From Thermoanaerobaculia bacterium (GTDB taxonomy: Bacteria > Acidobacteriota > Thermoanaerobaculia > UBA5066 > Gp7-AA6): a DNA stretch of 64,000 nt. Positions 1-64,000 of the stretch are shown here, piece by piece. How positions within the stretch are numbered: the first letter of the stretch is position 1; the number at the start of each line of letters is the position of its first letter. The notes below the pieces were generated by a model, which worked only from the letters and a program-made list of their open reading frames with translations, was not told the origin of the DNA and did not search any database. The DNA lies in contig JBGPCK010000002.1 of assembly GCA_041481715.1 (NCBI GenBank), positions 6,615 to 70,614 on the forward strand, in the 5' to 3' direction. Made by a program: the position numbers and the translations under genes.

Positions 1-110
1 GCCGTCTCGGGGCCGCTCGGGTAAGAGACCATCTTCCCTCCGGATTGCGCGGAAGCCGCCGAGGCGGTGAGCATCAACGCGGTGATCAAGGAAAGCGCCT
101 TTCGAGTCAT
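1..110 (-). CDS. N-terminal end of an exported protein gene continuing beyond the left window edge (partial)
   Basis: There is an ATG at 110..108 on the minus strand, directly preceded by GGAGGAG (complement of 113..119). It reads MTRKALSLITALMLTASAASAQSGGK..., a typical Sec signal peptide. It is not in the ORF track because the window edge cuts it. Confidence 0.4.
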   Translation of the reverse strand, partial: MTRKALSLITALMLTASAASAQSGGKMVSYPSGPET

Positions 111-288
111 GACTCCTCCATATCTTTGTAACCCGGACGAACCCCCGTCACTCGGCCCAAACGCGTCCGGGTGAGCAGGCAATTCTAGACAAACGCAGGA
201 GTGCACCCAATCGAGACTTATCCCGGCGAGAGACCTTTCGTGGAACCGGCCGGACGCGGCAAGAGATCGTGCAGGTTAACCTTATCCG

Positions 289-771
289 ATGAGCATCCTC
301 TTTCCCGTAGAGCCTCTCGACGAGGAGTCGCGACTGCAGCTCCTCTATGACCGACTCGCGGCGCGCCTGTCCCTCGGGGCGGCCAGGATCCGGCTCTCGC
401 GTCGCAAGCTGACGGGCGGCGAGATCCGGTACGGCCGCCCCCACGTCATCACGATTTCGGCACATCTCTCGGAGGCCGAGCGGCGGGACACCCTGCTGCA
501 CGAAGCGGCACACGCCTGGGCATTTCGTGTCCGCGGGGTCCGCGGGGGGCACGGCCCGATCTTCCAGCGGCTCGCGCGCCGGCTCGGCGTCAAGAACGGC
601 CACGCCCCGGTCACGCCGGCGCTGACCGCCTTCCGGGCGCGCAGGCAGGTCCTGTACCGCTGCGAAGGGTGCCGCCAGATCTTCCGACGCTTGCGCCCCT
701 TCCGAGGAGCGTGGGATTGCATCGCTTGCCTTCGCGCAGGGCGTCCCTCGCGCCTGAGACGCGAACCGTGA
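289..771 (+). CDS. SprT-like zinc metalloprotease domain protein
   Basis: This 160-aa ORF has a HExxH motif (LLHEAAHAW) followed by a C-terminal CxxC...CxxC zinc ribbon (CEGC...CIAC), the SprT-like layout. Confidence 0.7.
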   Translation: MSILFPVEPLDEESRLQLLYDRLAARLSLGAARIRLSRRKLTGGEIRYGRPHVITISAHLSEAERRDTLLHEAAHAWAFRVRGVRGGHGPIFQRLARRLGVKNGHAPVTPALTAFRARRQVLYRCEGCRQIFRRLRPFRGAWDCIACLRAGRPSRLRREP

Positions 772-818
772 GCGGGAGTATGTAAGACCGGCAATCGCTT
801 CGGTTTCCGGTTCCCGGT

Positions 819-1764
819 TTGCCGGTTTACGATCCCTCTCTCATGACGCAATTCCTTGCCGGCTATCGCATCGGCCACCACAGCGACCGGAAGGGCCGGA
901 CGGGCTGCACGGTCATCCTGCCGCCACCGGGAACGACGGCCGCCGTCGACGTGCGCGGCGGCGCGCCGGGTACGCGTGAGACGGGAGTCTTCGCGCCGGG
1001 CAACCTCGTGTCGGAAATCCATGGGCTGGTCTTCACCGGAGGCAGCGCCTTCGGGCTCGCGGCGGCGGCGGGCGTCACCTCCTGGCTGCGCCGCCGCAAC
1101 GTCGGCTTCCCGGTCGGACCCGCTCGTGTCCCGATCGTCGCGGCGGCCGTGCTCTTCGACCTCGCCGTAGGCGATCCCGACGCCTATCCGGGAGAGGCCG
1201 AAGGCGAAGCGGCCTGTGAGGCGGCGCGCGCAGGGGAGGTCGAGACCGGGTCGGTGGGCGCCGGCACGGGCGCCACCGTCGGCAAGCTCTTCGGCGTTGG
1301 ACGCGCGGCGCGGGGCGGGCTCGGTTGCGCCGCGCTGGAACTGCCGGGCGGCGGGCGGGTCGCCGCCGTGGCCGCCGTCAACGCTTTCGGTGACGTCGTG
1401 GACCCCGAGACGGGGACGCGCCTCGCCGGCCCTTCGGGGCAGGACCCTTCCTTTCGGTCGGCGCTCGCACTCTGGCAGGAGCGCCTTGCCGAGAGCCCCA
1501 CGGCCGCCGCGAACACGACGCTCGTGTGTGTGGCCACGACCGTTCCGTTCGACGCCGGCGCACTCAAGCGCGTCGCGATCGAAGCGCACGACGGCATCGC
1601 CCGCGCGGTTCGGCCCTCGCACACGGTGGTCGATGGCGACGTCCTTCGCGTTGGCGCCGGCGGGAAGCCCACCGCCGCTGTCGGCGCGGCTGCGGGTCGG
1701 AGCGGCGGCGGCCGAGGTCGCCGCGCGGGCGATCGTGGACGCGGTCACGGGAGGACGGAGCTGA
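819..1764 (+). pseudogene. P1/S58 (DmpA/BapA-type) aminopeptidase with its reading frame broken near 1645
   Basis: Frame 0 from 819 carries family signatures (GYRIGHH, GCTVIL, GGAPGTRET, GGSAFGL, TTLVCVATT, HTVVDGDV). The expected C-terminus FALAPAG...GAAAAEVAARAIVDAVTGGRS* is in the +1 frame and stops at 1762..1764. A one-base indel in gacgtcCttcgcg is implied. Confidence 0.7.
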
Positions 1765-2627
1765 CGGCCGGGCCAACTTCCGCCGAGCGCCGCGGCGCTC
1801 TCCTCGTGGCGGGGGCTGCGCTGCTCTGGTCCGCGGGGGGTGTCGGGATCAAGTCTGTCGACGCGCCGGCGCTCAAGGTCGCTTTCTACCGGTCGGCGTT
1901 CGCGGCGGTCGCTCTTCTCCTGCTCTTCCGGCCGACACGACTCCCCCGCCGGCCATCGCTTTTGGCCGCCGTCGCCTGCTACGCGGCCTGCCTCATCACG
2001 TTCGTCGTTGCGACCAAGTGGACGACCGCGGCCAACGCCATCTTCCTTCAGTACACCGGCGTTATCTGGGTCCTGATTGCCGCCCCGCTCGTGCTCAAGG
2101 AGCCGCGCCGGCGCGCCGATGCGGTGGCGATCGGCGCGGCCATGGCGGGCATGGCGCTCTTCTTCGTCGGGAAGCTCGAGACGCGTGGGCTTGCCGGAGA
2201 CCTGATGGCCCTGCTCTCGAGCATTCTCTTCGCCTTTCTCGTGATCTCGCTACGCCGCGAGCGCGGAGAGGGCGCCGAAGCGGTCGTGACCTTCGGAAAC
2301 GTTTTCGCGGCGGCGGCCCTCCTGCCTTTCGTCGCGGGAGATCTTTCCCTCTCCGGCCGCTCGCTCGCGTGGCTCGCCTTCCTCGGTGTCTTTCAGCTCG
2401 CGGGCGCCTACGCGCTCTTCGTGCGCGGCATTCGCGAGGTGCCGGCCACGCAGGCGTCGCTGATCGGCATGCTCGAGCCCGTCGCGAATCCGGTCTGGGT
2501 GTTCCTGGTCCTCGGAGAGAGGCCGAGCGCGTTCGCCATCGCCGGCGGGGCGATCGTCCTCGCGGCCGTCGCCTGGCGAACGCTCGCTTCGGGCCCTCCC
2601 GCGGCTGAGGCGGCGCCGCCGGACTGA
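1761..2627 (+). CDS. EamA/DMT-family transporter
   Basis: The product is hydrophobic and polytopic with two EamA-like halves (LLWSAGGVGIK...; FLGVFQLAGAYALFVRGIREVPATQASLIGMLEPVANPVWVF). No ATG is available. Candidate starts are CTG 1761 (CTGA overlap with the peptidase-frame stop) or GTG 1806, and the start is uncertain. Confidence 0.65.
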   Translation: MTAGPTSAERRGALLVAGAALLWSAGGVGIKSVDAPALKVAFYRSAFAAVALLLLFRPTRLPRRPSLLAAVACYAACLITFVVATKWTTAANAIFLQYTGVIWVLIAAPLVLKEPRRRADAVAIGAAMAGMALFFVGKLETRGLAGDLMALLSSILFAFLVISLRRERGEGAEAVVTFGNVFAAAALLPFVAGDLSLSGRSLAWLAFLGVFQLAGAYALFVRGIREVPATQASLIGMLEPVANPVWVFLVLGERPSAFAIAGGAIVLAAVAWRTLASGPPAAEAAPPD

Positions 2628-2630
2628 GGC

Positions 2631-2684
2631 GAAACACAGGGTCGTCTTTCCGACGCCGTGGGAGCCGATGAACGCGACCTTCAT
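2631..2684 (-). pseudogene. 5' remnant (about 18 codons) of a P-loop NTPase gene
   Basis: An ATG at 2684 follows the CoA-transferase stop codon immediately (the two abut, with no overlap). It reads MKVAFIGSHGVGKTTLCF, a Walker A motif. The rest of the 144-aa track ORF is antisense to the EamA gene and has no protein-like character. Confidence 0.3.
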
Positions 2685-3826
2685 CCGTCCGGGGGGAGCC
2701 CGAATTCACGGCGCAGCCTCTGGCCGTCCGCGTCGAGGGCCGGAGGAAAACGCAGGGGCGGCTCATGCCCCGAAACGCGGACCGGCGAGGCGACGAACCC
2801 GACGCCGCCGGCTTGCCGGACCGTTTTCAGCGCGCTCGCCGTCTCCGAGAAGAGAGCCTCCAGCGGCCCGCGCACCGGGCCGGCTGGAACGCCGCTCTGC
2901 CGGCAACGATCCAGCCACACGGAGCGCGGCTGCCTCCGGAAGATCGGTGCGAGCCCGTCTTCGAGCGCCTCTCGGTTCTCGACCCGCGCCTCGTTGGTCG
3001 CAAAGCGGGGGTCCCCGGACCAAGCCGGTCGCCCCACGATCTCGCAGAGCCGAGTGAACTGGGGGTCCGTTCCCACGGCCAGGATGAAATCCCCGTCGGC
3101 CGCTCGGAACGGCCGATAAGGCACGATTTGCGGGTGGGCGTTGCCGTGCCGCCGCGCCTCCTCTCCCGTCACGAGCGCGGACTGGGCCACGTTGACCAGG
3201 CATGCCAGCGTGGAGGAGAAGAGATCCGTCTCGACATGCGCGGCCACGCCGGTCCGGTCGCGGGCGTCCAGAGCCGCGAGGACCCCGATCGCCGTGAAGC
3301 AACCCGCGAAGAGGTCGGAAACGGCGACGCCGACCTTGGTCGGATCCCCCTCGGCTTCGCCGGTGATCGCCATCAGGCCGGCGCCGGCCTGCGCCAGAAG
3401 GTCGAAGCCGGGTGCGGAGGCGTCGGGGCCTTCTCGCCCGAAACCCGTGATCGAGGCGGTCACCAGGCGCGGGTTCTCGCGGCGCAGCTCTTCGAGCGAG
3501 AGGTGCAGCCTCGCCATAGCGCCCGGCGCAAAGTTCTCCACGAGCACGTCCGCGTGCGCCGCCAGGACACGGACCGCTTGGACGCCCGCGGGCCTCCCGA
3601 GATCGAGCGCGATCGACTCCTTGTTGCGGTTGACCGAAAGGTAATATGCGGCGAGCCCGCTCTCCGCGTGGTGGGGCGGCCCCCAGCCGCGGGTGACGTC
3701 TCCTCCCAGGGGATGCTCGACCTTGATCACGCGCGCCCCCAGGTCCGAGAGCAGCATGGTGCAAAACGGCCCGGCGAGCACGCGCGAGAGGTCGAGGACC
3801 AGGACGCCGTCGAGGGGCGCGGACAC
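2681..3826 (-). CDS. Family III CoA-transferase (CaiB/BaiF type)
   Basis: The 381-aa product starts GVLVLDLSRVLAGPFCTMLLSDLGARVIKVE. The conserved Asp region (GVAVSDLFAG) and overall length are typical of the family. Confidence 0.85.
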   Translation of the reverse strand: MSAPLDGVLVLDLSRVLAGPFCTMLLSDLGARVIKVEHPLGGDVTRGWGPPHHAESGLAAYYLSVNRNKESIALDLGRPAGVQAVRVLAAHADVLVENFAPGAMARLHLSLEELRRENPRLVTASITGFGREGPDASAPGFDLLAQAGAGLMAITGEAEGDPTKVGVAVSDLFAGCFTAIGVLAALDARDRTGVAAHVETDLFSSTLACLVNVAQSALVTGEEARRHGNAHPQIVPYRPFRAADGDFILAVGTDPQFTRLCEIVGRPAWSGDPRFATNEARVENREALEDGLAPIFRRQPRSVWLDRCRQSGVPAGPVRGPLEALFSETASALKTVRQAGGVGFVASPVRVSGHEPPLRFPPALDADGQRLRREFGLPPDG

Positions 3827-3835
3827 CGCGGGAGC

Positions 3836-5419
3836 CTACCGCGGCGCGGCGGCGGGGCGCCAGCCGAGCGGGCCCGGCAGGAAGTGAAAGAGCCCGAGCG
3901 GCGAGACCTCGACGCCCTGGACTCGCTTCGCGAGACCCCAGTACTGGTCCGCGCTCCAGAGAAAGTCGGCCGGTGGATCGGCGGCGAGGAGGCGATGAAT
4001 CTCCCTGTAGAGCTCGAGCCTCCGTCCGCCGTCGAGCTCCCGTTGCGCCGCCTCCATCGCACGGTCCGCTGCCGGGTTGGCGTAGGAGCCGTTGTTCTGA
4101 CCATTGGGCGGGGCCTGGCTGGAGTGGTAGAACGGGTACGGGTCGAGATTCGGCGGGAGAAAGCTGATGTTGTTCAGCACGAGGTCGAACTCCCCCGCCG
4201 AGAACCGCTGCAAGAGGGTTGCCCAGTCCATCGATCTCAGAACCAGCTCGACGCCCACCTCTTGGTAGGCCGCCCGCAGGATCTCGCCGATGTTGACGTA
4301 CATGGGCGTGCCCGCCGGGAGAAGAAATTCGAGCGAGACACGGCGGCCGCGCCGCTGCCGGAAGCCGTCCCTGCCCATCGAGAGCCCCGCCTCATTCAGG
4401 AGCTTCACGCTCTCGGCCGGATCGTAGGGCGTGGGCCGGACGTCCGGCGCGTTTTCGGGCACGCCCGCGGGATAGGGCCCGGAGAGCAGAGCGGCTCCGT
4501 CGGGTGGGTAGAGACGTTTGGCGACCTCCGCCCGAGGCCAGGCCCGGGCGAGCGCCCGCCGCACGCGCGCGTCCGAAAGGATCGGGTTGCGGCAATTCCA
4601 AACGACCACCGCGACCGTGGGGTACGGAACCTTCACGATCCGGTTGCGGGACTGAAACTCGACAGACCGGCCCGCGGCGCCGAGCTGGTCACGGCCGACG
4701 TGGAACTCGTCGAGCTCTCCCAGGGTGCCCGAGCGGAATCGAACTTCGCCGTCCGGAATGACGCGAAACACGATCCTGCGAAACGGGTACGCCTGCGGGG
4801 ACTGATCCGCGCGCCGGATCAGCGTCAGCTTCTGCTTCGCCTCCCAGGACTCCAGACGGTAGGGGCCGCTCGCAAACGGCTGCCGGTCCGCGTTACCCGC
4901 GCGCTGGAACGCCGCCCGCGAAACGATCGGCAGATTGAAGGCGAGCAGCCGCTGCGCGTAGGGGCGGCGGAAGCGGACGACGACGCGGCCGGGCTCCGGC
5001 GTCTCGACCGCCGTGACATCGGCGAGCCCCGCCTTCCAGTTGACCGCCGGCACCTTGGGATCGCGTACGCGATCGATCGTGAAGGCGACGTCCTCGGAAG
5101 TGACCGGCGTTCCGTCTTCCCAGCGCGCCCTCGGGTCGAGCCGGAAATCGAAGGAGAGCCCGTCCGGCGAGACCGTCCAGGAGGCAGCCAGCGCCGGCAC
5201 GAAGGCAAGCTCGCGGTTGAGGCCCACCAGAGGCCAGAACATCAGCTGTTCGACGCGCATCCCGAGCTCCTCGCCGGTGACCGTGGGGTCGAGCGTCGGA
5301 GGATCCCCATCCAGGTGGCGGTAGAGCGTGTCCGAGAAGGTGGGCGCCGCTTCGCGGCGCGCGCACGAAACCACCCAGAGCGCGGTGAGCGCCAGCAGGA
5401 GCCGTGCAACCGTTTTCAT
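3836..5419 (-). CDS. ABC transporter substrate-binding lipoprotein, family 5 (peptide/nickel type)
   Basis: The product starts MKTVARLLLALTALWVVSC (lipobox) and has a ~520-aa SBP_bac_5-like body (LDP..., WEDGTPVTSEDVAFT...). I chose the start at the ATG at 5419 rather than the track start at 5443. Confidence 0.85.
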   Translation of the reverse strand: MKTVARLLLALTALWVVSCARREAAPTFSDTLYRHLDGDPPTLDPTVTGEELGMRVEQLMFWPLVGLNRELAFVPALAASWTVSPDGLSFDFRLDPRARWEDGTPVTSEDVAFTIDRVRDPKVPAVNWKAGLADVTAVETPEPGRVVVRFRRPYAQRLLAFNLPIVSRAAFQRAGNADRQPFASGPYRLESWEAKQKLTLIRRADQSPQAYPFRRIVFRVIPDGEVRFRSGTLGELDEFHVGRDQLGAAGRSVEFQSRNRIVKVPYPTVAVVVWNCRNPILSDARVRRALARAWPRAEVAKRLYPPDGAALLSGPYPAGVPENAPDVRPTPYDPAESVKLLNEAGLSMGRDGFRQRRGRRVSLEFLLPAGTPMYVNIGEILRAAYQEVGVELVLRSMDWATLLQRFSAGEFDLVLNNISFLPPNLDPYPFYHSSQAPPNGQNNGSYANPAADRAMEAAQRELDGGRRLELYREIHRLLAADPPADFLWSADQYWGLAKRVQGVEVSPLGLFHFLPGPLGWRPAAAPR

Positions 5420-5449
5420 CGATGGTCCCAAACAGAATAGCATCAGGCG

Positions 5450-6142
5450 GTGGCGAGCGTCGTCTTCGACATCGAGACCGTGGGCATCGAGTGGGACTCA
5501 CTCGACGAGTCGCAGAAGACTTACCTTCAGAAGAACGCGCGCTCGGAGGAGGAACGTCAGAAACTGCCCGAGCATCTGTCGCTCTGGCCCTTCACGGGTC
5601 GCATCGTGGTGCTCGCGATGCTCAATCCGGAGTCGGGCCGAGGCCGCGTGTGGTACGAGAAGACCGACGGTCGGCAGGAGGAGGCATCCTCGGATGGTCT
5701 CTTCACGTTCGTCGGCGACACGGAGCCGGTCTTCCTCGCGGAGTTCTGGAGCGCCATCGCCCGCTTCCACCGCTTCGTCACGTTCAACGGCCGCGGCTTC
5801 GACGGTCCGTTCCTCATGCTCCGAAGCGCGGCGCTCGGCATCCCCGTGACGAAGAATCTCGTCGGCTACCGCTATTCGCTGCGGCCTCACACCGACCTGC
5901 TCGACGTGCTGACATTTTTCGGCGCGTCACGAAAGTGGAACCTCGACTTCGCGTGCAAGGCCCTCGGCATCGAGAGCCCGAAGGAGCAGGGCATGGACGG
6001 CTATTCCGTCGGCCCGTACTACCGGAGCGGACGCTTGCGCGAGATCGCGCTGTATTGCCGGCGCGATGTCGAGGCCACGGCGCGCCTCTACCAGAAGCTC
6101 GAAAGGACGATCCTGCCCGTCCTGGGGGACCGGAGACTCTGA
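5450..6142 (+). CDS. RNase H-like 3'-5' exonuclease (PolB-exonuclease-like, DEDDy)
   Basis: The ORF has a GTG start. The three exonuclease motifs are present: ExoI VFDIETVG, ExoII FNGRGFDGPFL and ExoIII YCRRDVEAT. Confidence 0.7.
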   Translation: MASVVFDIETVGIEWDSLDESQKTYLQKNARSEEERQKLPEHLSLWPFTGRIVVLAMLNPESGRGRVWYEKTDGRQEEASSDGLFTFVGDTEPVFLAEFWSAIARFHRFVTFNGRGFDGPFLMLRSAALGIPVTKNLVGYRYSLRPHTDLLDVLTFFGASRKWNLDFACKALGIESPKEQGMDGYSVGPYYRSGRLREIALYCRRDVEATARLYQKLERTILPVLGDRRL

Positions 6143-6193
6143 ACGGTTGGGGAGAAAATCCCTGCGAAACCCGCAAAACTCGGCCCACGGCTG

Positions 6194-6224
6194 TTGACAG
6201 CGCCCGGAAGCCTCCGGTTAAACT
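6194..6224 (+). promoter_or_regulatory. Candidate sigma-70-type promoter for the PilZ gene
   Basis: TTGACA lies at 6194..6199 and TTAAACT at 6218..6224 (spacer 18-19 nt). The same TTAAACTCC 9-mer recurs upstream of the gene at 35972. Confidence 0.3.
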
Positions 6225-6242
6225 CCTTCCCGAGATGAGACA

Positions 6243-6611
6243 ATGCCTCCGGTGTCTCCCGAATTGATGGCCGACGAAAAAAAGGCACGCAAGCCGGCGG
6301 AGCAACGGCTCTCCGATCGCGTCTGGATTGGCGCGCCGGCGAGCCTGCGCGTGGGAGAGGAAGACTTGTCCGGTTTCGTCGAGGTGATCAACCTGGGGGG
6401 CATCTACGTCGCGGCCGCGAAGGTACCGGAGCTCGGCGACTACGTCGAGCTCGTCTTCTCGCTGCCCGAGGATCCTCGCGCGTTCCGCGTGCGAGGCAAC
6501 GTCGTCTACTTGAACCAGGCCGCCGAGCGGCGCCCCGGCTTCGGCGCGCGTTTTGAACGCGCTCCGGTGGGGTTGCTGGAAGCGATCAAGGGACTGAATC
6601 GGGGGCACTGA
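6243..6611 (+). CDS. PilZ domain protein (putative c-di-GMP receptor)
   Basis: The 122-aa product has an RxxxR motif (RLSDR) upstream of a beta-rich region of PilZ size (VINLGGIYV...FSLPEDPRAFRVRGNVVY). Similarity is judged by eye only. Confidence 0.55.
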   Translation: MPPVSPELMADEKKARKPAEQRLSDRVWIGAPASLRVGEEDLSGFVEVINLGGIYVAAAKVPELGDYVELVFSLPEDPRAFRVRGNVVYLNQAAERRPGFGARFERAPVGLLEAIKGLNRGH

Positions 6612-6632
6612 GCCCGGGCTCGCGCACCGATC

Positions 6633-7103
6633 CTAATTTCCCTTCGCCTCGAGGATTCGCATCCGGTCGAAAACAAACTCGAGCGTCGCGTCGACCTCGT
6701 TGAACGCTCCAGCGGCGGCCGAGGAGAGCGTCGTGGGCAGAACGCCCGAGAGCTCCCAGCGGATCAGGACCTCTCCCTTCTCGTCCTTGGCGGTCACGGC
6801 CACCGTCTTCGCGGCCGGGGTCCCGGTATCCGTGGCGGAGTTGATCCAGTCCTGGAGCCGGTTCAACCCCTTTTGAGTCACCGTGAGAACCAGTTGGCGC
6901 TGATCCGGAGAATAGGCCAGGCCGAGGCGCCGCGAGTCCGTGTGAGTCAGGCTCTGGCGATTGAACTCGATCCGGTAGCCGATGACACCGTCCAGAGCCA
7001 CGCCGTCCACGGCAACGGAAACGTTGTTGGGCGATTCGGCCCCAAGAGCCGACCCGGCCAGAAGGCAGCCGAGAAGACTCGCGAGAAGGCGTCTGGGAAG
7101 CAT
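6633..7103 (-). CDS. Small exported protein with a phage tail-tube (T4 gp19 / TIGR02241)-like region
   Basis: I chose the internal ATG at 7103, which gives MLPRRLLASLLGCLLAGSALGA, a signal peptide. The C-terminal part (LVLTVTQKGLNRLQDWINS...IRWELSGVLPTTLSSAAAGAFNEVDATLEFVFDRMRI) follows the gp19-like tail-tube pattern as I remember it. Confidence 0.5.
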   Translation of the reverse strand: MLPRRLLASLLGCLLAGSALGAESPNNVSVAVDGVALDGVIGYRIEFNRQSLTHTDSRRLGLAYSPDQRQLVLTVTQKGLNRLQDWINSATDTGTPAAKTVAVTAKDEKGEVLIRWELSGVLPTTLSSAAAGAFNEVDATLEFVFDRMRILEAKGN

Positions 7104-7285
7104 GGATCCCTCCGATTTGCCGATTCTCGTCAGACTAGCACTCCCCGGGGCCCGACGCGAAGGGGCCTTGATTTGCCAGCCCATCGGGCGTAAGAAGAGC
7201 CCTGTCCGGAGGTCGACCCGGTGATCCTCGAAACTTCTCACCCGCTCCGGCCCTCGGCCGGACCATTCCGCAAAAGGAGAGCCTC

Positions 7286-7999
7286 ATGAGAAAACCGCTC
7301 GCCCTGTTTCTCTTTCTCGTCGCCGCCGGCGCGTTGCTCGCTGCCGGCCCCTCGTCGCCAAGTGGCAAGACCTATGAGGTGACGGCCGACACGATCGAAG
7401 GGTGCTCCTGCCCGCTCTTCTGCTCGTGCTATTTCGGGCCGTCGGCCGACGAACACATGTGCGAGGCGAACAACGTGTACAAGTTCCGCAAGGGCAGCCA
7501 CTACGGCGACGTGGACCTTTCCGACCAGATGGTGTGGCTCTCCCTGGACCTGGGCGGCGAATGGCACAAGAAGCCCGGGCCCGGGATGCCGACCAAGTGG
7601 GTCGTCATCACCTTCGACAAGAATTCCTCGGAGGCCCAGCGCAAGGCCATCGGAGCCGTCCTGAACATCGTCTTCCCGGTCAAGTGGGAGAAGTCCTCTA
7701 CGCGCGAGGACTCGATCGAGTGGCATGAGGACGCCAAGGTGGCACACGCCAAGCTGGCGAGCGGGATGGCGGAGATCAACCTCGACAAGACGACGGGCCC
7801 CGACAAGACGACGCCGACGGTCGTCAAGAACCTCCAATACTGGTTCTCGACCTCCAACGACGGCTTCGTGCTTGCGTACTCCAACCACCATTGGGACGGC
7901 GAGAACAAGTTTCGCATGGAGCACCGCAACGGCTTCACGATCGCCTGGACCGCGAAGGGTGAGATCAAGTCCGAAGCGGCCAAGGTGGCGATGAAGTAA
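7286..7999 (+). CDS. DUF1326-family exported protein
   Basis: AAGGAG lies upstream of the ATG. The product has a signal peptide, a Cys cluster (EGCSCPLFCSCYF) and a YGDVDLS motif, all characteristic of DUF1326. Confidence 0.7.
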   Translation: MRKPLALFLFLVAAGALLAAGPSSPSGKTYEVTADTIEGCSCPLFCSCYFGPSADEHMCEANNVYKFRKGSHYGDVDLSDQMVWLSLDLGGEWHKKPGPGMPTKWVVITFDKNSSEAQRKAIGAVLNIVFPVKWEKSSTREDSIEWHEDAKVAHAKLASGMAEINLDKTTGPDKTTPTVVKNLQYWFSTSNDGFVLAYSNHHWDGENKFRMEHRNGFTIAWTAKGEIKSEAAKVAMK

Positions 8000-8029
8000 G
8001 GCGACGGTCGGCAGTCAACAGTCGACAGA

Positions 8030-8056
8030 GGGGCCCCCGCGGGCCCCTTTTCCTTT
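8030..8056 (+). terminator. Rho-independent terminator after the DUF1326 gene
   Basis: GGGGCCC-CCGC-GGGCCCC hairpin at 8030..8047, followed by TTTTCCTTTT. Confidence 0.6.
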
Positions 8057-8097
8057 TCCGACGGTCGGGCGTCGACTCTCGACTAAAATCCCCCTCG

Positions 8098-8652
8098 ATG
8101 ACTCCGGACGACATCGCGCCCGAGTTCCTCTCGCCTGCGAAGACCTACCGCCGCACCGAGCCGATCGCCGGGATCCGAACCCTCCGGCTGCCTCGCCACA
8201 CCGACGATCGCGGCTTCTTTCTGGAGATCTTCCGCGCGCGGCCGAACCGCGAGGTCGGCGGGGAATTGACGAAGTTCTTCGAGGGTGCCCCGGTCGAGCA
8301 GATGAACTTCTCCGCGGTGAATGCCGACGGGCACATCAAGGGCCTGCACTATCACCTCCAGCAGGAAGACATTTGGTTCTTCCCGCCGCCGTCGAGGGCC
8401 AAGGTGGTCCTCCTCGACATTCGCAAGGGCTCCTCGACCTTCGGCCGCACGCAGGTCGTCGTCGCGGGCGACGGCAACGACCAGCTCGTTCGCATCCCCG
8501 CCGGCGTTGCTCACGGCTACCGGCCGCTCACCAATCCGTGCGCGCTGCTCTACATCGTGACCCGAACCTTCGACCCCGCCGCCCCGGATGAATACCGGAT
8601 CGCGTGGGACCATCCCGCGGTGAAGAACCTTTGGGAGATATCGAACGGATGA
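8098..8652 (+). CDS. RmlC-like cupin (dTDP-4-dehydrorhamnose 3,5-epimerase family)
   Basis: The product carries HTDDRGFFLEIF and GLHYHLQQEDIWFF motifs and has the length of RmlC-type epimerases. Confidence 0.75.
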   Translation: MTPDDIAPEFLSPAKTYRRTEPIAGIRTLRLPRHTDDRGFFLEIFRARPNREVGGELTKFFEGAPVEQMNFSAVNADGHIKGLHYHLQQEDIWFFPPPSRAKVVLLDIRKGSSTFGRTQVVVAGDGNDQLVRIPAGVAHGYRPLTNPCALLYIVTRTFDPAAPDEYRIAWDHPAVKNLWEISNG

Positions 8653-8684
8653 TTCGACGAGCCGCCCTATAATCGACAACCCCC

Positions 8685-9596
8685 ATGAGCGCCACCGCTC
8701 TCCCTCTCGATCTGTCGCGGGTTCCCAGAGTGGACCAGGTCGGTGTCGAGGAGCGCGCCGCCTCCCTCGGAAAGCGCTCGATCAAGAAATCCGCCAAGCA
8801 GGCGGGCATCCGCCTGGCGATCTCGATGCTCGACCTCACGACGCTCGAGGGGAAGGACTCGGCCGGAAAGGTCCACCAGCTCTGCCAGAAGGCGATCCAC
8901 CCGCTGCCGGGCGATGCCACCGTGCCGCATGTCGCCGCGATCTGCGTCTACCCGAACCTCGTGCCGGTCGCCAAGGCGGCGCTTTCCGGCAGCGGGGTGC
9001 GCGTGGCTTCGGTCTCGACGGGCTTTCCGGCGGGCCTCGTCCCGTTGCCGGTCAAGCTGGAGGAAACACGCCGCGCGGTTGCGATGGGCGCCGATGAGAT
9101 CGATATGGTGATCGACCGCGGGGCGTTCCTGTCGGGCGAGTACGCCTCCGTGTTCGAGGAGATCGCCGCGGTGAAGGACGCTTGTGGTCCGGCGCGCCTC
9201 AAGGTGATCCTGGAGACCGGAGAGCTGGAGACCTACGACAACATCCGCAAGGCTTCGCACATCGCCATGGCGGCCGGCGCGGATTTCATCAAGACCTCCA
9301 CGGGCAAGGTGGCACCGGCCGCCACCCCCGGCGTCGTGCTCGTGATGCTCGAAGCGATCCGCGACCACTACTTCGAGTCGGGACGACGCATCGGGATGAA
9401 GGCAGCCGGCGGGATCCGCACGTCCAAGCAGGCGCTTGCCCTGCTCGTGCTCGTCAAGGAGACGCTTGGGGACGCCTGGCTGACGCCCGCGCTGTTCCGC
9501 ATCGGCGCCTCCACGGTCACCAACGACCTGCTGATGCAGCTCGCCAAAGAGTCGAGCGGCCGCTACCAGAGCCAGGACTACTTCACCAAAGACTAG
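8685..9596 (+). CDS. deoC: Deoxyribose-phosphate aldolase
   Basis: DeoC family signatures are present: LDLTTLEG, ICVYP, GADEIDMVI, the Schiff-base lysine region FIKTSTG, and GGIRT. Confidence 0.85.
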   Translation: MSATALPLDLSRVPRVDQVGVEERAASLGKRSIKKSAKQAGIRLAISMLDLTTLEGKDSAGKVHQLCQKAIHPLPGDATVPHVAAICVYPNLVPVAKAALSGSGVRVASVSTGFPAGLVPLPVKLEETRRAVAMGADEIDMVIDRGAFLSGEYASVFEEIAAVKDACGPARLKVILETGELETYDNIRKASHIAMAAGADFIKTSTGKVAPAATPGVVLVMLEAIRDHYFESGRRIGMKAAGGIRTSKQALALLVLVKETLGDAWLTPALFRIGASTVTNDLLMQLAKESSGRYQSQDYFTKD

Positions 9597-9606
9597 CAGG
9601 ACAACG

Positions 9607-11127
9607 ATGAGCACGACCGTCCGCGACGAGGGGGCACGAAAGGAAGCCGCCGAGAAGCTCGAGAGCGAACGTCCCCGGCTCGAGTTCGGCGGCGCCTGGA
9701 GTTATTCCCCCGCGCCCGAGGCGAGCGACCACATCCGGCTCGAATCGCGGTACGGCCTGTTCCTCGGCGGCCGTTTCGTCCCACCGCGTTCGAAGAAGTA
9801 CTTCCCGACGATCAACCCGGCGACGGAGGAGATCCTGTCGGAGGTCGGCGAGGCCGGCGCCGCCGACGTCGACGCGGCCGTGCGCGCGGCCGAGGAGGCT
9901 CACCGCAAGCGCTGGTCCAAATTGAAGCCCGCCCAGCGCGGCAAGTACATCTACCGCATCGCGCGCCTCATCCAGGAGAAGTCCCGCGAGCTCGCGGTCC
10001 TCGAGACGATGAACGGCGGCAAGCCGATCAAGGAGTCCCGGGATGTCGACATCCCGCTCGCCGCCGCGCACTTCTTCTACCACGCCGGCTGGGCGGACAA
10101 GCTCGAGTGGGCCTTCCCGCGCAGGAGGGTCTCCTCGATCGGCGTCTGTGGACAAATCATCCCGTGGAACTTTCCGCTGCTGATGGCGGCCTGGAAGATC
10201 GCCCCGGCACTGGCCTGCGGCAACACGGTCGTCCTGAAGCCCGCGGAGACAACGCCCCTGACGGCGCTCGCGCTGGCGAGGATCTGCCAGGAAGCCGACC
10301 TGCCCCCCGGCGTCGTCAACATCGTCCCGGGTCCCGGCGAGACGGGTGCTCACCTTGTCAACCACCCGCGCGTGCGGAAGATCGCCTTCACCGGCTCGAC
10401 CGAGGTCGGTAAGCTCATCCTCCGTGCCACGGCAGGCTCCGGCAAGCGGCTCACGCTCGAGCTCGGCGGCAAGGCCGCCAACATCGTCTTCGAGGACGCC
10501 CCGGTCGATCAGGCGATCGAGGGAATCGTCAACGGGATCTACTTCAACCAGGGCCACGTGTGCTGCGCCGGCTCGCGTCTGCTGGTCCAGGAATCGATCG
10601 AGCCGGTCGTCCGGCGAAAGCTCGAGTACCGGATCGCGACGCTGCGCCTGGGCAACCCGCTCGACAAGAACACGGACGTCGGCGCCATCAACTCGAAGGC
10701 CCAGCTTGTGAAGATCCGGGAGCTCGTCGACAGCGGCATCCAGGACGGCGCACAGCTCCACCAGTCGGCCTGCGCGATTCCGCTCAAGGGCTACTGGTTC
10801 CCGCCGACCTTCTTCACGGGGGTTGCTCAATCGCACCGAATCGCGCGCGAAGAGATCTTCGGTCCCGTGCTCGCCGTGATGACCTTCCGCACGCCGGAGG
10901 AGGCGGTCGAGAAGGCGAACAACACACCCTATGGCCTCTCCGCCGGCGTCTGGACCGACAAGGGGTCGAAGATCTTCCAGATCACTTCGAAGCTGAGGGC
11001 GGGGGTCGTCTGGGCGAACACGTTCAACAAATTCGATCCGGCCTCCCCCTTCGGCGGGTACAAGGAGTCCGGCTTCGGCCGCGAAGGCGGCATTCAAGGG
11101 CTCAAGGCTTACGTGGAACTCCGATGA
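9607..11127 (+). CDS. NAD(P)-dependent aldehyde dehydrogenase
   Basis: The 506-aa product has IIPWNFPLLM, FTGSTEVG, catalytic Glu (LELGGKAANIVF) and catalytic Cys (FNQGHVCCAGSR). Confidence 0.9.
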   Translation: MSTTVRDEGARKEAAEKLESERPRLEFGGAWSYSPAPEASDHIRLESRYGLFLGGRFVPPRSKKYFPTINPATEEILSEVGEAGAADVDAAVRAAEEAHRKRWSKLKPAQRGKYIYRIARLIQEKSRELAVLETMNGGKPIKESRDVDIPLAAAHFFYHAGWADKLEWAFPRRRVSSIGVCGQIIPWNFPLLMAAWKIAPALACGNTVVLKPAETTPLTALALARICQEADLPPGVVNIVPGPGETGAHLVNHPRVRKIAFTGSTEVGKLILRATAGSGKRLTLELGGKAANIVFEDAPVDQAIEGIVNGIYFNQGHVCCAGSRLLVQESIEPVVRRKLEYRIATLRLGNPLDKNTDVGAINSKAQLVKIRELVDSGIQDGAQLHQSACAIPLKGYWFPPTFFTGVAQSHRIAREEIFGPVLAVMTFRTPEEAVEKANNTPYGLSAGVWTDKGSKIFQITSKLRAGVVWANTFNKFDPASPFGGYKESGFGREGGIQGLKAYVELR

Positions 11128-11191
11128 AGCCTTCTTGCATCTCACCTCGCCAGGCTAATTTGAAAACTCTCCTTCGAGGCCGGGCAGCCGG

Positions 11192-12079
11192 GTGCCGACG
11201 GTGAAACGCCAGCCCTCGCCCGGCCTCGCTGTAAACAAGACCTACAAGCTCTACATCGGGGGCGAGATGGTCCGCACGGAATCGGGACGGTACGACCCGG
11301 TCCTCTCGCCGAGCCAGAAGCTCCTCGCCAACGTCTCGCGGGGCTCCCGGAAGGACCTGCGCGAGGCGGTTCTGAGGGCCCGCGCCGCGCAGCCGGGCTG
11401 GGCGCAGAAATCCGCCTACCTGCGAGGACAGATCCTCTACCGCATGGCGGAGATGCTGGAGGGCCGTGGGGAATCCCTCGAGGCCCTGCTGCGCAGGAGC
11501 CGCGGCGTGACGCAAATCGCGGCGCGCCGAGAGGTGCGCGCCGCGATCGACCGGCTGGTCCACTACGCCGGTTGGTCCGACAAGTACGTAGCGCTGCTCG
11601 GCACCGTGAATCCCGTCGCGTCTTCCTACTTCGACTTCTCGATTCCCGAGCCTACCGGTGTCGTCGGCATCCTGGCGCCGGAGACGCCGGACCTGCTCGG
11701 ACTCGTGTCGCACCTCGCCCCGGTCCTGGTCTCCGGCAACGCCGTCGTCGCGATCCTCTCGCAGCGGCACCCGCTCGCTTCCCTCGAGCTCGCGGAGGTG
11801 CTCTCGACGTCCGATCTCCCCGCGGGTGTCGTCAACTTGATCTCCGGCGGCAAGGAGGAGCTGGTTCCCCATCTCGCCCGCCACATGGACGTCAACGCGA
11901 TCTGCGACGCGGGGAACGATCCGGTCCTTTCGAAGGCGATCGCGGAGGACGCCGCCTTCAACCTCAAGCGCGTCCGGCGCGACGGCGTGCGCGACTACTT
12001 CTCCGAGGATGCGCAGGGCCTCCAATTCATCGAGGCCTTCGTCGAGATCAAGACGATCTGGCACCCGATCGGGGTTTAG
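11192..12079 (+). CDS. Short aldehyde-dehydrogenase-like protein without the catalytic Cys region
   Basis: This 295-aa ORF with a GTG start has an ALDH N-terminal/NAD-binding pattern (YKLYIGGEMV..., ILAPETPDLLGL, VNLISGGKEEL). It ends before the position of the catalytic cysteine. Confidence 0.65.
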   Translation: MPTVKRQPSPGLAVNKTYKLYIGGEMVRTESGRYDPVLSPSQKLLANVSRGSRKDLREAVLRARAAQPGWAQKSAYLRGQILYRMAEMLEGRGESLEALLRRSRGVTQIAARREVRAAIDRLVHYAGWSDKYVALLGTVNPVASSYFDFSIPEPTGVVGILAPETPDLLGLVSHLAPVLVSGNAVVAILSQRHPLASLELAEVLSTSDLPAGVVNLISGGKEELVPHLARHMDVNAICDAGNDPVLSKAIAEDAAFNLKRVRRDGVRDYFSEDAQGLQFIEAFVEIKTIWHPIGV

Positions 12080-12323
12080 GTCGCGGGCGTCTGCCGCCGG
12101 GGACACGCGGCGGCCGCCGCGTCGTGTTCTTTTGGAGTGGCAGCCGCCGCTCCGCGAAATCGGCGCAGCCGCTGTGTCACGGAATCACATCGAGGCGCGC
12201 GCCGATTTCGAGGGTCCCCCGCGGCAGATGCCCGCTTCTGCAGGTGGTCATGAGAATGGGCTGCAAACCGGTTGCGCGTTACCCGGACTTGGGCACGACC
12301 GGCGAGCCGCTTGTACCCTCTCG

Positions 12324-12854
12324 TCACTTCGACGCCGCCACTTTCGCGTAGTCGACGCGGCCGAGGAGCTTGACCGCCTCATCGCGTTCGACGTTTGAAC
12401 CCTGGCCCAGTACGAGACGGCCCGGCGTCACGATGACCGTGACGAGGGTCGTCGGCTGACCCTGCGAGCGGTCGGTGACGGCGTAGGCCGGAAGCCCGCC
12501 GATCTTGGCCTCCCCCGTCTCGACTCCCGGCATCTTGCCGGCCTCGGCCATGGCCCTGCGGATCGGACCCTCCAGATCCTTTCCCTTTCCATAGTCCTGA
12601 ACGACGATCCGGAACTGACGCGCCGCGGAGGGCTCGATCCTCTGGAAGAAGCGCGAGACCTCCGTGTAGGTTCCCATCTCGTTCTCGTCGGTGTCGGGAA
12701 GTGGGTCTCTCGGCGCCGCGTCCCAGCCCGGCACGGCCTCTGGGATGCCCTCGCGCAGTGTCAGGGGCCAAACGGGCTTGTCCGCAGCCGCCGCCGGAGA
12801 ACCGGCGGCCAGAGCAACGAGGAGCGCGGCCGCACCAACCGAGCGCCGGGGCAT
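12324..12854 (-). CDS. Exported hypothetical protein
   Basis: The internal ATG at 12854 gives MPRRSVGAAALLVALAAGSPAAAA, a signal peptide. Composition is protein-like. I recognised no family. Confidence 0.5.
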   Translation of the reverse strand: MPRRSVGAAALLVALAAGSPAAAADKPVWPLTLREGIPEAVPGWDAAPRDPLPDTDENEMGTYTEVSRFFQRIEPSAARQFRIVVQDYGKGKDLEGPIRRAMAEAGKMPGVETGEAKIGGLPAYAVTDRSQGQPTTLVTVIVTPGRLVLGQGSNVERDEAVKLLGRVDYAKVAASK

Positions 12855-12915
12855 CTCCCGATCAGGATAACCCAGGCTTGGCCCCGCGCGGTGGTCGGTC
12901 CGCCTCGTCGCGCGC

Positions 12916-12947
12916 AAAAAAAAGAGCGGCCCGCGGGCCGCTCTTTT
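12916..12947 (-). terminator. Rho-independent terminator after the HU gene
   Basis: GAGCGGCC-CGCG-GGCCGCTC hairpin at 12924..12943. On the minus strand it is followed by T8 (the A8 run at 12916..12923 on plus). Confidence 0.7.
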
Positions 12948-12965
12948 CTCCACCGGGACCGGTTT

Positions 12966-13265
12966 CTACTTCTTCGGTCCCAGAATGGCGTCCTTGGCCT
13001 TCTTGGAAACGCGGAACTTGACGACGCGCTTGGCGGGAATCTTGATCTCTTCGCCCGTCGCCGGGTTGCGGCCCATGCGGGCCTTGCGGTTCACGAGCAC
13101 GAGCTTGCCGACCCCGGGAATCGTGAAGCTGTTCTTCGCCTCCTTGTAGGCGAGCGCGGTCAGGTCATCGAGGAACTGGGTCGCCTGCTTCTTGGTCGTG
13201 GCGGTGGACTTCGCCAGGTGATCCGCGGTCTGGGACTTGGAGAGCGCCTTCCCGTCTTTTGCCAT
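12966..13265 (-). CDS. hup: HU-family DNA-binding protein
   Basis: The 99-aa product has the HU/IHF fold signature (FTIPGVGKLVLVNRKARMGRNPATGEEIKIPAKRVVKFR). Confidence 0.9.
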   Translation of the reverse strand: MAKDGKALSKSQTADHLAKSTATTKKQATQFLDDLTALAYKEAKNSFTIPGVGKLVLVNRKARMGRNPATGEEIKIPAKRVVKFRVSKKAKDAILGPKK

Positions 13266-13325
13266 ATTTCCTACCCCTTCTTCAAAATTGGAATCGCCGT
13301 GTCCGGCGGTTCGAAACGGTTGGGT

Positions 13326-13355
13326 ATTCTATCCGCGGCGCGGAAACGCAAGCAA
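13326..13355 (-). promoter_or_regulatory. Candidate sigma-70 promoter of the HU gene
   Basis: The minus strand reads TTGCTT (13355..13350), an 18-nt spacer, then TAGAAT (13331..13326). An A/T-rich UP-like tract (13356..13380) lies upstream. Confidence 0.5.
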
Positions 13356-13623
13356 AAAATTTTGCTCGAGATTTCTTTTTCGACGCCGGGACCCGGGTGA
13401 GGGCCAAGCGGCGCCGCGCTAAGATCGCCCTCTTCGCATGCGGACCCGCGCCCTTTTTCGACGACGATCCCTCGAGTGCTCACCGCGGGGTGGCGCACCG
13501 AATCGGACGTGCCCGCCAGAGCGAGCGTCGGGCGGGCGATCCTTCTCCGCCCGGCCCGGTTTCGAACCCGGGCTAAACCGCTCCGAACGCATCCAGTTAG
13601 CGCCCTTTCGCCTGCGGGCCGCC

Positions 13624-14988
13624 ATGGCGCTGCTCTTGCTGGCCGGCCTTCTGACTTCCGCCTGCGGGGCCGACTCCTCGACGCGTCTGGCCGGACGCGT
13701 CCTGGAGGACCATCGGCAGAAGGCTCGGGTTCGCCCTCTCTCGGCGGCCGGTTCGATCCGCTTGCGCCTATCCCCGACGGGCCCGGCCGGAGGCGAGGGC
13801 GGCAGCGCGGAGATCGAATGGGCGGGCGGGCGCTACCGCGAGACGGTGACCTCGGCGGGCGTCTCGACCGTCCGCGGCATCCAGGCCGGAAAAGCCTTCC
13901 TCATCGACGAGGACGGCGTGACGCGCGTTGGATCGGAGCCGATGCTGGCCGAGCTCGTCACGCGGTCCTACTTCTGGCGGCGCGCGTACCTCTTCGAGGA
14001 CCGGCAGCGCGCCAAGCTCTCGCTCGGGCCCACGGACGAAAAGACCGTGTCCGTGCGCTTGCGCCCCCTCGGCGGAAACGATCTGCGCCTCGTCTTCGAC
14101 CGCCGCACCGGCGCGCTCACGAGCGTCTCGTCGCCACGTCTTCATCTCGTGTTCGAGAGCCCGATCCGATTCCGCGATCTCGCTCCGCGAGCCGCGGTCG
14201 GCGAAATCGTCTGGACCGGCCTGCCGACACGGCGTCTCCCGGATCCCGTCGTCGGCGGATGGCGGGGGCAATTCTCACAGCCGGCCGCCGAGGCCGAGCT
14301 TTCCCAGGCCGGCGGTGGAATCTCGATTGAAGCGCAGATTTCAGGCGTCCCGGCGCACCTCTCCATCGACGCCGGACAGACCGGTCCGCTTCGCATCTCG
14401 TCGAAGCTCGCGAAGAGGGCGGGCCTCTCGGGCCGCCGCGACGTCTTCGGGCGTCTGCTCGCCGGAGGTGCGACCCTCGAGATCGGAGCGCTCGCGATGA
14501 CGTCGTTACACGCCGAGATCGACGATCCGGGCGTTCCCGGTATCGACGCCGTTGCGGGCGGCACGCTCTACCGCGAGGCGGTGGTCGAGATCGACCCTTC
14601 GGGCGGGCGCTTTCGCCTCCACGATCCGGCGCGCTGGGTGGTACCCGAGGGCTTCGGGCGCAACGTGCTCGACGATGACGGGGATGTCCCGGTCGCGATC
14701 CTGTTTCGATCCGGGCGGCACGTGCGTTTGCGCGCCGGAACACGGGCTTCGGTGGCGCTGCTCATGTCGGCAGAGGCCGCCCCTCAGTACGGGCTCGATC
14801 CGAAGGACCCGGTGCTTTCCGGACTCGTCTGGGGAACGCTCCGTCTGCCTCCGCTCCCCGTTCGCCTGGAAACCTCGGGCCTCGACCCGGACTGGGGAGA
14901 CGACGGTTCGATCGGCTTCCCGCTGCTGCTGCAGTTCCACGTCTTCGTCGACATGCCGCGCCGCTGGATCTACGTCCGGGCGCCCTAA
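13624..14988 (+). CDS. Lipoprotein, possibly with a retropepsin-like domain (DAG instead of DTG)
   Basis: I chose the ATG at 13624, which gives MALLLLAGLLTSAC (lipobox). The C-terminal half resembles clan-AA aspartyl protease domains (HLSIDAGQTGPLRIS...IDAVAGGTLYREAVVEIDPSGGRF). The upstream 62 codons of the track ORF look non-coding. Confidence 0.5.
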   Translation: MALLLLAGLLTSACGADSSTRLAGRVLEDHRQKARVRPLSAAGSIRLRLSPTGPAGGEGGSAEIEWAGGRYRETVTSAGVSTVRGIQAGKAFLIDEDGVTRVGSEPMLAELVTRSYFWRRAYLFEDRQRAKLSLGPTDEKTVSVRLRPLGGNDLRLVFDRRTGALTSVSSPRLHLVFESPIRFRDLAPRAAVGEIVWTGLPTRRLPDPVVGGWRGQFSQPAAEAELSQAGGGISIEAQISGVPAHLSIDAGQTGPLRISSKLAKRAGLSGRRDVFGRLLAGGATLEIGALAMTSLHAEIDDPGVPGIDAVAGGTLYREAVVEIDPSGGRFRLHDPARWVVPEGFGRNVLDDDGDVPVAILFRSGRHVRLRAGTRASVALLMSAEAAPQYGLDPKDPVLSGLVWGTLRLPPLPVRLETSGLDPDWGDDGSIGFPLLLQFHVFVDMPRRWIYVRAP

Positions 14989-14990
14989 GG

Positions 14991-15082
14991 GCGTGTAACC
15001 GAAGTCTTGACGCACACCGGCTCTGTAGGGGCGGCCCTTGCGGCCGCCCGCGGGCGGGGACAAGCCCCGCCCCTACGACCAA
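14991..15082. repeat. R1 GC-rich palindromic MITE/REP-like element, truncated copy A
   Basis: The copy shares ...gtgTAACCGAAGTCTTGACG...GTAGGGGCGGCCCTTGCGGCCGCCCGCGGGCGGGGACAAGCCCCGCCCCTACGACC with 38350..38473 and with the reverse complement of 48235..48351. It lacks the right terminal repeat. Confidence 0.8.
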
Positions 15083-15141
15083 TACGACACTCGCAGGTTG
15101 CTGAATAAGGGTGTGGGATGGCGTTGCGAGCGCCGCGACGA

Positions 15142-15201
15142 GAACGCTTGCGGCCGAAAGTCAGCCACGACGCCCGCATCCATTTTTCAGCACCCTGCTA
15201 G
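15142..15201. repeat. R2 repeat, copy 1
   Basis: The sequence gaacgcttgcggccgaaagtcagccacgacgcccgcatccatttttcagcaccctgctag is about 90% identical by eye to 57200..57260. Both copies lie directly 3' of minus-strand genes. Confidence 0.75.
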
Positions 15202-15211
15202 GGGCGCTTGA

Positions 15212-16024
15212 TCACGAAGGCCAGAGCGATCGGTAGCCTGAAAGCAGGGGCACGCCGAAAAAGTACGCGGCCACGGCGCCGATCGCGAGGAACACTCCGA
15301 AGGGAATTGCGGTCCGCAAGCCTCCCCGGCGCGCGAGGATCAGGAACAACCCGACGAGGCTTCCGAGAACCGAGGCGAAAAACACGGTGAGGAAGACGCC
15401 CCACGAACCCAAGAAGGCACCGATCATTCCGAGCATCTTCACGTCGCCTAAGCCCATCGCGTCGACGTCTCTCAGCTTGCTCCAGGTCCAGCCGACGAGA
15501 TAGAGCGAACCGGCTCCGATCGCCGCCCCGAGCAGCGCTTGCCGGGGCGTTCTCTGGAGGGAGAGAAAGGAGAGCAGGAGCCCCACGGCGATGCCGGGAA
15601 GCGTGATCGCGTCCGGCAGGAGCTGGACGTCGGCGTCGATCCAGGCCAGCGCCAGGCACGCCGAGCACAGGAAGGCTCCGGAAGCGAAGTCGACCCAGGA
15701 AGGCGCTTTCCAGAAGGCCGCGGCCCAGAGCGCGCCATTGCCAAGCTCCACGAGCGGGTAGCGCGCCGAGATCGGGGCGCCACACGCGCGGCAGCGGCCC
15801 CCGAGGAGAAGCCACGACAAGACCGGCATGTTGTCGAGCGGCCGGATCGGGGCGCCGCATGCCGGACAGTGGGAGCCCGGGTGCACGATCGACTCTTCGC
15901 GTGGCAGGCGATGGATCAGGACGTTCAAGAAGCTTCCGACGAGCAGGCCAAAGAGAGCCGCCGCCGCGACGCCGAAGGCGCCCAGCACAGGAAGCGGGGC
16001 CGCCGCGACGGACTCGAAGATCAG
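15212..16024 (-). CDS. pilD: Prepilin peptidase / N-methyltransferase (PilD family, A24)
   Basis: PilD signatures are present: GSFLNVLIHRLP, CPACGAPIRPLDNMPVLSWLLLGGRCRAC, GLGDVKMLGMIGAFLG and IPFGVFLAIG. The start is uncertain: CTG 16024 (CTGA overlap with the upstream stop), GTG 16063 or GTG 15988. Confidence 0.85.
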   Translation of the reverse strand: MIFESVAAAPLPVLGAFGVAAAALFGLLVGSFLNVLIHRLPREESIVHPGSHCPACGAPIRPLDNMPVLSWLLLGGRCRACGAPISARYPLVELGNGALWAAAFWKAPSWVDFASGAFLCSACLALAWIDADVQLLPDAITLPGIAVGLLLSFLSLQRTPRQALLGAAIGAGSLYLVGWTWSKLRDVDAMGLGDVKMLGMIGAFLGSWGVFLTVFFASVLGSLVGLFLILARRGGLRTAIPFGVFLAIGAVAAYFFGVPLLSGYRSLWPS

Positions 16025-18219
16025 GCGATCCTCCCCGCGCGCTCCGGCCGCGGGCGAGGCCACGCGAGCAGACCGATCAGGGCCGCAAGCGAAATCGCGG
16101 CCCCGGCATAGAACGAGAGAGGCCGGTAGCGGAACACGACGCGGTGTGATCCCGCGGGCACCGCGACTGCGCGAAAGAAGCCGTCGGCGGTCAGAATCCG
16201 CGCCGCACGGCCGTCGAGGGTGACGCCCCATCCCGGATACGCGAGGTCGGCCAGCACCAGAATTCCCGGGGCGTCGGCCGAGACCTCTGCCACGACGCGC
16301 TCGGGCCGCTCCTCGACGATTCCGGTGACCACGTAACGCCCTGGCGCCGCCTGCGGGCGGGGCGAAGGCTCGCGGTCGAGCAGCACGCGCCGGTTCCAGT
16401 CGCTTTCGCCGCGCGCCACGCGGGACCATGCCCGCGCGGCGTCCGGCTCCACGGCGTACTCACCGACGAAGGAGACCCGCGGCCGGTAGGGATTCAGAGG
16501 GGCGCGATAGAAGTCCCCGACCCTTCGGGAGCCGAGTCCCACGGGCGGAAAGGGCGTCCAGTAGATGCGGCCGCTCGCGGCCCCGGCAGGTCGGGCCGGG
16601 TCTTCTCCGCCGTCGATCGCGTCCGCGATGCGTCGCGCGGCCTCCGTCGGGAGGGCAGCCGCCGTGCGAACCGTGCGCACGCCGGCCAGCAAGTTCGTGT
16701 ATCCGATGAGGGCCTCGCGCTGACGACGGACCATCGCCGAGTCGAAGGTCCAGTCGCGCGTCACCCACGGGGCCAGCTCGCTCATCGGCGGGGTCAGAGT
16801 CCTACCCGGCACGCGCGCGAGAAAGTCGCTGGTCTCGGGGCGGCGCCGGATCTCTTCCCCCGCCACGAATCGAAAGACCGCGCGGTTGGCCAGCGCGAAG
16901 GAGGCTACGAGGCAGAGCGACGCGATGCCCGCGAGCGCGCCGCCCGCGAGGCGAAACCGCGGGCGCAGGAGGGCGAGCGCCAAGAGCGCCGCGGCTCCCG
17001 AGCCGGTCACGGCGCGAAACGGAGCATCCTGCCTCGACAACGCCACGACCGCGATTCCCGCTGCGCCGGCCAGAAGCGCGAGGAGCAGCCGACGCCGCCG
17101 GTCCGCCAGGAAACGCAAGCTGTCCAGACCGAGGCCCGAAAGCGCCGCAAGGGAAAAGACCGTCGCGGTCAGGGCCTTGGCAGGGTACCGGATGCGGTTC
17201 AAACCCGGCAGCTCGCGCAGCCATGTGCCCGGAGGCGCGGCCGCCGCGAGCACCACGCCGGCCGCCGCAACTGCGGCGAGAAGCCAGACGAGGCCGCGGC
17301 GCTCCCGCTCGGCGAAGGCGGCAGCCGCCGCGGCGAGCGGGATCGGCCCGAGAAACAGCGAAGCGAAGAAGAAGTTGCCCAGAGAGTCCTCTCCTGCGCC
17401 GAGCGCGGAAACGAGCGCCCCGCTCCGCACGGCTCCGATGTCGCGCTCTACAGCGGGAAAGGGCGCGCGGCGCTCCGAGCGCAGGGCCAACTCCGCCATC
17501 GGCACGAGCACCCACGCCGCAAGCGCCAGCCCGAGGAAGGCGGCCGCCACGCCGCGGCGCAAGCTTTCCCGCGGCGTGGTCTCCTTCCAGCCACCCGAAG
17601 ACTCCTTCCGGCGGAACCGGAGGAAGAGCAGGGCGAGGGCAAGCGTGCCCAGAGAGAGCTCCGGGCTACCGGCCATGGCCTGCAGGCCCACGAGCAGGGC
17701 GAATCCGGCCCCGGCCGCACGCGAGCGCAGACCCGACCGCGCCAGAGCCAGGATCGCGGGCAGGTAGGCGAAGGCGCCAAAGTGATTCCAGTAGGCCGAG
17801 AGCGAGGCCGCCGGACCGGAGGACGCAAACACCGCCGCGGCGGCCAGCGCACCGGCGTCGGTGACTCCCTCCTCCTTGCAGAAGCGCCACATGCCCCAGC
17901 TGGCGATCGCGAAGTGAAGCAGCAGAAAGAGCCCAGCCGCGAGCGCCGGCGAGGGGATCAGGAAGAACAGGCTCGGCGGATAGAAGACCCCCGACTGGGC
18001 ATTGGCGAGCCAAGGCTCTCCGACGCCGGACAGAGGATTCCAGAGCGGGATCTCTCCCGAAAGGAGCCGGTCCGCCGTGTAGAGCTTGACGGGGAAGAAG
18101 AAGTCCGCCTGGTCGCGAAACGTCGGCGCCCGGCCCCAGAGGAGGGATGGACCCAGCCAGAGAACCGGAGGAATCAGCGCCGCGGCAGCGAGAACGCCCG
18201 AATGAAACGCGCGGCGCAC
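16021..18219 (-). CDS. YfhO-like GT-C membrane glycosyltransferase
   Basis: The 732-aa polytopic product has a GTG start. Its N-terminal signature is FRDQADFFFPVKLYTADRLLSGEIPLWNPLSGVGEPWLANAQSGVFYPP. The C-terminal domain (YPGWGVTLDGRAARIL...VPAGSHRVVFRYRP plus a final TM) is shared with four paralogs in the window. Confidence 0.75.
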   Translation of the reverse strand: MRRAFHSGVLAAAALIPPVLWLGPSLLWGRAPTFRDQADFFFPVKLYTADRLLSGEIPLWNPLSGVGEPWLANAQSGVFYPPSLFFLIPSPALAAGLFLLLHFAIASWGMWRFCKEEGVTDAGALAAAAVFASSGPAASLSAYWNHFGAFAYLPAILALARSGLRSRAAGAGFALLVGLQAMAGSPELSLGTLALALLFLRFRRKESSGGWKETTPRESLRRGVAAAFLGLALAAWVLVPMAELALRSERRAPFPAVERDIGAVRSGALVSALGAGEDSLGNFFFASLFLGPIPLAAAAAAFAERERRGLVWLLAAVAAAGVVLAAAAPPGTWLRELPGLNRIRYPAKALTATVFSLAALSGLGLDSLRFLADRRRRLLLALLAGAAGIAVVALSRQDAPFRAVTGSGAAALLALALLRPRFRLAGGALAGIASLCLVASFALANRAVFRFVAGEEIRRRPETSDFLARVPGRTLTPPMSELAPWVTRDWTFDSAMVRRQREALIGYTNLLAGVRTVRTAAALPTEAARRIADAIDGGEDPARPAGAASGRIYWTPFPPVGLGSRRVGDFYRAPLNPYRPRVSFVGEYAVEPDAARAWSRVARGESDWNRRVLLDREPSPRPQAAPGRYVVTGIVEERPERVVAEVSADAPGILVLADLAYPGWGVTLDGRAARILTADGFFRAVAVPAGSHRVVFRYRPLSFYAGAAISLAALIGLLAWPRPRPERAGRIA

Positions 18220-18261
18220 GCGCTCATTGTAGCCGGGAGAACCGGCGCGTCCCCCGCGTGT

Positions 18262-18744
18262 CTACTGCTGCGCCCCTTCCGGCCATTGGACGAACGTGCC
18301 GTTGGAATAGAGGATGTCGTCGTTGAAGTCGGTCGTCGTGCCGCAAACGAATCCGTCCGCCGCCCCGTTGCGGCCAAGGCTTCGGATGTTGTACCGGAAG
18401 AGGGCGTTGTCCACCGCGTACGCCATGAAGCGCCCCCAGCCGTCCTGCAAGGGGGCGTGCGCGATGTAAGTCGGCGTCAGATTCGTGAAGGAGGAGAGGT
18501 TGAGCGGGTTCCCCGAGACCGTGAAGGTTCCGGGGTTGCAGGCGGCCGACGGGTAGAAGTTGTTGTCCACGCTGTAGGTCTCGATCGCGGTCGCCAGCGC
18601 CCGCATGTCGGACATGGTCCGCTTCTGCTTGCCCCTCTGCACGGCGTTGAGCAGGTTCGGGATCGCGATTGCCGCCAGGATGCCGATGATCGCGATCACG
18701 ATCAGCAACTCGATCAGAGTGAAGCCTCGTTCTCGTTTCTTCAT
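18262..18744 (-). CDS. Prepilin-type protein (type IV pilin / GspG-like pseudopilin), copy 1
   Basis: The ATG at 18744 gives MKKRERGFTLIELLIVIAIIGILAAIAIPN, a class III signal with G-1/F+1/E+5. The product is 160 aa with two Cys residues in the C-terminal half. Confidence 0.85.
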   Translation of the reverse strand: MKKRERGFTLIELLIVIAIIGILAAIAIPNLLNAVQRGKQKRTMSDMRALATAIETYSVDNNFYPSAACNPGTFTVSGNPLNLSSFTNLTPTYIAHAPLQDGWGRFMAYAVDNALFRYNIRSLGRNGAADGFVCGTTTDFNDDILYSNGTFVQWPEGAQQ

Positions 18745-18779
18745 GAAAAAAGCGGTCCCGACCGTACGCCGGGACCGCT
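18745..18779 (-). terminator. Intrinsic terminator/attenuator between the two pilin genes
   Basis: The minus strand reads AGCGGTCCC-(11 nt)-GGGACCGCT followed by TTTTTC, running directly into the ATG of pilin copy 1. A second hairpin, CTCCGCG-GAC-GCGGAG, lies at 18804..18819. Confidence 0.55.
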
Positions 18780-18824
18780 TCTCCTTACCGGTTGAGACGC
18801 TCACTCCGCGTCCGCGGAGAAAGG

Positions 18825-19316
18825 TTACTGCTGTGTACCCTCAGGCCACTGGATGAAAGTTCCGTCGGCGTAGAGGATGTCGTCGTTGAAGTCGGTCGTC
18901 GTGCCGCAGTTGACCGTGCCCGAGAACGACCCGTCGCGGCCGCCGGACTCGAGACGGTAGTTGTTCGAGGCGCCGTCGATCGCATAGCGCATGAACCGGC
19001 CCCAGCCGTCCTGCCGCGGAACCTGAGCGATGTAGGTCGGCTGCAGGTTCGTGAACGAGGAGAGGTTCAGGACGTTCGCCGTGCCGTTTGTGAAGAGACC
19101 CGCGTTGCAGGCCGCCGCCGGGTAGTAGTTGTTGTCGACCGCGTACGACTCGATCGCGGTCGCGACCGCACGCATGTCCGACATCGTCCGCTTCTGCTTG
19201 CCCCTCTGCACGGCGTTCAACAGATTGGGGATCGCGATGGCGGCCAAAATGCCGATGATCGCGATGACGATCAAGAGCTCGATCAGGGTAAAACCAGCTT
19301 CCCGCTTCTTCATCAT
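18825..19316 (-). CDS. Prepilin-type protein (type IV pilin / GspG-like pseudopilin), copy 2
   Basis: GGAGG lies upstream. The product starts MMKKREAGFTLIELLIVIAIIGILAAIAIPN. It is a paralog of 18262..18744 with a near-identical N-terminal 60 aa and C-terminal CGTTTDFNDDILY..GTF.QWPEG.QQ. Confidence 0.85.
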   Translation of the reverse strand: MMKKREAGFTLIELLIVIAIIGILAAIAIPNLLNAVQRGKQKRTMSDMRAVATAIESYAVDNNYYPAAACNAGLFTNGTANVLNLSSFTNLQPTYIAQVPRQDGWGRFMRYAIDGASNNYRLESGGRDGSFSGTVNCGTTTDFNDDILYADGTFIQWPEGTQQ

Positions 19317-19362
19317 GCCTCCTAGTTCAGTTCCAATTCCATTTCGGTCTGCCTATCTCATC

Positions 19363-19378
19363 GCAAGGGCGAAGCCAG
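19363..19378 (-). promoter_or_regulatory. Candidate sigma-54 (-24/-12) promoter upstream of the pilin genes
   Basis: The minus strand reads CTGGCTTCGCCCTTGC, with the GG and GC dinucleotides at the canonical spacing of TGGCAC-N5-TTGC. It ends 47 nt upstream of the ATG at 19316. Confidence 0.4.
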
Positions 19379-19647
19379 GTCTGGCACGCTGGTAAGGCAT
19401 TAAGAATCAATCACTTCACAATCCACTCGGCGCGCTCTTGGCCGAGAATTGTCCAATCCGGCGTGAGAGCGCTGACACTTTTTTGCTTGTCTCGTAGGGC
19501 AGCTCGGACGCGACCAAGGGACGAATCGCGGCCCGCTCCGAATCACTCGGGCGGTCCCCACGGGAGGGGCTATTCGTTCTCAAGCCCGGAGAACTTTGAA
19601 ACTCTCCTCGCGGCCGCGCGGCCGGACGCCCGACAGCGCCGCTCGGC

Positions 19648-21039
19648 CTAGCGCGGCCGCGCTTCAACTGCATACTCGGCGACGATGTCGGCGTAGAGCG
19701 CCAGGCCGTTCAGGTAATCGCGCAGGAAGACACGCTCGTCATTTCCGTGACGGCGAACCGAGTCCGTGATGTTCATCGGCATCGGCGAATAACCGTACGC
19801 CGGGATTCCCTTCTGGCGGAAATGGATCGACGTCGTGTAGGCCGCGAAGGTCGGGACCGGGCCGAAGGGGATGCCAGGGTAACGCGCTTGTGTCACGCGC
19901 TTGAGCAGCTCGGTGAAAGGCGTCGGGTAGGGACTGGCGCCCGTGGGCCCTGTCGTGTAGGACCAGACGGCCGAGACCCGCAAGACCGACGCGTCCCGGA
20001 GAATCGGAGCGAGGTAGACGCCCGGGTCGACCCCCGGAGGCGTTGAAATGATTACGTACGCGCGCAGACTGTCCCGCGCGTCCGGCGGGTCGGGGAAGGG
20101 AGGCGTCCAGAAGACCCGCGCCTCGAGAAAGGCGCCGTAGCGGTCGGGCAGCGCTGCGAGCTCGGCGGGATTGCGGCGCACGCGGTCGAGATGCCGCAGC
20201 GGATCCGTCAGGGGGTTCACGAGATGATTGGCGAGCAGGTCGAACCCCAGAACGACGTGTGGGTGTGGCTCGACGGGTGTCGAGGAAAGTTTTTTCCATT
20301 TGGCCGCCAGCTCTTCGAGCGGCCTTCCCGCCGTCGCGGCGAACTCCGCCGAGGCGTAACCGGCCTGCAGCGTCTCAAGGCCCCAGAAGCGCACGTCGCG
20401 CACGACCATCTCGGTCGTTCCGCCCTCGTTCAGAACGGCGGCCACCCCCGCAAACCACTCCGGCCGGTGATCCAGAAGCCACTTCGAGCCCCAGCGCTGC
20501 CCGAGCTCCTCGTCCGCCTCGGCGAGGAACAGGATGTCCGACTCCGGAACGACACCGTGCCGCTTGAGGTCGCGCAGCGCCAGGGCCTGGGCGAGCCCGA
20601 GCGATTTCATGTCGTACGCGCCGCGCCCGTAGAGGTAACCGCGCTTGATCGCGCCTTCGAAAGGGGCGGCCTCCTTCCAGAGCGCGGGGTAGGCGTCAAC
20701 CACGTCGATGTGGTTCAAGAGCAAGAGCGCCCCCTCGCGCCTCTTGCCCGGCAGGCGCGCAAGCAGATTGCAACGCCCCGGGGCCGGGCAGACGATCTCG
20801 GTCTCGATCCCTTCGCAGTCCAGTAGCTCCTTGAGGAAGCGAGCGCCCGCCTCCTCCGTCTTTCCCTGAGACGTGTCGATCCGGACGTAGTCCCGGAGCA
20901 GGCGGACGGACTCGAACTTCAACCACTGCGCGGCCGGGCGGGTCGTGTCCGACTCGATCCGGGAGACGGGCTTCTCCTTGCGCGCGCAGGCGGCCGCGGC
21001 GAGCAGCGCGAGAAGGAGTCGGGCCGGGCGTCGCATCAT
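19648..21039 (-). CDS. M20-family metallopeptidase/amidohydrolase lipoprotein
   Basis: The ATG at 21039 overlaps the upstream stop (ATGA). The product starts MMRRPARLLLALLAAAAC (lipobox). Metal-binding motifs NHIDVV, GRGAYDMKS and EADEELG are present. Confidence 0.8.
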   Translation of the reverse strand: MMRRPARLLLALLAAAACARKEKPVSRIESDTTRPAAQWLKFESVRLLRDYVRIDTSQGKTEEAGARFLKELLDCEGIETEIVCPAPGRCNLLARLPGKRREGALLLLNHIDVVDAYPALWKEAAPFEGAIKRGYLYGRGAYDMKSLGLAQALALRDLKRHGVVPESDILFLAEADEELGQRWGSKWLLDHRPEWFAGVAAVLNEGGTTEMVVRDVRFWGLETLQAGYASAEFAATAGRPLEELAAKWKKLSSTPVEPHPHVVLGFDLLANHLVNPLTDPLRHLDRVRRNPAELAALPDRYGAFLEARVFWTPPFPDPPDARDSLRAYVIISTPPGVDPGVYLAPILRDASVLRVSAVWSYTTGPTGASPYPTPFTELLKRVTQARYPGIPFGPVPTFAAYTTSIHFRQKGIPAYGYSPMPMNITDSVRRHGNDERVFLRDYLNGLALYADIVAEYAVEARPR

Positions 21040-23351
21040 GTCCGCTTCTGACGAGAACCGGAAACGAAGATGAGGACCGCCGCCATTCCCGCGGCGAGCG
21101 GCCCGAGGCGCGTGGACTCTCCGCCCGGCACGCGCTCCTGCCAGTCGACCGCGTGGCGCCCCGCCGGGACGGGAATCGCCGTGTACGCCAGGTATGCGGG
21201 GACCGCCTCGACCTCCCGGCCGTCGATCGAGACCGTTCGGTAGCTCCAGAACGCGCGCAGGACGAAGAGCCACGCGGGCCGGGACGTTTCGGTCTGGAGC
21301 CGCAGGCGCTCCGGGCTCTTCTCGAGGATCCGGAGAAGTCCCGGAGGCGCCTCTCCCCGGGCACGGCGCCCCGTCTCGAGCAGCAGCTCGCCGCGGCCCA
21401 TGCTCGCAAGCTCGGCGGCGGCTTCCAGCGCGCCAGGCTCCTCTTTCCAGCGCGTCGCCAGCCGGATGTCCGGCTGCGCCCCATCCTGCTCGTCCCATTC
21501 CTGCGCGGCGTTGCCGCCGACCGGGTGGAATCCGGCGACCGGCGGCTGGCCGCGCGGGCGCACGCCGAACTTCAGGCAGAGGTTTTCGAAGAGGACGCCG
21601 CCGTCGGGAGCTCCCGCGGCGAGGCCGGACAGGCGCCGGAGGCTCTCCACCCGCGAAACGTCGCCCGCATCGAAGTCGTAGTTGAAGACCGTGCCCCGGC
21701 CCCAGAATACGGGCGTGTAGTAGATCCAGCTCTCTCGCGGCAGCTCCGCCCAGCCCAGGCCCGTGCGCCCCGCAGTCTCTCCCGGCGATGCGTAGATCGA
21801 CTCTCCCAGCGTGCGGAAGGCGCCCTCGGCGTCGGCGCTCGCGATCCGGCGCGCCAGCCGCGTCGGCCCGAAGGCCTCGAGCTCGGTCGACACTTCCGGT
21901 ATCCGCCGGGTGGCGGCCATGGGAACCAGTGTCAGAAGCAACAGCGCCGCGGACCTCGCCCAGAGCGCCGGACGCCGCGCGAGCTCGATCGCGATGACCG
22001 TCGCGACCCAGAGGAGTCCCCCCTCGGCCAGCGCCCAGGGCAACTGCACGGCTGCGAAGTGAGGGAGCGGGGCGCCCCCCGCCAGCAACCCGCCGGCGAT
22101 CCGCGCCGCTTCGGAAGGCCAGAGCGCCGTCAGACCGGCGGCCAGGGCGAGCAGCGCGGCAATCGCAAGGCTCCCGCGCGGCCGCCGCCCTTCACCGCGG
22201 TAGACGTCGAAGGCGCGCGCCGCCATTAGCGCCATCGCCAGTGCCGCGGCCACGGCGAGCTTTTCGGGGTTGCGCAGAGCCACAGGAGACACGACGCGGC
22301 CAAAGCCTTGCGGAAGCAGGCTCGGCAGAATGGAGGCGGCCAGGCCGAAGAGCAGCAGGATGCGCGCGAACCGCGCGCCCCGCTCCTTCCTTCTCCACAT
22401 CGTTCCCGCGCCCATCGCCGCGAGCGCCCCTGCGTAGAGCGTCGAGAAGAGGCCCATTGCCTTGTCGCCGAAGGCGCGCCATCCCCAGACCTCCGAGGGC
22501 GTCAGGCGCCAGGTCTCCCCGAAGGGATACGGCACGACGAGCTCGGCGAGCCTCCACGGAGATACCGAGAATCGGGTCACCTCGGCAAGGCGCAGACCCA
22601 GAACGGCGCGGTTGGTCTCGGGAATCCAGAGCGCCGTTGCCACGATCTGAGGAAGCGCGGCGAGCACCGCGAGACCGAGCGCGACAGAGAGCCGAGCCAG
22701 GGCCGCGCTGCGCTCGACCCGGGGCATCTCGATCGCGATCCAGAGGGCGGCGCCGAAGACGCCGAGCGCCACCGTGAAGACGTCGGCGGCCAGCAGATCG
22801 AGCGCGAAGAGGAATGCCAGCGCGAGCGTCTGCGCCGCGGGTCGCTTCCATGGCCGGGCGGCCGCCCAGACGAGCCACGGCAGCAGCGTCATTCCCGGCA
22901 GGATGTGCGGGTAGAAGACTTCCGAAACGGCGACGCCCGAGAAGGCATAGGTGACCGCGCCGAGCCACGCGGCGCCAGCCGAGGCGGAGAGCGCGCGAAG
23001 CAGCAGCAGCGTCCCGATTCCAGCGGCGGCCCAATGCAGGAGCGGGTAGAGGCGCATGGCGAGCGGGAACGGCAGGCGGGAAAGCAGCGGCCGCACGGGA
23101 TAGAGAGAGCCGGTATTGGGATTGGGGAGGAGCGGCCGTCCGCCGGAAACCTCGGGAGTCCAGACGGGGAGCCGGCCGCGAGCGTACGCGTCGTGGATCG
23201 ATTTCTCCAGGGGCAGGTTGTAGGCGAGCAGGTCCCTTCCCGTGAAGTTGCGCCGGAAGAAGAGCGGGCTCGCGTAGACCGCCACGACGAGGGCCGCAAA
23301 CAGGAGCGCCGCACCGAGCGAGCCCGGTGTCTCACGGGCCGGCCGGTTCAC
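21036..23351 (-). CDS. YfhO-like GT-C membrane glycosyltransferase (tandem paralog B)
   Basis: The GTG at 23351 overlaps the upstream stop (GTGA). The N-terminus (FRRNFTGRDLLAYNLPLEKSIHDAYARGRLPVWTPEVSGGRPLLPNPNTGSLYP) is collinear with 23348..25741. The 155 upstream codons of the track ORF overlap the preceding gene. Confidence 0.75.
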   Translation of the reverse strand: MNRPARETPGSLGAALLFAALVVAVYASPLFFRRNFTGRDLLAYNLPLEKSIHDAYARGRLPVWTPEVSGGRPLLPNPNTGSLYPVRPLLSRLPFPLAMRLYPLLHWAAAGIGTLLLLRALSASAGAAWLGAVTYAFSGVAVSEVFYPHILPGMTLLPWLVWAAARPWKRPAAQTLALAFLFALDLLAADVFTVALGVFGAALWIAIEMPRVERSAALARLSVALGLAVLAALPQIVATALWIPETNRAVLGLRLAEVTRFSVSPWRLAELVVPYPFGETWRLTPSEVWGWRAFGDKAMGLFSTLYAGALAAMGAGTMWRRKERGARFARILLLFGLAASILPSLLPQGFGRVVSPVALRNPEKLAVAAALAMALMAARAFDVYRGEGRRPRGSLAIAALLALAAGLTALWPSEAARIAGGLLAGGAPLPHFAAVQLPWALAEGGLLWVATVIAIELARRPALWARSAALLLLTLVPMAATRRIPEVSTELEAFGPTRLARRIASADAEGAFRTLGESIYASPGETAGRTGLGWAELPRESWIYYTPVFWGRGTVFNYDFDAGDVSRVESLRRLSGLAAGAPDGGVLFENLCLKFGVRPRGQPPVAGFHPVGGNAAQEWDEQDGAQPDIRLATRWKEEPGALEAAAELASMGRGELLLETGRRARGEAPPGLLRILEKSPERLRLQTETSRPAWLFVLRAFWSYRTVSIDGREVEAVPAYLAYTAIPVPAGRHAVDWQERVPGGESTRLGPLAAGMAAVLIFVSGSRQKRT

Positions 23352-25741
23352 GCGGCGGCTCCCGCGCCGCGGCGCTCCCGCGCGAGGAGCCACCCGGCTG
23401 CCAGAACGAAGCCAAGCGGTCCGAATCGCGAAACCGACCATCCCGGCGCGTGCTCCCACCACTCGACACGGTGCTCTCCCGCCGGGACCGCGATCGCCGT
23501 GAAGGCGAGCTGGGCGGGCACCGGATCCGCCGGGCTTCCGTCGAGAAGCACCGTGCGGTAGCTCCAGAAGCCCCGGAGCACGAAGAGCCAGGTCGGGTCG
23601 GGGGCCGAGACCGCGAGAAGCAGCCGCTCGGGGCTCTTCTCCACCACGCGTACCGTCCCGGGCCGCGCGGATCCGGGCGCCGCTCGCCCCGTCTCGAGAA
23701 CGGCCTCTCCGGCCTGAAGGAGCGGGATCGCCCGCAGCGCATCGAGCGCTCCGCTCTCCTCCCGCCAGCGCCCGAGCAGGCGGATGTCGGGAGAGGCCCC
23801 CGGGTTCTCGTCCCAACTCTGAGAGCCGTCGTGTCCGAACGGCCGATACCCGCTCACGGGCTCCTGGTCGCGCCAGCGAATGCCGTACCGCAGGGCGAGG
23901 TTCCCGAAGAAGACTCCGGCGCCCGGAAGCGTCGCCATCGGCGAGGAAAGGCGCCGCAGGCTGTCGACGCGGGACAGGTCCCCGACGTCCAGGTCCGAGT
24001 TGAAGACGGTCCCGCGCCCCCAGAGCACCTGCGTGTGCAGGAACCAGACCCGGCGCGCATAGTCGCTGCCGCCGGGATCCGTCGGGCGCGCGGCAATCTC
24101 GACCCCCGACGGAGGCCGGTAGGAAGACTCATCCAGCGTCCGGTACAGACCGTGCGGGTCCCGCCGCGTGATCGCGCGTGCGAAAGGCGTCGGCGCGAAG
24201 ACGATCTCCTCTCCGTCCGCGCGCGCAATCTTTCGGTTGGCGGCGACGGGAACGAGCAGGAGCAGCACCAGTCCGGCGAGGCTCCAGGGCCCCGGCCGCC
24301 GCAGCCCGTCGAGCGCGATCAGAGTGCCGACCCAATACAGGCCGCCCTCCGCCAGCGCTGCCGGAAGCTCCCGACTCGCCGCCACGGCGGCCGAGGGCGC
24401 CGCGCCCACCGCCGCCACCGCGAGCCGCCCCGCTCCTTCCGGGAACAACGCCGCCGTTGCCGCCGCAGCCGCGAGCAGAGCGGCCACCGGAAGCATCCAC
24501 GGCGGTGGGCGAATCTCCCGAAAACGGTCCAGGGCGAGCCCCGCCGCAATCGCGAGCGCCAGAGCGAGCGCCACACAGAACTTTTCCGGGTAGCGCAGGG
24601 GGATCGGAGAAGCCCAGCCGAGCATCGCCTTCGGAGCGAAGCTCGGGAGGACCGCCAGAACGACAGCCAGGATCGCGAGGGCGCGCGCGAAACGTAAGCC
24701 CCTCCCGCGCGGCCGGCGCGCGATCGTCGCCAGCGCCACGAACGCGAACGCTCCGGCGTAGAGTGTCGCGAAGAAGAAACGCAGCGCCGACTCGCCCCAG
24801 ATCGCCTGGATGTCCTGCGACCAGACCGCGCCGAAGGGGTACGGCACGACGAGCTCGAGCAGGCGCCACGGCGAGACCGAGAAGTGGAAGGTCTCCGCGA
24901 GCTTCATCCCGATCACGGCGCGGTGAGTCTCGGGGACCAAGAGCGCCGTCGCCAGAATCTGGGGAGCCGCGAGCAGCGCACCCAGGGCCAGGGAAAGGGC
25001 GAGGTTTCCGGCGCCCGCCCGGCGCTGCCCCGGCGGCGTTTCGAGCAGGGTCCAAAGAATGCCGCAGAGGATCGCGAGACCGCAGGTCAAGACATCGCCG
25101 GCCAGGAACAACAGGCCGTAGACGACCGCCGCGACGACGACGCGGCGCCCCGCCGTGGGCGCCGGGCGGACGAGGGTCCAGAGGGCCCAAGGGAGCAGAG
25201 TGACCCCGGGCTGGAAGTTGGAGAAGTAGAGCTCCGAGACCACGACTCCGGAAAAGACATACGTGACCGCCGCGAGCAGGCTCCCCGCGGAGGAGGCGCC
25301 GATCGCCTGCAGGAGCAGAATCACGCCTACCCCGGCCGTGGCCCAGTGCAGAACGGGAAAGATCCGCATCGCCAACGGAAACGGGACCCGAGAGAGCAGC
25401 AGACGGACGGGATAGAGGACACCGCTGTTCGGGTTGGGCATGAGCGGCCTTCCGCCCGAAGCGTCCGGAAACCAAACGGGCAGCCTCCCCCGCGCCCAGG
25501 CGTCGTGCACGGCCTTTTCGAGGGGCAAGTTGTAGGGGATCAGGTCCCGTCCGATGAAATTGCGCCGCGTCACGAGGGGGTTCGCGTACGCCGCGAGCAC
25601 GAGCAGCAGAAACAGAAGCACGGGAAGCGCCCGCGTGGCCCGGGCGCCGGAGGACGGCCGGGACGAGGGCACACTCACGCGCGGAGACAGCCGTGAGGAT
25701 TCAACGCGGGTTAGGATAGGGCATCGAGCGAGAAGCGCCAA
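23348..25741 (-). CDS. YfhO-like GT-C membrane glycosyltransferase (tandem paralog A)
   Basis: The signature is VTRRNFIGRDLIPYNLPLEKAVHDAWARGRLPVWFPDASGGRPLMPNPNSGVLYP, with the C-terminal VPAGEHRVEW domain. The start is uncertain: TTG 25741, or GTG 25678/25672, which would leave a more plausible divergent intergenic region. Confidence 0.7.
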   Translation of the reverse strand: MALLARCPILTRVESSRLSPRVSVPSSRPSSGARATRALPVLLFLLLVLAAYANPLVTRRNFIGRDLIPYNLPLEKAVHDAWARGRLPVWFPDASGGRPLMPNPNSGVLYPVRLLLSRVPFPLAMRIFPVLHWATAGVGVILLLQAIGASSAGSLLAAVTYVFSGVVVSELYFSNFQPGVTLLPWALWTLVRPAPTAGRRVVVAAVVYGLLFLAGDVLTCGLAILCGILWTLLETPPGQRRAGAGNLALSLALGALLAAPQILATALLVPETHRAVIGMKLAETFHFSVSPWRLLELVVPYPFGAVWSQDIQAIWGESALRFFFATLYAGAFAFVALATIARRPRGRGLRFARALAILAVVLAVLPSFAPKAMLGWASPIPLRYPEKFCVALALALAIAAGLALDRFREIRPPPWMLPVAALLAAAAATAALFPEGAGRLAVAAVGAAPSAAVAASRELPAALAEGGLYWVGTLIALDGLRRPGPWSLAGLVLLLLVPVAANRKIARADGEEIVFAPTPFARAITRRDPHGLYRTLDESSYRPPSGVEIAARPTDPGGSDYARRVWFLHTQVLWGRGTVFNSDLDVGDLSRVDSLRRLSSPMATLPGAGVFFGNLALRYGIRWRDQEPVSGYRPFGHDGSQSWDENPGASPDIRLLGRWREESGALDALRAIPLLQAGEAVLETGRAAPGSARPGTVRVVEKSPERLLLAVSAPDPTWLFVLRGFWSYRTVLLDGSPADPVPAQLAFTAIAVPAGEHRVEWWEHAPGWSVSRFGPLGFVLAAGWLLARERRGAGAAA

Positions 25742-25758
25742 ACCGCCCGGGTCCGCCC

Positions 25759-27231
25759 GTGGGAGTCCTGCTCGCGCTCCTGCCGCTCGCCCTCGGCGCC
25801 CGCCTCGTCCTGCTCCAGGCGCGCCCCCTCTGGTCCGACGAGCTCTTCACGGTCTGGGCGGCGCGCCTGCCCTTCCCGGATCTGATCGCGGCGCTGCGGC
25901 AGGACTCCGGGCCGCCCGGCTTCTATCTTCTGGAGAGGCCCTTCGTGCGGCTGGCCGAGGCGCTCGGAGCCGACTGGGTTTCCCGGGCGCTCCCTTTCCT
26001 CGCAGCCCTCCTCCTCTTCGCGGCGGCGCGGGGACTCCCGCGCGGGACCGCGCGGCGAACCGGCATCCTCCTTTTCGCAACGTCCGCGCTGATCGGCCTC
26101 TATGCCGGCGAGGCGCGGGCCTATGCGCTGCTCTCGCTGCTGACGCTGCTCCTCTTCCGTCTCGCGCTCGGAACGGACGAGCGCCCGGCCCGCCTCGCCG
26201 CGACGCTCGGGCTCGGGGCGCTTTCGCTGTACACGCATTACCTCGCGATGCCGGCCGTCGCCGTCCTCTTGTTCCTCGCGGTCGCACGCCGGCGCTTCCG
26301 GACGGCCCTCGCTCTCGCGGGCTCGGTGCTTCTCTTCGCGCCCTGGATTTCAATTCTCGCCGCGCAGCCGGCGGCGGCGATCTCCTGGATGCGCGAGCCG
26401 GCGGGCGTCTCGGCGCTCGGCTTCCTCTCGGCGCTCGGCGGCGTCGGGCGCGTCCCTCTGCCCTTCGGCCCGCCGTTGCCGACGATCCTGCCGATCCTGG
26501 CGCTTTGCGTCGGCGCCGCTCTGGTAGCCGCGCTCGTTCCGGCCGCACGCCGCGACCGGGAGACACGCGATGCGGTCCTCTTCGTCGCCCTCGTGCTCGG
26601 CGCGGCGGTCGCCGTCTCGCTCGTAACGCCGTTGGCCTTCGCAGGCCGGACGGAGCTCGTGGTCCTGCCCGTTTGGATTTGGGCCGTCGCCCGAAGCGCG
26701 GGCGGCAGCCGCGCGGCGGGTGCATGCGGACTCGCCGCGGGAGTGCTCGGATGCCTCGCGGTCGGGCTCCTGGCGCTCCAGCCGCACCCGCCTTCCGCGC
26801 CGGCCCGGGCGGCCCGGGTGCTCGAACGGATCACCCGGCCGGGCGACACGCTCTTCGCGGGCCCCGGCCTCTACCTTCCCTTTCGCGTCGCCGCTGATCG
26901 CGGGCGCCTCGTTCCCGCGCTTTCTGCATTTCCGGGCGAAGTCGCGCGACACCCGGGGTGGTGGGAGCCGGTCGCGCCCGGGCCGTCCGACTACGAGGCG
27001 GTCGCGGCCGCCGGAGCACGGCCCGGGGCGGTCTTTCTGTTCCTTCCTCCGGGCTTCGTCACCCCGGAGCTGAAGGCGATTCTCAAGCGGCGGGGCTCGG
27101 TGCGGGAGCTTCCGCTTCGGCCCGAAGCGGTGCTGCTCCACTGGGCGCCGGCAGCCGCGGCGCCCGCGCCGCCTGCATCAGCTCCGCCAGAAGCCAGACC
27201 AGCGCCGCCACCCAGGCCGCCAGGATCGTGA
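25759..27231 (+). CDS. PMT_2/ArnT-like GT-C membrane glycosyltransferase
   Basis: This 490-aa polytopic ORF has a GTG start. The first periplasmic loop is LWSDELFTVWAARL...DSGPPGFYLL (a DE motif plus a PP..Y.L motif typical of GT39/GT83-like enzymes). Confidence 0.65.
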   Translation: MGVLLALLPLALGARLVLLQARPLWSDELFTVWAARLPFPDLIAALRQDSGPPGFYLLERPFVRLAEALGADWVSRALPFLAALLLFAAARGLPRGTARRTGILLFATSALIGLYAGEARAYALLSLLTLLLFRLALGTDERPARLAATLGLGALSLYTHYLAMPAVAVLLFLAVARRRFRTALALAGSVLLFAPWISILAAQPAAAISWMREPAGVSALGFLSALGGVGRVPLPFGPPLPTILPILALCVGAALVAALVPAARRDRETRDAVLFVALVLGAAVAVSLVTPLAFAGRTELVVLPVWIWAVARSAGGSRAAGACGLAAGVLGCLAVGLLALQPHPPSAPARAARVLERITRPGDTLFAGPGLYLPFRVAADRGRLVPALSAFPGEVARHPGWWEPVAPGPSDYEAVAAAGARPGAVFLFLPPGFVTPELKAILKRRGSVRELPLRPEAVLLHWAPAAAAPAPPASAPPEARPAPPPRPPGS

Positions 27232-28234
27232 CCGACACCGGCCACGCCAGGTCGAGCGACTCTCCCGACAGGAAGATCGCCGCTGCTCCCGAAAAAATGG
27301 CGTAGGCCGGCGAGACGAACAGGCTGCCGAAAGCGATGGGCCAGACCAGGTGCTGGTTGGCGAGGCCGGGGAGCCCGACGAGCACGGCGAGGAAGACGAG
27401 CAGGCAGGCACGCGGAAGCGTATCCCGGCGTGCGATCCAGAGCGCCGCCGCGACGACGGCGAGAAACACCAGAAAGTAGCCCAGCGCGCCTCCGGCCGGG
27501 AAGTGCAGCAGGAATTGCAGGCCACCCGGCCTTTGCCGCTTCTGACCGGCCAGCCACGTGGCGTACAGCAGCACGTTGTTCGCGATCGTGCGGGAAGACG
27601 AGAGAAACGGCACGAAAGAAAGCGCGAACACGGCGTACGGAAGGAAAAGCAGAGGTCCGGCGATTCCCCCGGCGCGCCACCGCCGCCAGAAGAGAGGCAG
27701 GTGAAACGCCGTCACGTGCTTGACGAGAAGCGACATCGAAAGCAGGCCCACGACGCCGGCGCGCTTGCCCCGCGGATCCGGTCCTGCCGCGACGTAGACC
27801 GCGGCCAGTAGAAACAGGATCGAAGAGCCGTCGAACTGTCCGTGCGCGCAGGAGATCAGCACGGACACGGGATTGGAAAAGAAAAGCAGCGCCGCACGGC
27901 GGCCTGCCTCCGGGTTGCGGCCCATCCGGTCGATCGCCAGACGCAACAGGAGCCAGGCGGTGGCCGCGTCCACTGCGATCTGGAGGAGGCCCGCCAAGAG
28001 CACGAAGAGCCCGACGTTGGGAGCGGACACGGACCAGAGCCCGGCCACCACGTAGGACCAGACCGGACTGTAGTTGTAGCGGTCGGTTACCGCGTAGACG
28101 TTCTGGCCCGCGAGCACCGCGTTGGCGACGATCAGATAGGAGCCGGAGTCGAAGTTGCCGCGGAACTGTGCGGCAACCGTGATGCGCAGGACGAGGACCA
28201 GGAGGAAGACCATGCGCGCCTCGCGCAGCCTCAT
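27083..28234 (-). CDS. DUF2029/GT87-like GT-C membrane protein
   Basis: The ATG at 28234 lies 10 nt after GGGAGG. The motif YLIVANAVLAGQNVYAVTDRYNYSPVW matches the paralog at 38474..39565 (FQIVAEIVNRGGNVYTETSRYNYAPVW). The product is polytopic. Confidence 0.65.
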   Translation of the reverse strand: MRLREARMVFLLVLVLRITVAAQFRGNFDSGSYLIVANAVLAGQNVYAVTDRYNYSPVWSYVVAGLWSVSAPNVGLFVLLAGLLQIAVDAATAWLLLRLAIDRMGRNPEAGRRAALLFFSNPVSVLISCAHGQFDGSSILFLLAAVYVAAGPDPRGKRAGVVGLLSMSLLVKHVTAFHLPLFWRRWRAGGIAGPLLFLPYAVFALSFVPFLSSSRTIANNVLLYATWLAGQKRQRPGGLQFLLHFPAGGALGYFLVFLAVVAAALWIARRDTLPRACLLVFLAVLVGLPGLANQHLVWPIAFGSLFVSPAYAIFSGAAAIFLSGESLDLAWPVSVTILAAWVAALVWLLAELMQAARAPRLPAPSGAAPLRAEAEAPAPSPAA

Positions 28235-28256
28235 GGCCTCGGGCCTCCCGAGTCGT

Positions 28257-29654
28257 TCACCGCGGCTTTCGGGCAATCGCGAGCAACGACATTCCCCAAG
28301 AGGGCTGGTTCTTCTCCTCTCGGCGCAGGACCGGCAGCATCAGCTTGAACGCCTTGAGTTGCCCCTTTGGCAGGATGCGTCGGCGCAGAATGCGGCCGTT
28401 GACGTACCAGCCGACGACTCCCGGACGGTTGACGAACCGGCAGTCCTCCAGCGCAAAGCCTGCGGTCGAGAGCTTCTCCTCGAGCTCCGCCTTTTCGTAC
28501 CGCCGGAAGTGGCCCAGGTGCTCGTCCAGAGTGCCGTAGAGCCAGGCAAGCGCCGGCACGAGCAGCACGAGTCGCCCTCCGGGCTGGAGGACCGCGAATA
28601 TGCTCGCGAGCGTCGCGCGGTCGTCCTCGATGTGCTCGAGGACGTTGCAGCAGACGACGGTGTCGAGCCGGCGAGCCTCGAGCCCTGCTTGCGCGGCGGC
28701 CTCCAGCGGAAAGTGGTAGGACTCGACCCGCACCGAGGAGTCGTCCCGGAACGTGCCCTTCAGATACTCGACGGCCACCGGATCGAGGTCCGAGACGATG
28801 ACGAGCTCGCGTCCCGTGAAGTACTTCGTGAGGTTTCCAAACCCCGCGCCGATCTCGAGGATCCGCCGGCCGAGGACCGGCAAGAAGCGATCGACCAGCC
28901 AGCGGTTGTACGGCTCGAGCTTTGCCATGCGCGCGAGCGTCACGTGCCCGACGTTGCGCGGATCCTCCGCCTCCCGCAAGGCGTGCTTGACGATCGTCCA
29001 GAGGGCGGAGAAGGCGTCCTTCAGGCCGATCTTCTTGCCCTCCTCGTAGGTGCGGCCGTAGTACGCGATGGGCACTTCGTAGATGCGGTAGCCGCGGCGC
29101 GCCACCTTCGCGGTGATCTCCGGCTCGATGCCGAAGCGCGGCGACTCGATCGTCATCGACTGGACGACCTCGCGGCGAAACATCTTGTAGCAGGTCTCCA
29201 TGTCGGTGAGGTTCAGGTTCGTGAACATGTTCGAGGCGAGCGTGAGCATCCGGTTGCCGATCGTGTGCCAGAAGTAGAGAACGCGCCGCGGCCCGCCGCC
29301 GAGGAAACGCGAGCCGTACACGACGTCGGCGTGCCCGTCGGCGATCGGACCGAGCAGCTTCAGGTACTCCTTCGGGTCGTACTCGAGGTCGGCGTCCTGG
29401 ACGATGACGACGTCTCCGGCCGCATAGCGGAAGCCGACCGACACCGCTGCGCCCTTGCCCTGGTTCTTCGGCTGAAGAAAGACGCGCACGCCGTCCTTGC
29501 CGTCCATCTCCCGCAGGATCTCGCGCGTGCCGTCGGTCGAGCCGTCGTCGACGATCAGGATCTCCTTCTCGATCGGAACGGCCGCGACCCGCCGGACGAT
29601 CTCCCGGATCGTCTTCGACTCGTTGTAGGCCGGTATGACGACCGACAGTTTCAT
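28257..29654 (-). CDS. GT2 polyprenyl-phosphate sugar synthase-like domain fused to a class I SAM methyltransferase
   Basis: The ATG at 29654 overlaps the upstream stop (ATGA). The N-terminal part is [12 protein letters not shown]...VDDGSTDGT...QDADLEYDP (DPM1/GtrB-like). The C-terminal part carries [12 protein letters not shown] and [13 protein letters not shown], which are SAM-binding motifs. Confidence 0.8.
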
Positions 29655-31366
29655 GGTTTGACCATTTCTCCCCGGGGAAGCTCGAAAAGATATATCGATT
29701 CGCCGACGCGGCCCGCGGGCTTCCCGCGCACGGCGAGGTCTCGCAAGAGCCTCTCGAGCGACGCGGCCACCCCCGCAGCCCCATGGTATGCGTAATAGAA
29801 CGGGCCGACGGCGAGGTGAAACGCGGAGACCGCGATGAGGGAGCCCCGCACCCGCGGGTCGGCGGAAAAATCGGGCACCCCGAGGCGGTACATCACGTCG
29901 TCTCCTCCGAAATAGACGACGGTCGGATCGTGGACACCACGCCGATCGAGCTCTGCCGCGAGCCGCCGCAGGTCGAGCCCCCAGTCGATGTTCGAGTCGG
30001 AGAGGATCCCGCGGCCCTTCTGCGGCCCGCCGACGAGCGGGTTGAAGTAGGAGAGCTCGTGCGGATGGATTCGGAGCGCCTCGGCCGCCGCGGAGAGCGG
30101 CAGCACGAGCAGCAGGACCGCCGCGATCGCCGCGGGCCCTCGGGCCCGCTCGCGCAGCCGCGCCAGCGCCGACGCCGCAGCGAGCGCCAGGAAAGGATAG
30201 ACCGGAAGCAGGTGGCGAATGCCGATGTTGTAGCTCGAACCGATCGACGCGAGAAAGAGGACGGCCACGGGAAGCAGATACAGCGCGGCTTCCCGGCCGG
30301 ATCGGAAGGCGGCGGCGCCGGCGAGGGCGAGCACGGCCGCCGCGAGGAAGGCAAGCGTGGACTTGGCGAAGAAGGCGACGAAGAAGTAGAGGGGAAAGCC
30401 GTGAAGGGAGGCGGTCCCGTCGAGGAAGTTGACGCCGCCCCCGACCGCATTCTGCAGGGCCACCGAGGCGAGGCCTCCCAGGTAGTGGCCGAGCGCCGGG
30501 CTGACTCGCGCCACGTTCTGGATCGCGTGGGCAAGGCGCGGCGCACCGCGCTGGCCGACCATTTCCCAGAGGATCTGCCGCTGATCTTCGAGGTTCATCC
30601 GCGTCGTCACCACCGCGTAAATCCCGACCACGACGAGCAGAGCGCCCGCCGCCACCCCCGCGAGTTGAACGGCCATCCGCACGGCGTCGCGTCCGGGCCG
30701 CGCCGCGCGGCGGGCCGAGAAGAGCGCCTGCAGCAGCAGGATCGGCAGCAGGTAGACGGCGGAGAACTTCGTCGCAAGCGACAGGCCGAGGACCACCGCC
30801 GTCAGGGCGAGCCGCGCCGCGCCAGGCTTTTCCTGCGCCCGGTCCCATGCGAGAACCGTCGCGAGAAAGCCGAGGGCGGCTCCCAGGTCGGTGTGCACGA
30901 CGCCCGCGTGCGCGAGGAAGTTCGGATCGAAGGCCAGCAGGGCCGTTGCGAAGAGCGCGGGCGTCGGACCGTAGCGAGACCGGGCCGTAAAGAACACGAG
31001 GACGAGCAGGAGGGCGAACAGCCAGCGGAATGGGGCTCTCGCCGTCGCGGCGATCGCGTCGGGCGAGACGCGGCTCTCGAAGAGAAAGGCGTGGCCAAAG
31101 TCGGTGAAGCGGTTGCCCATCGGCACGCTCCCGGGCGCGGTGGGAAGCGGCAGCGTCTTCAGGCTCAACCCCGCGAGCAGCTTCATCAAGGGCGGGTGCT
31201 CGATGTTCACGATGGCCGTGCCGCCGAACACCTCGAAGTACCCCGCCAGGATGTGAACCGGCTCGTCGGCGGAGAGCGCGTCGACCCGCGTGTGGTCGTA
31301 CACGAGGAGGACGGCGATGGCGATGAGCGCCGCCGCCGCCAGGACGGCGATTGCCCCGCGGCTCAA
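29651..31366 (-). CDS. PMT_2/ArnT-like GT-C membrane glycosyltransferase
   Basis: The TTG at 31366 overlaps the upstream stop (TTGA). The first loop is [14 protein letters not shown]...[12 protein letters not shown]. The product is a 571-aa polytopic protein. Confidence 0.7.
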
Positions 31367-32061
31367 GACCTCTTCGTCCGCTCGACGGTGTGTCGGACCA
31401 GGGCCCCGAGCGCCGAGAAACCGTCCTTCAAACGGATCTTCTTCCCCTCCGCTCTCGAGCGGGCGAAGTAAGAAACCGGCACCTCGAATACGCGAAAGCC
31501 GCCCCGAGCCACCTTCACCGTGAACTCGGCATCGAAGCCAAAACGGCGGGAGTCGAGGTCGAGCGACCCCACGACCCTGCGGTGGAAGGCCTTGTAGCAG
31601 GTCGCCATGTCGGTCAGGTTCAGGTCCGTGAAGACGTTCGAGATCAGCGTCAACAGCCGATTGCCGACGGTGTGCCAGAAGTTCTGGACCCGGTTTTCGG
31701 CGCTCCCGCGGAAGCGCGAGCCGTACACCACGTCCGCGCGGCCGGCCTCGATCGGACGCAGGATCGCCGCATAGTCGGCCGGGTCGTACTCCAGATCGGC
31801 GTCCTGAATCAGCAGGATGTCCCCCCGGGCCTGTTCCATGGCCGTTCGCACCGCCCGGCCCTTCCCGAGATTCTCCGGATGCAGGATCACGCGCACGCCG
31901 TCCCGGCCGTCCCAGCGCTGAAGGATCTCGCGGGTGCCGTCGGTCGATCCGTCGTCGACGACCAGGATCTCCTTTTCGATGGGAACCTCCGCAACCAGAC
32001 GCAGGATCTCGTCGATCGTCCGCGCCTCGTTGTAGACGGGAATGAGAACGGAGAGCTTCAC
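31363..32061 (-). CDS. GT2 polyprenyl-phosphate sugar synthase-like glycosyltransferase (DPM1/GtrB type)
   Basis: The ORF has a GTG start. The sequence [12 protein letters not shown]...VDDGSTDGT...QDADLEYDP is collinear with the N-terminal domain of 28257..29654. Confidence 0.8.
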
Positions 32062-32080
32062 GCGCTAGGAAGATGGTAAC

Positions 32081-32126
32081 AGCTGTTCGCTGTTAGCTCT
32101 CAGCTATCAGCTATCAGCTATCAGCC
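32081..32126. repeat. Heptanucleotide-periodic tract (agctNNN units, with cagctat x3 perfect)
   Basis: The tract reads agctgtt cgctgtt agctctc agctatc agctatc agctatc agcc. It lies in the divergent intergenic region between the GT2 gene (minus) and the STT3-like gene (plus). Confidence 0.9.
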
Positions 32127-32155
32127 AGAGGTCTCGGGTTGCGTCTCCTCGAATG

Positions 32156-32220
32156 GCTGACAGCTGAAAGCTGAAAGCTGAAAGCTAATGAGGCTGACAG
32201 CTGACAGCTCACAGCTCATA
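32156..32220. repeat. Heptanucleotide tandem repeats (gctgaca / gctgaaa x3 / gctgaca x2 / gctcaca / gctcata)
   Basis: Read directly, the units are gctgaca gctgaaa gctgaaa gctgaaa gctaatg ag gctgaca gctgaca gctcaca gctcata. The unit at 32193..32199 supplies cTGACA 17 nt upstream of CATAAT (32217..32222). Confidence 0.9.
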
Positions 32221-32229
32221 ATCCTTCCA

Positions 32230-34245
32230 ATGGCCGCGCGGCGACTTCTTTTTTTCCTCGGCCTCGCCGCCGCGCTCACCGTCGGCGTTTGCCTTCGGCT
32301 CTCGACCCGCCCACAGCTGACGGCCGGGGGACGCACCCGCGTGCTCGGCTCGGACGACGCCTATCACATGCGCCGCGCGCGGTTCGCCGTCGCGCACTTC
32401 CCGCGGACCATCCTGTTCGACCCGCTCATGAACTTTCCCGAGGGGGGCGTTCCGATTTGGCCTCCTCTCTTCGATCTGGCCCTCGCGGCTCCCTCGCGGC
32501 TTCTGCACGGCGCGGCCGCGGCTCCAGGGGCGGTCGAGGCCGAGGCGGCCTGGGTCCCGATCGCATTCGCCGAGGCGGCGATCCTGTTGGCGGGCCTGCT
32601 CGGCCGGCAACTCTACGGCCCCGTCGGCGGAATGCTCGCCGCCTCGTTCCTCGCGCTTTGCCCCGGCCACATCCTCTGGACGCAGTTCGGGCATACGGAC
32701 CAGCACGTCGCGGAATCGGCGACGGGGCTTCTGGCGCTGTGGGCGTTCCTCAGGAGCCGGGAGGGCGAGCGGCAGAGGTCGAGCGCGCAGATGTGGAAAG
32801 AGGTGGTTGCGGGTCTCGCGCTCGCGCTGGCCGTGCTGACCTGGCAGGGCGCGATCTACTGGGGCGCCATCTTCGCGCTGACTCTTTTTCTAGAGGCCCT
32901 GCTGCAGGGTCGCGACACCCTGCGGCCGGTTCTGCTCATCCTTGCGCTGCCGGCGGCCCTGACCGCTGCAGCCACGGCGGCCTGGCTCGGTCCGGTTCGT
33001 CCCCCGGTGACCTATGTGTCGTTCGGGTTCTTTCAGCCGCTCTTCCTCGGAGCGCTCGCCGCCGGCACGACTCTCTTCGAGACCCTCGTCGCCGCCAAAC
33101 GGCGAACTCTCCGCGGTCCGGCGCGGGCACAGCGCCTCGCCTTCCTCGCGCTGGCGGCCGCCGTGCTGCTCCCCTTTTCCGGCGACCTCGCGCGGGGGCT
33201 TGCCAACGGCGTTGGATACGTCTTGGGACAGACGCGCGAAGCCGCCGCGCGAGGCGGGTACATCTCCTATCCGGCCGGGTGGCTCAAAGGGATCTTCGAG
33301 GCGCGGCCGCTGCTCGCGGATGGAGTGGAGCTGCCCCTGCAGCAGCTCTCGGCGGTCTTCTTCCTTTCGCCGCTCATCGTCCTGCTCTGGGCCTCGCGGG
33401 CGCGTCGCGGACCTCGGCCCGCGACGCACATTGCCCTCGCGATCTGGGGCGGCGTCACGCTCTTTCTCGCGCTGTCGCAGAGACTGAACGTCTACTACGC
33501 GGCTCCGCTCGTGGCGCTCTGCCTGATCGAGGGGATCCGAACGCTCTACGGACGCCTGGCCGCGGGAGGGGATCCGCGAGCGTCGACTCGGGCCACCGCC
33601 GTGACGGCGACCGTCGCGGCGCTGCTGCTCCTGCCGATGGCGCCCGGCTTGCGGCACGAGCTTTCCGCCGTTCGGGTGCCGGGCACCGACCTCTTCGAGA
33701 CCTTCGACTGGATGCGGCGGGGTCTGCCGCAAGCGGTGGAGGCCTACGATCCGCGGCTGCTCGAGACCCCCCCGGGCCCTCCGGCCCTTTCCCGCGCGAG
33801 CAGTGTGCTCGCCCCCTGGTCGCTCGGGCACCTGATTCTCTACAACGCGGAGCAGCCCGTGGTCGCCAACAATTTCGGATACGGCTTCCTCGATTCGGCC
33901 CGCTTCTTCCTCGCCGAGAGCGAAGAGGAGGCTCTCCAGATCGCCGCCCGCCACCGCGTCCGCTGGATCCTCGCGACCGACCTCGTCCCGCGCATGAACG
34001 ATTACGCCGGTTTCCTCTCGCGCCCGCCGTATCTCCTCTCGGGAGCGGCCGGTCCGGAGCCCACCCCGGCCTACTTCCGAACGATGCAGTCCCGCCTGTA
34101 CGACTTCGATGGAAAGGGAGCGGCGTTGTCCCGGCAGGACGTGCCGCCTCTCTCGCGCTTCCGCCTCGTCTACCACTCTCGCAGCGCGATCCGGCGAGGC
34201 GCCGGCTGGCTGGCCCGCTGGAAGGTGTTCGAGATTACGCCCTGA
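32230..34245 (+). CDS. STT3/AglB-like GT-C membrane protein with a non-canonical WWDYG region
   Basis: I chose the ATG at 32230 (MAARRLLFFLGLAA...). The first loop is GSDDAYHMRR (compare DPxYHxR of STT3/AglB). A second acidic motif is GHTDQHVAE. The position of WWDYG reads PWSLGH, followed by NNFGYG and a soluble C-terminal domain. Confidence 0.6.
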   Translation: MAARRLLFFLGLAAALTVGVCLRLSTRPQLTAGGRTRVLGSDDAYHMRRARFAVAHFPRTILFDPLMNFPEGGVPIWPPLFDLALAAPSRLLHGAAAAPGAVEAEAAWVPIAFAEAAILLAGLLGRQLYGPVGGMLAASFLALCPGHILWTQFGHTDQHVAESATGLLALWAFLRSREGERQRSSAQMWKEVVAGLALALAVLTWQGAIYWGAIFALTLFLEALLQGRDTLRPVLLILALPAALTAAATAAWLGPVRPPVTYVSFGFFQPLFLGALAAGTTLFETLVAAKRRTLRGPARAQRLAFLALAAAVLLPFSGDLARGLANGVGYVLGQTREAAARGGYISYPAGWLKGIFEARPLLADGVELPLQQLSAVFFLSPLIVLLWASRARRGPRPATHIALAIWGGVTLFLALSQRLNVYYAAPLVALCLIEGIRTLYGRLAAGGDPRASTRATAVTATVAALLLLPMAPGLRHELSAVRVPGTDLFETFDWMRRGLPQAVEAYDPRLLETPPGPPALSRASSVLAPWSLGHLILYNAEQPVVANNFGYGFLDSARFFLAESEEEALQIAARHRVRWILATDLVPRMNDYAGFLSRPPYLLSGAAGPEPTPAYFRTMQSRLYDFDGKGAALSRQDVPPLSRFRLVYHSRSAIRRGAGWLARWKVFEITP

Positions 34246-34279
34246 GGGAGTTCAACCCTCCGCGTTCACGATCGGCACT

Positions 34280-34310
34280 CTCTCCAACCCTGAGCTGAAC
34301 TTCAGAACTC
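34280..34310. repeat. Left arm of an imperfect inverted repeat bracketing gene 34317..35891
   Basis: The arm ctctccaaccctgagctgaacttcagaactc aligns with the reverse complement of 35884..35915 (ctctccaaccttaaactctgaactttgaactc). Identical blocks are ctctccaacc, ctgaactt and gaactc. Confidence 0.7.
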
Positions 34311-34316
34311 GAGCTC

Positions 34317-35891
34317 CTACGGCCTCGGGCCGTACAGCCGCCACGCCCCGATGGCCTGCCGCCGCTCGATCGGAGTCGCCGCCTCGAGCACGACGCGTTT
34401 CAACTCTTCACGCCGCGGATCGAGCCTCGAGTAGGCACCGAAGATCGCCGCGCGCCAGAGTCGGCCGCCGTAGGGCGCCCGCGGCGGCGAGGCGAGCGGC
34501 GCGGCGAAGAGCAGGAGCGACGCGGCGAGCGCCGCCGCGGACGAAGGCCGGAGGGGGGCGGCCGCGCGCAGCGCCAGACCCCCTGCCACCGCCACCGCCG
34601 CCGCCGGAAAGAGCAGCGAAATGCCCCCCAGACCGGACAGCAGGTTGCCGGCGAACCAACCGCGAGAGAGAAACCAGAGCGAGCCCGTCGCGGGCGGCCA
34701 GGGCAAGTCGAGCGGAAAGTGCGGCCAGGACACGGTCATCGCGAGGTGCGCGATCACGGAGAAGAGGGCGGCCACCGCGAAGAGTCCCCGGGAGAGCGGT
34801 GTTGCAAGCGCGTGCGGCAGCGCAAGCGCCGCGAAGAAGAGCACCGGAAGAAGGTAACGGTTACCCAGCGCCCATCCCCCGTGCCAGTTGGGGTAGCCGG
34901 TCAACAACACGAAGAATCCGCCTACGGCCGCGAGCAACACCAGGGCGGCGGATCGGTCGGCGCCGGAGCGGCGCCAGCGTGCGAAGCCCGGCGCGGCCCA
35001 GATCCAGAATGGAGAAAAGAGAAGCAGCCCACGCGCCGGATGCGCCAGGTACCCGAGGGCGACCGAAGGGCTCGGCCAGCCGAAACCGAAAACACCCCGG
35101 CCGGCGAGGGCCGAGTACCCCGCGTGCGCCTCTCGCGCGGAAGAGAGCACGAAAGGCGAGCCGAAACAGCTCGCGTCGTAGCCGAGCAGGACGGCCAGAG
35201 GAACGGCCGCGCCCGCGCCGAAGGGAAGAAACCGCCGGCCGGAGCCGGTCGAGAAGGCGAGCAGCAGGGCAAGCGGCGCCACGGTGTACTCGGAGATCGC
35301 CGCCCAGCCCGCCAGCAGCCCCGCCGCCGCGAGCAACGCGGTGACCCGACGGCTTCCCTCCCGCTCTCGGGCCAGACGGATCAGATCCCACGAGAGAAAC
35401 AGTAGCGAAGCGACCCATGCGTGCGCGAAGAAGGAGCGCGCGTAAAAGAGAAAAGGCGTGCCGAACGCGACCGCAAAGCCTGCCAGCGCCGCCGCCGGCG
35501 AGGGATCGAGGCGCCGCAGGAAGCGCCCGAGCGCGAGCACGCAGACCGAGGAGACCGTCAGGATCCGCAGCCAGACGAAAATCGCATCCGCGGCAGACCG
35601 CGGCGCGGCGAGAAAGACGCGCAAGAGTCGGTATACGGGAATTGCGGCCAGGGCCAGGCCGGGCGCCTTGTTCGAGTAGAAGTGTCCGCCCGAAAGCGAC
35701 TTGTCCTCGTGGTCTCCCAGCACGGCGATCGCACCCTCGATTCGCAGGGTCGAGAGCTCCACGGCGGCGTAGACGCTCTCCAGCCGCGAGAGCTCGTTGG
35801 GGTTGGAGAACGGAGGGAAGAGGCCCGTGAAGTAGACGGCGGTAAAGGCAAAGGCGGCGACGACCGTCCGCGATGCGAGTTTGGAGTTCAA
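34317..35891 (-). CDS. PMT_2/ArnT-like GT-C membrane protein
   Basis: The ORF has a TTG start. The N-terminal loop is NPNELSRLESVYAAVELSTLRIEG...DKSLSGGHFYSNKAPGLALAAIPVY (acidic motif plus a Y..K.PG motif). The product is a 524-aa polytopic protein. Confidence 0.6.
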   Translation of the reverse strand: MNSKLASRTVVAAFAFTAVYFTGLFPPFSNPNELSRLESVYAAVELSTLRIEGAIAVLGDHEDKSLSGGHFYSNKAPGLALAAIPVYRLLRVFLAAPRSAADAIFVWLRILTVSSVCVLALGRFLRRLDPSPAAALAGFAVAFGTPFLFYARSFFAHAWVASLLFLSWDLIRLAREREGSRRVTALLAAAGLLAGWAAISEYTVAPLALLLAFSTGSGRRFLPFGAGAAVPLAVLLGYDASCFGSPFVLSSAREAHAGYSALAGRGVFGFGWPSPSVALGYLAHPARGLLLFSPFWIWAAPGFARWRRSGADRSAALVLLAAVGGFFVLLTGYPNWHGGWALGNRYLLPVLFFAALALPHALATPLSRGLFAVAALFSVIAHLAMTVSWPHFPLDLPWPPATGSLWFLSRGWFAGNLLSGLGGISLLFPAAAVAVAGGLALRAAAPLRPSSAAALAASLLLFAAPLASPPRAPYGGRLWRAAIFGAYSRLDPRREELKRVVLEAATPIERRQAIGAWRLYGPRP

Positions 35892-35915
35892 AGTTCAGAG
35901 TTTAAGGTTGGAGAG
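35884..35915. repeat. Right arm of the inverted repeat, containing the start codon and -10-like box of gene 34317..35891
   Basis: The arm reads gagttcaaagttcagagtttaaggttggagag. On the minus strand it reads ...ccTTAAACTctgaactTTGaactc. Confidence 0.7.
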
Positions 35916-35971
35916 CGAGGAAACGACGACTCAACTTCAAACTTTAAACCTTTAGACCTTAAACTCCCTCG

Positions 35972-38359
35972 ATGTCCTCCCGCGGGCGCGCGCTCCTGTC
36001 CAGCCTGTCGCTCGCGGCTCTCCTTGCCCTCCCTTTGCTGCCGGAGATCCTGGGCGCGCGGCGGCTCGTCTTTCGAGACGCCCAGATCACGCACTGGCCT
36101 TGGCGGCGCGTCGCCATGGAGACGCTCGCCTCGGGAGAGGCGCCCTTCGTCAATGAGGGCGCCTCGGGAGGGCAGCCGCTGCTCGCCAATCCCAACGCAG
36201 TTCTGCTCTATCCGACCCTCCTGTTGGAGAGGATCCTTCCCGCGGCCTCCGCCTTCAACCTTCACTACCTGCTCCAGGTGCTGTGGGCATTCTTCGGGGC
36301 GCGCTTACTCGCGCGGCGCCTGCGTCAGTCGGAAGGAGCCGCGTTCCTCTGCGGGGCGGCGTACGCGTTCTCGGGAATGATGCTCTCTTTCGCCGCCGGC
36401 TTCGCGAACTCTTCCGCGGCGGCGGCGTGGCTCCCCTGGTGCGCCGCCGCGGCACTCTCGCTCGCCCGCGCCGACGGATGGCCACGGGCGCTAGCGCGCC
36501 TTCCCGCGCTCGCCCTCGCCCTGGGCCTGCAGCTTCTGGCGGGAGAGCCGGCGATCTCGCTGCTGACGGTTTTCACCTGCGTCGCGATCGGCCTCGTCGA
36601 GGCCGCCGCCGGGCCGGCCCCGGGCACCTCTCGGGCCGGCCGCTTCCTCGCCGCCACGGCAGGCGCCGGAGTCGCCGCGGCCGCGCTCGCCGCGCCGTTG
36701 CTCTGGCCGCTCTTCCGGGTCCTGCCGCTGACCTACCGCGGTCAACACCTCTTCTCCGAACGTGCGTTCGGCGCCTCGCCGTTTGCCGCCTGGCGCGCAG
36801 TCGAGTGGCTCTTCCCGCGCTTTTCCGGGGATCCGGGCGCCCTTGCCGCGGGCGCTCACTGGCAGTACGCGCTCCACCACGACGACTTGGTCTACATCTG
36901 GTGCGTGACCTTCGGCGTGATCCCTCTCTTCCTCGTGGCGCTCGCGGCGCTCTCGCGCAACTTCTGGCGCGGGCCGGTGCCGTGGCTCGCAGCCGGAGCC
37001 TTCGTTGCGCTTCTCTTCGCGTTCGGCCCCGCGTTGCCCTTCTACCGCGCCCTCGGGGCCGTCGCGTTGCTGCGCCGGCTCCGTTACCCGATCAAGTTTT
37101 ATCTGCTGACGACACTTGGTGTCGCCTTGCTCGCCGGGTTCGCCGTGGACCACTTCGCCGCGCGCCGGCCCCGCAAGCGTGAGGCCCTCGGGATCGGCGC
37201 AATCGCCCTCCTCTATCTCTTCGCGGTCGTCGCCGCCGGGAAGGGGGGGCTGGTCGAACGCCACGTCGAGCCGTTGCTCGAGGGGTTGGCGGCTCCTGCC
37301 GCCGCATTGCTGCCCGCGATCCGGCGCACCTTCGCCGTGGACGCACTGCTGGGGCTCGCCTGCCTCGCGGCCGTGGCCGCGGTCGTGGTTCTCCGCCCGC
37401 GCGCCCCCGCGGGCGGCTATCTGCTCGGCTTCGCGACGCTCTTCTTCGCGCTTCCCTGGGGCTTGCCGCTCTTCGTTTCCGCGGACGAGAAAGACCTCGA
37501 GCGGCCACCGGCGCTCCGGCCCGCAATCGTCGCGCCGGGGCGCCTCTACGTCTCGCCGCGCCTGCCCGAGTTCAACGTGCTCGCGACCGGAAGCGCCCAC
37601 CCGGACATGGAGCCTCGCGTCTCGAGGCTCGCGCGGGTGCAGGTCGAAGAACTCATCCCCGGCACCGGCGAGCCCTTCGGCGTCCACTACCTCTTCGACG
37701 CCGACCCGGACGGCTCCTACGGCTACTACAACCGGCTCGCGAACGAGGCTCTGACGGCCTCGACGCCGGCCGAGCGGATCCGGCTGTTGCGCTCTTTCGC
37801 GGGCCGTTGGATCCTTGCCGAAGAAAACGAGGACTTCCCGATGACCCGCTCGGTGACGGGCCTGACGGTTGCGGGACGGCGGCTGGTCCTGCGGGAGCTC
37901 GCGGCCCCTCTCCCTCAGCTGCGGTGGGCGGGACGCGAGCTTCGCCGCCGCTCGCTGTCCGGCGCGCTCGAGCTGCTGCGCTCCGACCGCTTCGATCCGG
38001 AGCTCGACGTCGTGCTGCCGGGAACCTCCGACGAGGACCGAGCGGGTGGCGCCCATGCCCGGCTGTGGCCGGAGATCGTCCGGCCGGCAGCCGCGTCCAC
38101 GAGGGTCGAAGCGGACGGGCCCGGCTACGTGGTCTTCTCGAGAACCTACTTCCCGAGCTGGGGGGCCCGTGTCGACGGCCGGCCGGCCCGCGTGCTCGTC
38201 GCCAACGCGCGGGACCTCGCTGTCGCCGTGCCCTCCGGCTCTCACCGTGTCGAGTTCCGCTGGGAGCGCTCGACGTTCCAGTGGGGCGTCGCACTGCAAG
38301 CGGCGGTGCTCCTGCTGCTCGCCCTGGCCGCGTGGACGAAGAGGAAATCTGTCGTGTAA
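35972..38359 (+). CDS. YfhO-like GT-C membrane glycosyltransferase
   Basis: The 795-aa product has the signature FRDAQITHWPWRRVAMETLASGEAPFVNEGASGGQPLLANPNAVLLYP and the C-terminal FPSWGARVDGRPARVL...VPSGSHRVEFRW domain. Its stop codon TAA (38357..38359) lies inside the R1 element terminus. Confidence 0.75.
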   Translation: MSSRGRALLSSLSLAALLALPLLPEILGARRLVFRDAQITHWPWRRVAMETLASGEAPFVNEGASGGQPLLANPNAVLLYPTLLLERILPAASAFNLHYLLQVLWAFFGARLLARRLRQSEGAAFLCGAAYAFSGMMLSFAAGFANSSAAAAWLPWCAAAALSLARADGWPRALARLPALALALGLQLLAGEPAISLLTVFTCVAIGLVEAAAGPAPGTSRAGRFLAATAGAGVAAAALAAPLLWPLFRVLPLTYRGQHLFSERAFGASPFAAWRAVEWLFPRFSGDPGALAAGAHWQYALHHDDLVYIWCVTFGVIPLFLVALAALSRNFWRGPVPWLAAGAFVALLFAFGPALPFYRALGAVALLRRLRYPIKFYLLTTLGVALLAGFAVDHFAARRPRKREALGIGAIALLYLFAVVAAGKGGLVERHVEPLLEGLAAPAAALLPAIRRTFAVDALLGLACLAAVAAVVVLRPRAPAGGYLLGFATLFFALPWGLPLFVSADEKDLERPPALRPAIVAPGRLYVSPRLPEFNVLATGSAHPDMEPRVSRLARVQVEELIPGTGEPFGVHYLFDADPDGSYGYYNRLANEALTASTPAERIRLLRSFAGRWILAEENEDFPMTRSVTGLTVAGRRLVLRELAAPLPQLRWAGRELRRRSLSGALELLRSDRFDPELDVVLPGTSDEDRAGGAHARLWPEIVRPAAASTRVEADGPGYVVFSRTYFPSWGARVDGRPARVLVANARDLAVAVPSGSHRVEFRWERSTFQWGVALQAAVLLLLALAAWTKRKSVV

Positions 38360-38473
38360 CCGAAGTCTTGACGCGCAGGCTCCGTAGGGGCGGCCCTTGC
38401 GGCCGCCCGCGGGCGGGGACAAGCCCCGCCCCTACGACCGAAGGCCGCTATCGGGACTCCCGTTACAACGACA
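38350..38473. repeat. R1 GC-rich palindromic MITE/REP-like element, full copy B
   Basis: The ends are terminal inverted repeats, tgtcgtgTAACCGAAGTC ... GACTCCCGTTAcaacgaca. The core is GTAGGGGCGGCCCTTGCGGCCGCCC GCGGGCGGGGACAAGCCCCGCCCCTAC, two hairpins plus an outer stem. The element fills the whole spacer between two convergent genes. Confidence 0.85.
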
Positions 38474-39565
38474 CTAGCTCGCCGCCTCGGACTTCGAGAG
38501 TCGCCGCACTTCCCAGAGGAGCCAGAAGACCAGCGCCCACCACGGGCCGGACCAGCCGGGCAGATGCGGCAGCTCGACGCCGATCGCGTCGGGAGAATGG
38601 ATCAGAAAGAGCGTCACCATGGCGGTGTACGCGGCGTATCCCGCGCTCGGATACAGGGCGCCGAACGCGATCGGCCACACGAAATAGTAGGGAGCGATGC
38701 CGGGCAGGAAGATCAGGATCACCAGAAACAGCAGGAGGCAGCCGCGGTCGAACTCGAGACCGCGCCGGCGCACCCAGATCACGCACGCGACCGCCGCGAC
38801 AACGCAGAGCGCCCTCGTGCCCCACTCCGGCATGAACGGCAGGAACCGAAGCGCCTCGGTGCCGTAGGGCTCTCCCATGCTCTGGTACCCGAAGATCTGG
38901 GCGCGAATCCGGTCCCGAGAGGCCCAGAACGGGAGCAGAGCCGCGAAGAAGACCGCGTACGGTGTCAGGGACGCCGCCAGAGAAACCCGAGGCGGCTTGC
39001 GGCGCGGGAGCAGAAGAGGGTGGAACCACGCGACGTGCTTGATCAGGATCGATGCCGTGACCCCGAAGACCGCCCGCCCTCGGCGCACGGCTGCGCCGGT
39101 CATTGCGGTCGCGGATACCAGCAGAAAGAGAATCGCCACGTTGTCGAACATGCCGCTATAGCTCGAGATGAAGACCGAAACCGGGTTGGCGAAGAACAGG
39201 AGGGACGCGAAAGCGGCTCGCCGCCGCGAAGCCTCGCGGGCGCGCAGAATCCGGTAGATCAGGCGCGCCGACGCCGCGTCGACCGCCAACAGCACGATCG
39301 TCACCCCGGCGGCGAGCGGCACCCCGAAGAGAGCCCCCACCCGCGCGATCGCCCACAGCAGGTATGCCCAAACGGGCGCGTAGTTGTACCGGCTCGTCTC
39401 GGTGTAGACGTTGCCGCCCCGGTTCACGATCTCGGCAACGATCTGGAAGGAACGCAGATCGTAGTTCTCCCGCTGGGCGGCGATGAAGAAAATCCGCAGC
39501 AGGAGCGCCGCCAGGAACCCCGCCATCAGTACCGTCCGGTCCCGGCCTCCGATGCGCTCGCTCAC
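38474..39565 (-). CDS. DUF2029/GT87-like GT-C membrane protein, last gene of the arn-like operon
   Basis: The GTG at 39565 overlaps the arnD stop (GTGA). The motif FQIVAEIVNRGGNVYTETSRYNYAPVW is present. It is a 363-aa polytopic paralog of 27083..28234. Confidence 0.7.
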   Translation of the reverse strand: MSERIGGRDRTVLMAGFLAALLLRIFFIAAQRENYDLRSFQIVAEIVNRGGNVYTETSRYNYAPVWAYLLWAIARVGALFGVPLAAGVTIVLLAVDAASARLIYRILRAREASRRRAAFASLLFFANPVSVFISSYSGMFDNVAILFLLVSATAMTGAAVRRGRAVFGVTASILIKHVAWFHPLLLPRRKPPRVSLAASLTPYAVFFAALLPFWASRDRIRAQIFGYQSMGEPYGTEALRFLPFMPEWGTRALCVVAAVACVIWVRRRGLEFDRGCLLLFLVILIFLPGIAPYYFVWPIAFGALYPSAGYAAYTAMVTLFLIHSPDAIGVELPHLPGWSGPWWALVFWLLWEVRRLSKSEAAS

Positions 39566-40476
39566 GATCCGCCGTCGCGGGGCCAGCCGGTCGCAACGGT
39601 TCCGCCGCGGCCGGGGAGCGTCGTCCGCGTGACCTCGCGGACCGGGATCGATTCGCGCCGGCCGAGGCTCTCCTCGGCCAGATCCGTCAGCAGCGGGAAT
39701 CGCACGCCGGCCGAGAGCCAGTCGTCCAGGATCGACTCGAAGAGGACGGCCTTCGAACGCCCCTCGACCTCGGCGTGGATCGTGTGCACCTCCGTGCCGC
39801 GCGGGGCCTCTCGGAAGAAGCGCCGCTGATCCGCGTCGGCGGAAAGCTCCGGCCAGGCGAGCGTCTCGTCCAGCGTTGGAAGCGTCGACGGAATCTCGAG
39901 GGTCGTGAAATCGCGCCCTGCGGCCCTGGGAAAGAACGGCGTGCCGCCGCGCGTGTTCGACGTGTAATGGAGCCCCCGCTCCTCCTCGACCTCGAGGGAT
40001 CGGGCATTGACCGTCCAGCCGGCGGCGGCCGCCACGCGCGCTGGGCGCCCGAAGGCCGCGCGGTATGCCTCATGGGCGCGCCCGGTCTCCTCCCGAATCC
40101 AATCGACGCTCATTCGGTCCAGGCCGTCGTGCCAGCCGACGTGGTCCCAGGCATGGACACCCGTCTCGTGCCCTGCCGCGGCAGCGGCGCGCATCTGCCC
40201 CGCGCAACGCTCCCCGATGCGCGGCGCGGGAAGCAGCGTGCCGTACAGCACCGTGGGGAAACCGTACAGGGACGCCGCGCGGCTGCGCAGCATTTTCTCG
40301 AGGAAGCCGGGCTGCGTAAGGACGCGGCGGATCGCGACACCCGAGCGGTCCGGGCCGAAGGTGAAGAAGAAGGTCGCCCGGATGCCCCGGCGGGACAGAA
40401 GATCCACCAGCCGCGGCACCCCCTCGCGAGTCCCGACGTACGTGTCGCAGTCGACCTTGAGGGCGACGCGGAGCAT
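39562..40476 (-). CDS. arnD: 4-deoxy-4-formamido-L-arabinose-phosphoundecaprenol deformylase-like polysaccharide deacetylase
   Basis: The product is collinear with E. coli ArnD as I remember it: LKVDCDTYVGTREGVPRL, TFFFTFGPD, MLRSRAASLYG, HAWDH, AAAGW, IPSTLPTLDE and TIHAEVEG. Confidence 0.85.
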   Translation of the reverse strand: MLRVALKVDCDTYVGTREGVPRLVDLLSRRGIRATFFFTFGPDRSGVAIRRVLTQPGFLEKMLRSRAASLYGFPTVLYGTLLPAPRIGERCAGQMRAAAAAGHETGVHAWDHVGWHDGLDRMSVDWIREETGRAHEAYRAAFGRPARVAAAAGWTVNARSLEVEEERGLHYTSNTRGGTPFFPRAAGRDFTTLEIPSTLPTLDETLAWPELSADADQRRFFREAPRGTEVHTIHAEVEGRSKAVLFESILDDWLSAGVRFPLLTDLAEESLGRRESIPVREVTRTTLPGRGGTVATGWPRDGGS

Positions 40477-40484
40477 GTCGGGCC

Positions 40485-49915: not shown

Positions 49916-49916
<1 letters not shown>
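49876..49916 (+). promoter_or_regulatory. Candidate aceB promoter with an overlapping perfect palindrome (operator candidate)
   Basis: TTGACG (49876..49881), a 17-nt spacer, then GATATT (49899..49904). The palindrome TGTGAAAG-N9-CTTTCACA (49892..49916) ends on the A of the aceB ATG. This is the only strongly AT-rich stretch in the window. Confidence 0.5.
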
Positions 49917-51580
<1,664 letters not shown>

Positions 51581-51600
51581 GAACGAGGGAGGAAAGCATC

Positions 51601-52872
51601 ATGCAGCCCAAGGACGCCCGCCTCATCCGCGAAGACTGGAAGGAGAACGCGCGCTGGGACGGGACCTGCCGTCCCTACTCGGCGGATGACGTCGTTCGGC
51701 TGCGCGGCTCGGTCGAGATCAAGCACACGCTGGCGGAGATGGGCGCCCACCGCCTCTGGTATCTCCTGCACACCGAGGAATACGTCGCCGCGCTCGGAGC
51801 CCTGACGGGCAATCAGGCGATGCAGCAGGTGAAGGCGGGGCTCAAGGCCATCTACCTCTCCGGCTGGCAGGTCGCGGCCGACGCGAACCTCTCCGGCCAC
51901 ATGTACCCGGATCAGAGCCTCTATCCGGCCAACAGCGTCCCCGAGGTCGTGAAGAAAATCAATCGCGCCCTTCAGCGCGCCGACCAGATCCACCATGCCG
52001 AAGGGAAGAACGGCATCTACTGGTTCGCGCCGATCGTGGCCGACGCCGAGGCTGGCTTCGGCGGGCCCCTGAATGCCTTCGAGCTGATGAAGGGAATGAT
52101 CGAGGCAGGCGCCGCGGCCGTCCACTTCGAAGACCAGCTCGCCTCGGAGAAGAAGTGCGGGCACATGGGAGGCAAGGTTCTCATCCCGACCTCCGCCTTC
52201 CTCCGCACCCTCGTGGCGGCGCGCCTCGCGGCGGACGTCTCCGGCGTGCCGACCCTCATCGTTGCGCGCACCGACGCGAACAGCGCCCAGTTGATCACGA
52301 GCGACATCGACGAGCGGGACCGTCCCTTCCTGAGCGGCGAAAGGACGGCCGAGGGCTTCTTCCGCATGCGGGGCGGTCTCGAGGCGGCCATCGCGCGCGC
52401 CATTTCCTACGCGCCGCATGCGGACCTGATCTGGTGCGAGACCTCGGAGCCGAATCTCGAGGAAGCCGGGCGGTTCGCGGCCGCGGTGCATGCGCGCTTC
52501 CCCGGCAAGCTCCTCGCCTACAACTGCTCGCCGTCCTTCAACTGGAAGAAGAAGCTCGACGCCGACACGATCCGCCGCTTCCAGGTCGAGCTTTCCAAGA
52601 TGGGCTACAAGTTCCAGTTCGTGACCCTCGCCGGCTTTCATGCGTTGAACCACGGCATGTTCGAGCTCGCCCGAGCCTATAAGGAGGAGGGCATGACGGC
52701 CTACTCGCGCCTTCAGGAGGCGGAGTTCGAGAGCGAGGCCCACGGCTACTCGGCCACGCGGCACCAGAGAGAAGTCGGGACCGGCTACTTCGACGACGTC
52801 GGGATGGTCGTCGGCGGCGGGCTCACCGCCACCTCGGCGCTGAAGGGCTCAACCGAGGAAGCTCAGTTCTGA
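51601..52872 (+). CDS. aceA: Isocitrate lyase
   Basis: The ATG at 51601 follows GGGAGG. The catalytic motif KKCGHMGGK is present, along with [19 protein letters not shown] and ARTDA. The upstream part of the track ORF overlaps aceB. Confidence 0.9.
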
Positions 52873-52962
52873 GGATTGCGGGGCGCTCGACGCGCCCGGA
52901 AGAGAGATCCCGGACATCGCTTTCGCTTCTCCGGAGGGGCCGAATAGGGCATAAGGGGCTCC

Positions 52963-55527
52963 GTGAGCGGCCTCGCGATCGTCTTGCGCGCCCTCGTCCT
53001 CGGGCCGGCGAAGCGGCATCCCCTGCGGGTGCTGCTGCCGGTCGTGGGAGTCGCGATCGGGGTCGCCGCGGTCGCGGCCATCCAGCGCGCCAACACCAGC
53101 GTCTCGGAATCTTTCCGCGACGCGGCCGCGTCGCTCTCGGGACGAAGCGATTTCGTCGTGACCGGGGTGAGCGGCGTTCCCGTCGAGGCGCTGTCCCGCC
53201 TGGCTTTCCTGTGGAGGAACGCGTCCTTCGCGCCGGCCGTGACCGGCTGGGCCGTGTTCGACGACGGCACGGGCGAGATCCTGGAGGTGCTGGGCGTCGA
53301 TGCCGCGGGGGACGCGACGGTACGCGATCTGGGCTTGGTCTCCGATTCCCGCGCCTCGAGGGCGCTCCTGCTTTCCGGCAACGCCGCCTTCTTGCCGGCG
53401 CCGTTGGCCGCCCGACACGGCGTCTCCGTCGGAGGTGAAGTCTCGATCGTAGTGGGCGGAACGCGGCACCGGCTCGTCGTCGCAGGTCTGCTCGCCCTTT
53501 CCGGCCTCGCGCGAGCCTCTGGCGGAGATCTCCTCGTCACGGATCTCTTCACCGCGCAGCGCCTCTTGGGCCGACAAGGTACGGTCGACCGCGTGGACAT
53601 CGTGCTCCACCCGGGCGTATCCCGCGAGGCGATCCAGCGGCAGATCCTCGCGCGCCTGCCGCCGGGCCTGTCGCTCGAGCCTCCGGGCCGCTCCGCCGCC
53701 ACCGCGGATCGCATGGTGCGCGCCTTCCGATTCAACCTGAATGCCCTGGGGTCGCTGACCCTGCTGGTCGGGATGTTTCTGATCGCCAATGCCGTCTCGA
53801 TCTCGGTCCTGCGGCGCCGGCCGGAAATCGCGACGCTGCGCTCGATCGGGACCTCGCGGACACTCGTCTTCGGCGTCTTCCTTCTGGAGGGCCTCGGCAT
53901 CGGAGCGGCCGGCACGGCTCTCGGAGAGCTCGGAGGAATCTTCTTGTCGAAGGGGGCCCTGCGGGCGGTGTCCGGGACCGTGACCGGCGTCTATCTGCCC
54001 ACGGCGAAGATAGCGGCTGCCGGCTTTGGAGGCGCCGCGGCCCTCGCGGCGGCGGCCGGAATGGTGGCCACGCTGGCGGCCACGGCGCTGCCCGCCGCGG
54101 AGGCCATGCGCGTGGAGCCCGCGCCCGCGATGCACCCCGGCTCGATCGAGGGCGTGCGCCGGCGGACGCTCGCCGGGCGGGGCTGGGCCGCCGCCACGCT
54201 CGCCGCCGCCGCCGCGGCAGCCTCCCTCGCGCCTCCCGTGGACGGCTTCCCCTTCTTCGGTTTTGCCGCCGTGGTGCTGGTCGTCGCCGCCCTCGCGCTG
54301 TTCTCTCCCCTGCTCATCCGTTGGGCGGAACGGATGGCCGCGGGCCCGATGGCCCGGCTCTTCGGCGCGCCGGGGCACCTCGCCAGCCGGTTCTTCGGCG
54401 GCTCCCTCGCGCGCAACGGCACTTGCGTCATGGCGCTCGCAATGGCCCTGGGCATGACGCTCGCTATGATCGTTACCGTCTCTTCCATCCGCGAGACGGT
54501 CCGGGTCTGGGTCGAGTCGACGCTGCGCTCCGACCTCTGGATCAAGTCGCCAGCGGGAAAAAGCTCCGGCATCATCGGCGATCTGCCGGAAGACATCGTG
54601 GACTTCTTGCGCGCGATCCCCGGCGTCGAAGCCGTGGACCCGTTTCGCGCGCGCGACCAGGTCGACTCCAAGGGCCGGCCCTATACGCTCGCCTCCGGGG
54701 ACTTCCGCGTGGTCGCCCGGATCGGCGGCCTGCCGCTCTTGGACGGCCTCGACCCCCGCGCCGCGGCCGAGAACGCGCGGCGGCGCGGTGAAGCGATGAT
54801 CTCGGAGCCATACGCGCGGCGATTCGGCGTCCAGCGTGGCGACGCGGTGTCGATCCCGACGCCGCAGGGAGCCCGGCGACTGCGCGTCGCCGGCGTCTAC
54901 CGCGACTACTCGAACGACCGGGGAACGATCGTTCTCGACCGGGAGCTCTATCTCTCGCTCTACGGGGATCGGCGGGTCACGAGCGTCGCCGTGCTCGCGG
55001 CGCCCGGGATCGACGCGCCGGACCTGCGCCGACGCGTGCTTTCCGCCGCCCGGGGCCGGTACGCCCTCTCGATCTCGACGAATCGCGAGCTGCGCCGGGA
55101 GGTCCTGCGCATCTTCGACCGGACCTTTGCCGTGACCAATGGCCTCGAGGTGATCGCCGTTGCGGTCGCCGTCCTCGGCATCGCCAACGCGCTCGTGGCT
55201 TCGGCCATCGAGCGGCGTCGCTCCTTCGGCCTGCTGCGGGCCGTCGGGGCCTCCTCCGCCCAGGTCCGGCGGGCCGTGCTCCTCGAAGCGGGGCTGACGG
55301 GACTCACGGGCTGCGCGGCGGCGCTGGCGGCCGGCGCGGCTTTCGCCTATCTGCTGCTCTCCGTCATCAACCCGCAGTCCTTCGGCTGGACAGTGGTGCC
55401 GCGCCTGCCCGCGGGGCGCCTCTGCCTGGCGGTCGGCCTGGTCCTCGGCGCTTCCATCCTGGCGGGCCTGTACCCCGGACGCCTGGCCGCCGGCGTCGAC
55501 CCGGCGGCGGCGCTGGCGGAGGAATGA
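52963..55527 (+). CDS. ABC transporter permease with two FtsX-like domains (MacB/AttFG type)
   Basis: The 854-aa ORF has a GTG start. It contains two copies of the 4-TM FtsX module, each preceded by a periplasmic domain (RRPEIATLRSIGTSR...; RRRSFGLLRAVGASS...). Confidence 0.8.
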   Translation: MSGLAIVLRALVLGPAKRHPLRVLLPVVGVAIGVAAVAAIQRANTSVSESFRDAAASLSGRSDFVVTGVSGVPVEALSRLAFLWRNASFAPAVTGWAVFDDGTGEILEVLGVDAAGDATVRDLGLVSDSRASRALLLSGNAAFLPAPLAARHGVSVGGEVSIVVGGTRHRLVVAGLLALSGLARASGGDLLVTDLFTAQRLLGRQGTVDRVDIVLHPGVSREAIQRQILARLPPGLSLEPPGRSAATADRMVRAFRFNLNALGSLTLLVGMFLIANAVSISVLRRRPEIATLRSIGTSRTLVFGVFLLEGLGIGAAGTALGELGGIFLSKGALRAVSGTVTGVYLPTAKIAAAGFGGAAALAAAAGMVATLAATALPAAEAMRVEPAPAMHPGSIEGVRRRTLAGRGWAAATLAAAAAAASLAPPVDGFPFFGFAAVVLVVAALALFSPLLIRWAERMAAGPMARLFGAPGHLASRFFGGSLARNGTCVMALAMALGMTLAMIVTVSSIRETVRVWVESTLRSDLWIKSPAGKSSGIIGDLPEDIVDFLRAIPGVEAVDPFRARDQVDSKGRPYTLASGDFRVVARIGGLPLLDGLDPRAAAENARRRGEAMISEPYARRFGVQRGDAVSIPTPQGARRLRVAGVYRDYSNDRGTIVLDRELYLSLYGDRRVTSVAVLAAPGIDAPDLRRRVLSAARGRYALSISTNRELRREVLRIFDRTFAVTNGLEVIAVAVAVLGIANALVASAIERRRSFGLLRAVGASSAQVRRAVLLEAGLTGLTGCAAALAAGAAFAYLLLSVINPQSFGWTVVPRLPAGRLCLAVGLVLGASILAGLYPGRLAAGVDPAAALAEE

Positions 55528-55554
55528 AAATGAAGCCGACGTTTCAATGAACCG

Positions 55555-56577
55555 ATGACCCGATTCTTCCTCGTCACAGCGCTGCTGCTGTCGGCCGCCT
55601 CGGCGGATCGAGGCACTCTCTCCTTCCCTCGCGACCACGGCTCCCATCCCGAGGCCGCCGTGGAATGGTGGTACTACACCGGGCACCTGACCGACGCGGA
55701 CGGACACGCATACGGCTTTCAGCTGACCTTCTTCCGCGTCCGCGATCTCCACCTCGCGCACTTCGCCTGGAGCGACGCCGGCGCCAAGATCTTCCGATAC
55801 GAGGAGAAGGCGCACCTGGGGCTCCCCGGGATCGCCTCCGCACAAGTCGGCCGGTTGAACGTGTCCAACGAAGACTGGTCCGCGCAGGAGTTGCAAGGCT
55901 TGCATCGGCTGCGTGCCGCCGGCCGCGACGGGGAGCTCGAGCTCATCCTGCGACCCACGAAGCCTCCGGTCGTGAACGGCCCGGGCGGCATCTCTCGCAA
56001 GGGCCCCGGCGAGAACGAGTACTCGCACTATGTCTCGATCACGCGGCTGACGGCCTCCGGGAGGCTGCGCCGGGCGGGCCGCCACCTCGCGCTTTCGGGC
56101 ACGGCCTGGTTCGACCACGAATGGGGGCCCGGGGCGCTGCCGGCGGGTGCCCAGGGTTGGGACTGGTTCGCCGTGCAGCTGACCGACGGCTCGGAGTTGA
56201 TGCTGTACCGGCTACGGGACGCCGACGGCCGTGCGACGCCCTTCTCTTCCGGCACCTTCGTCCCCGCCAAAGGCGATCCGGTCGCGGTGCGATGGGAAAA
56301 CGTGCGGCTCCAGGAAACGAAGAGTTGGACCTCGCCGCGCACGAAGGCGCGCTATCCAGCGGGTTGGAAGATCGCCGTCGGCCCCCTCCGGCTCGACCTC
56401 TCACTCGATCCGCTGCTGCCCGACCAGGAGCTGGTCACCGAAAAGTCGACCGGCGTGACCTATTGGGAGGGGGCCTGCCGGGTCTCGGGCTCGCGCGCAG
56501 GCCGCCCCGTCGAAGGGCGGGCCTACGCGGAGCTAACGGGCTATGCCGGGCGCGACGTGCCCGGCTTCGCGAACTGA
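55555..56577 (+). CDS. Lipocalin-like CrtC/AttH-family protein
   Basis: The product has a signal-like N-terminus followed by FPRDHGSHPEAAVEWWYYTGHL...GFQLTFFR and WFDHEWG motifs. Confidence 0.75.
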   Translation: MTRFFLVTALLLSAASADRGTLSFPRDHGSHPEAAVEWWYYTGHLTDADGHAYGFQLTFFRVRDLHLAHFAWSDAGAKIFRYEEKAHLGLPGIASAQVGRLNVSNEDWSAQELQGLHRLRAAGRDGELELILRPTKPPVVNGPGGISRKGPGENEYSHYVSITRLTASGRLRRAGRHLALSGTAWFDHEWGPGALPAGAQGWDWFAVQLTDGSELMLYRLRDADGRATPFSSGTFVPAKGDPVAVRWENVRLQETKSWTSPRTKARYPAGWKIAVGPLRLDLSLDPLLPDQELVTEKSTGVTYWEGACRVSGSRAGRPVEGRAYAELTGYAGRDVPGFAN

Positions 56578-56611
56578 CGGACCGCGACGCGGGTGTCGGG
56601 ACCGGAGTGGC

Positions 56612-57058
56612 CTAGGGCGCCGCCTTCGAGTTCTCGGCGAGCTCCATCGTCACCAGGAACGTCTTCGCCTTGTCCATGTTCCGGAACACGAACGGGAAGT
56701 TGACCGCGCTCGTGTCGCGCTCGCCCGAGCTCAGGTGCCCGACCCGGGTTCCACCGGAGCCGGCCGCGACGATGTTGCCGTCGCCGTCCATCACCACCAC
56801 GGCAATGCCGACGATCTGGTCGGCCGTACCGTTGTTGTCCACACGCACCTCGGCGCTGGCATCCGAGCGGCGTACGGGGCCGCCCATCGCCTTGCCGAGC
56901 TTGAACATGATCTGGTTCATGACAACCTTGTTGAGCTCGATCTTCAGGTCCTGGACGCCGTTGACCGGGGCATAGTCGAACTTCTTGGTGATCTGCTGCG
57001 CCGCGAGCGGCGACGCGACGTTGACCGCGAGCGCGAGAAGAAACATTCTTCGAATCAT
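56612..57058 (-). CDS. Exported hypothetical protein, paralog 1
   Basis: GGAGGAG lies upstream and the product has a signal peptide (MIRRMFLLALAVNVASPLAA). It shares QxTKKF.....V.G.QD, VRVDNNG, GIAVVV.D..GN.VA.GSGGT and FP.V.RN.D.AK.FL.T.E with 57257..57751. Confidence 0.6.
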   Translation of the reverse strand: MIRRMFLLALAVNVASPLAAQQITKKFDYAPVNGVQDLKIELNKVVMNQIMFKLGKAMGGPVRRSDASAEVRVDNNGTADQIVGIAVVVMDGDGNIVAAGSGGTRVGHLSSGERDTSAVNFPFVFRNMDKAKTFLVTMELAENSKAAP

Positions 57059-57199
57059 CGTCTCCTCCTTCTGCTTTTTTCGGGCGCGGACAATATCAGA
57101 GTGCTTTCGGCTGCGGCGGTCGTGGACGACCGGCAGCCGAGAGTTTCAAGACGAGAGCTCGGATCCGGGCCAGAAACTCTCTGCCGCCGTTCGCGTAGC

Positions 57200-57260
57200 G
57201 AACGCCTGCGGCCGAAAGCCAGCCACGACGCCCGCATCCATATCTTCAGCACCCTGCTAG
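57200..57260. repeat. R2 repeat, copy 2
   Basis: The sequence is gaacgcctgcggccgaaagccagccacgacgcccgcatccatatcttcagcaccctgctag. Its terminal ctag contains the TAG stop (57259..57257) of the adjacent minus-strand gene. Confidence 0.75.
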
Positions 57261-57751
57261 TGAGAGGGGGTCGGCGCCGGAGAGGCTCCGGCCTTGGGTT
57301 TGTCCTTGTCCCGACCCTTTTCCTTGGTCTCGAGCGTGATCAGGAAGCTCTTGGCTCTGTCGAAGTTGCGATAAACGTACGGGAACGTGACCTTGTAGTA
57401 GGCACGGTCTCCCTTGTTCAGAAACCCCCACTGAGTGCCGCCGGAGCCGGTGGCGACGACGTTGCCCTCCTCATCGAAGACGACGACGGCGATACCGACC
57501 TCCACGTCGAGAAACCCGTTGTTGTCCACCCGCAGCACCGCCTTGGCGCTCGACTTGCGCACCGGAGTCCCCGAGAGCGTGGAGCCCAGGTCGAAGCTGA
57601 CTTGGTTCACGACCACGCGCTGGACGTCCACCTGCACGTCCTGGGCTCCATGGACCGGGCCCCACTCGAACTTCTTCGTCACCTGGTCCGCCGCCATGGG
57701 CGCCGCGAGCGCCGCCGCGAGTAGAAAGAGAAACGCCTTTCGAACAACCAT
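57257..57751 (-). CDS. Exported hypothetical protein, paralog 2
   Basis: The ATG at 57751 follows GAGGAGG. The product has a signal peptide (MVVRKAFLFLLAAALAAPMAA), is a paralog of 56612..57058, and ends in a Lys/Pro-rich tail. The rest of the 423-aa track ORF is antisense to the APC permease. Confidence 0.6.
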   Translation of the reverse strand: MVVRKAFLFLLAAALAAPMAADQVTKKFEWGPVHGAQDVQVDVQRVVVNQVSFDLGSTLSGTPVRKSSAKAVLRVDNNGFLDVEVGIAVVVFDEEGNVVATGSGGTQWGFLNKGDRAYYKVTFPYVYRNFDRAKSFLITLETKEKGRDKDKPKAGASPAPTPSH

Positions 57752-57828
57752 GCGAAGCACCTCCTCGCCGCCGGGAACAAGGGGCTGGCCGCTTTCCTTC
57801 CCCCCCTTTTCGATTCTGCGAAGCCGCT

Positions 57829-59331
57829 TCAGACCCCCGGTGACGCGGCGGGACGTCCCGCGGGGGGACCCTGAGCGCCAAACCGGCTGTGCCGGTACCC
57901 GTAGAAGAAGTAGAGGACCAGACCGATCGCCAACCACACCCCGAACCGGATCCACGTGGCCAGCGGCAGCTCGCACATGAGATAGACGCAGACGACGATG
58001 CCCGCCAGCGGCACCCAGGGCACGAACGGTGTACGGAAGGGGCGCTTGCGGTCCGGGTCCTTGTAGCGAAGGATCATCACCCCGGCGCAGACGAGAACGA
58101 ACGCGAAGAGCGTTCCGATGTTGGTCAGCTCGACGAAGACGTCCAGATTCGCCACCGCCGCGAGGACCCCCACGACGACGCCCGTCCAGATCGTCGTGAT
58201 GTGGGGCGTGCGGTACTTGGGGTGGATCCGGGCAAACGAGGGGGGAAGCAGGCCGTCGCGCGCCATCGAAAAGAAGATCCGCGGCTGGCCGTACTGGAAG
58301 ACGAGGAGCACCGCCGTCGTCGCGATGACGGCGCCGAAGGCGACGACCCCGGCCGCCCAGTCCATCCCCAGCAGTGAAAACGCCTTGGCGAGCGGCTCGC
58401 TCGACCCCTGAATCTGCGACAGCGGCACGATCCCCGTAAGGACGAGCGAAGTCGCGATATAGAGCACCGAGCAGATGCCGAGCGATCCCAGCATTCCGAT
58501 CGGCATGTCCTTCTGCGGGTTGCGGCACTCTTCGGCCGCGGTCGAGACCGCGTCGAATCCGATGTAAGCGAAGAAGATCAGCGCCGCCCCCGAGCCGATG
58601 CCCGCCCAGCCGCTCGGCGCGAAGGGATGCCAGTTGGAAGGCTTGATATAGAAGGCGCCCACGACGATGAAGAAGAGCAGGATGCAGATCTTGACCGCGA
58701 CCATGATGTCGTTGAAGCGCGAGGATTCCTTGACGCCGATCACGAGGACCCAGGTGACCAACGCCACGATCAAGATCGCGGGCAGGTTGAAGACGATCGG
58801 GATCCCACCCACGTGCGGCGCGGCGTCCATGAAGCCCGGCGTCCGCAAGGCAGTCCGCAGGTCGGTCTGGAGCCAGAGCGGCACGTTGATCCCGAGCCCC
58901 TTCAACAGCTCACAGAAGTAGCCCGACCAGGAAACGGCGACCGCGACATTGCCCATCGCGTACTCGATGATGAGGTCCCAGCCGATGATCCAGGCCACGA
59001 GCTCCCCCAGCGTGGCCGCCGAGTACGTATAGGCGCTCCCGGAGATGGGCACCAGCGCCGCGAACTCCGCGTAACAGAGCGCGCAGAAGCCGCATCCGAT
59101 CGCCGTTATGAGGATCGAGATCACGAGCGCCGGCCCCGCCCCCGGGTGGTTCGCGCCCCCGGCCGCGGCCGTCCCGATCACCGCGAAGATCCCCGCGCCC
59201 ACGACCGCGCCGACGCCGAGCGAAATGAGCTGCCACGGCCCGAGCACCCGCTTCAACTGGTGCTCCTTCTTCTCGGCGTCGACCATGATCGCATCGAGCG
59301 ATTTGGTCCGGAAGAGCCGGCTGGTGCTCAA
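57829..59331 (-). CDS. APC-superfamily amino acid permease (cationic amino acid transporter-like)
   Basis: The 500-aa product has about 12-14 TM segments and an N-terminal LKRVLGPWQLISLGVGAVVGAGIF signature. Confidence 0.85.
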   Translation of the reverse strand: MSTSRLFRTKSLDAIMVDAEKKEHQLKRVLGPWQLISLGVGAVVGAGIFAVIGTAAAGGANHPGAGPALVISILITAIGCGFCALCYAEFAALVPISGSAYTYSAATLGELVAWIIGWDLIIEYAMGNVAVAVSWSGYFCELLKGLGINVPLWLQTDLRTALRTPGFMDAAPHVGGIPIVFNLPAILIVALVTWVLVIGVKESSRFNDIMVAVKICILLFFIVVGAFYIKPSNWHPFAPSGWAGIGSGAALIFFAYIGFDAVSTAAEECRNPQKDMPIGMLGSLGICSVLYIATSLVLTGIVPLSQIQGSSEPLAKAFSLLGMDWAAGVVAFGAVIATTAVLLVFQYGQPRIFFSMARDGLLPPSFARIHPKYRTPHITTIWTGVVVGVLAAVANLDVFVELTNIGTLFAFVLVCAGVMILRYKDPDRKRPFRTPFVPWVPLAGIVVCVYLMCELPLATWIRFGVWLAIGLVLYFFYGYRHSRFGAQGPPAGRPAASPGV

Positions 59332-59368
59332 ACGGGAGGCAGAATAGCAGAGTCCTCGAAAAAACCGG

Positions 59369-60055
59369 TCAAAGACCGAGCCGGCCGGGCACTTCCGTCA
59401 AGCTGCCGATCCGGTCCGCGAGCCCATCGTGCCGTCCCGCCCGGTCGAGCAGCAGGGCCTCGAGCCCCGCCCCGCGCGCCCCTTCGTAGTCCTCGCGAGG
59501 GGAATCGCCCACGTGGAGCGCCTCCGCCGGCAAGACATCCAGGCGGGCGCAGGCCCGTCGGAAAATTTCGGGATCGGGCTTGCCGGTCTTCTCGACGGCG
59601 GAGACCAGAACCGCGTCGAATCGCGGCGCGAGGTCGTGGGCGGACAGAAGCGCCGGGAGATGCGAGTCCCAGTTCGAAACGACGGCCAGCCGCAGTCCCG
59701 CCGCCGCGAGGCGGTCGAGGCTGGACTCGACGTCCGGGTAGATCGCCCACGAGGCCGGGTCGCGAAAGTGACTCGCAAGCCGCCCGAAAGCCTCCGCCGA
59801 AACGACGCCCCCGTCCAGAGACGCGCGCACGCGGTTCAGGAACCCGCGCCAGAACTGCGACTCTCCCTGCACGCCGCCGTACCGATCTCCTGCGGCGGTG
59901 GCGTGGACCTGTGCCCAGGCCTGCGAAAGCGCGCCGTCGAGATCGGCTTGTGAGAACCGCGCCCCATCCGCCGCGAGCTCCAGCGCGTAAACTTGCTCCA
60001 CCGGAGGGTCCGGGTGAAGCAGCGTCGCGCCGGCGTCGAAGAGAACCGCGCGGAT
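59369..60055 (-). CDS. HAD-superfamily hydrolase (start codon unresolved)
   Basis: Motif I is VLFDAGATLL, motif II is VVSNWD, and motifs III/IV are KTGKPDPEIF...HVGDSPREDYEGA. There is no ATG, GTG or TTG between the upstream stop at 60061 and motif I. The nearest in-frame candidates are an ATC at 60055 or a CTG further upstream inside the preceding gene. Confidence 0.6.
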   Translation of the reverse strand: MRAVLFDAGATLLHPDPPVEQVYALELAADGARFSQADLDGALSQAWAQVHATAAGDRYGGVQGESQFWRGFLNRVRASLDGGVVSAEAFGRLASHFRDPASWAIYPDVESSLDRLAAAGLRLAVVSNWDSHLPALLSAHDLAPRFDAVLVSAVEKTGKPDPEIFRRACARLDVLPAEALHVGDSPREDYEGARGAGLEALLLDRAGRHDGLADRIGSLTEVPGRLGL

Positions 60056-60060
60056 CGCGC

Positions 60061-60738
60061 CTAGGCTCGTCCGATCTCCCGCATCACGCCATCGAGCGCA
60101 CGGTTCAATGCGTCGAGACAGCGCTCCGCGGCCCGGAGGGCACGTTCCCGCTCCGACGGCGTCGCCGCGACGCGCCCCAGGGCCTGCCGCTCCACCTGCC
60201 GGTGCCACACGTCCGCCTGCTCGTGGACGGTGAAGAAACGGGTCGCCTCGGAGTCCCGAACGCCGTAGAAGGCCGCGAGCCCTTCGCGCTTCGTCTTGGC
60301 GATCTCCGGAATTTGCGACTCGTAGGCGTAGAGCGCCGCGAGCCCTTCGGCCACACAGCTCGAGCGCGTCGTGCGCAAGAATTCCTCGACCGCGGCTCCG
60401 ACTTCCGGCGTCCGGGGAGAGGCCGCGAGATCGGATTCGGCTGCGCCGAGCGACGCCGCGAACTTTCGCCAGAGAGCGGGATGATTGTCGCTGCCCCGCT
60501 CCTCCTCGATCAGATTCTCGAGCAACTCCTGCCGCAGCGCCGCGTCCTCGCACGCCGCATGGACTCCGGAGACGTAGCGCGGGAAGTTGGCCACCTGCGG
60601 ATAGTAGGAAATCGCGTATTCGCGCAAGTCGTCCCGGGTCAGCTTCCCTTCGTTCCAGAGCACGTAGAAGGGGTGCTTCAGAAGATGCTTTTCGGCCACC
60701 AGAGCGTCGAGTCTTGCCAGAAATTCTTCTCGGTCCAT
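60061..60738 (-). CDS. Haem-oxygenase-like fold protein (PqqC/TenA/CADD family)
   Basis: The 225-aa product carries HPFYVLWNEGKLTRDDLREYAISYYPQV, EEERGSDNHPALW and LYAYESQIPEI, which resemble PqqC/CADD-type di-iron/haem-oxygenase-like proteins. Confidence 0.65.
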   Translation of the reverse strand: MDREEFLARLDALVAEKHLLKHPFYVLWNEGKLTRDDLREYAISYYPQVANFPRYVSGVHAACEDAALRQELLENLIEEERGSDNHPALWRKFAASLGAAESDLAASPRTPEVGAAVEEFLRTTRSSCVAEGLAALYAYESQIPEIAKTKREGLAAFYGVRDSEATRFFTVHEQADVWHRQVERQALGRVAATPSERERALRAAERCLDALNRALDGVMREIGRA

Positions 60739-60788
60739 CTCGTCTCCTCAAAGGCGCGAGCCTCTATGGCGGCGCCGGCGTTGGGCGC

Positions 60789-62891
60789 CTAAGTTAGCAC
60801 TTCGCGGCCGGTCCGGGTCGCAAAAAGAATCAGCGCGAGCACGCCGGCGACCGAGAGGCCCAGACCCTGCCAGAGGCCCCGCGGGTGATACTCGAAGACG
60901 ACGCGGTGATTTCCCGCCGGAACACGCACGCCGCGAAAGGCGTAATCCGTGCGAAAGACCTCGGCCGGCCGCCCTTCCAGCCGCGCCTTCCATCCCTCTT
61001 CGTATGCGTCGAAGAGCACCAGCACCCGCTCGCCCGGCGCGCTCGTCGCAAGCTCCAGCCGCGCGGGGCGGCGCGAGAGGAGCCGAACCACGCCCGAGGG
61101 CTGCGCACCCCCGGCCGAAAACGGCGGCGCACCCTCGACGACCGCGACCCGGCGGGGATCGAGGCCCGGGGCGAGCGTCGTAGCCAGGACCGCCGCCGGA
61201 GCCGGCGCGATCGCCTCCGAGACGAGAAGAGCCCGAGGCAGCGCCGCGAGGGTCCGCACCTCGAGACCAGGCGGCGCCGGTGAGGGCGATCCGGCCTCTT
61301 GCGGCCGCGCGATCACGACCGCGCCGACGCCGGCGAGCTCGGCCGCGCGCGCGCTGGGCGGCAGGAAAATCTTCTCCGTCGCCTCGAGCGGAGGCCCCCC
61401 GCCCGAAACCGACTCCAGACCGAAGCGGATCGCAAGCGCGCCCTGGAGTGGCTCACGGCGCCGGGCGACCGCGGGCTTTTCCGAATCAGGGTAAGCGAGC
61501 AGGTTCAGGGCAGGGGCGAGCGACCAGAGGCGGCGGGGGAATCCCGCCTCGTCCTTACCGAGCACGCGGCGCAACTGCGACACGACCTCAGGTTCCGCTG
61601 TCGCGAGCGCGGCAGGAGCCGTCGGGGCGGCGCGCCGGGCGTGCCAGGTCAGATCCGCCGCAATGAAAACCAGCACCGCCAGAGCGAACGGGCGAGCGCG
61701 CGGGAGCCTCCGCAGGATGGCGGCCAGCGAGAGCGCCGAACCAAGCGCCAGAGCGAGCGACCAGGAGACGAGGTACCGCGCCGGCACCCGAAATCCCCGG
61801 ATCAGCGGAAGACCCGCGACGAACCGATAGAGACCCTTCTCGCCGAAGGCGAAGAGGAGGCCAACGAGCCCTCCGGCGAAAAGGGCCAGGAACAGAGCGC
61901 GGGGAAAGCCAGGCTCGTTACGCAGCGCGAGCGCGATCCCCGCCAGAAACAGCAGCCCCGTGGCGAGCCCCGGGTATGCCGCGGCCTCGGGCCAGCGCGG
62001 AGCGCCGTCCACCGGCAGGAAAACGAGGTCCAGGCCTTCTCCCACGCCGATCGGGTTGAGGTCGCGATCCGCGCGAGAGAGACCTCCCGCGCGCGACATC
62101 TCCGGGTAGAGCGCGGCGCTCGGCAGAAGCGAGGCTCCTCCCAGCGCCAGCGCCAGGGCCGCCGCGAGAGCCAGATCGGCGCTCGCCCGGAGGCGTCCCT
62201 GCGCGAGAAGGACGCCGGCGAGCGCGGCCGCCGCCACGAGGGGCGCCGCCCCGAGCATCACATGGGGGCGCGCCGCCAGGATCGCCAACCCGCCCGAGAC
62301 GGCGGCGATCGGCACGCCGGACCGCGGCCGGCCGCGGGCGACGCGGAAGATCCCGAGAAGGGTGAGCGGCAACAGCGCCGAGACGGCAACCGCGTTGGGC
62401 CAGATGGCGCTCTGGATGAGGCGCGCCGAGAGCATCCAGGCGACTCCCCCGAAGAGGGCGGAGAAGTCGTCCGCGTCCAGGTCCCGAAGCAGCAGGTACG
62501 CGGCGAACCCGGCCAGCCAATAGTGAAAGAGAGAGAAGAGGTCCGACAGGCGCTCGACCGGCGCGCCCGTCAGCAGCAGCGGCACGGTCAGGGGGTAGAA
62601 GACCGGCGCCTCCTGATGAAACAACATCGGGTGCCCGCAATACTCGCCGTCGATCCAGAAGGGCGGATCTCCGTTGCGGAGCGACTCCTGCGTGACCTGC
62701 CAGACCGGCAGGTGCTCGTAGCGCAGGTCCAGGTGGAAGAAGTGGCGCGCCCCCGAAACGACCGGCCAGAACGCGACCACGACGAGCACCGCGAGCAGAA
62801 GGCCCGCGATGGAGACCGACCGGGGAAGCGTGGAGCCGAACGATAGGCCGGGGTTCGTGCCGCTTGCCCGGCCTCGGAATGCCAGACTCAC
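60789..62891 (-). CDS. YfhO-like GT-C membrane glycosyltransferase
   Basis: The GTG start lies 4 nt after the SDR stop. The signature is FFHLDLRYEHLPVWQVTQESLRNGDPPFWIDGEYCGHPMLFHQEAPVFYP, with the C-terminal YEEGWKARLEGRPAEVF...VPAGNHRVVFEYHP domain. Confidence 0.75.
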   Translation of the reverse strand: MSLAFRGRASGTNPGLSFGSTLPRSVSIAGLLLAVLVVVAFWPVVSGARHFFHLDLRYEHLPVWQVTQESLRNGDPPFWIDGEYCGHPMLFHQEAPVFYPLTVPLLLTGAPVERLSDLFSLFHYWLAGFAAYLLLRDLDADDFSALFGGVAWMLSARLIQSAIWPNAVAVSALLPLTLLGIFRVARGRPRSGVPIAAVSGGLAILAARPHVMLGAAPLVAAAALAGVLLAQGRLRASADLALAAALALALGGASLLPSAALYPEMSRAGGLSRADRDLNPIGVGEGLDLVFLPVDGAPRWPEAAAYPGLATGLLFLAGIALALRNEPGFPRALFLALFAGGLVGLLFAFGEKGLYRFVAGLPLIRGFRVPARYLVSWSLALALGSALSLAAILRRLPRARPFALAVLVFIAADLTWHARRAAPTAPAALATAEPEVVSQLRRVLGKDEAGFPRRLWSLAPALNLLAYPDSEKPAVARRREPLQGALAIRFGLESVSGGGPPLEATEKIFLPPSARAAELAGVGAVVIARPQEAGSPSPAPPGLEVRTLAALPRALLVSEAIAPAPAAVLATTLAPGLDPRRVAVVEGAPPFSAGGAQPSGVVRLLSRRPARLELATSAPGERVLVLFDAYEEGWKARLEGRPAEVFRTDYAFRGVRVPAGNHRVVFEYHPRGLWQGLGLSVAGVLALILFATRTGREVLT

Positions 62892-62895
62892 CCGC

Positions 62896-63738
62896 CTACG
62901 GCATCACCTGGCCGCCGTCGATCACGAGGGCTTGCCCGGTGACGTTCTTGGCCTCGTCGGAGGCGAGGTACACGGCGAGCCCCGCGACCTCCTCCGGATC
63001 GAGCACGCGGCCGAGCGGCGTCCCTTTTGCCGCGACCTCCCGTCCGGTTTCCTCTCCGCCGCCCTTGGCGCGTCCGATGCGGCCGAAACCGTCGCGGGCC
63101 ATGTCCGTCTCCACCCACCCTGGGCACAGTGCGTTGACGGTGATCCGGCGGGGGGCGAGCTCCAGCGCGAGCGCCCGGGTCAGTCCGATGACGCCGTGCT
63201 TCGAGGCGCAGTACGCGGCGAAGCCAGGCACGGCGAAGCGCCCCAGCACCGAAGAGAGGTTGATGATCCGGCCTCCCTTGGGGATGAATGGGGCCGCCTC
63301 GCGAGTGACGCGAAAGACCGCGGTCAGGTTCGTGGCCAGGATCACGTTCCAGCGGGAGTCGTCCGGATCGTCGAGCGGCGTCGGACCTCCCACCCCGGCG
63401 TTGTTGACGAGGATGTCGATGCGTCCCCAGCGGGCCGCGACGGACGCGATGGCACCGGAGACGGAGACCGGCAAGGTCACGTCGCATCCCACCGAGATGG
63501 CCTCGCCACCCGCCTGGGAGATCTCGACCGCAATCCGTTCGCAGGCCGCTTCGTCCCGCGCCGCGAGCACCACGCGTGCGCCCTCGGCGCTAAAGCGTCG
63601 CGCGATCGCCTCTCCGATCCCCCGCGAGGCCCCGGTGACGAGAGCCACGCGCTCCGCCAGACGCCGCGCCGCCGGCCGGCTGGCCGAATCGGTCTTTCGC
63701 CGGTGCGGGGACGTGTCGTCGAGGTCGCGCGGCGTCAT
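62896..63738 (-). CDS. Classical short-chain dehydrogenase/reductase (FabG-like)
   Basis: The SDR motifs are VALVTGASRGIG, NNAG and YCASKHGVIGLTRALALE. The N-terminal ~28 aa may not be translated, so the start is uncertain. Confidence 0.85.
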   Translation of the reverse strand: MTPRDLDDTSPHRRKTDSASRPAARRLAERVALVTGASRGIGEAIARRFSAEGARVVLAARDEAACERIAVEISQAGGEAISVGCDVTLPVSVSGAIASVAARWGRIDILVNNAGVGGPTPLDDPDDSRWNVILATNLTAVFRVTREAAPFIPKGGRIINLSSVLGRFAVPGFAAYCASKHGVIGLTRALALELAPRRITVNALCPGWVETDMARDGFGRIGRAKGGGEETGREVAAKGTPLGRVLDPEEVAGLAVYLASDEAKNVTGQALVIDGGQVMP

Positions 63739-63841
63739 GGCATGGTGAGGGAACAGAGGCGGCCGATTCTACCCTGCACTCTGCACCCTCCATCTCCTCC
63801 GGGCGCAAACGGAGGGGCGATGCCAACACGGGGTCGCCGGG

Positions 63842-64000
63842 TTACCGGCCGCGGTCGGACAGGCGAAATTCCTCGACCCGCTGCTCCCGATGAAACAGCG
63901 ACCCCTCGAGGGCGCAGGTATCACACAGCCCTGCCTCGGCGGGACGCCGGCACCCTTCGTTAGCGCAGACCCCTGGTCTTGTCTCGTCCTTCCGGCCCGG
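63842..64000 (-). CDS. C-terminal end of a gene entering from the right window edge (partial), with a CxxxxC...CxxC motif
   Basis: The minus-strand frame is open from the window edge and reads ...PGVCANEGCRRPAEAGLCDTCALEGSLFHREQRVEEFRLSDRGR*, with a TAA stop at 63844..63842. It is not in the ORF track because no start lies in the window. Confidence 0.35.
   Translation of the reverse strand, partial: PGRKDETRPGVCANEGCRRPAEAGLCDTCALEGSLFHREQRVEEFRLSDRGR

Follow-up and report, generated by a model that had tools for sequence, protein, structure and literature searches.

The locus raises the question of whether its many polytopic membrane proteins form one system, building or decorating a glycan at the periplasmic face, as the initial annotation had proposed. 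The host is an uncultured soil Acidobacterium of the class Thermoanaerobaculia, represented by a metagenome-assembled genome (MAG); the window is the whole stretch of 64,000 nucleotides analyzed.

Gene content of the cluster

The cluster consists of 24 consecutive genes, from 15.2 to 47.4 kb (32 kb), where ten polytopic GT-C-type glycosyltransferases adjoin enzymes that charge lipid carriers with sugars (Table 1). Eleven GT-C reading frames had originally been placed in one region: all are found as located, with the summed length of 20.4 kb initially given, a third-position GC of 0.82–0.87 in frame and 7–11 hydrophobic segments each. Ten of them are indeed clustered, but the eleventh, Y5, is unlinked, being separated by 13 kb of unrelated genes.

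Table 1. Genes of the cluster and the unlinked gene Y5: position in the window, strand, protein length (aa) and evidence for the assignment
Gene	Position	Strand	Length	Evidence
PilD-like prepilin peptidase	15212–16050	-		Pfam A24_N_bact 121.8, Peptidase_A24 69.4 bits
Y1, YfhO-like GT-C	16021–18219	-	732	Pfam YfhO 35.1 bits (cut-off 28.5)
psp1, pseudopilin/type IV pilin-like	18262–18804	-		Pfam N_methyl + T2SSG
psp2, pseudopilin/type IV pilin-like	18825–19316	-		Pfam N_methyl + T2SSG
M20-family peptidase, lipoprotein-type signal	19648–21069	-		Pfam Peptidase_M20 89 bits
Y2, YfhO-like GT-C	21036–23351	-	771	51% identity to Y3, full length
Y3, YfhO-like GT-C	23348–25741	-	797 (first ~35 maybe untranslated)	Homology
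P1, polytopic, remote PMT_2/GT39 relative	25759–27231	+	490	Remote homologs
D1, GT87-like GT-C	27083–28276	-	about 383–397	Pfam GT87 20.6 bits (cut-off 25)
GT2-SAM methyltransferase fusion	28257–29654	-	465	Pfam Glycos_transf_2 132 bits + Methyltransf_23/12/11
P2, PMT_2-family GT-C	29651–31366	-	571	Pfam PMT_2 36.8, PMT 33 bits, above threshold
Short GT2, no TM	31363–32061	-	232	Pfam GT2 125 bits
S1, STT3/AglB-like GT-C	32230–34245	+	671	Pfam STT3 47.2, AglB_core 32.2 bits, above threshold
P3, GT-C-fold protein (predicted)	34317–35891	-	524	AlphaFold2 + Foldseek; no Pfam model
Y4, YfhO-like GT-C	35972–38359	+	795	Pfam YfhO 18.1 bits, sub-threshold
D2, GT87-like GT-C	38474–39565	-	363	Paralog of D1, family matches
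Arn-type block (next five genes)	39562–44599	-		Pfam + NCBIfam
ArnD-like deformylase	39562–40476	-		NCBIfam ArnD 245 bits, below equivalog cut-off
UDP-4-keto-pentose synthase	40485 to about 41513	-		NCBIfam
Formyltransferase	41510 to about 42421	-		NCBIfam
ArnC-like GT2, 2 TM	42462–43439	-		NCBIfam ArnC 361 bits, below equivalog cut-off
ArnB-like aminotransferase	43436–44599	-		NCBIfam ArnB 436 bits, below equivalog cut-off
PAP2 phosphatase	44614–45300	-		Pfam PAP2
Wzt ABC ATPase, C-terminal carbohydrate-binding domain	45305–46654	-		Pfam ABC_tran + Wzt_C 79.7 bits
Wzm permease	46591–47385	-		Pfam ABC2_membrane
Y5, unlinked YfhO-like GT-C	60789–62891	-	700	Pfam YfhO 48.8 bits; hhalign 98.4%

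Sequence comparison sorts these proteins into six families, rather than the four first claimed: YfhO-like (five genes), PMT_2, a remote PMT_2/GT39 relative, a family without Pfam model, GT87-like (two genes) and AglB-like STT3. Assignment to the GT-C type is supported for all six, by Pfam, homology or fold, most weakly for P1 and the GT87-like pair. In each family the acidic residue directly after the first transmembrane (TM) segment is invariant.

The accessory genes originally named (GT2, Arn enzymes, PAP2, Wzm/Wzt) are borne out by Pfam and NCBIfam matches, and Pfam likewise finds no Wzx, Wzy, WaaL or GT1/GT4 domain in the 24 genes. The cluster encodes no flippase of the GtrA, SMR/ArnEF, MATE or Wzx type, no initiating phosphoglycosyltransferase and no cytoplasmic polymerising transferase. 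Neighbouring GT2 and GT-C genes share a few bases at their ends (29651–29654, 31363–31366), as in translationally coupled operons.

YfhO-like proteins and the pilin-linked unit

Full-length homology, detected by hhalign (probability 98.4–99.9%) and BLASTP, joins all five proteins initially described as YfhO-like: compared with Y4, the probability is 99.8% for Y1 and 99.9% for Y2 and Y3, and it is 98.4% for Y2 versus Y5. The Pfam YfhO model has no match in Y2 or Y3, and matches 12 of their 32 orthologs; in ten distant full-length homologs it is the sole match, which in one case falls in the N-terminal membrane half. In cluster proteins, which are very divergent relatives, the match is mostly confined to the last 50–80 residues. 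Among the motifs first quoted for these proteins, the D of loop 1, G..P, G.P, YP and VP.G.H.V are invariant, while W and NP vary. The AlphaFold2 model of Y4 was poor, and the YfhO-like fold was not confidently modelled (pLDDT 45).

Y1 lies directly downstream of psp1 and psp2, tandem paralogs (18262–19316) both carrying a GFTLIE class III signal, and all loci that were retrieved with Y1 and extend far enough keep the order psp-Y1-PilD. The M20-family peptidase, too, keeps its place in relatives, with the pilins on one side and the YfhO-like pair on the other. The true start of the PilD-like gene is probably near 16050; a longer reading frame, to 16429, would overlap Y1. Because this pseudopilin, YfhO-like and PilD operon is conserved, a pilin is put forward as acceptor; of the acceptors proposed, which are conjectural, only pilins have positional support.

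Other membrane glycosyltransferases

Of three proteins initially considered PMT_2/ArnT-like, P2 alone passes the Pfam threshold directly; P1 is a remote relative, P3 lies outside Pfam, and no relationship among the three is detectable in pairwise comparison. D33, E34, P35 and H37 are invariant in the P2 family. Neither P1 nor any of its 29 orthologs matches PMT_2 or another Pfam model; a full-length homolog (P0340, 36% identity) carries PMT_2, another (P0346) is named GT39, and the W-x-D-E following TM1 is invariant, including D27 and E28. P3 and its 30 orthologs (31 members) are likewise without Pfam match, and P3 shows a weak NCBIfam match to LA_3751/3752. Its AlphaFold2 model (pLDDT 90.1, pTM 0.92) does adopt a GT-C fold: the 24 highest-ranking Foldseek matches in the PDB are GT-C enzymes without exception, led by ALG12, EmbB, AftB, AglB, ALG9, ArnT and Pmt4 (probability 1.0, TM 0.42–0.49).

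The two GT87-like genes originally reported are a homologous pair (37% identity), and 11 of the 32 family members match GT87, others matching ALG6/8, PIG-U, PIG-V or DUF2079; D1, however, stays below the Pfam cut-off. The assignments of P1 and of the GT87-like proteins are to be read as sub-threshold or indirect. The Wzm-Wzt-PAP2-(Arn) operon ends with D2, whose place is kept with or without the Arn block.

For S1 the initial reading as the one STT3/AglB-like protein agrees with the Pfam scores. It matches the NCBIfam archaeo_STT3 model over residues 10–631 (231.8 bits, against a TIGR04154 cut-off of 450) and can be aligned with two structures of A. fulgidus AglB-S (3vgp, 3vu0). DDxYH, HTDQHxxE and GIFE(A/T)RP are retained in most orthologs; we take GIFE to be a TIXE-like motif. 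Where the sequon-binding motif WWDYG is expected, S1 has PWSLGH: (A/G)PW(S/T/A)(L/M/A)GH replaces WWDYG in 69 of the 70 orthologs, WWD is absent from all 70 in a motif census, and in the DK motif R mostly takes the place of K. Since S1 is devoid of the WWD Ser/Thr pocket, canonical N-X-S/T glycosylation by this protein appears unlikely.

Donor synthases, Arn block and exporter

The three GT2s are closest to polyprenyl-phosphate sugar synthases in NCBIfam, as first suggested, all below equivalog cut-offs. The fusion protein has no TM anchor and is 75–91% identical in relatives, its best matches being AglJ, Dol-P-hexose transferase, PpgS and ArnC. The short GT2 scores 131.6 bits with AglJ and 92.6 bits with PpgS, in neither case reaching the equivalog cut-off. 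It is paralogous to the GT2 part of the fusion protein, is 76–93% identical in relatives and looks like a DPM1/AglJ-type polyprenyl-P-hexose synthase. Two TM segments close the ArnC-like GT2, as is characteristic of ArnC and GtrB. A set of three or more lipid-linked donors is plausible; which sugars they carry is a guess, because the GT2, ArnB, ArnC and ArnD matches all fall below equivalog cut-offs. The Arn block also gives two matches that exceed their cut-offs, PRK11908 with 580 bits and PRK06988 with 385. ArnA is split over two genes, a correction to the first reading, and no protein can be identified as a GT83 ArnT ortholog.

Conservation in related genomes

Eighty related loci were retrieved, all from Acidobacteriota MAGs and each from a species-level genome. 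They share the core order YfhO-like, P1, GT2-methyltransferase, PMT_2, GT2, STT3-like, P3, and the 10 kb to each side of the STT3-like gene contain a median of 7 GT-C-like genes (80 genomes). Of these loci, 43 extend the full 10 kb in both directions, and the core genes are found in 39–43 of them. The genes are tightly linked and syntenic in relatives, not scattered, and, since the same order recurs in 80 species-level genomes, the cluster is no chance grouping.

Around the core, the Arn block is present, absent or swapped for another sugar module, in some relatives two epimerase/reductase-type genes with a GT2 and a methyltransferase. Adjacency of Wzm/Wzt and PAP2 to the core varies, and YfhO-like and GT87-like copy numbers differ between species. 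The idea of one periplasmic glycan system stands as to GT-C-type proteins and linkage, but what is found is a fixed core with exchangeable modules, not a fixed assembly line.

Proposed function and alternatives

With a probability of about 0.6, we are dealing with a modular supercluster, specific to the lineage, that glycosylates envelope molecules on the outside of the cytoplasmic membrane. From gene content, family and fold assignments, synteny and modularity, all observed in MAG sequences, we infer donors, topology, acceptors and order of steps as follows. Cytoplasmic GT2s would charge polyprenyl phosphate with single sugars: two would be AglJ/DPM1-like hexose-type synthases, one fused to a methyltransferase, and the third, ArnC-like, would be supplied by a complete UDP-Ara4FN pathway with ArnD deformylase. 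The lipid-linked sugars would be flipped, and up to ten GT-Cs of six sequence families would transfer them to acceptors. P1, GT2-methyltransferase, PMT_2, GT2, STT3-like and P3, plus YfhO-like genes, would be the invariant core; exchangeable accessories (Arn block, GT87-like copies, PAP2/Wzt/Wzm) would alter the sugars or polymer used. Y1 most likely glycosylates the pilin-like proteins of its own pseudopilin/prepilin-peptidase operon. S1, with acidic catalytic motifs kept and the Ser/Thr(+2) pocket lost, probably moves a lipid-linked glycan to a target other than the canonical N-X-S/T sequon. Taken as a whole, the probable targets of the cluster are pilins and further envelope molecules, modified outside the cytoplasm. 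Against this reading weigh the lack of a flippase gene and of a nameable GT83 ArnT ortholog, the GT2, ArnB, ArnC and ArnD scores below cut-off, the sub-threshold or indirect P1 and GT87-like assignments, the low-confidence YfhO-like modelling and the unconserved pilin sequons.

A single assembly line, where a lipid-linked glycan is elongated in the periplasm and then transferred whole, is considered unlikely. Wzm/Wzt would export an undecaprenyl-PP oligo- or polysaccharide, GT-Cs would extend it stepwise from polyprenyl-P-sugars, by analogy with ER-lumenal ALG or mycobacterial arabinan/mannan enzymes, the STT3-like enzyme would hand the whole glycan to the acceptor and PAP2 would recycle the freed Und-PP. 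Such a scheme fits the structural resemblance of P3 to ALG12, ALG9, EmbB and AftB, the ALG6/8 and PIG-V matches of the GT87-like family, the sharing of one region by S1, PAP2 and a Wzt with carbohydrate-binding domain, and the mycobacterial galactan exporter found among the best NCBIfam matches of Wzt. Yet Wzm/Wzt and PAP2 are not always beside the core (they are apart from it in locus L136, for example), GT-C copy numbers differ between species, initiating and cytoplasmic polymerising transferases are absent from the cluster, and DPA- or PRPP-type donor genes were not found. Quite improbable is an archaeal-type N-glycosylation core acquired by bacteria, its glycan built by AglJ-like synthases and GT-Cs and the AglB-like enzyme modifying Asn of pilin-like or secreted proteins. 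Archaeal AglB glycosylates pilins and archaellins; S1 is closest to archaeal AglB models and structures, with the three motifs mostly kept, the GT2s are most AglJ-like, and each pilin of the window carries 2–3 N-X-S/T sequons. These sequons are, however, unconserved among relatives (on average 1.33 per mature pilin, with a minimum of 0), the pilins are positionally tied to Y1, not S1, and both the WWDYG replacement and the mostly changed DK lysine argue against this reading.

Co-location is no proof of a shared pathway, and unrelated envelope functions might lie side by side without functional coupling: Arn for lipid A, Wzm/Wzt for an O-antigen or teichoic-acid-like polymer, the remaining polytopic proteins having miscellaneous or non-transferase roles. 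Modules do vary independently among relatives, and several assignments are sub-threshold. The persistence of the six-to-eight-gene core order across 80 species at only 45–80% protein identity is, in contrast, difficult to account for unless linkage is under selection; together with the GT2/GT-C overlaps and some GT-C evidence for all six families, it makes this explanation highly improbable.

Comparison with known systems

A search of one literature library found no paper on the cluster, in agreement with the initial statement that no characterized system of this composition was known in a Gram-negative-type genome; to that extent the gene combination is undescribed. The supercluster reading has a precedent in GT2 and GT-C multi-component systems, such as GtrA/GtrB/Gtr*, CsbB/GtcA/YfhO and the GT136 pentofuranose systems, where the two genes are also adjacent, the GT2 making a polyprenyl-P-monosaccharide and a polytopic YfhO- or PMT_2-type GT-C transferring it outside the cytoplasm (PMC8035078, PMC11127046). 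Those three-component systems have one GT2, one GT-C and a flippase; in the cluster, three GT2s are accompanied by ten GT-Cs from six families, an ABC exporter and an STT3-like enzyme, and a flippase gene is lacking.

Mycobacterial arabinogalactan/LAM assembly (Emb, Aft, PimE/GT87, PpgS with Rv3779, Wzm/Wzt galactan exporter) similarly combines many clustered GT-Cs with a Wzm/Wzt exporter and polyprenyl-P-sugar synthases, and GT87-like members and a PpgS-like GT2 match recur here. The cluster differs in having an STT3-like enzyme and a Gram-negative-type host, and in lacking decaprenyl-P-arabinose genes (UbiA-type, DprE1/2) and GlfT-type polymerases; its GT-Cs show no sequence-level orthology to Emb or Aft.

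The Arn (PmrHFIJKLM) system is the lipid A L-Ara4N modification pathway of Proteobacteria. As there, ArnB-like, ArnC-like, formyltransferase, UDP-4-keto-pentose synthase and ArnD-like genes form one operon, which here starts with Wzm/Wzt/PAP2, ends in a GT87-like GT-C, has the split ArnA, lacks ArnT (GT83) and ArnE/F, and is optional among relatives as to its Arn block. The Haloferax AglJ, AglP, AglS and AglB system shares with the cluster an AglB-like STT3, AglJ-like Dol-P-hexose synthases, a methyltransferase and GT-Cs outside the membrane, type IV pilin-like proteins and a prepilin peptidase also lying near; the cluster has a bacterial host, an unconserved WWDYG, 232 against 450 bits and far more GT-Cs.

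For the pilin-linked unit the closest parallel is TfpW, which arabinosylates the group IV pilin of Pseudomonas aeruginosa. Y1 is YfhO-like, not Emb-like, Pfam detects in it no TPR domain, unlike TfpW, and the cluster pilins are T2SS-G-like. The TfpW GT-C gene lies directly downstream of the pilin gene, as Y1 does, and in some species lipid-linked sugar donor genes are near (bioRxiv 10.1101/2020.04.19.049825).

Organization of the cluster

Coding frames in the window, whose GC content is 69%, were recognised by third-position GC (0.80-0.91). Positions of genes and repeats are reported in the table, where column "order" numbers the 24 consecutive genes forming a cluster between 15.2 and 47.4 kb. 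All 24 were scanned against Pfam and most of them also against NCBIfam; ten encode polytopic GT-C-type proteins. An eleventh such protein, the YfhO-like Y5, which the initial annotation had included in the same region, lies outside the cluster: unrelated genes fill the stretch past 47.4 kb. The genes before 15 kb are metabolic and also unrelated to the cluster.

Genes and repeats of the window. Pfam scores are in bits, followed in brackets by the gathering threshold (for S1, the threshold); strands are given where reported.
Order	Feature	Position (strand)	Pfam match
1	PilD, prepilin peptidase		
2	Y1, YfhO-like	16021-18219	YfhO 35.1 (28.5)
3, 4	psp1 and psp2, tandem pseudopilin-like genes	18262-19316	
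5	M20 lipoprotein peptidase	19648-21069	
6	Y2, YfhO-like	21036-23351	no YfhO match
7	Y3, YfhO-like	23348-25741	no YfhO match
8	P1	25759-27231 (+)	no match, 29 orthologs included
9	D1, GT87-like	27083-28276 (-)	GT87 20.6 (25)
10	GT2-methyltransferase fusion		
11	P2, PMT_2	29651-31366 (-)	PMT_2 36.8 (26.1); PMT 33.0 (passing)
12	Short GT2		
13	S1, STT3/AglB-like	32230-34245 (+)	STT3 47.2 (24.5); AglB_core 32.2 (27)
14	P3	34317-35891 (-)	no match, 30 orthologs included
15	Y4, YfhO-like	35972-38359	YfhO 18.1 (28.5)
16	D2, GT87-like	38474-39565 (-)	DUF2079, weak
17	ArnD-like		
18	UDP-4-keto-pentose synthase		
19	Formyltransferase		
20	ArnC-like		
21	ArnB-like		
22	PAP2		
23	Wzt with Wzt_C domain		
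24	Wzm		
	LolD/MacB-type ABC ATPase	~47600-48234 (+)	
	ScfR-type regulator, malate synthase, isocitrate lyase	48349-52872	
	MacB/FtsX permease, CrtC-like, amino-acid permease, TenA-like (in this order, beyond the preceding genes)		
	Y5, YfhO-like	60789-62891	YfhO 48.8 (28.5)
	Overlap of the P1 and D1 3' ends	27083-27231	
	REP-like palindrome, three copies	14996-15082; 38378-38439; 48265-48351	
	Direct repeat, two copies	15134-15183; 57192-57241	
	ORF rejected as extra cluster gene: antisense shadow of the LolD/MacB-type ABC ATPase	47461-48309 (-)	
	ORF rejected as extra cluster gene: antisense shadow of a real gene	58627-60792 (+)	

P1 and D1 converge, their 3' ends overlapping by 149 nt; gene calls for a related 4.28-Mb genome show the same overlap (L002: 3657-5129 / 4981-6132). 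The C-terminal end of P1 is a Pro/Ala-rich tail.

Family assignment of the GT-C-type proteins

The initial proposal of eleven GT-C-type proteins stands, on the combined basis of Pfam matches, homology, the predicted fold of P3 and acidic residues following the first transmembrane segment. In every family an invariant acidic residue is found a few residues past the first hydrophobic segment, in what the predicted topology makes the first extracytoplasmic loop: D65 in the YfhO-like proteins (Y3 numbering), D27 and E28 in P1, D33 and E34 in P2, E61 and D62 in P3 (where 90% or more of the members also have E32), D35 in the GT87-like proteins and D42 in S1. The proposed division into four families was revised, as six sequence families can be told apart. 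Matches to the corresponding Pfam models are uneven: YfhO (PF09586, GT-C clan) is matched above threshold by Y1 and Y5 only, PMT_2 (PF13231) by P2 only and STT3 by S1, while for GT87 (PF09594) the score of D1 is just under threshold.

Matches of the window proteins to YfhO span only their last 50-60 residues; among Y2/Y3 orthologs, 12 out of 32 match the model at E <= 0.01. Y2 and Y3 are 51% identical, and hhalign relates them to Y4 (99.9%) and Y5 (98.4%), and Y4 to Y1 (99.8%), in alignments of about 615-700 columns, indicating end-to-end homology among the five paralogs. A profile built on all five retrieved 73,520 representative proteins from a library of 1.84 billion. Ten full-length homologs match YfhO and no other Pfam family, nine of them above threshold: the match covers HMM positions 3-385, the membrane half, in one (P0460), and positions 755-835 in the others. 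Because of the end-to-end homology of the paralogs, and of full-length homologs matching YfhO only, Y1-Y5 are classified, at the sequence level, as a divergent branch of YfhO. Structure comparison adds weak hints for this family: an AlphaFold2 model of Y4, based on the five-sequence alignment of the window paralogs, has low confidence (pLDDT 44.9), and its top Foldseek matches, AftA, STT3 and ArnT, reach TM scores of only 0.22-0.30.

P1, P2 and P3 had been grouped as PMT_2/ArnT-like. The grouping was dropped, since hhalign shows no relationship between them (1% probability for P1 against P2, less than 1.5% for P3 against either), and only P2 is a bona fide PMT_2 member. Four remote full-length homologs of P1 (P0340, P0343, P0345, P0346), found by database search, carry PMT_2 or bear the name GT39, the first being 36% identical to P1 over 473 residues; with moderate confidence, P1 may be considered a remote PMT_2/GT39 relative. 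For P3, NCBIfam yields a weak match to the Leptospira LA_3751/3752 putative transferases. Profile searches of PDB with the P1, P2, P3, GT87-like, Y2/Y3 and five-paralog YfhO-like alignments returned nothing meaningful, and an empty list for P3. The AlphaFold2 model of P3, in turn, has high scores (pLDDT 90.1, pTM 0.92), and its first 24 Foldseek matches in PDB are all GT-C enzymes (ALG12, EmbA/B/C, AftB, AglB, ALG9, ArnT, Pmt4, STT3 and Pmt1-Pmt2 are among them), with probabilities of 0.82-1.0, 1.0 for the top 14, and best TM scores of 0.42-0.49. As modelled, P3 thus has a GT-C fold, and its family is unnamed.

D1 and D2 share 37% identity. GT87 is matched at E <= 0.01 by 11 of the 32 members of their family, with 2.6e-6 as the lowest value; further members match ALG6/ALG8, PIG-U, PIG-V or DUF2079. 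All these models, GT87 included, we take to belong to the GT-C clan. Sequence matches therefore support placement of D1 and D2 in the clan, but not strict GT87 membership.

The STT3/AglB-like protein

Over residues 10-631, S1 matches the archaeal model TIGR04154 (archaeosortase-A-associated oligosaccharyltransferase) with 231.8 bits, below the 450 cut-off, and its profile aligns to the C-terminal domains of Archaeoglobus fulgidus AglB-S (3vgp, E 2.6e-15; 3vu0). In the structure-database alignment, the AglB segment SWWDYGNWILY is paired with APWSLGHLILY in S1. The WWD motif was found in none of 70 S1 orthologs, 69 of which feature (A/G)PW(S/T/A)(L/M/A)GH at the WWDYG position; the DxxK position is mostly occupied by DSIR. 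Most orthologs keep the N-terminal DDxYH, HTDQHxxE and GIFE(A/T)RP.

In oligosaccharyltransferases, WWD and the lysine of the DK motif form the binding site for the Ser/Thr at sequon position +2; binding of the metal ion and of the acceptor amide falls to the acidic motifs. Since the acidic motifs are kept in most orthologs, and WWD and, mostly, the DK lysine are replaced, S1 is probably catalytically competent but blind to N-X-S/T, as far as motifs can tell.

Proteins 56-79% identical to S1 carry annotations that place them in MAGs of Thermoanaerobaculia or Acidobacteriota. One MAG contains two S1 paralogs, one in the usual cluster and the other without any cluster gene within 10 kb on either side (L046, CAVUIX010000050.1, and L066, CAVUIX010000043.1).

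Donor enzymes, Arn block and exporter

The GT2 domain found in the methyltransferase fusion is a paralog of the short GT2; both are devoid of a membrane anchor, as in DPM1-type enzymes. In NCBIfam they come closest to AglJ, PpgS, Dol-P-hexose transferase and ArnC, with every score under its equivalog cut-off. The third GT2 aligns with ArnC from end to end (361 bits, cut-off 529) and has two C-terminal TM segments. In the Arn block, of the L-Ara4N pathway type, the activities of ArnA are split between two genes, both passing NCBIfam cut-offs (PRK06988 formyltransferase, 385 vs 316; PRK11908, 580 vs 294); ArnB (436, cut-off 631) and ArnD (245, cut-off 382) are best matches under the equivalog cut-offs. 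ArnT (GT83) models match none of the cluster genes. P2, the PMT_2 protein, is located in the core operon and persists in loci where the Arn block is absent. With regard to the GT-C protein that would transfer Ara4N, D2 is the final gene of the Wzm-to-Arn operon, and in many relatives GT87-like genes are found inside the arn block, a co-occurrence which is not strict.

The Wzm/Wzt exporter, as in ABC-transporter-dependent polysaccharide pathways, is recognised by ABC2_membrane (59.6 bits) and ABC_tran (76.9 bits), and Wzt_C (79.7 bits) marks the carbohydrate-binding domain at the C-terminus of Wzt. No gene among the 24 of the cluster features, at the Pfam level, GT1/GT4, initiating WecA/WbaP or Wzy_C/WaaL domains, nor a flippase domain of the GtrA, MATE, SMR or Wzx type; this bears out, for the cluster, the initial remark that no Wzx, Wzy, WaaL or GT1/GT4 protein could be recognised. 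The cluster also contains no unassigned multi-TM ORF and no small SMR-type ORF corresponding to ArnE/F. A flippase gene may lie in another part of the genome.

Conservation among relatives

A scan of one genome per species identified 98 relatives; the best 80 loci were analyzed, comparing the cluster proteins with each locus by tblastn. All 80 are from Acidobacteriota or Thermoanaerobaculia MAGs, and several are on contigs of 1-4.5 Mb. The genes are linked, and the same order recurs: Y2/Y3 (1-3 copies), P1, [D1, 0-2 copies], GT2-methyltransferase, P2, GT2, S1, P3, followed by [Y4], [D2, 0-2 copies], [ArnD to ArnB] and [PAP2, Wzt, Wzm], where brackets indicate variable elements. When only the 43 loci with complete 10 kb flanks on both sides are considered, 39-43 of them contain S1, both GT2 genes, P1, P2, P3 and one or more copies of Y2/Y3. 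Counting 10 kb to the left and to the right of S1, a locus has from 1 to 10 GT-C-like genes (median 7).

Seven loci lack the Arn block and have PAP2-Wzt-Wzm directly after D2; in one locus (L136) the cluster stops after Y4. In another (L135:13670-22049), two epimerase/reductase-type genes (RmlD/GDP-Man-dehydratase-like) take the place of the block, along with a GT2 of 188 aa, a methyltransferase on its own, genes of unknown type and GT87-like genes: the replacement looks like a serotype-style swapping of donor modules.

The pilin unit

A metagenome scan with Y1 found Y3, Y2, M20, pseudopilin (1-3 copies), Y1 and PilD in every locus of sufficient length; the arrangement pseudopilin (1-3 copies)-Y1-PilD is kept in loci L085-L100. 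In all relatives examined, the M20 peptidase, which has a lipoprotein-type signal (LLAAAAC), is flanked by the YfhO-like pair on one side and by the pilin genes on the other. The latter, in the window and in loci L085-L103, are tandem paralogs, varying from 1 to 3 copies among relatives, whose products share a nearly identical N-terminal stretch of 60 residues, followed by a variable Ser/Thr-rich stretch and by a conserved SF(S/T)xL(S/T)PTYI. Mature pilin-like proteins contain a mean of 1.33 N-X-S/T sequons each, which are not conserved.

The gene tfpW is found directly downstream of pilA (bioRxiv 10.1101/2020.04.19.049825). Y1 resembles it in gene position, as a GT-C gene immediately downstream of a pilin gene, and by this parallel would modify the adjacent pilin-like proteins; it may be regarded as a candidate YfhO-type pilin glycosyltransferase.

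Possible function of the cluster

All components of the cluster are of known kinds. New aspects are the density and diversity of GT-C proteins in a Gram-negative-type lineage, the unnamed GT-C family of P3, an AglB-like clade without the WWD motif, and the insertion of a YfhO-type gene between those for pilin and prepilin peptidase. Where polyprenyl-phosphate sugars serve for glycosylation in the periplasm, one synthase and one transferase usually carry out a decoration step; dense GT-C assembly lines have been described, to our knowledge, chiefly for the cell wall of mycobacteria and for the ER of eukaryotes. In the literature library searched, nothing relevant was found on GT-C, STT3 or glycosyltransferases in Thermoanaerobaculia/Acidobacteriota, and homologs are named in databases either "hypothetical protein" or "STT3 domain-containing protein". 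The host is uncultured. Observed are the genes with their family and fold assignments, their synteny and their modularity; from here on we infer function.

By analogy with GT-C enzymes and three-component systems (PMC8035078, PMC11127046), the GT2 enzymes would make polyprenyl-phosphate sugars, which the GT-C proteins would use at the periplasmic face. The gene order recurring across loci, those found with Y1 included, indicates that linkage is under selection, and the architecture is one of a fixed core with exchangeable modules. Three rival readings are less likely: a single line, in which a glycan is elongated and then transferred; an archaeal-type N-glycosylation system; and mere co-location. 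Canonical N-glycosylation of the pilins was rejected as the main reading, because S1 lacks WWD and the pilins lack conserved sequons.

A more novel reading, to which we assign a probability of roughly one in five, sees in the core the equivalent, for bacteria, of glycan assembly in the ER lumen. Synthases of the DPM1/AglJ-like kind would supply polyprenyl-phosphate sugars, several ALG-, PMT- and YfhO-like GT-C proteins would elongate a lipid-linked glycan in the periplasm, and S1, an AglB-derived STT3, would move the glycan as a whole. Having lost the Ser/Thr(+2) pocket and kept the acidic catalytic motifs, S1 would represent a new acceptor-specificity class of STT3, whose acceptor, if the ER-like reading is true, would be protein sites other than sequons, or a molecule other than protein.

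A conserved cluster with ten GT-C genes suggests that, in a widespread uncultured soil lineage, the building or decoration of an envelope glycoconjugate takes place mostly outside the cytoplasm. With no WWD sequon pocket, the STT3/AglB clade could broaden the view of oligosaccharyltransferase recognition and could serve glycoengineering; Y1 and P3 are further leads from the cluster.

Repeats and flanking genes

The three copies of the REP-like palindrome, 62-87 nt long, are all intergenic, located at gene 3' ends and able to form a hairpin. The outer two, of 87 nt each, flank the 33-kb cluster in inverted orientation and are 94% complementary. A mobile island bounded by these inverted repeats was considered and rejected: a third copy falls within the cluster, all three are palindromes located at gene 3' ends, the GC content is uniform, and synteny of the cluster extends across species. 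The repeats are more likely a REP- or terminator-like element than an island boundary.

Beyond the cluster, the LolD/MacB-type ATPase contains the Walker A motif GPSGGGKS and the signature LSGGEMQ. The ScfR-type regulator (HTH, M78 peptidase and ScfRs domains) is divergent beside the malate synthase and isocitrate lyase genes, in what looks like a regulated glyoxylate-shunt unit, with no relation to the GT-C cluster. The direct repeat, of 50 nt and 90% identity, is located in two distant intergenic regions.

What the first reader, a model, noticed from the sequence alone, without database searches (positions are those of the whole stretch)
15212..19378. Pilin-pilin-YfhO-PilD operon: a GT-C enzyme embedded between prepilin genes and the prepilin peptidase (candidate pilin glycosyltransferase)
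Seen in sequence: on the minus strand, two tandem prepilin-type genes (18825-19316 and 18262-18744) are followed after 42 nt by a YfhO-like GT-C gene (16021-18219). The stop codon of that gene overlaps a candidate start of pilD (15212-16024). A candidate sigma-54 promoter lies at 19363-19378. No pilus or T2SS assembly genes (pilB/C/M-Q or gsp) are present in the window.

Established knowledge: in Pseudomonas aeruginosa the pilin-modifying enzymes are encoded immediately downstream of pilA. These are TfpO/PilO, an O-oligosaccharyltransferase, and TfpW, a GT-C arabinosyltransferase. YfhO-family enzymes are known to glycosylate teichoic acids in Firmicutes, not pilins.

Inference: the YfhO-like protein may glycosylate these pilins. 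Both carry a conserved Thr/Ser-rich C-terminal segment, CGTTTDFNDD. The donor could be one of the lipid-linked sugars made by the neighbouring cluster. That would be a new substrate class for the YfhO family.
Basis: partly seen in the sequence, partly recalled or inferred. Interest (0 to 1): 0.7.

Follow-up and report, generated by a model that had tools for sequence, protein, structure and literature searches.

The report
Pilin, YfhO-type glycosyltransferase, PilD module
In a whole class of uncultured soil and sediment Acidobacteriota, the type IV pilin genes are followed by a membrane glycosyltransferase whose stop codon overlaps the start of the pilin-processing peptidase gene, which suggests, but does not prove, a previously undescribed pilin sugar-modifying enzyme.

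Summary
On the minus strand lie a sigma-54-type promoter, two GspG-like prepilin genes, a 732-aa membrane protein and prepilin peptidase PilD.

The membrane protein models confidently as a GT-C glycosyltransferase with YfhO topology. It has an invariant R-D-Q-x-D-F-x-P motif just after TM1.

- Among 80 species-level Thermoanaerobaculia/Acidobacteriota genomes, PilD directly follows the GT-C gene in 64 of 65 informative loci.
- The GT-C stop overlaps a canonical PilD start (GTGA/ATGA/TTGA) in 63 of 70 loci. The window itself has CTGA.
- A pilin lies within 4 kb upstream in 55 of 58 loci.
- The order persists in much more distant relatives whose flanking genes differ.

- The "CGTTTDFNDD" segment aligns with the C-terminal loop of GspG, so its conservation does not mark a glycosylation site.
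- YfhO-family enzymes are already known to O-glycosylate proteins in streptococci.

Pilin glycosylation itself is untested. The best reading (about 0.5) is a pilin-maturation operon with a YfhO-type O-glycosyltransferase, a new variant of the TfpO/TfpW theme.

The parts
19363..19377 (-). Sigma-54-type -24/-12 promoter element TGGCTTCGCCCTTGC, about 47 nt upstream of the pilin 1 ATG
   Evidence: exact match, 7 in the window against 1.5 expected; an equivalent element lies 52-101 nt upstream of the first pilin in 50 of 66 related loci.
18825..19316 (-). Prepilin gene 1 (163 aa). It has a class III signal peptide, a GFTLIELL N-terminus and a GspG-like globular domain. It is the likely major pilin.
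   Evidence: N_methyl and T2SSG; TIGR01710 scores 79 bits, below its 88.85 cut-off; homologous to GspG over its full length (33% identity to E. coli GspG); 1080 homologues.
18746..18778 (-). Intrinsic-terminator-like hairpin (11-bp GC-rich stem, 5-nt loop) followed by U6, ending just before the pilin 2 ATG
   Evidence: -44.4 kcal/mol for the 82-nt intergenic RNA, z = -4.83, 0 of 200 shuffles fold as well; a comparable terminator in 32 of 43 pilin-to-pilin spacers of relatives.
18262..18744 (-). Prepilin gene 2 (160 aa), 77-78% identical to pilin 1
   Evidence: Relatives carry 1-3 tandem copies.
16021..18219 (-). YfhO-family GT-C-fold membrane glycosyltransferase (732 aa). It has 13 TM helices, a roughly 255-aa periplasmic beta-rich domain and a final TM helix. 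The invariant motif R35-D36-Q37-x-D39-F-x-P43 lies in the first periplasmic loop.
   Evidence: Pfam YfhO, C-terminal part only; 42 of 42 orthologues hit YfhO; invariant residues. AF2 pLDDT 85.9, pTM 0.89. Foldseek top hits are AftD, STT3, AglB, ALG12, EmbB and Pmt4; hydrophobic segments.
15212..16024 (-). Prepilin peptidase/N-methyltransferase PilD. Its start lies at the conserved 4-nt overlap with the GT-C stop (CTGA here). Alternative starts are GTG at 15988 and GTG at 16063.
   Evidence: A24_N_bact 122 bits, Peptidase_A24 70 bits; overlap conserved as GTGA (43), ATGA (16), TTGA (4) and CTGA (4) of 70 loci.
19648..21015 (-). M20-family metallopeptidase with a lipoprotein-type signal peptide. 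It is a conserved upstream neighbour within Thermoanaerobaculia, and its role in the module is doubtful.
   Evidence: Peptidase_M20; upstream in 47 of 47 loci; absent from the more distant loci L089 and L091 that keep pilin, GT-C and PilD.
21036..25741 (-). Two tandem YfhO-like GT-C paralogues. One runs 21036 to about 23350 and the other 23348-25741. They are 51% identical to each other and are conserved upstream of the M20 gene.
   Evidence: paralogy, with N- and C-terminal similarity to the pilin-linked GT-C; conserved in most Thermoanaerobaculia loci.

Best explanation
This is a type IV pilin expression and maturation module of Thermoanaerobaculia (Acidobacteriota). A sigma-54-type promoter drives the major GspG-like pilin gene. 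A leaky intrinsic terminator then lowers transcription into a second pilin gene, a YfhO-family GT-C glycosyltransferase and PilD. In most relatives PilD translation is coupled to the GT-C gene through a 4-nt stop/start overlap.

Proposed mechanism. Prepilins insert into the inner membrane with their globular domain in the periplasm. PilD removes and methylates the leader at the cytoplasmic face. The GT-C enzyme has its conserved acidic loop-1 motif (R-D-Q-x-D) facing the periplasm. It transfers a sugar from a polyprenyl-phosphate-linked donor, made by a cytoplasmic GT2 enzyme and flipped across the membrane, onto Ser/Thr of the pilin before assembly. The acceptor is more likely in the variable, Ser/Thr-rich alpha-beta-loop region than in the invariant C-terminal loop.

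What is shown: gene content, fold, conserved motif, promoter, terminator, and deep conservation of gene order and of the overlap. What is inferred: that the pilin is the acceptor, the type of donor, and the site.
For: 1. Fold and family.
- The AF2 model is confident (pLDDT 85.9, pTM 0.89).
- Its best PDB matches are all GT-C enzymes: AftD at E = 2.5e-7, then STT3, AglB, ALG12, EmbB and Pmt4.
- All 42 orthologues hit Pfam YfhO.
- The topology of 13 TM helices, a large periplasmic domain and a last TM helix matches that described for B. subtilis YfhO (PMC5836110).
- The R35/D36/Q37/D39 motif after TM1 is invariant. It is retained as 'RGDLPDFFWP' in distant relatives.

2. Gene order across 80 species-level genomes.
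- PilD lies within 400 nt in 64 of 65 informative loci.
- A pilin lies less than 1 kb upstream in 46 of 58 loci and 1.6-4 kb upstream in 9 more.

3. Translational coupling. The overlap is a canonical NTGA in 63 of 70 loci.

4. Persistence at depth. Relatives whose GT-C is only BLAST-alignable over its N-terminus (39-43% identity over about 160-260 residues), with pilins 38-53% identical and different flanking genes, keep pilin(s), GT-C, PilD and a PilS-like kinase (L087, L089, L091).

5. Type IV pilus context in relatives. A PilS-like kinase is present in 61 loci and PilT-like ATPases in 49. FimU/PilW/PilX-type minor pilins are present in several.

6. Precedents.
- tfpO and tfpW lie immediately downstream of pilA, and TfpW is a GT-C with an essential loop-1 DDX motif (10.1101/2020.04.19.049825).
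- The YfhO-family enzymes PgfM1 and PgtC2 O-glycosylate Ser/Thr-rich proteins (10.1101/2024.05.05.592596).

7. In a sub-clade, further GT-C-like genes (one weakly STT3-like, plus another membrane protein) are inserted between the pilin and the GT-C. This recalls the variable accessory-gene slot downstream of pilA.

8. GT2 candidates for lipid-linked donors are present in the window at 31363-32061 and 42462-43439.
Against: - There is no direct evidence that these pilins carry any glycan.
- The window and these genomes are rich in YfhO-like paralogues, five in 64 kb. The family clearly has other acceptors.
- The tightest conserved link is GT-C to PilD, not pilin to GT-C. L088 keeps GT-C and PilD without an adjacent pilin, and about 10 loci have insertions between the pilin and the GT-C.
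- A terminator usually separates the first (major) pilin from the downstream genes. Co-transcription of the major pilin with the GT-C is therefore only by read-through.
- The Pfam YfhO match covers only the C-terminal 50 residues, and no sequence-level PDB relative exists.
- The invariant TTT motif is explained by homology to a structural loop of GspG.
- No GtrA-type flippase or dedicated GT2 is consistently adjacent.
- The pilin AF2 model was too poor (pLDDT 67.6) to judge surface exposure of candidate sites.
Confidence: 0.5

Rival explanations
1. The GT-C enzyme modifies a non-pilin acceptor. Candidates are an envelope polysaccharide, LPS or lipid A, or other periplasmic or surface proteins. 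It sits in the pilD operon only for co-regulation, for example to adjust the cell surface when pili are made.
For: - YfhO-type enzymes were first found acting on teichoic acids (PMC5836110).
- The window holds five YfhO-like paralogues plus STT3-like, PMT-like and GT87-like genes and an Arn-like aminosugar cluster. Envelope glycan decoration is therefore clearly a major activity here.
- L088 has GT-C and PilD without a neighbouring pilin.
- A terminator separates the major pilin from the GT-C.
Against: - This particular orthogroup, unlike its paralogues, is fixed next to PilD with a start/stop overlap in 63 of 70 species. It is fixed downstream of pilins even where all other flanks differ.
- PilD has no known role outside prepilin-like substrates.
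- No polysaccharide export or polymerisation gene travels with the module.
Confidence: 0.27
2. The protein acts mainly as a non-catalytic or accessory membrane partner of PilD or of pilus biogenesis. It might work as a chaperone or scaffold that stabilises prepilins or PilD, rather than as a glycosyltransferase.
For: - The strongest conserved feature is stoichiometric coupling to PilD.
- Some pilin accessory proteins encoded next to pilA act in assembly rather than modification (TfpY-like proteins, title and abstract of PMC11841053).
Against: - The acidic loop-1 motif and many periplasmic-loop residues are invariant across the 42 orthologues aligned (54-81% identity to the window protein). They persist in distant relatives, as expected for an active GT-C site.
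- The GT-C fold is complete.
Confidence: 0.08
3. The arrangement is inherited synteny without a functional link. On this view a GT-C gene hitch-hiked between the pilin and pilD genes in an ancestor.
For: - All close hits come from one class.
- The upstream M20 gene and paralogues are also syntenic within the class, so some conservation is simply shared ancestry.
Against: - The core survives where the flanks have been completely replaced (L089, L091).
- It also survives at GT-C divergence so deep that only the N-terminus aligns by BLAST.
- The 4-nt overlap is maintained with three different start codons, which indicates selection.
Confidence: 0.04

Closest known systems
TfpW of Pseudomonas aeruginosa group IV (Pa5196/PA7), the pilin D-arabinofuranosyltransferase
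   Same: Both are polytopic GT-C-type membrane enzymes encoded directly downstream of the major pilin gene. [quoted passage not shown] Both use a polyprenyl-phosphate-linked donor, which is shown for TfpW and inferred here. TfpW shows limited similarity to mycobacterial Emb arabinosyltransferases, and the best fold match here is the mycobacterial arabinofuranosyltransferase AftD.
   Different: TfpW is 646 aa with 11 predicted TM helices and a C-terminal TPR domain. It is not reported as YfhO family and is not linked to pilD. The protein here has 13+1 TM helices, a beta-rich periplasmic domain closed by a final TM helix, a Pfam YfhO match, and a gene that overlaps pilD. Sequence homology to TfpW could not be tested.
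TfpO/PilO and PglL-type pilin O-oligosaccharyltransferases (Wzy_C domain)
   Same: TfpO is encoded immediately downstream of pilA, and it modifies the pilin in the periplasm from a lipid-linked donor.
   Different: They belong to a different protein family, O-antigen-ligase-like. No Wzy_C match is seen here. They transfer preassembled undecaprenyl-diphosphate oligosaccharides.
YfhO-family protein O-glycosyltransferases of streptococci (PgfM1, PgtC2) and the YfhO/CsbB teichoic-acid system of Bacillus
   Same: They share the Pfam family (PF09586) and the topology. They have an extracytoplasmic catalytic loop. They follow three-component logic: a GT2 makes a C55-P-sugar and the GT-C transfers it outside the membrane. 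PgfM1 and PgtC2 act on Ser/Thr-rich extracytoplasmic proteins.
   Different: Those are Firmicute enzymes acting on teichoic acids, adhesins and disordered tails of membrane proteins. They are usually encoded next to their GT2 partner. Here the organism is a diderm Acidobacteriota, the partner gene is pilD, the neighbours are pilins, and only the C-terminal 50 residues match the Pfam model.
GspG, the major pseudopilin of type II secretion (comparison for the two pilins)
   Same: The Pfam T2SSG domain is present. There is full-length homology (33% identity to E. coli GspG). The C-terminal 'GT.DDI' loop is conserved.
   Different: The pilins fall below the TIGR01710 equivalog cut-off (79 against 88.85 bits). 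They carry a Cys pair and a 16-18-aa C-terminal extension. They occur as 1-3 tandem copies behind a sigma-54-type promoter. In relatives they sit beside PilS-like, PilT-like and PilW/PilX genes rather than gsp genes.

Membership tests
YfhO family (Pfam PF09586) | Score above Pfam's gathering threshold | tested here: met
   The score is 35.1 bits against 28.5, and all 42 orthologues match with a best E of 6e-14. The match covers only model positions 785-835, that is the last beta-strands and the final TM helix.
YfhO family (Pfam PF09586) | Homology of the N-terminal catalytic transmembrane module to bona fide YfhO proteins | tested here: inconclusive
   No Pfam alignment of residues 1-650 to the YfhO model appears at E <= 1. 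There are weak DUF2079 hits in 7 of 42 members; from my own knowledge, DUF2079 is another GT-C clan family. No authentic YfhO sequence was available for a profile-profile comparison.
YfhO family (Pfam PF09586) | Topology of about 13 TM helices with a large extracytoplasmic domain between the last two TM helices (PMC5836110) | tested here: met
   The AF2 secondary structure shows TM helices up to residue 444, a mixed alpha/beta domain at 445-700 and a final helix at 701-719. A hydrophobic segment spans 700-721.
GT-C fold glycosyltransferases | GT-C architecture by structural comparison | tested here: met
   Foldseek gives AftD 6w98 at E = 2.5e-7 and probability 1.00. STT3 8b6l_I, AglB 7e9s and 3waj, ALG12 9s6t, EmbB 7bwr and Pmt4 9i5k follow. 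The TM-scores are modest (0.30-0.45).
GT-C fold glycosyltransferases | Conserved acidic (DxD-like) motif in the first extracytoplasmic loop | tested here: met
   R35, D36, Q37 and D39 are invariant in 42 orthologues, immediately after TM1. Distant relatives keep 'GDLPDFF'. A catalytic role has not been tested.
Three-component extracytoplasmic glycosylation system (GT2 + flippase + GT-C) | A dedicated polyprenyl-phosphate GT2 and a GtrA-type flippase encoded with the GT-C | tested here: inconclusive
   GT2 genes exist in the window at 31363-32061 and 42462-43439. Neither is adjacent to this GT-C, and no GtrA-family hit was seen among the ORFs scanned. The window was not scanned exhaustively for small membrane proteins.
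TfpW-type pilin glycosyltransferase | Encoded immediately downstream of the major pilin gene | tested here: met
   The gap after pilin 2 is 42 nt. A pilin lies less than 1 kb upstream in 46 of 58 species-level loci.
TfpW-type pilin glycosyltransferase | C-terminal periplasmic TPR domain | tested here: not met
   There is no TPR hit in Pfam. The model shows a beta-rich domain plus a terminal TM helix.
TfpW-type pilin glycosyltransferase | Sequence homology to TfpW | not testable with these tools
   No TfpW sequence could be retrieved from the collections on hand.
TfpO/PglL O-oligosaccharyltransferases | Wzy_C (O-antigen ligase-like) domain | tested here: not met
   No such Pfam hit was found for the window protein or for any of its 42 orthologues.
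GspG (T2SS major pseudopilin, TIGR01710 equivalog), for the pilins | Score above the NCBIfam equivalog cut-off, and gsp gene context | tested here: not met
   The pilins score 79.1 and 78.2 bits against a cut-off of 88.85. No gsp genes are present in the window, and relatives have type IV pilus neighbours. The Pfam T2SSG domain itself is met.
Prepilin peptidase PilD (peptidase A24) | A24 N-terminal (zinc-ribbon/methyltransferase) domain plus A24 peptidase domain | tested here: met
   A24_N_bact scores 122.5 bits and Peptidase_A24 70.6 bits.

The most novel reading that the evidence does not exclude
A YfhO-type GT-C enzyme is an obligatory, stoichiometric partner of the prepilin peptidase. Glycosylation would then be built into prepilin maturation for all PilD substrates across an entire bacterial class and its relatives. 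The two conserved upstream paralogues might extend the sugar into a polymer, as TfpW and the mycobacterial arabinosyltransferases do. This would be a third, mechanistically distinct route to glycosylated type IV pili, and the first in which the modifying enzyme is coupled to PilD rather than to the pilin gene.
Probability: 0.15. Interest if true: 0.75.

Novelty: new variant of a known kind. Interest (0 to 1): 0.55.

Why it matters
Pilin glycosylation affects pilus stability, surface behaviour and resistance to pilus-specific phages. So far it is known from two enzyme types: the Wzy_C-type oligosaccharyltransferases (TfpO/PglL) and TfpW.

A YfhO-family enzyme locked to pilD would add a third type. 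It would extend protein O-glycosylation by the YfhO family from Firmicutes to a diderm phylum. It would also give a concrete, testable function to one member of the very large set of unannotated YfhO-like proteins, which numbers about 64,000 cluster representatives at 50% identity.

Thermoanaerobaculia are abundant and essentially uncultured soil and sediment bacteria. A conserved surface-appendage modification would therefore bear on their ecology.

The module is compact (pilin, GT-C, PilD), which makes it suitable for heterologous reconstitution.

Tried and rejected
- **PDB sequence search with the GT-C profile.** It gave no hit even at E = 10, so only fold comparison was informative.
- **AF2 model of pilin 1.** It used a 40-sequence alignment of low diversity and reached only pLDDT 67.6. 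I did not use it for fold search or for surface-exposure arguments.
- **The idea that 'CGTTTDFNDD' is a glycosylation motif.** Rejected as evidence, because the segment aligns with the 'GTEDDI' loop of non-glycosylated E. coli GspG and is invariant as a block.
- **The simple terminator scan.** It missed the pilin 1 terminator. Folding the spacer directly recovered it.
- **N-X-S/T sequons in the pilins.** I counted them in view of the STT3-like genes nearby. There are 0-5 per pilin, and 'NGT' near the C-terminus occurs in 57 of 103. They are not conserved enough to argue for N-glycosylation.
- **Literature searches.** Searches for YfhO with pilin, for GT-C with pilin, and for Thermoanaerobaculia with pili found no prior description of this arrangement.
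- **Contexts of two further distant GT-C relatives (L086, L090).** The contigs were too short, or had no PilD neighbour, so they did not help set the family boundary.
- **Unannotated ORFs at 25.7-27.1 kb and 28.3-29.7 kb.** They gave no Pfam hit.

Full report
**1. Observation**

- Pilin 1 (18825-19316) and pilin 2 (18262-18744) both carry the prepilin N-terminal methylation motif and the Pfam T2SSG domain.
- They score 79 and 78 bits on the NCBIfam GspG equivalog model, below its 88.85 cut-off.
- They are 33% identical to E. coli K-12 GspG, in a BLAST alignment of pilin residues 5-131.
- The next ORF (16021-18219, 732 aa) starts 42 nt after pilin 2. It passes the Pfam YfhO threshold, but only through its last 50 residues.
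- PilD (A24_N_bact and Peptidase_A24) follows.
- The codon that overlaps the GT-C stop is CTG. GTG codons at 15988 and 16063 are alternative starts.
- The sigma-54-like element TGGCTTCGCCCTTGC is at 19363-19377.
- I also found a strong terminator-like hairpin followed by U6 between the two pilin genes.
- No pilus or T2SS assembly genes were detected in the window.

**2. What the middle gene is**

Homologues are numerous. The close ones are all about 730 aa and come from Thermoanaerobaculia/Acidobacteriota metagenome-assembled genomes.

- A 42-sequence alignment shows an invariant R35-D36-Q37-x-D39-F-x-P43-x-K45 block right after the first TM helix. A second invariant block is W60-N61...G67-E68-P69-W70.
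- The AlphaFold2 model is confident (pLDDT 85.9, pTM 0.89). It shows 13 TM helices, a periplasmic mixed alpha/beta domain (about residues 445-700) and a final TM helix.
- This is the topology described for B. subtilis YfhO (PMC5836110).
- Foldseek against the PDB returns only GT-C enzymes among the significant hits. These are AftD (E = 2.5e-7), STT3, AglB and ALG12, then EmbB and Pmt4.
- There is no sequence-level PDB relative.
- All 42 orthologues hit Pfam YfhO.

The protein is therefore a GT-C-fold enzyme of the YfhO family. Family membership rests on the C-terminal region, the topology and the fold, not on an alignment of the catalytic module.

An exhaustive HMMER search shows a very large superfamily. 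There are 63,935 cluster representatives at E <= 1e-3 and 7,413 at E <= 1e-30. The close orthologues appear as one full-length 50%-identity cluster (its representative scores 1129 bits). The next full-length relative scores 393 bits.

**3.

Three first look-ups (57-72% identical GT-C) all showed M20 peptidase, pilin(s), GT-C and PilD in that order. A scan of one genome per species (GTDB) gave 149 relatives, of which 80 loci were kept. All carry record titles naming Thermoanaerobaculia or Acidobacteriota.

Mapping the window's proteins onto these loci gave the following.

| Feature | Count |
|---|---|
| PilD within 400 nt downstream of the GT-C | 64 of 65 informative loci |
| Pilin less than 1 kb upstream | 46 of 58 |
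| Pilin 1.6-4 kb upstream | 9 of 58 |
| Pilin copy number, 1 / 2 / 3 copies | 14 / 19 / 13 loci |
| M20 gene upstream | 47 of 47 |

The GT-C stop overlaps an in-frame PilD start in most loci.

| Overlap sequence | Loci (of 70) |
|---|---|
| GTGA | 43 |
| ATGA | 16 |
| TTGA | 4 |
| CTGA (as in the window) | 4 |

Other regulatory and contextual features are also shared.
- The sigma-54-type element recurs upstream of the first pilin in 50 of 66 loci.
- A terminator follows the first pilin in 32 of 43 pilin-to-pilin spacers. The last pilin usually runs into the GT-C gene through a short spacer without a terminator.
- In most of the class the module continues into type IV pilus genes. A PilS-like kinase is present in 61 loci and PilT-like ATPases in 49. 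FimU/PilW/PilX-type minor pilins appear in several.
- The window's sub-clade has lost that continuation.

**4. Depth of conservation**

I looked up contexts for more distant representatives.

| Locus (protein) | Context |
|---|---|
| L087 (P0253) | Pilin C-terminus, terminator-like hairpin, GT-C, GTGA overlap, PilD |
| L089 (P0268) | Two pilins, GT-C, overlapping PilD, PilS-like kinase, with entirely different flanks and no M20 |
| L091 (P0285) | Same as L089 |
| L088 (P0259) | GT-C and PilD, with no adjacent pilin |

- In these loci BLAST aligns the GT-C to the window protein only over its N-terminal 160-260 residues, at about 40% identity. The pilins are 38-53% identical and PilD is 43-50% identical.
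- The loop-1 motif persists as 'RGDLPDFFWPMK.YTA'.
- Two other distant relatives lay on short contigs and showed no PilD.

The core unit under selection is thus GT-C plus PilD, nearly always just downstream of the pilin gene(s). Shared ancestry alone does not explain this pattern.

**5. The pilins and the proposed acceptor site**

I aligned 103 distinct pilins from these loci.
- C69 and the block C134-G-T-T-T-[N/D]-F-N-D-D-I are essentially invariant.
- Residues about 74-87 and 127-133 are variable and rich in Ser/Thr.

The invariant block aligns with 'G-T-E-D-D-I-T-N-W' at the C-terminus of E. coli GspG. From my own knowledge of GspG crystal structures, this loop binds calcium. Distant relatives keep 'PTTNFNxDI' but lack the cysteines.

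Conservation of this segment is therefore explained structurally, and it cannot be read as a glycosylation sequon. The globular domain is about 19% Ser/Thr, against 9.6% in E. coli GspG. That is typical of pilins and not diagnostic.

By analogy with other glycosylated pilins, a variable surface loop is the likelier acceptor. This is inference only.

**6. Surroundings**

The window is exceptionally rich in GT-C genes.
- Five YfhO-like paralogues share N- and C-terminal similarity.
- There is also an STT3/AglB-like protein, a PMT_2-like protein next to a 232-aa GT2, and a weak GT87-like protein.
- An Arn-like aminosugar cluster carries an ArnC-like GT2 and a Wzm/Wzt transporter.

These genes supply plausible lipid-linked donors. 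They also show that the family has many acceptors in this organism, which is the main reason for caution.

In one sub-clade, two opposite-strand membrane-protein genes, one weakly STT3-like, are inserted between the pilin and the GT-C.

**7. Comparison with what is known**

- TfpW is a 646-aa GT-C with 11 predicted TM helices, a C-terminal TPR domain and an essential loop-1 DDX motif. It lies directly downstream of pilA (10.1101/2020.04.19.049825).
- TfpO and PglL are Wzy_C-type enzymes. No such domain is present here.
- YfhO was defined genetically as the extracellular glycosyltransferase for lipoteichoic acid (PMC5836110).
- The YfhO-family enzymes PgfM1 and PgtC2 have since been shown to O-glycosylate Ser/Thr-rich extracytoplasmic protein regions in streptococci (10.1101/2024.05.05.592596).
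- Full-text searches found no report linking YfhO-type enzymes to pilins or describing this locus.

The system therefore works like TfpW in position and in GT-C chemistry. It is not a TfpW family member on the features that could be tested. It belongs formally to the YfhO family, whose use of protein acceptors is already known.

**8. Verdict**

The most likely function (about 0.5) is O-glycosylation of the type IV pilin(s) by a YfhO-type GT-C that is co-produced with PilD. The main rival (about 0.27) is a non-pilin acceptor with mere co-regulation. Less likely are a non-catalytic accessory role (about 0.08) and pure hitch-hiking (about 0.04).

I classify the finding as a new variant of a known kind, with interest 0.55. 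It is a robust, deeply conserved and previously undescribed gene coupling with a clear experimental path. Its key biochemical claim remains untested.

Noticed in passing
window 16021-18219, 21036-25741, 35972-38359, 60789-62891, 27083-34245: The 64-kb window is very dense in GT-C genes. It holds five YfhO-like paralogues, an STT3/AglB-like protein (32188-34245) that lacks WWDYG and contains 'PWSLGH', a PMT_2-like protein (29651-31366) overlapping a 232-aa GT2 (31363-32061), and a weak GT87-like protein (27083-28276).
   Followed up: partly
window 38474-47385 (minus strand): An Arn-like aminosugar pathway cluster. It contains a polysaccharide deacetylase, an NAD-dependent epimerase/dehydratase, a formyltransferase, an ArnC-like GT2, a DegT-type aminotransferase, a PAP2 phosphatase and a Wzt/Wzm ABC transporter. 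It is a possible source of lipid-linked sugar donors.
   Followed up: partly
L033 2379-6268; L012 3907-5911 (also L021, L030, L042, L062, L067, L083): In one sub-clade, 2-4 kb carrying two opposite-strand membrane-protein genes is inserted between the pilin and the GT-C gene. One is weakly STT3-like ('FDDMYHAKR', 'PWSWGH'). This recalls a variable accessory-gene slot downstream of pilA.
   Followed up: partly
window 19648-21015: An M20-family peptidase with a lipoprotein-type signal peptide (MMRRPARLLLALLAAAAC) lies immediately upstream of the pilin promoter in 47 of 47 Thermoanaerobaculia loci. It is absent from the distant loci L089 and L091 that keep the pilin, GT-C, PilD core.
   Followed up: partly
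window 6243-6611; L001 15865-16245: A small PilZ-domain protein is encoded about 9 kb from pilD, and one is also present near the locus in L001. A possible c-di-GMP link to pilus function was not examined.
   Followed up: no
window 16022-16024: In this genome and four relatives (L006, L007, L011, L016), the conserved PilD start that overlaps the GT-C stop is CTG rather than ATG, GTG or TTG. In L011 and L016 no other candidate start was found from 60 nt upstream of the overlap down to the conserved N-terminal motif, which suggests CTG initiation or a start further upstream.
   Followed up: partly
window 13438-14988 (+): This 516-aa ORF has no Pfam or NCBIfam hit. It probably starts near 13624, at MALLLLAGLLTSAC, a lipoprotein-like signal peptide. 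It converges on pilD and is conserved at the same place in L001.
   Followed up: no
window 48349-52872: An ScfR-type (HTH + M78 peptidase + ScfRs) regulator is divergently placed next to malate synthase and isocitrate lyase (glyoxylate shunt). It is unrelated to the finding.
   Followed up: no
L088 4001-7344: A distant relative keeps the GT-C and PilD genes abutting (stop and start share one base, TGATG), but an SNF2-family helicase lies upstream in place of pilins. The GT-C to PilD link is thus more conserved than the pilin to GT-C link.
   Followed up: partly
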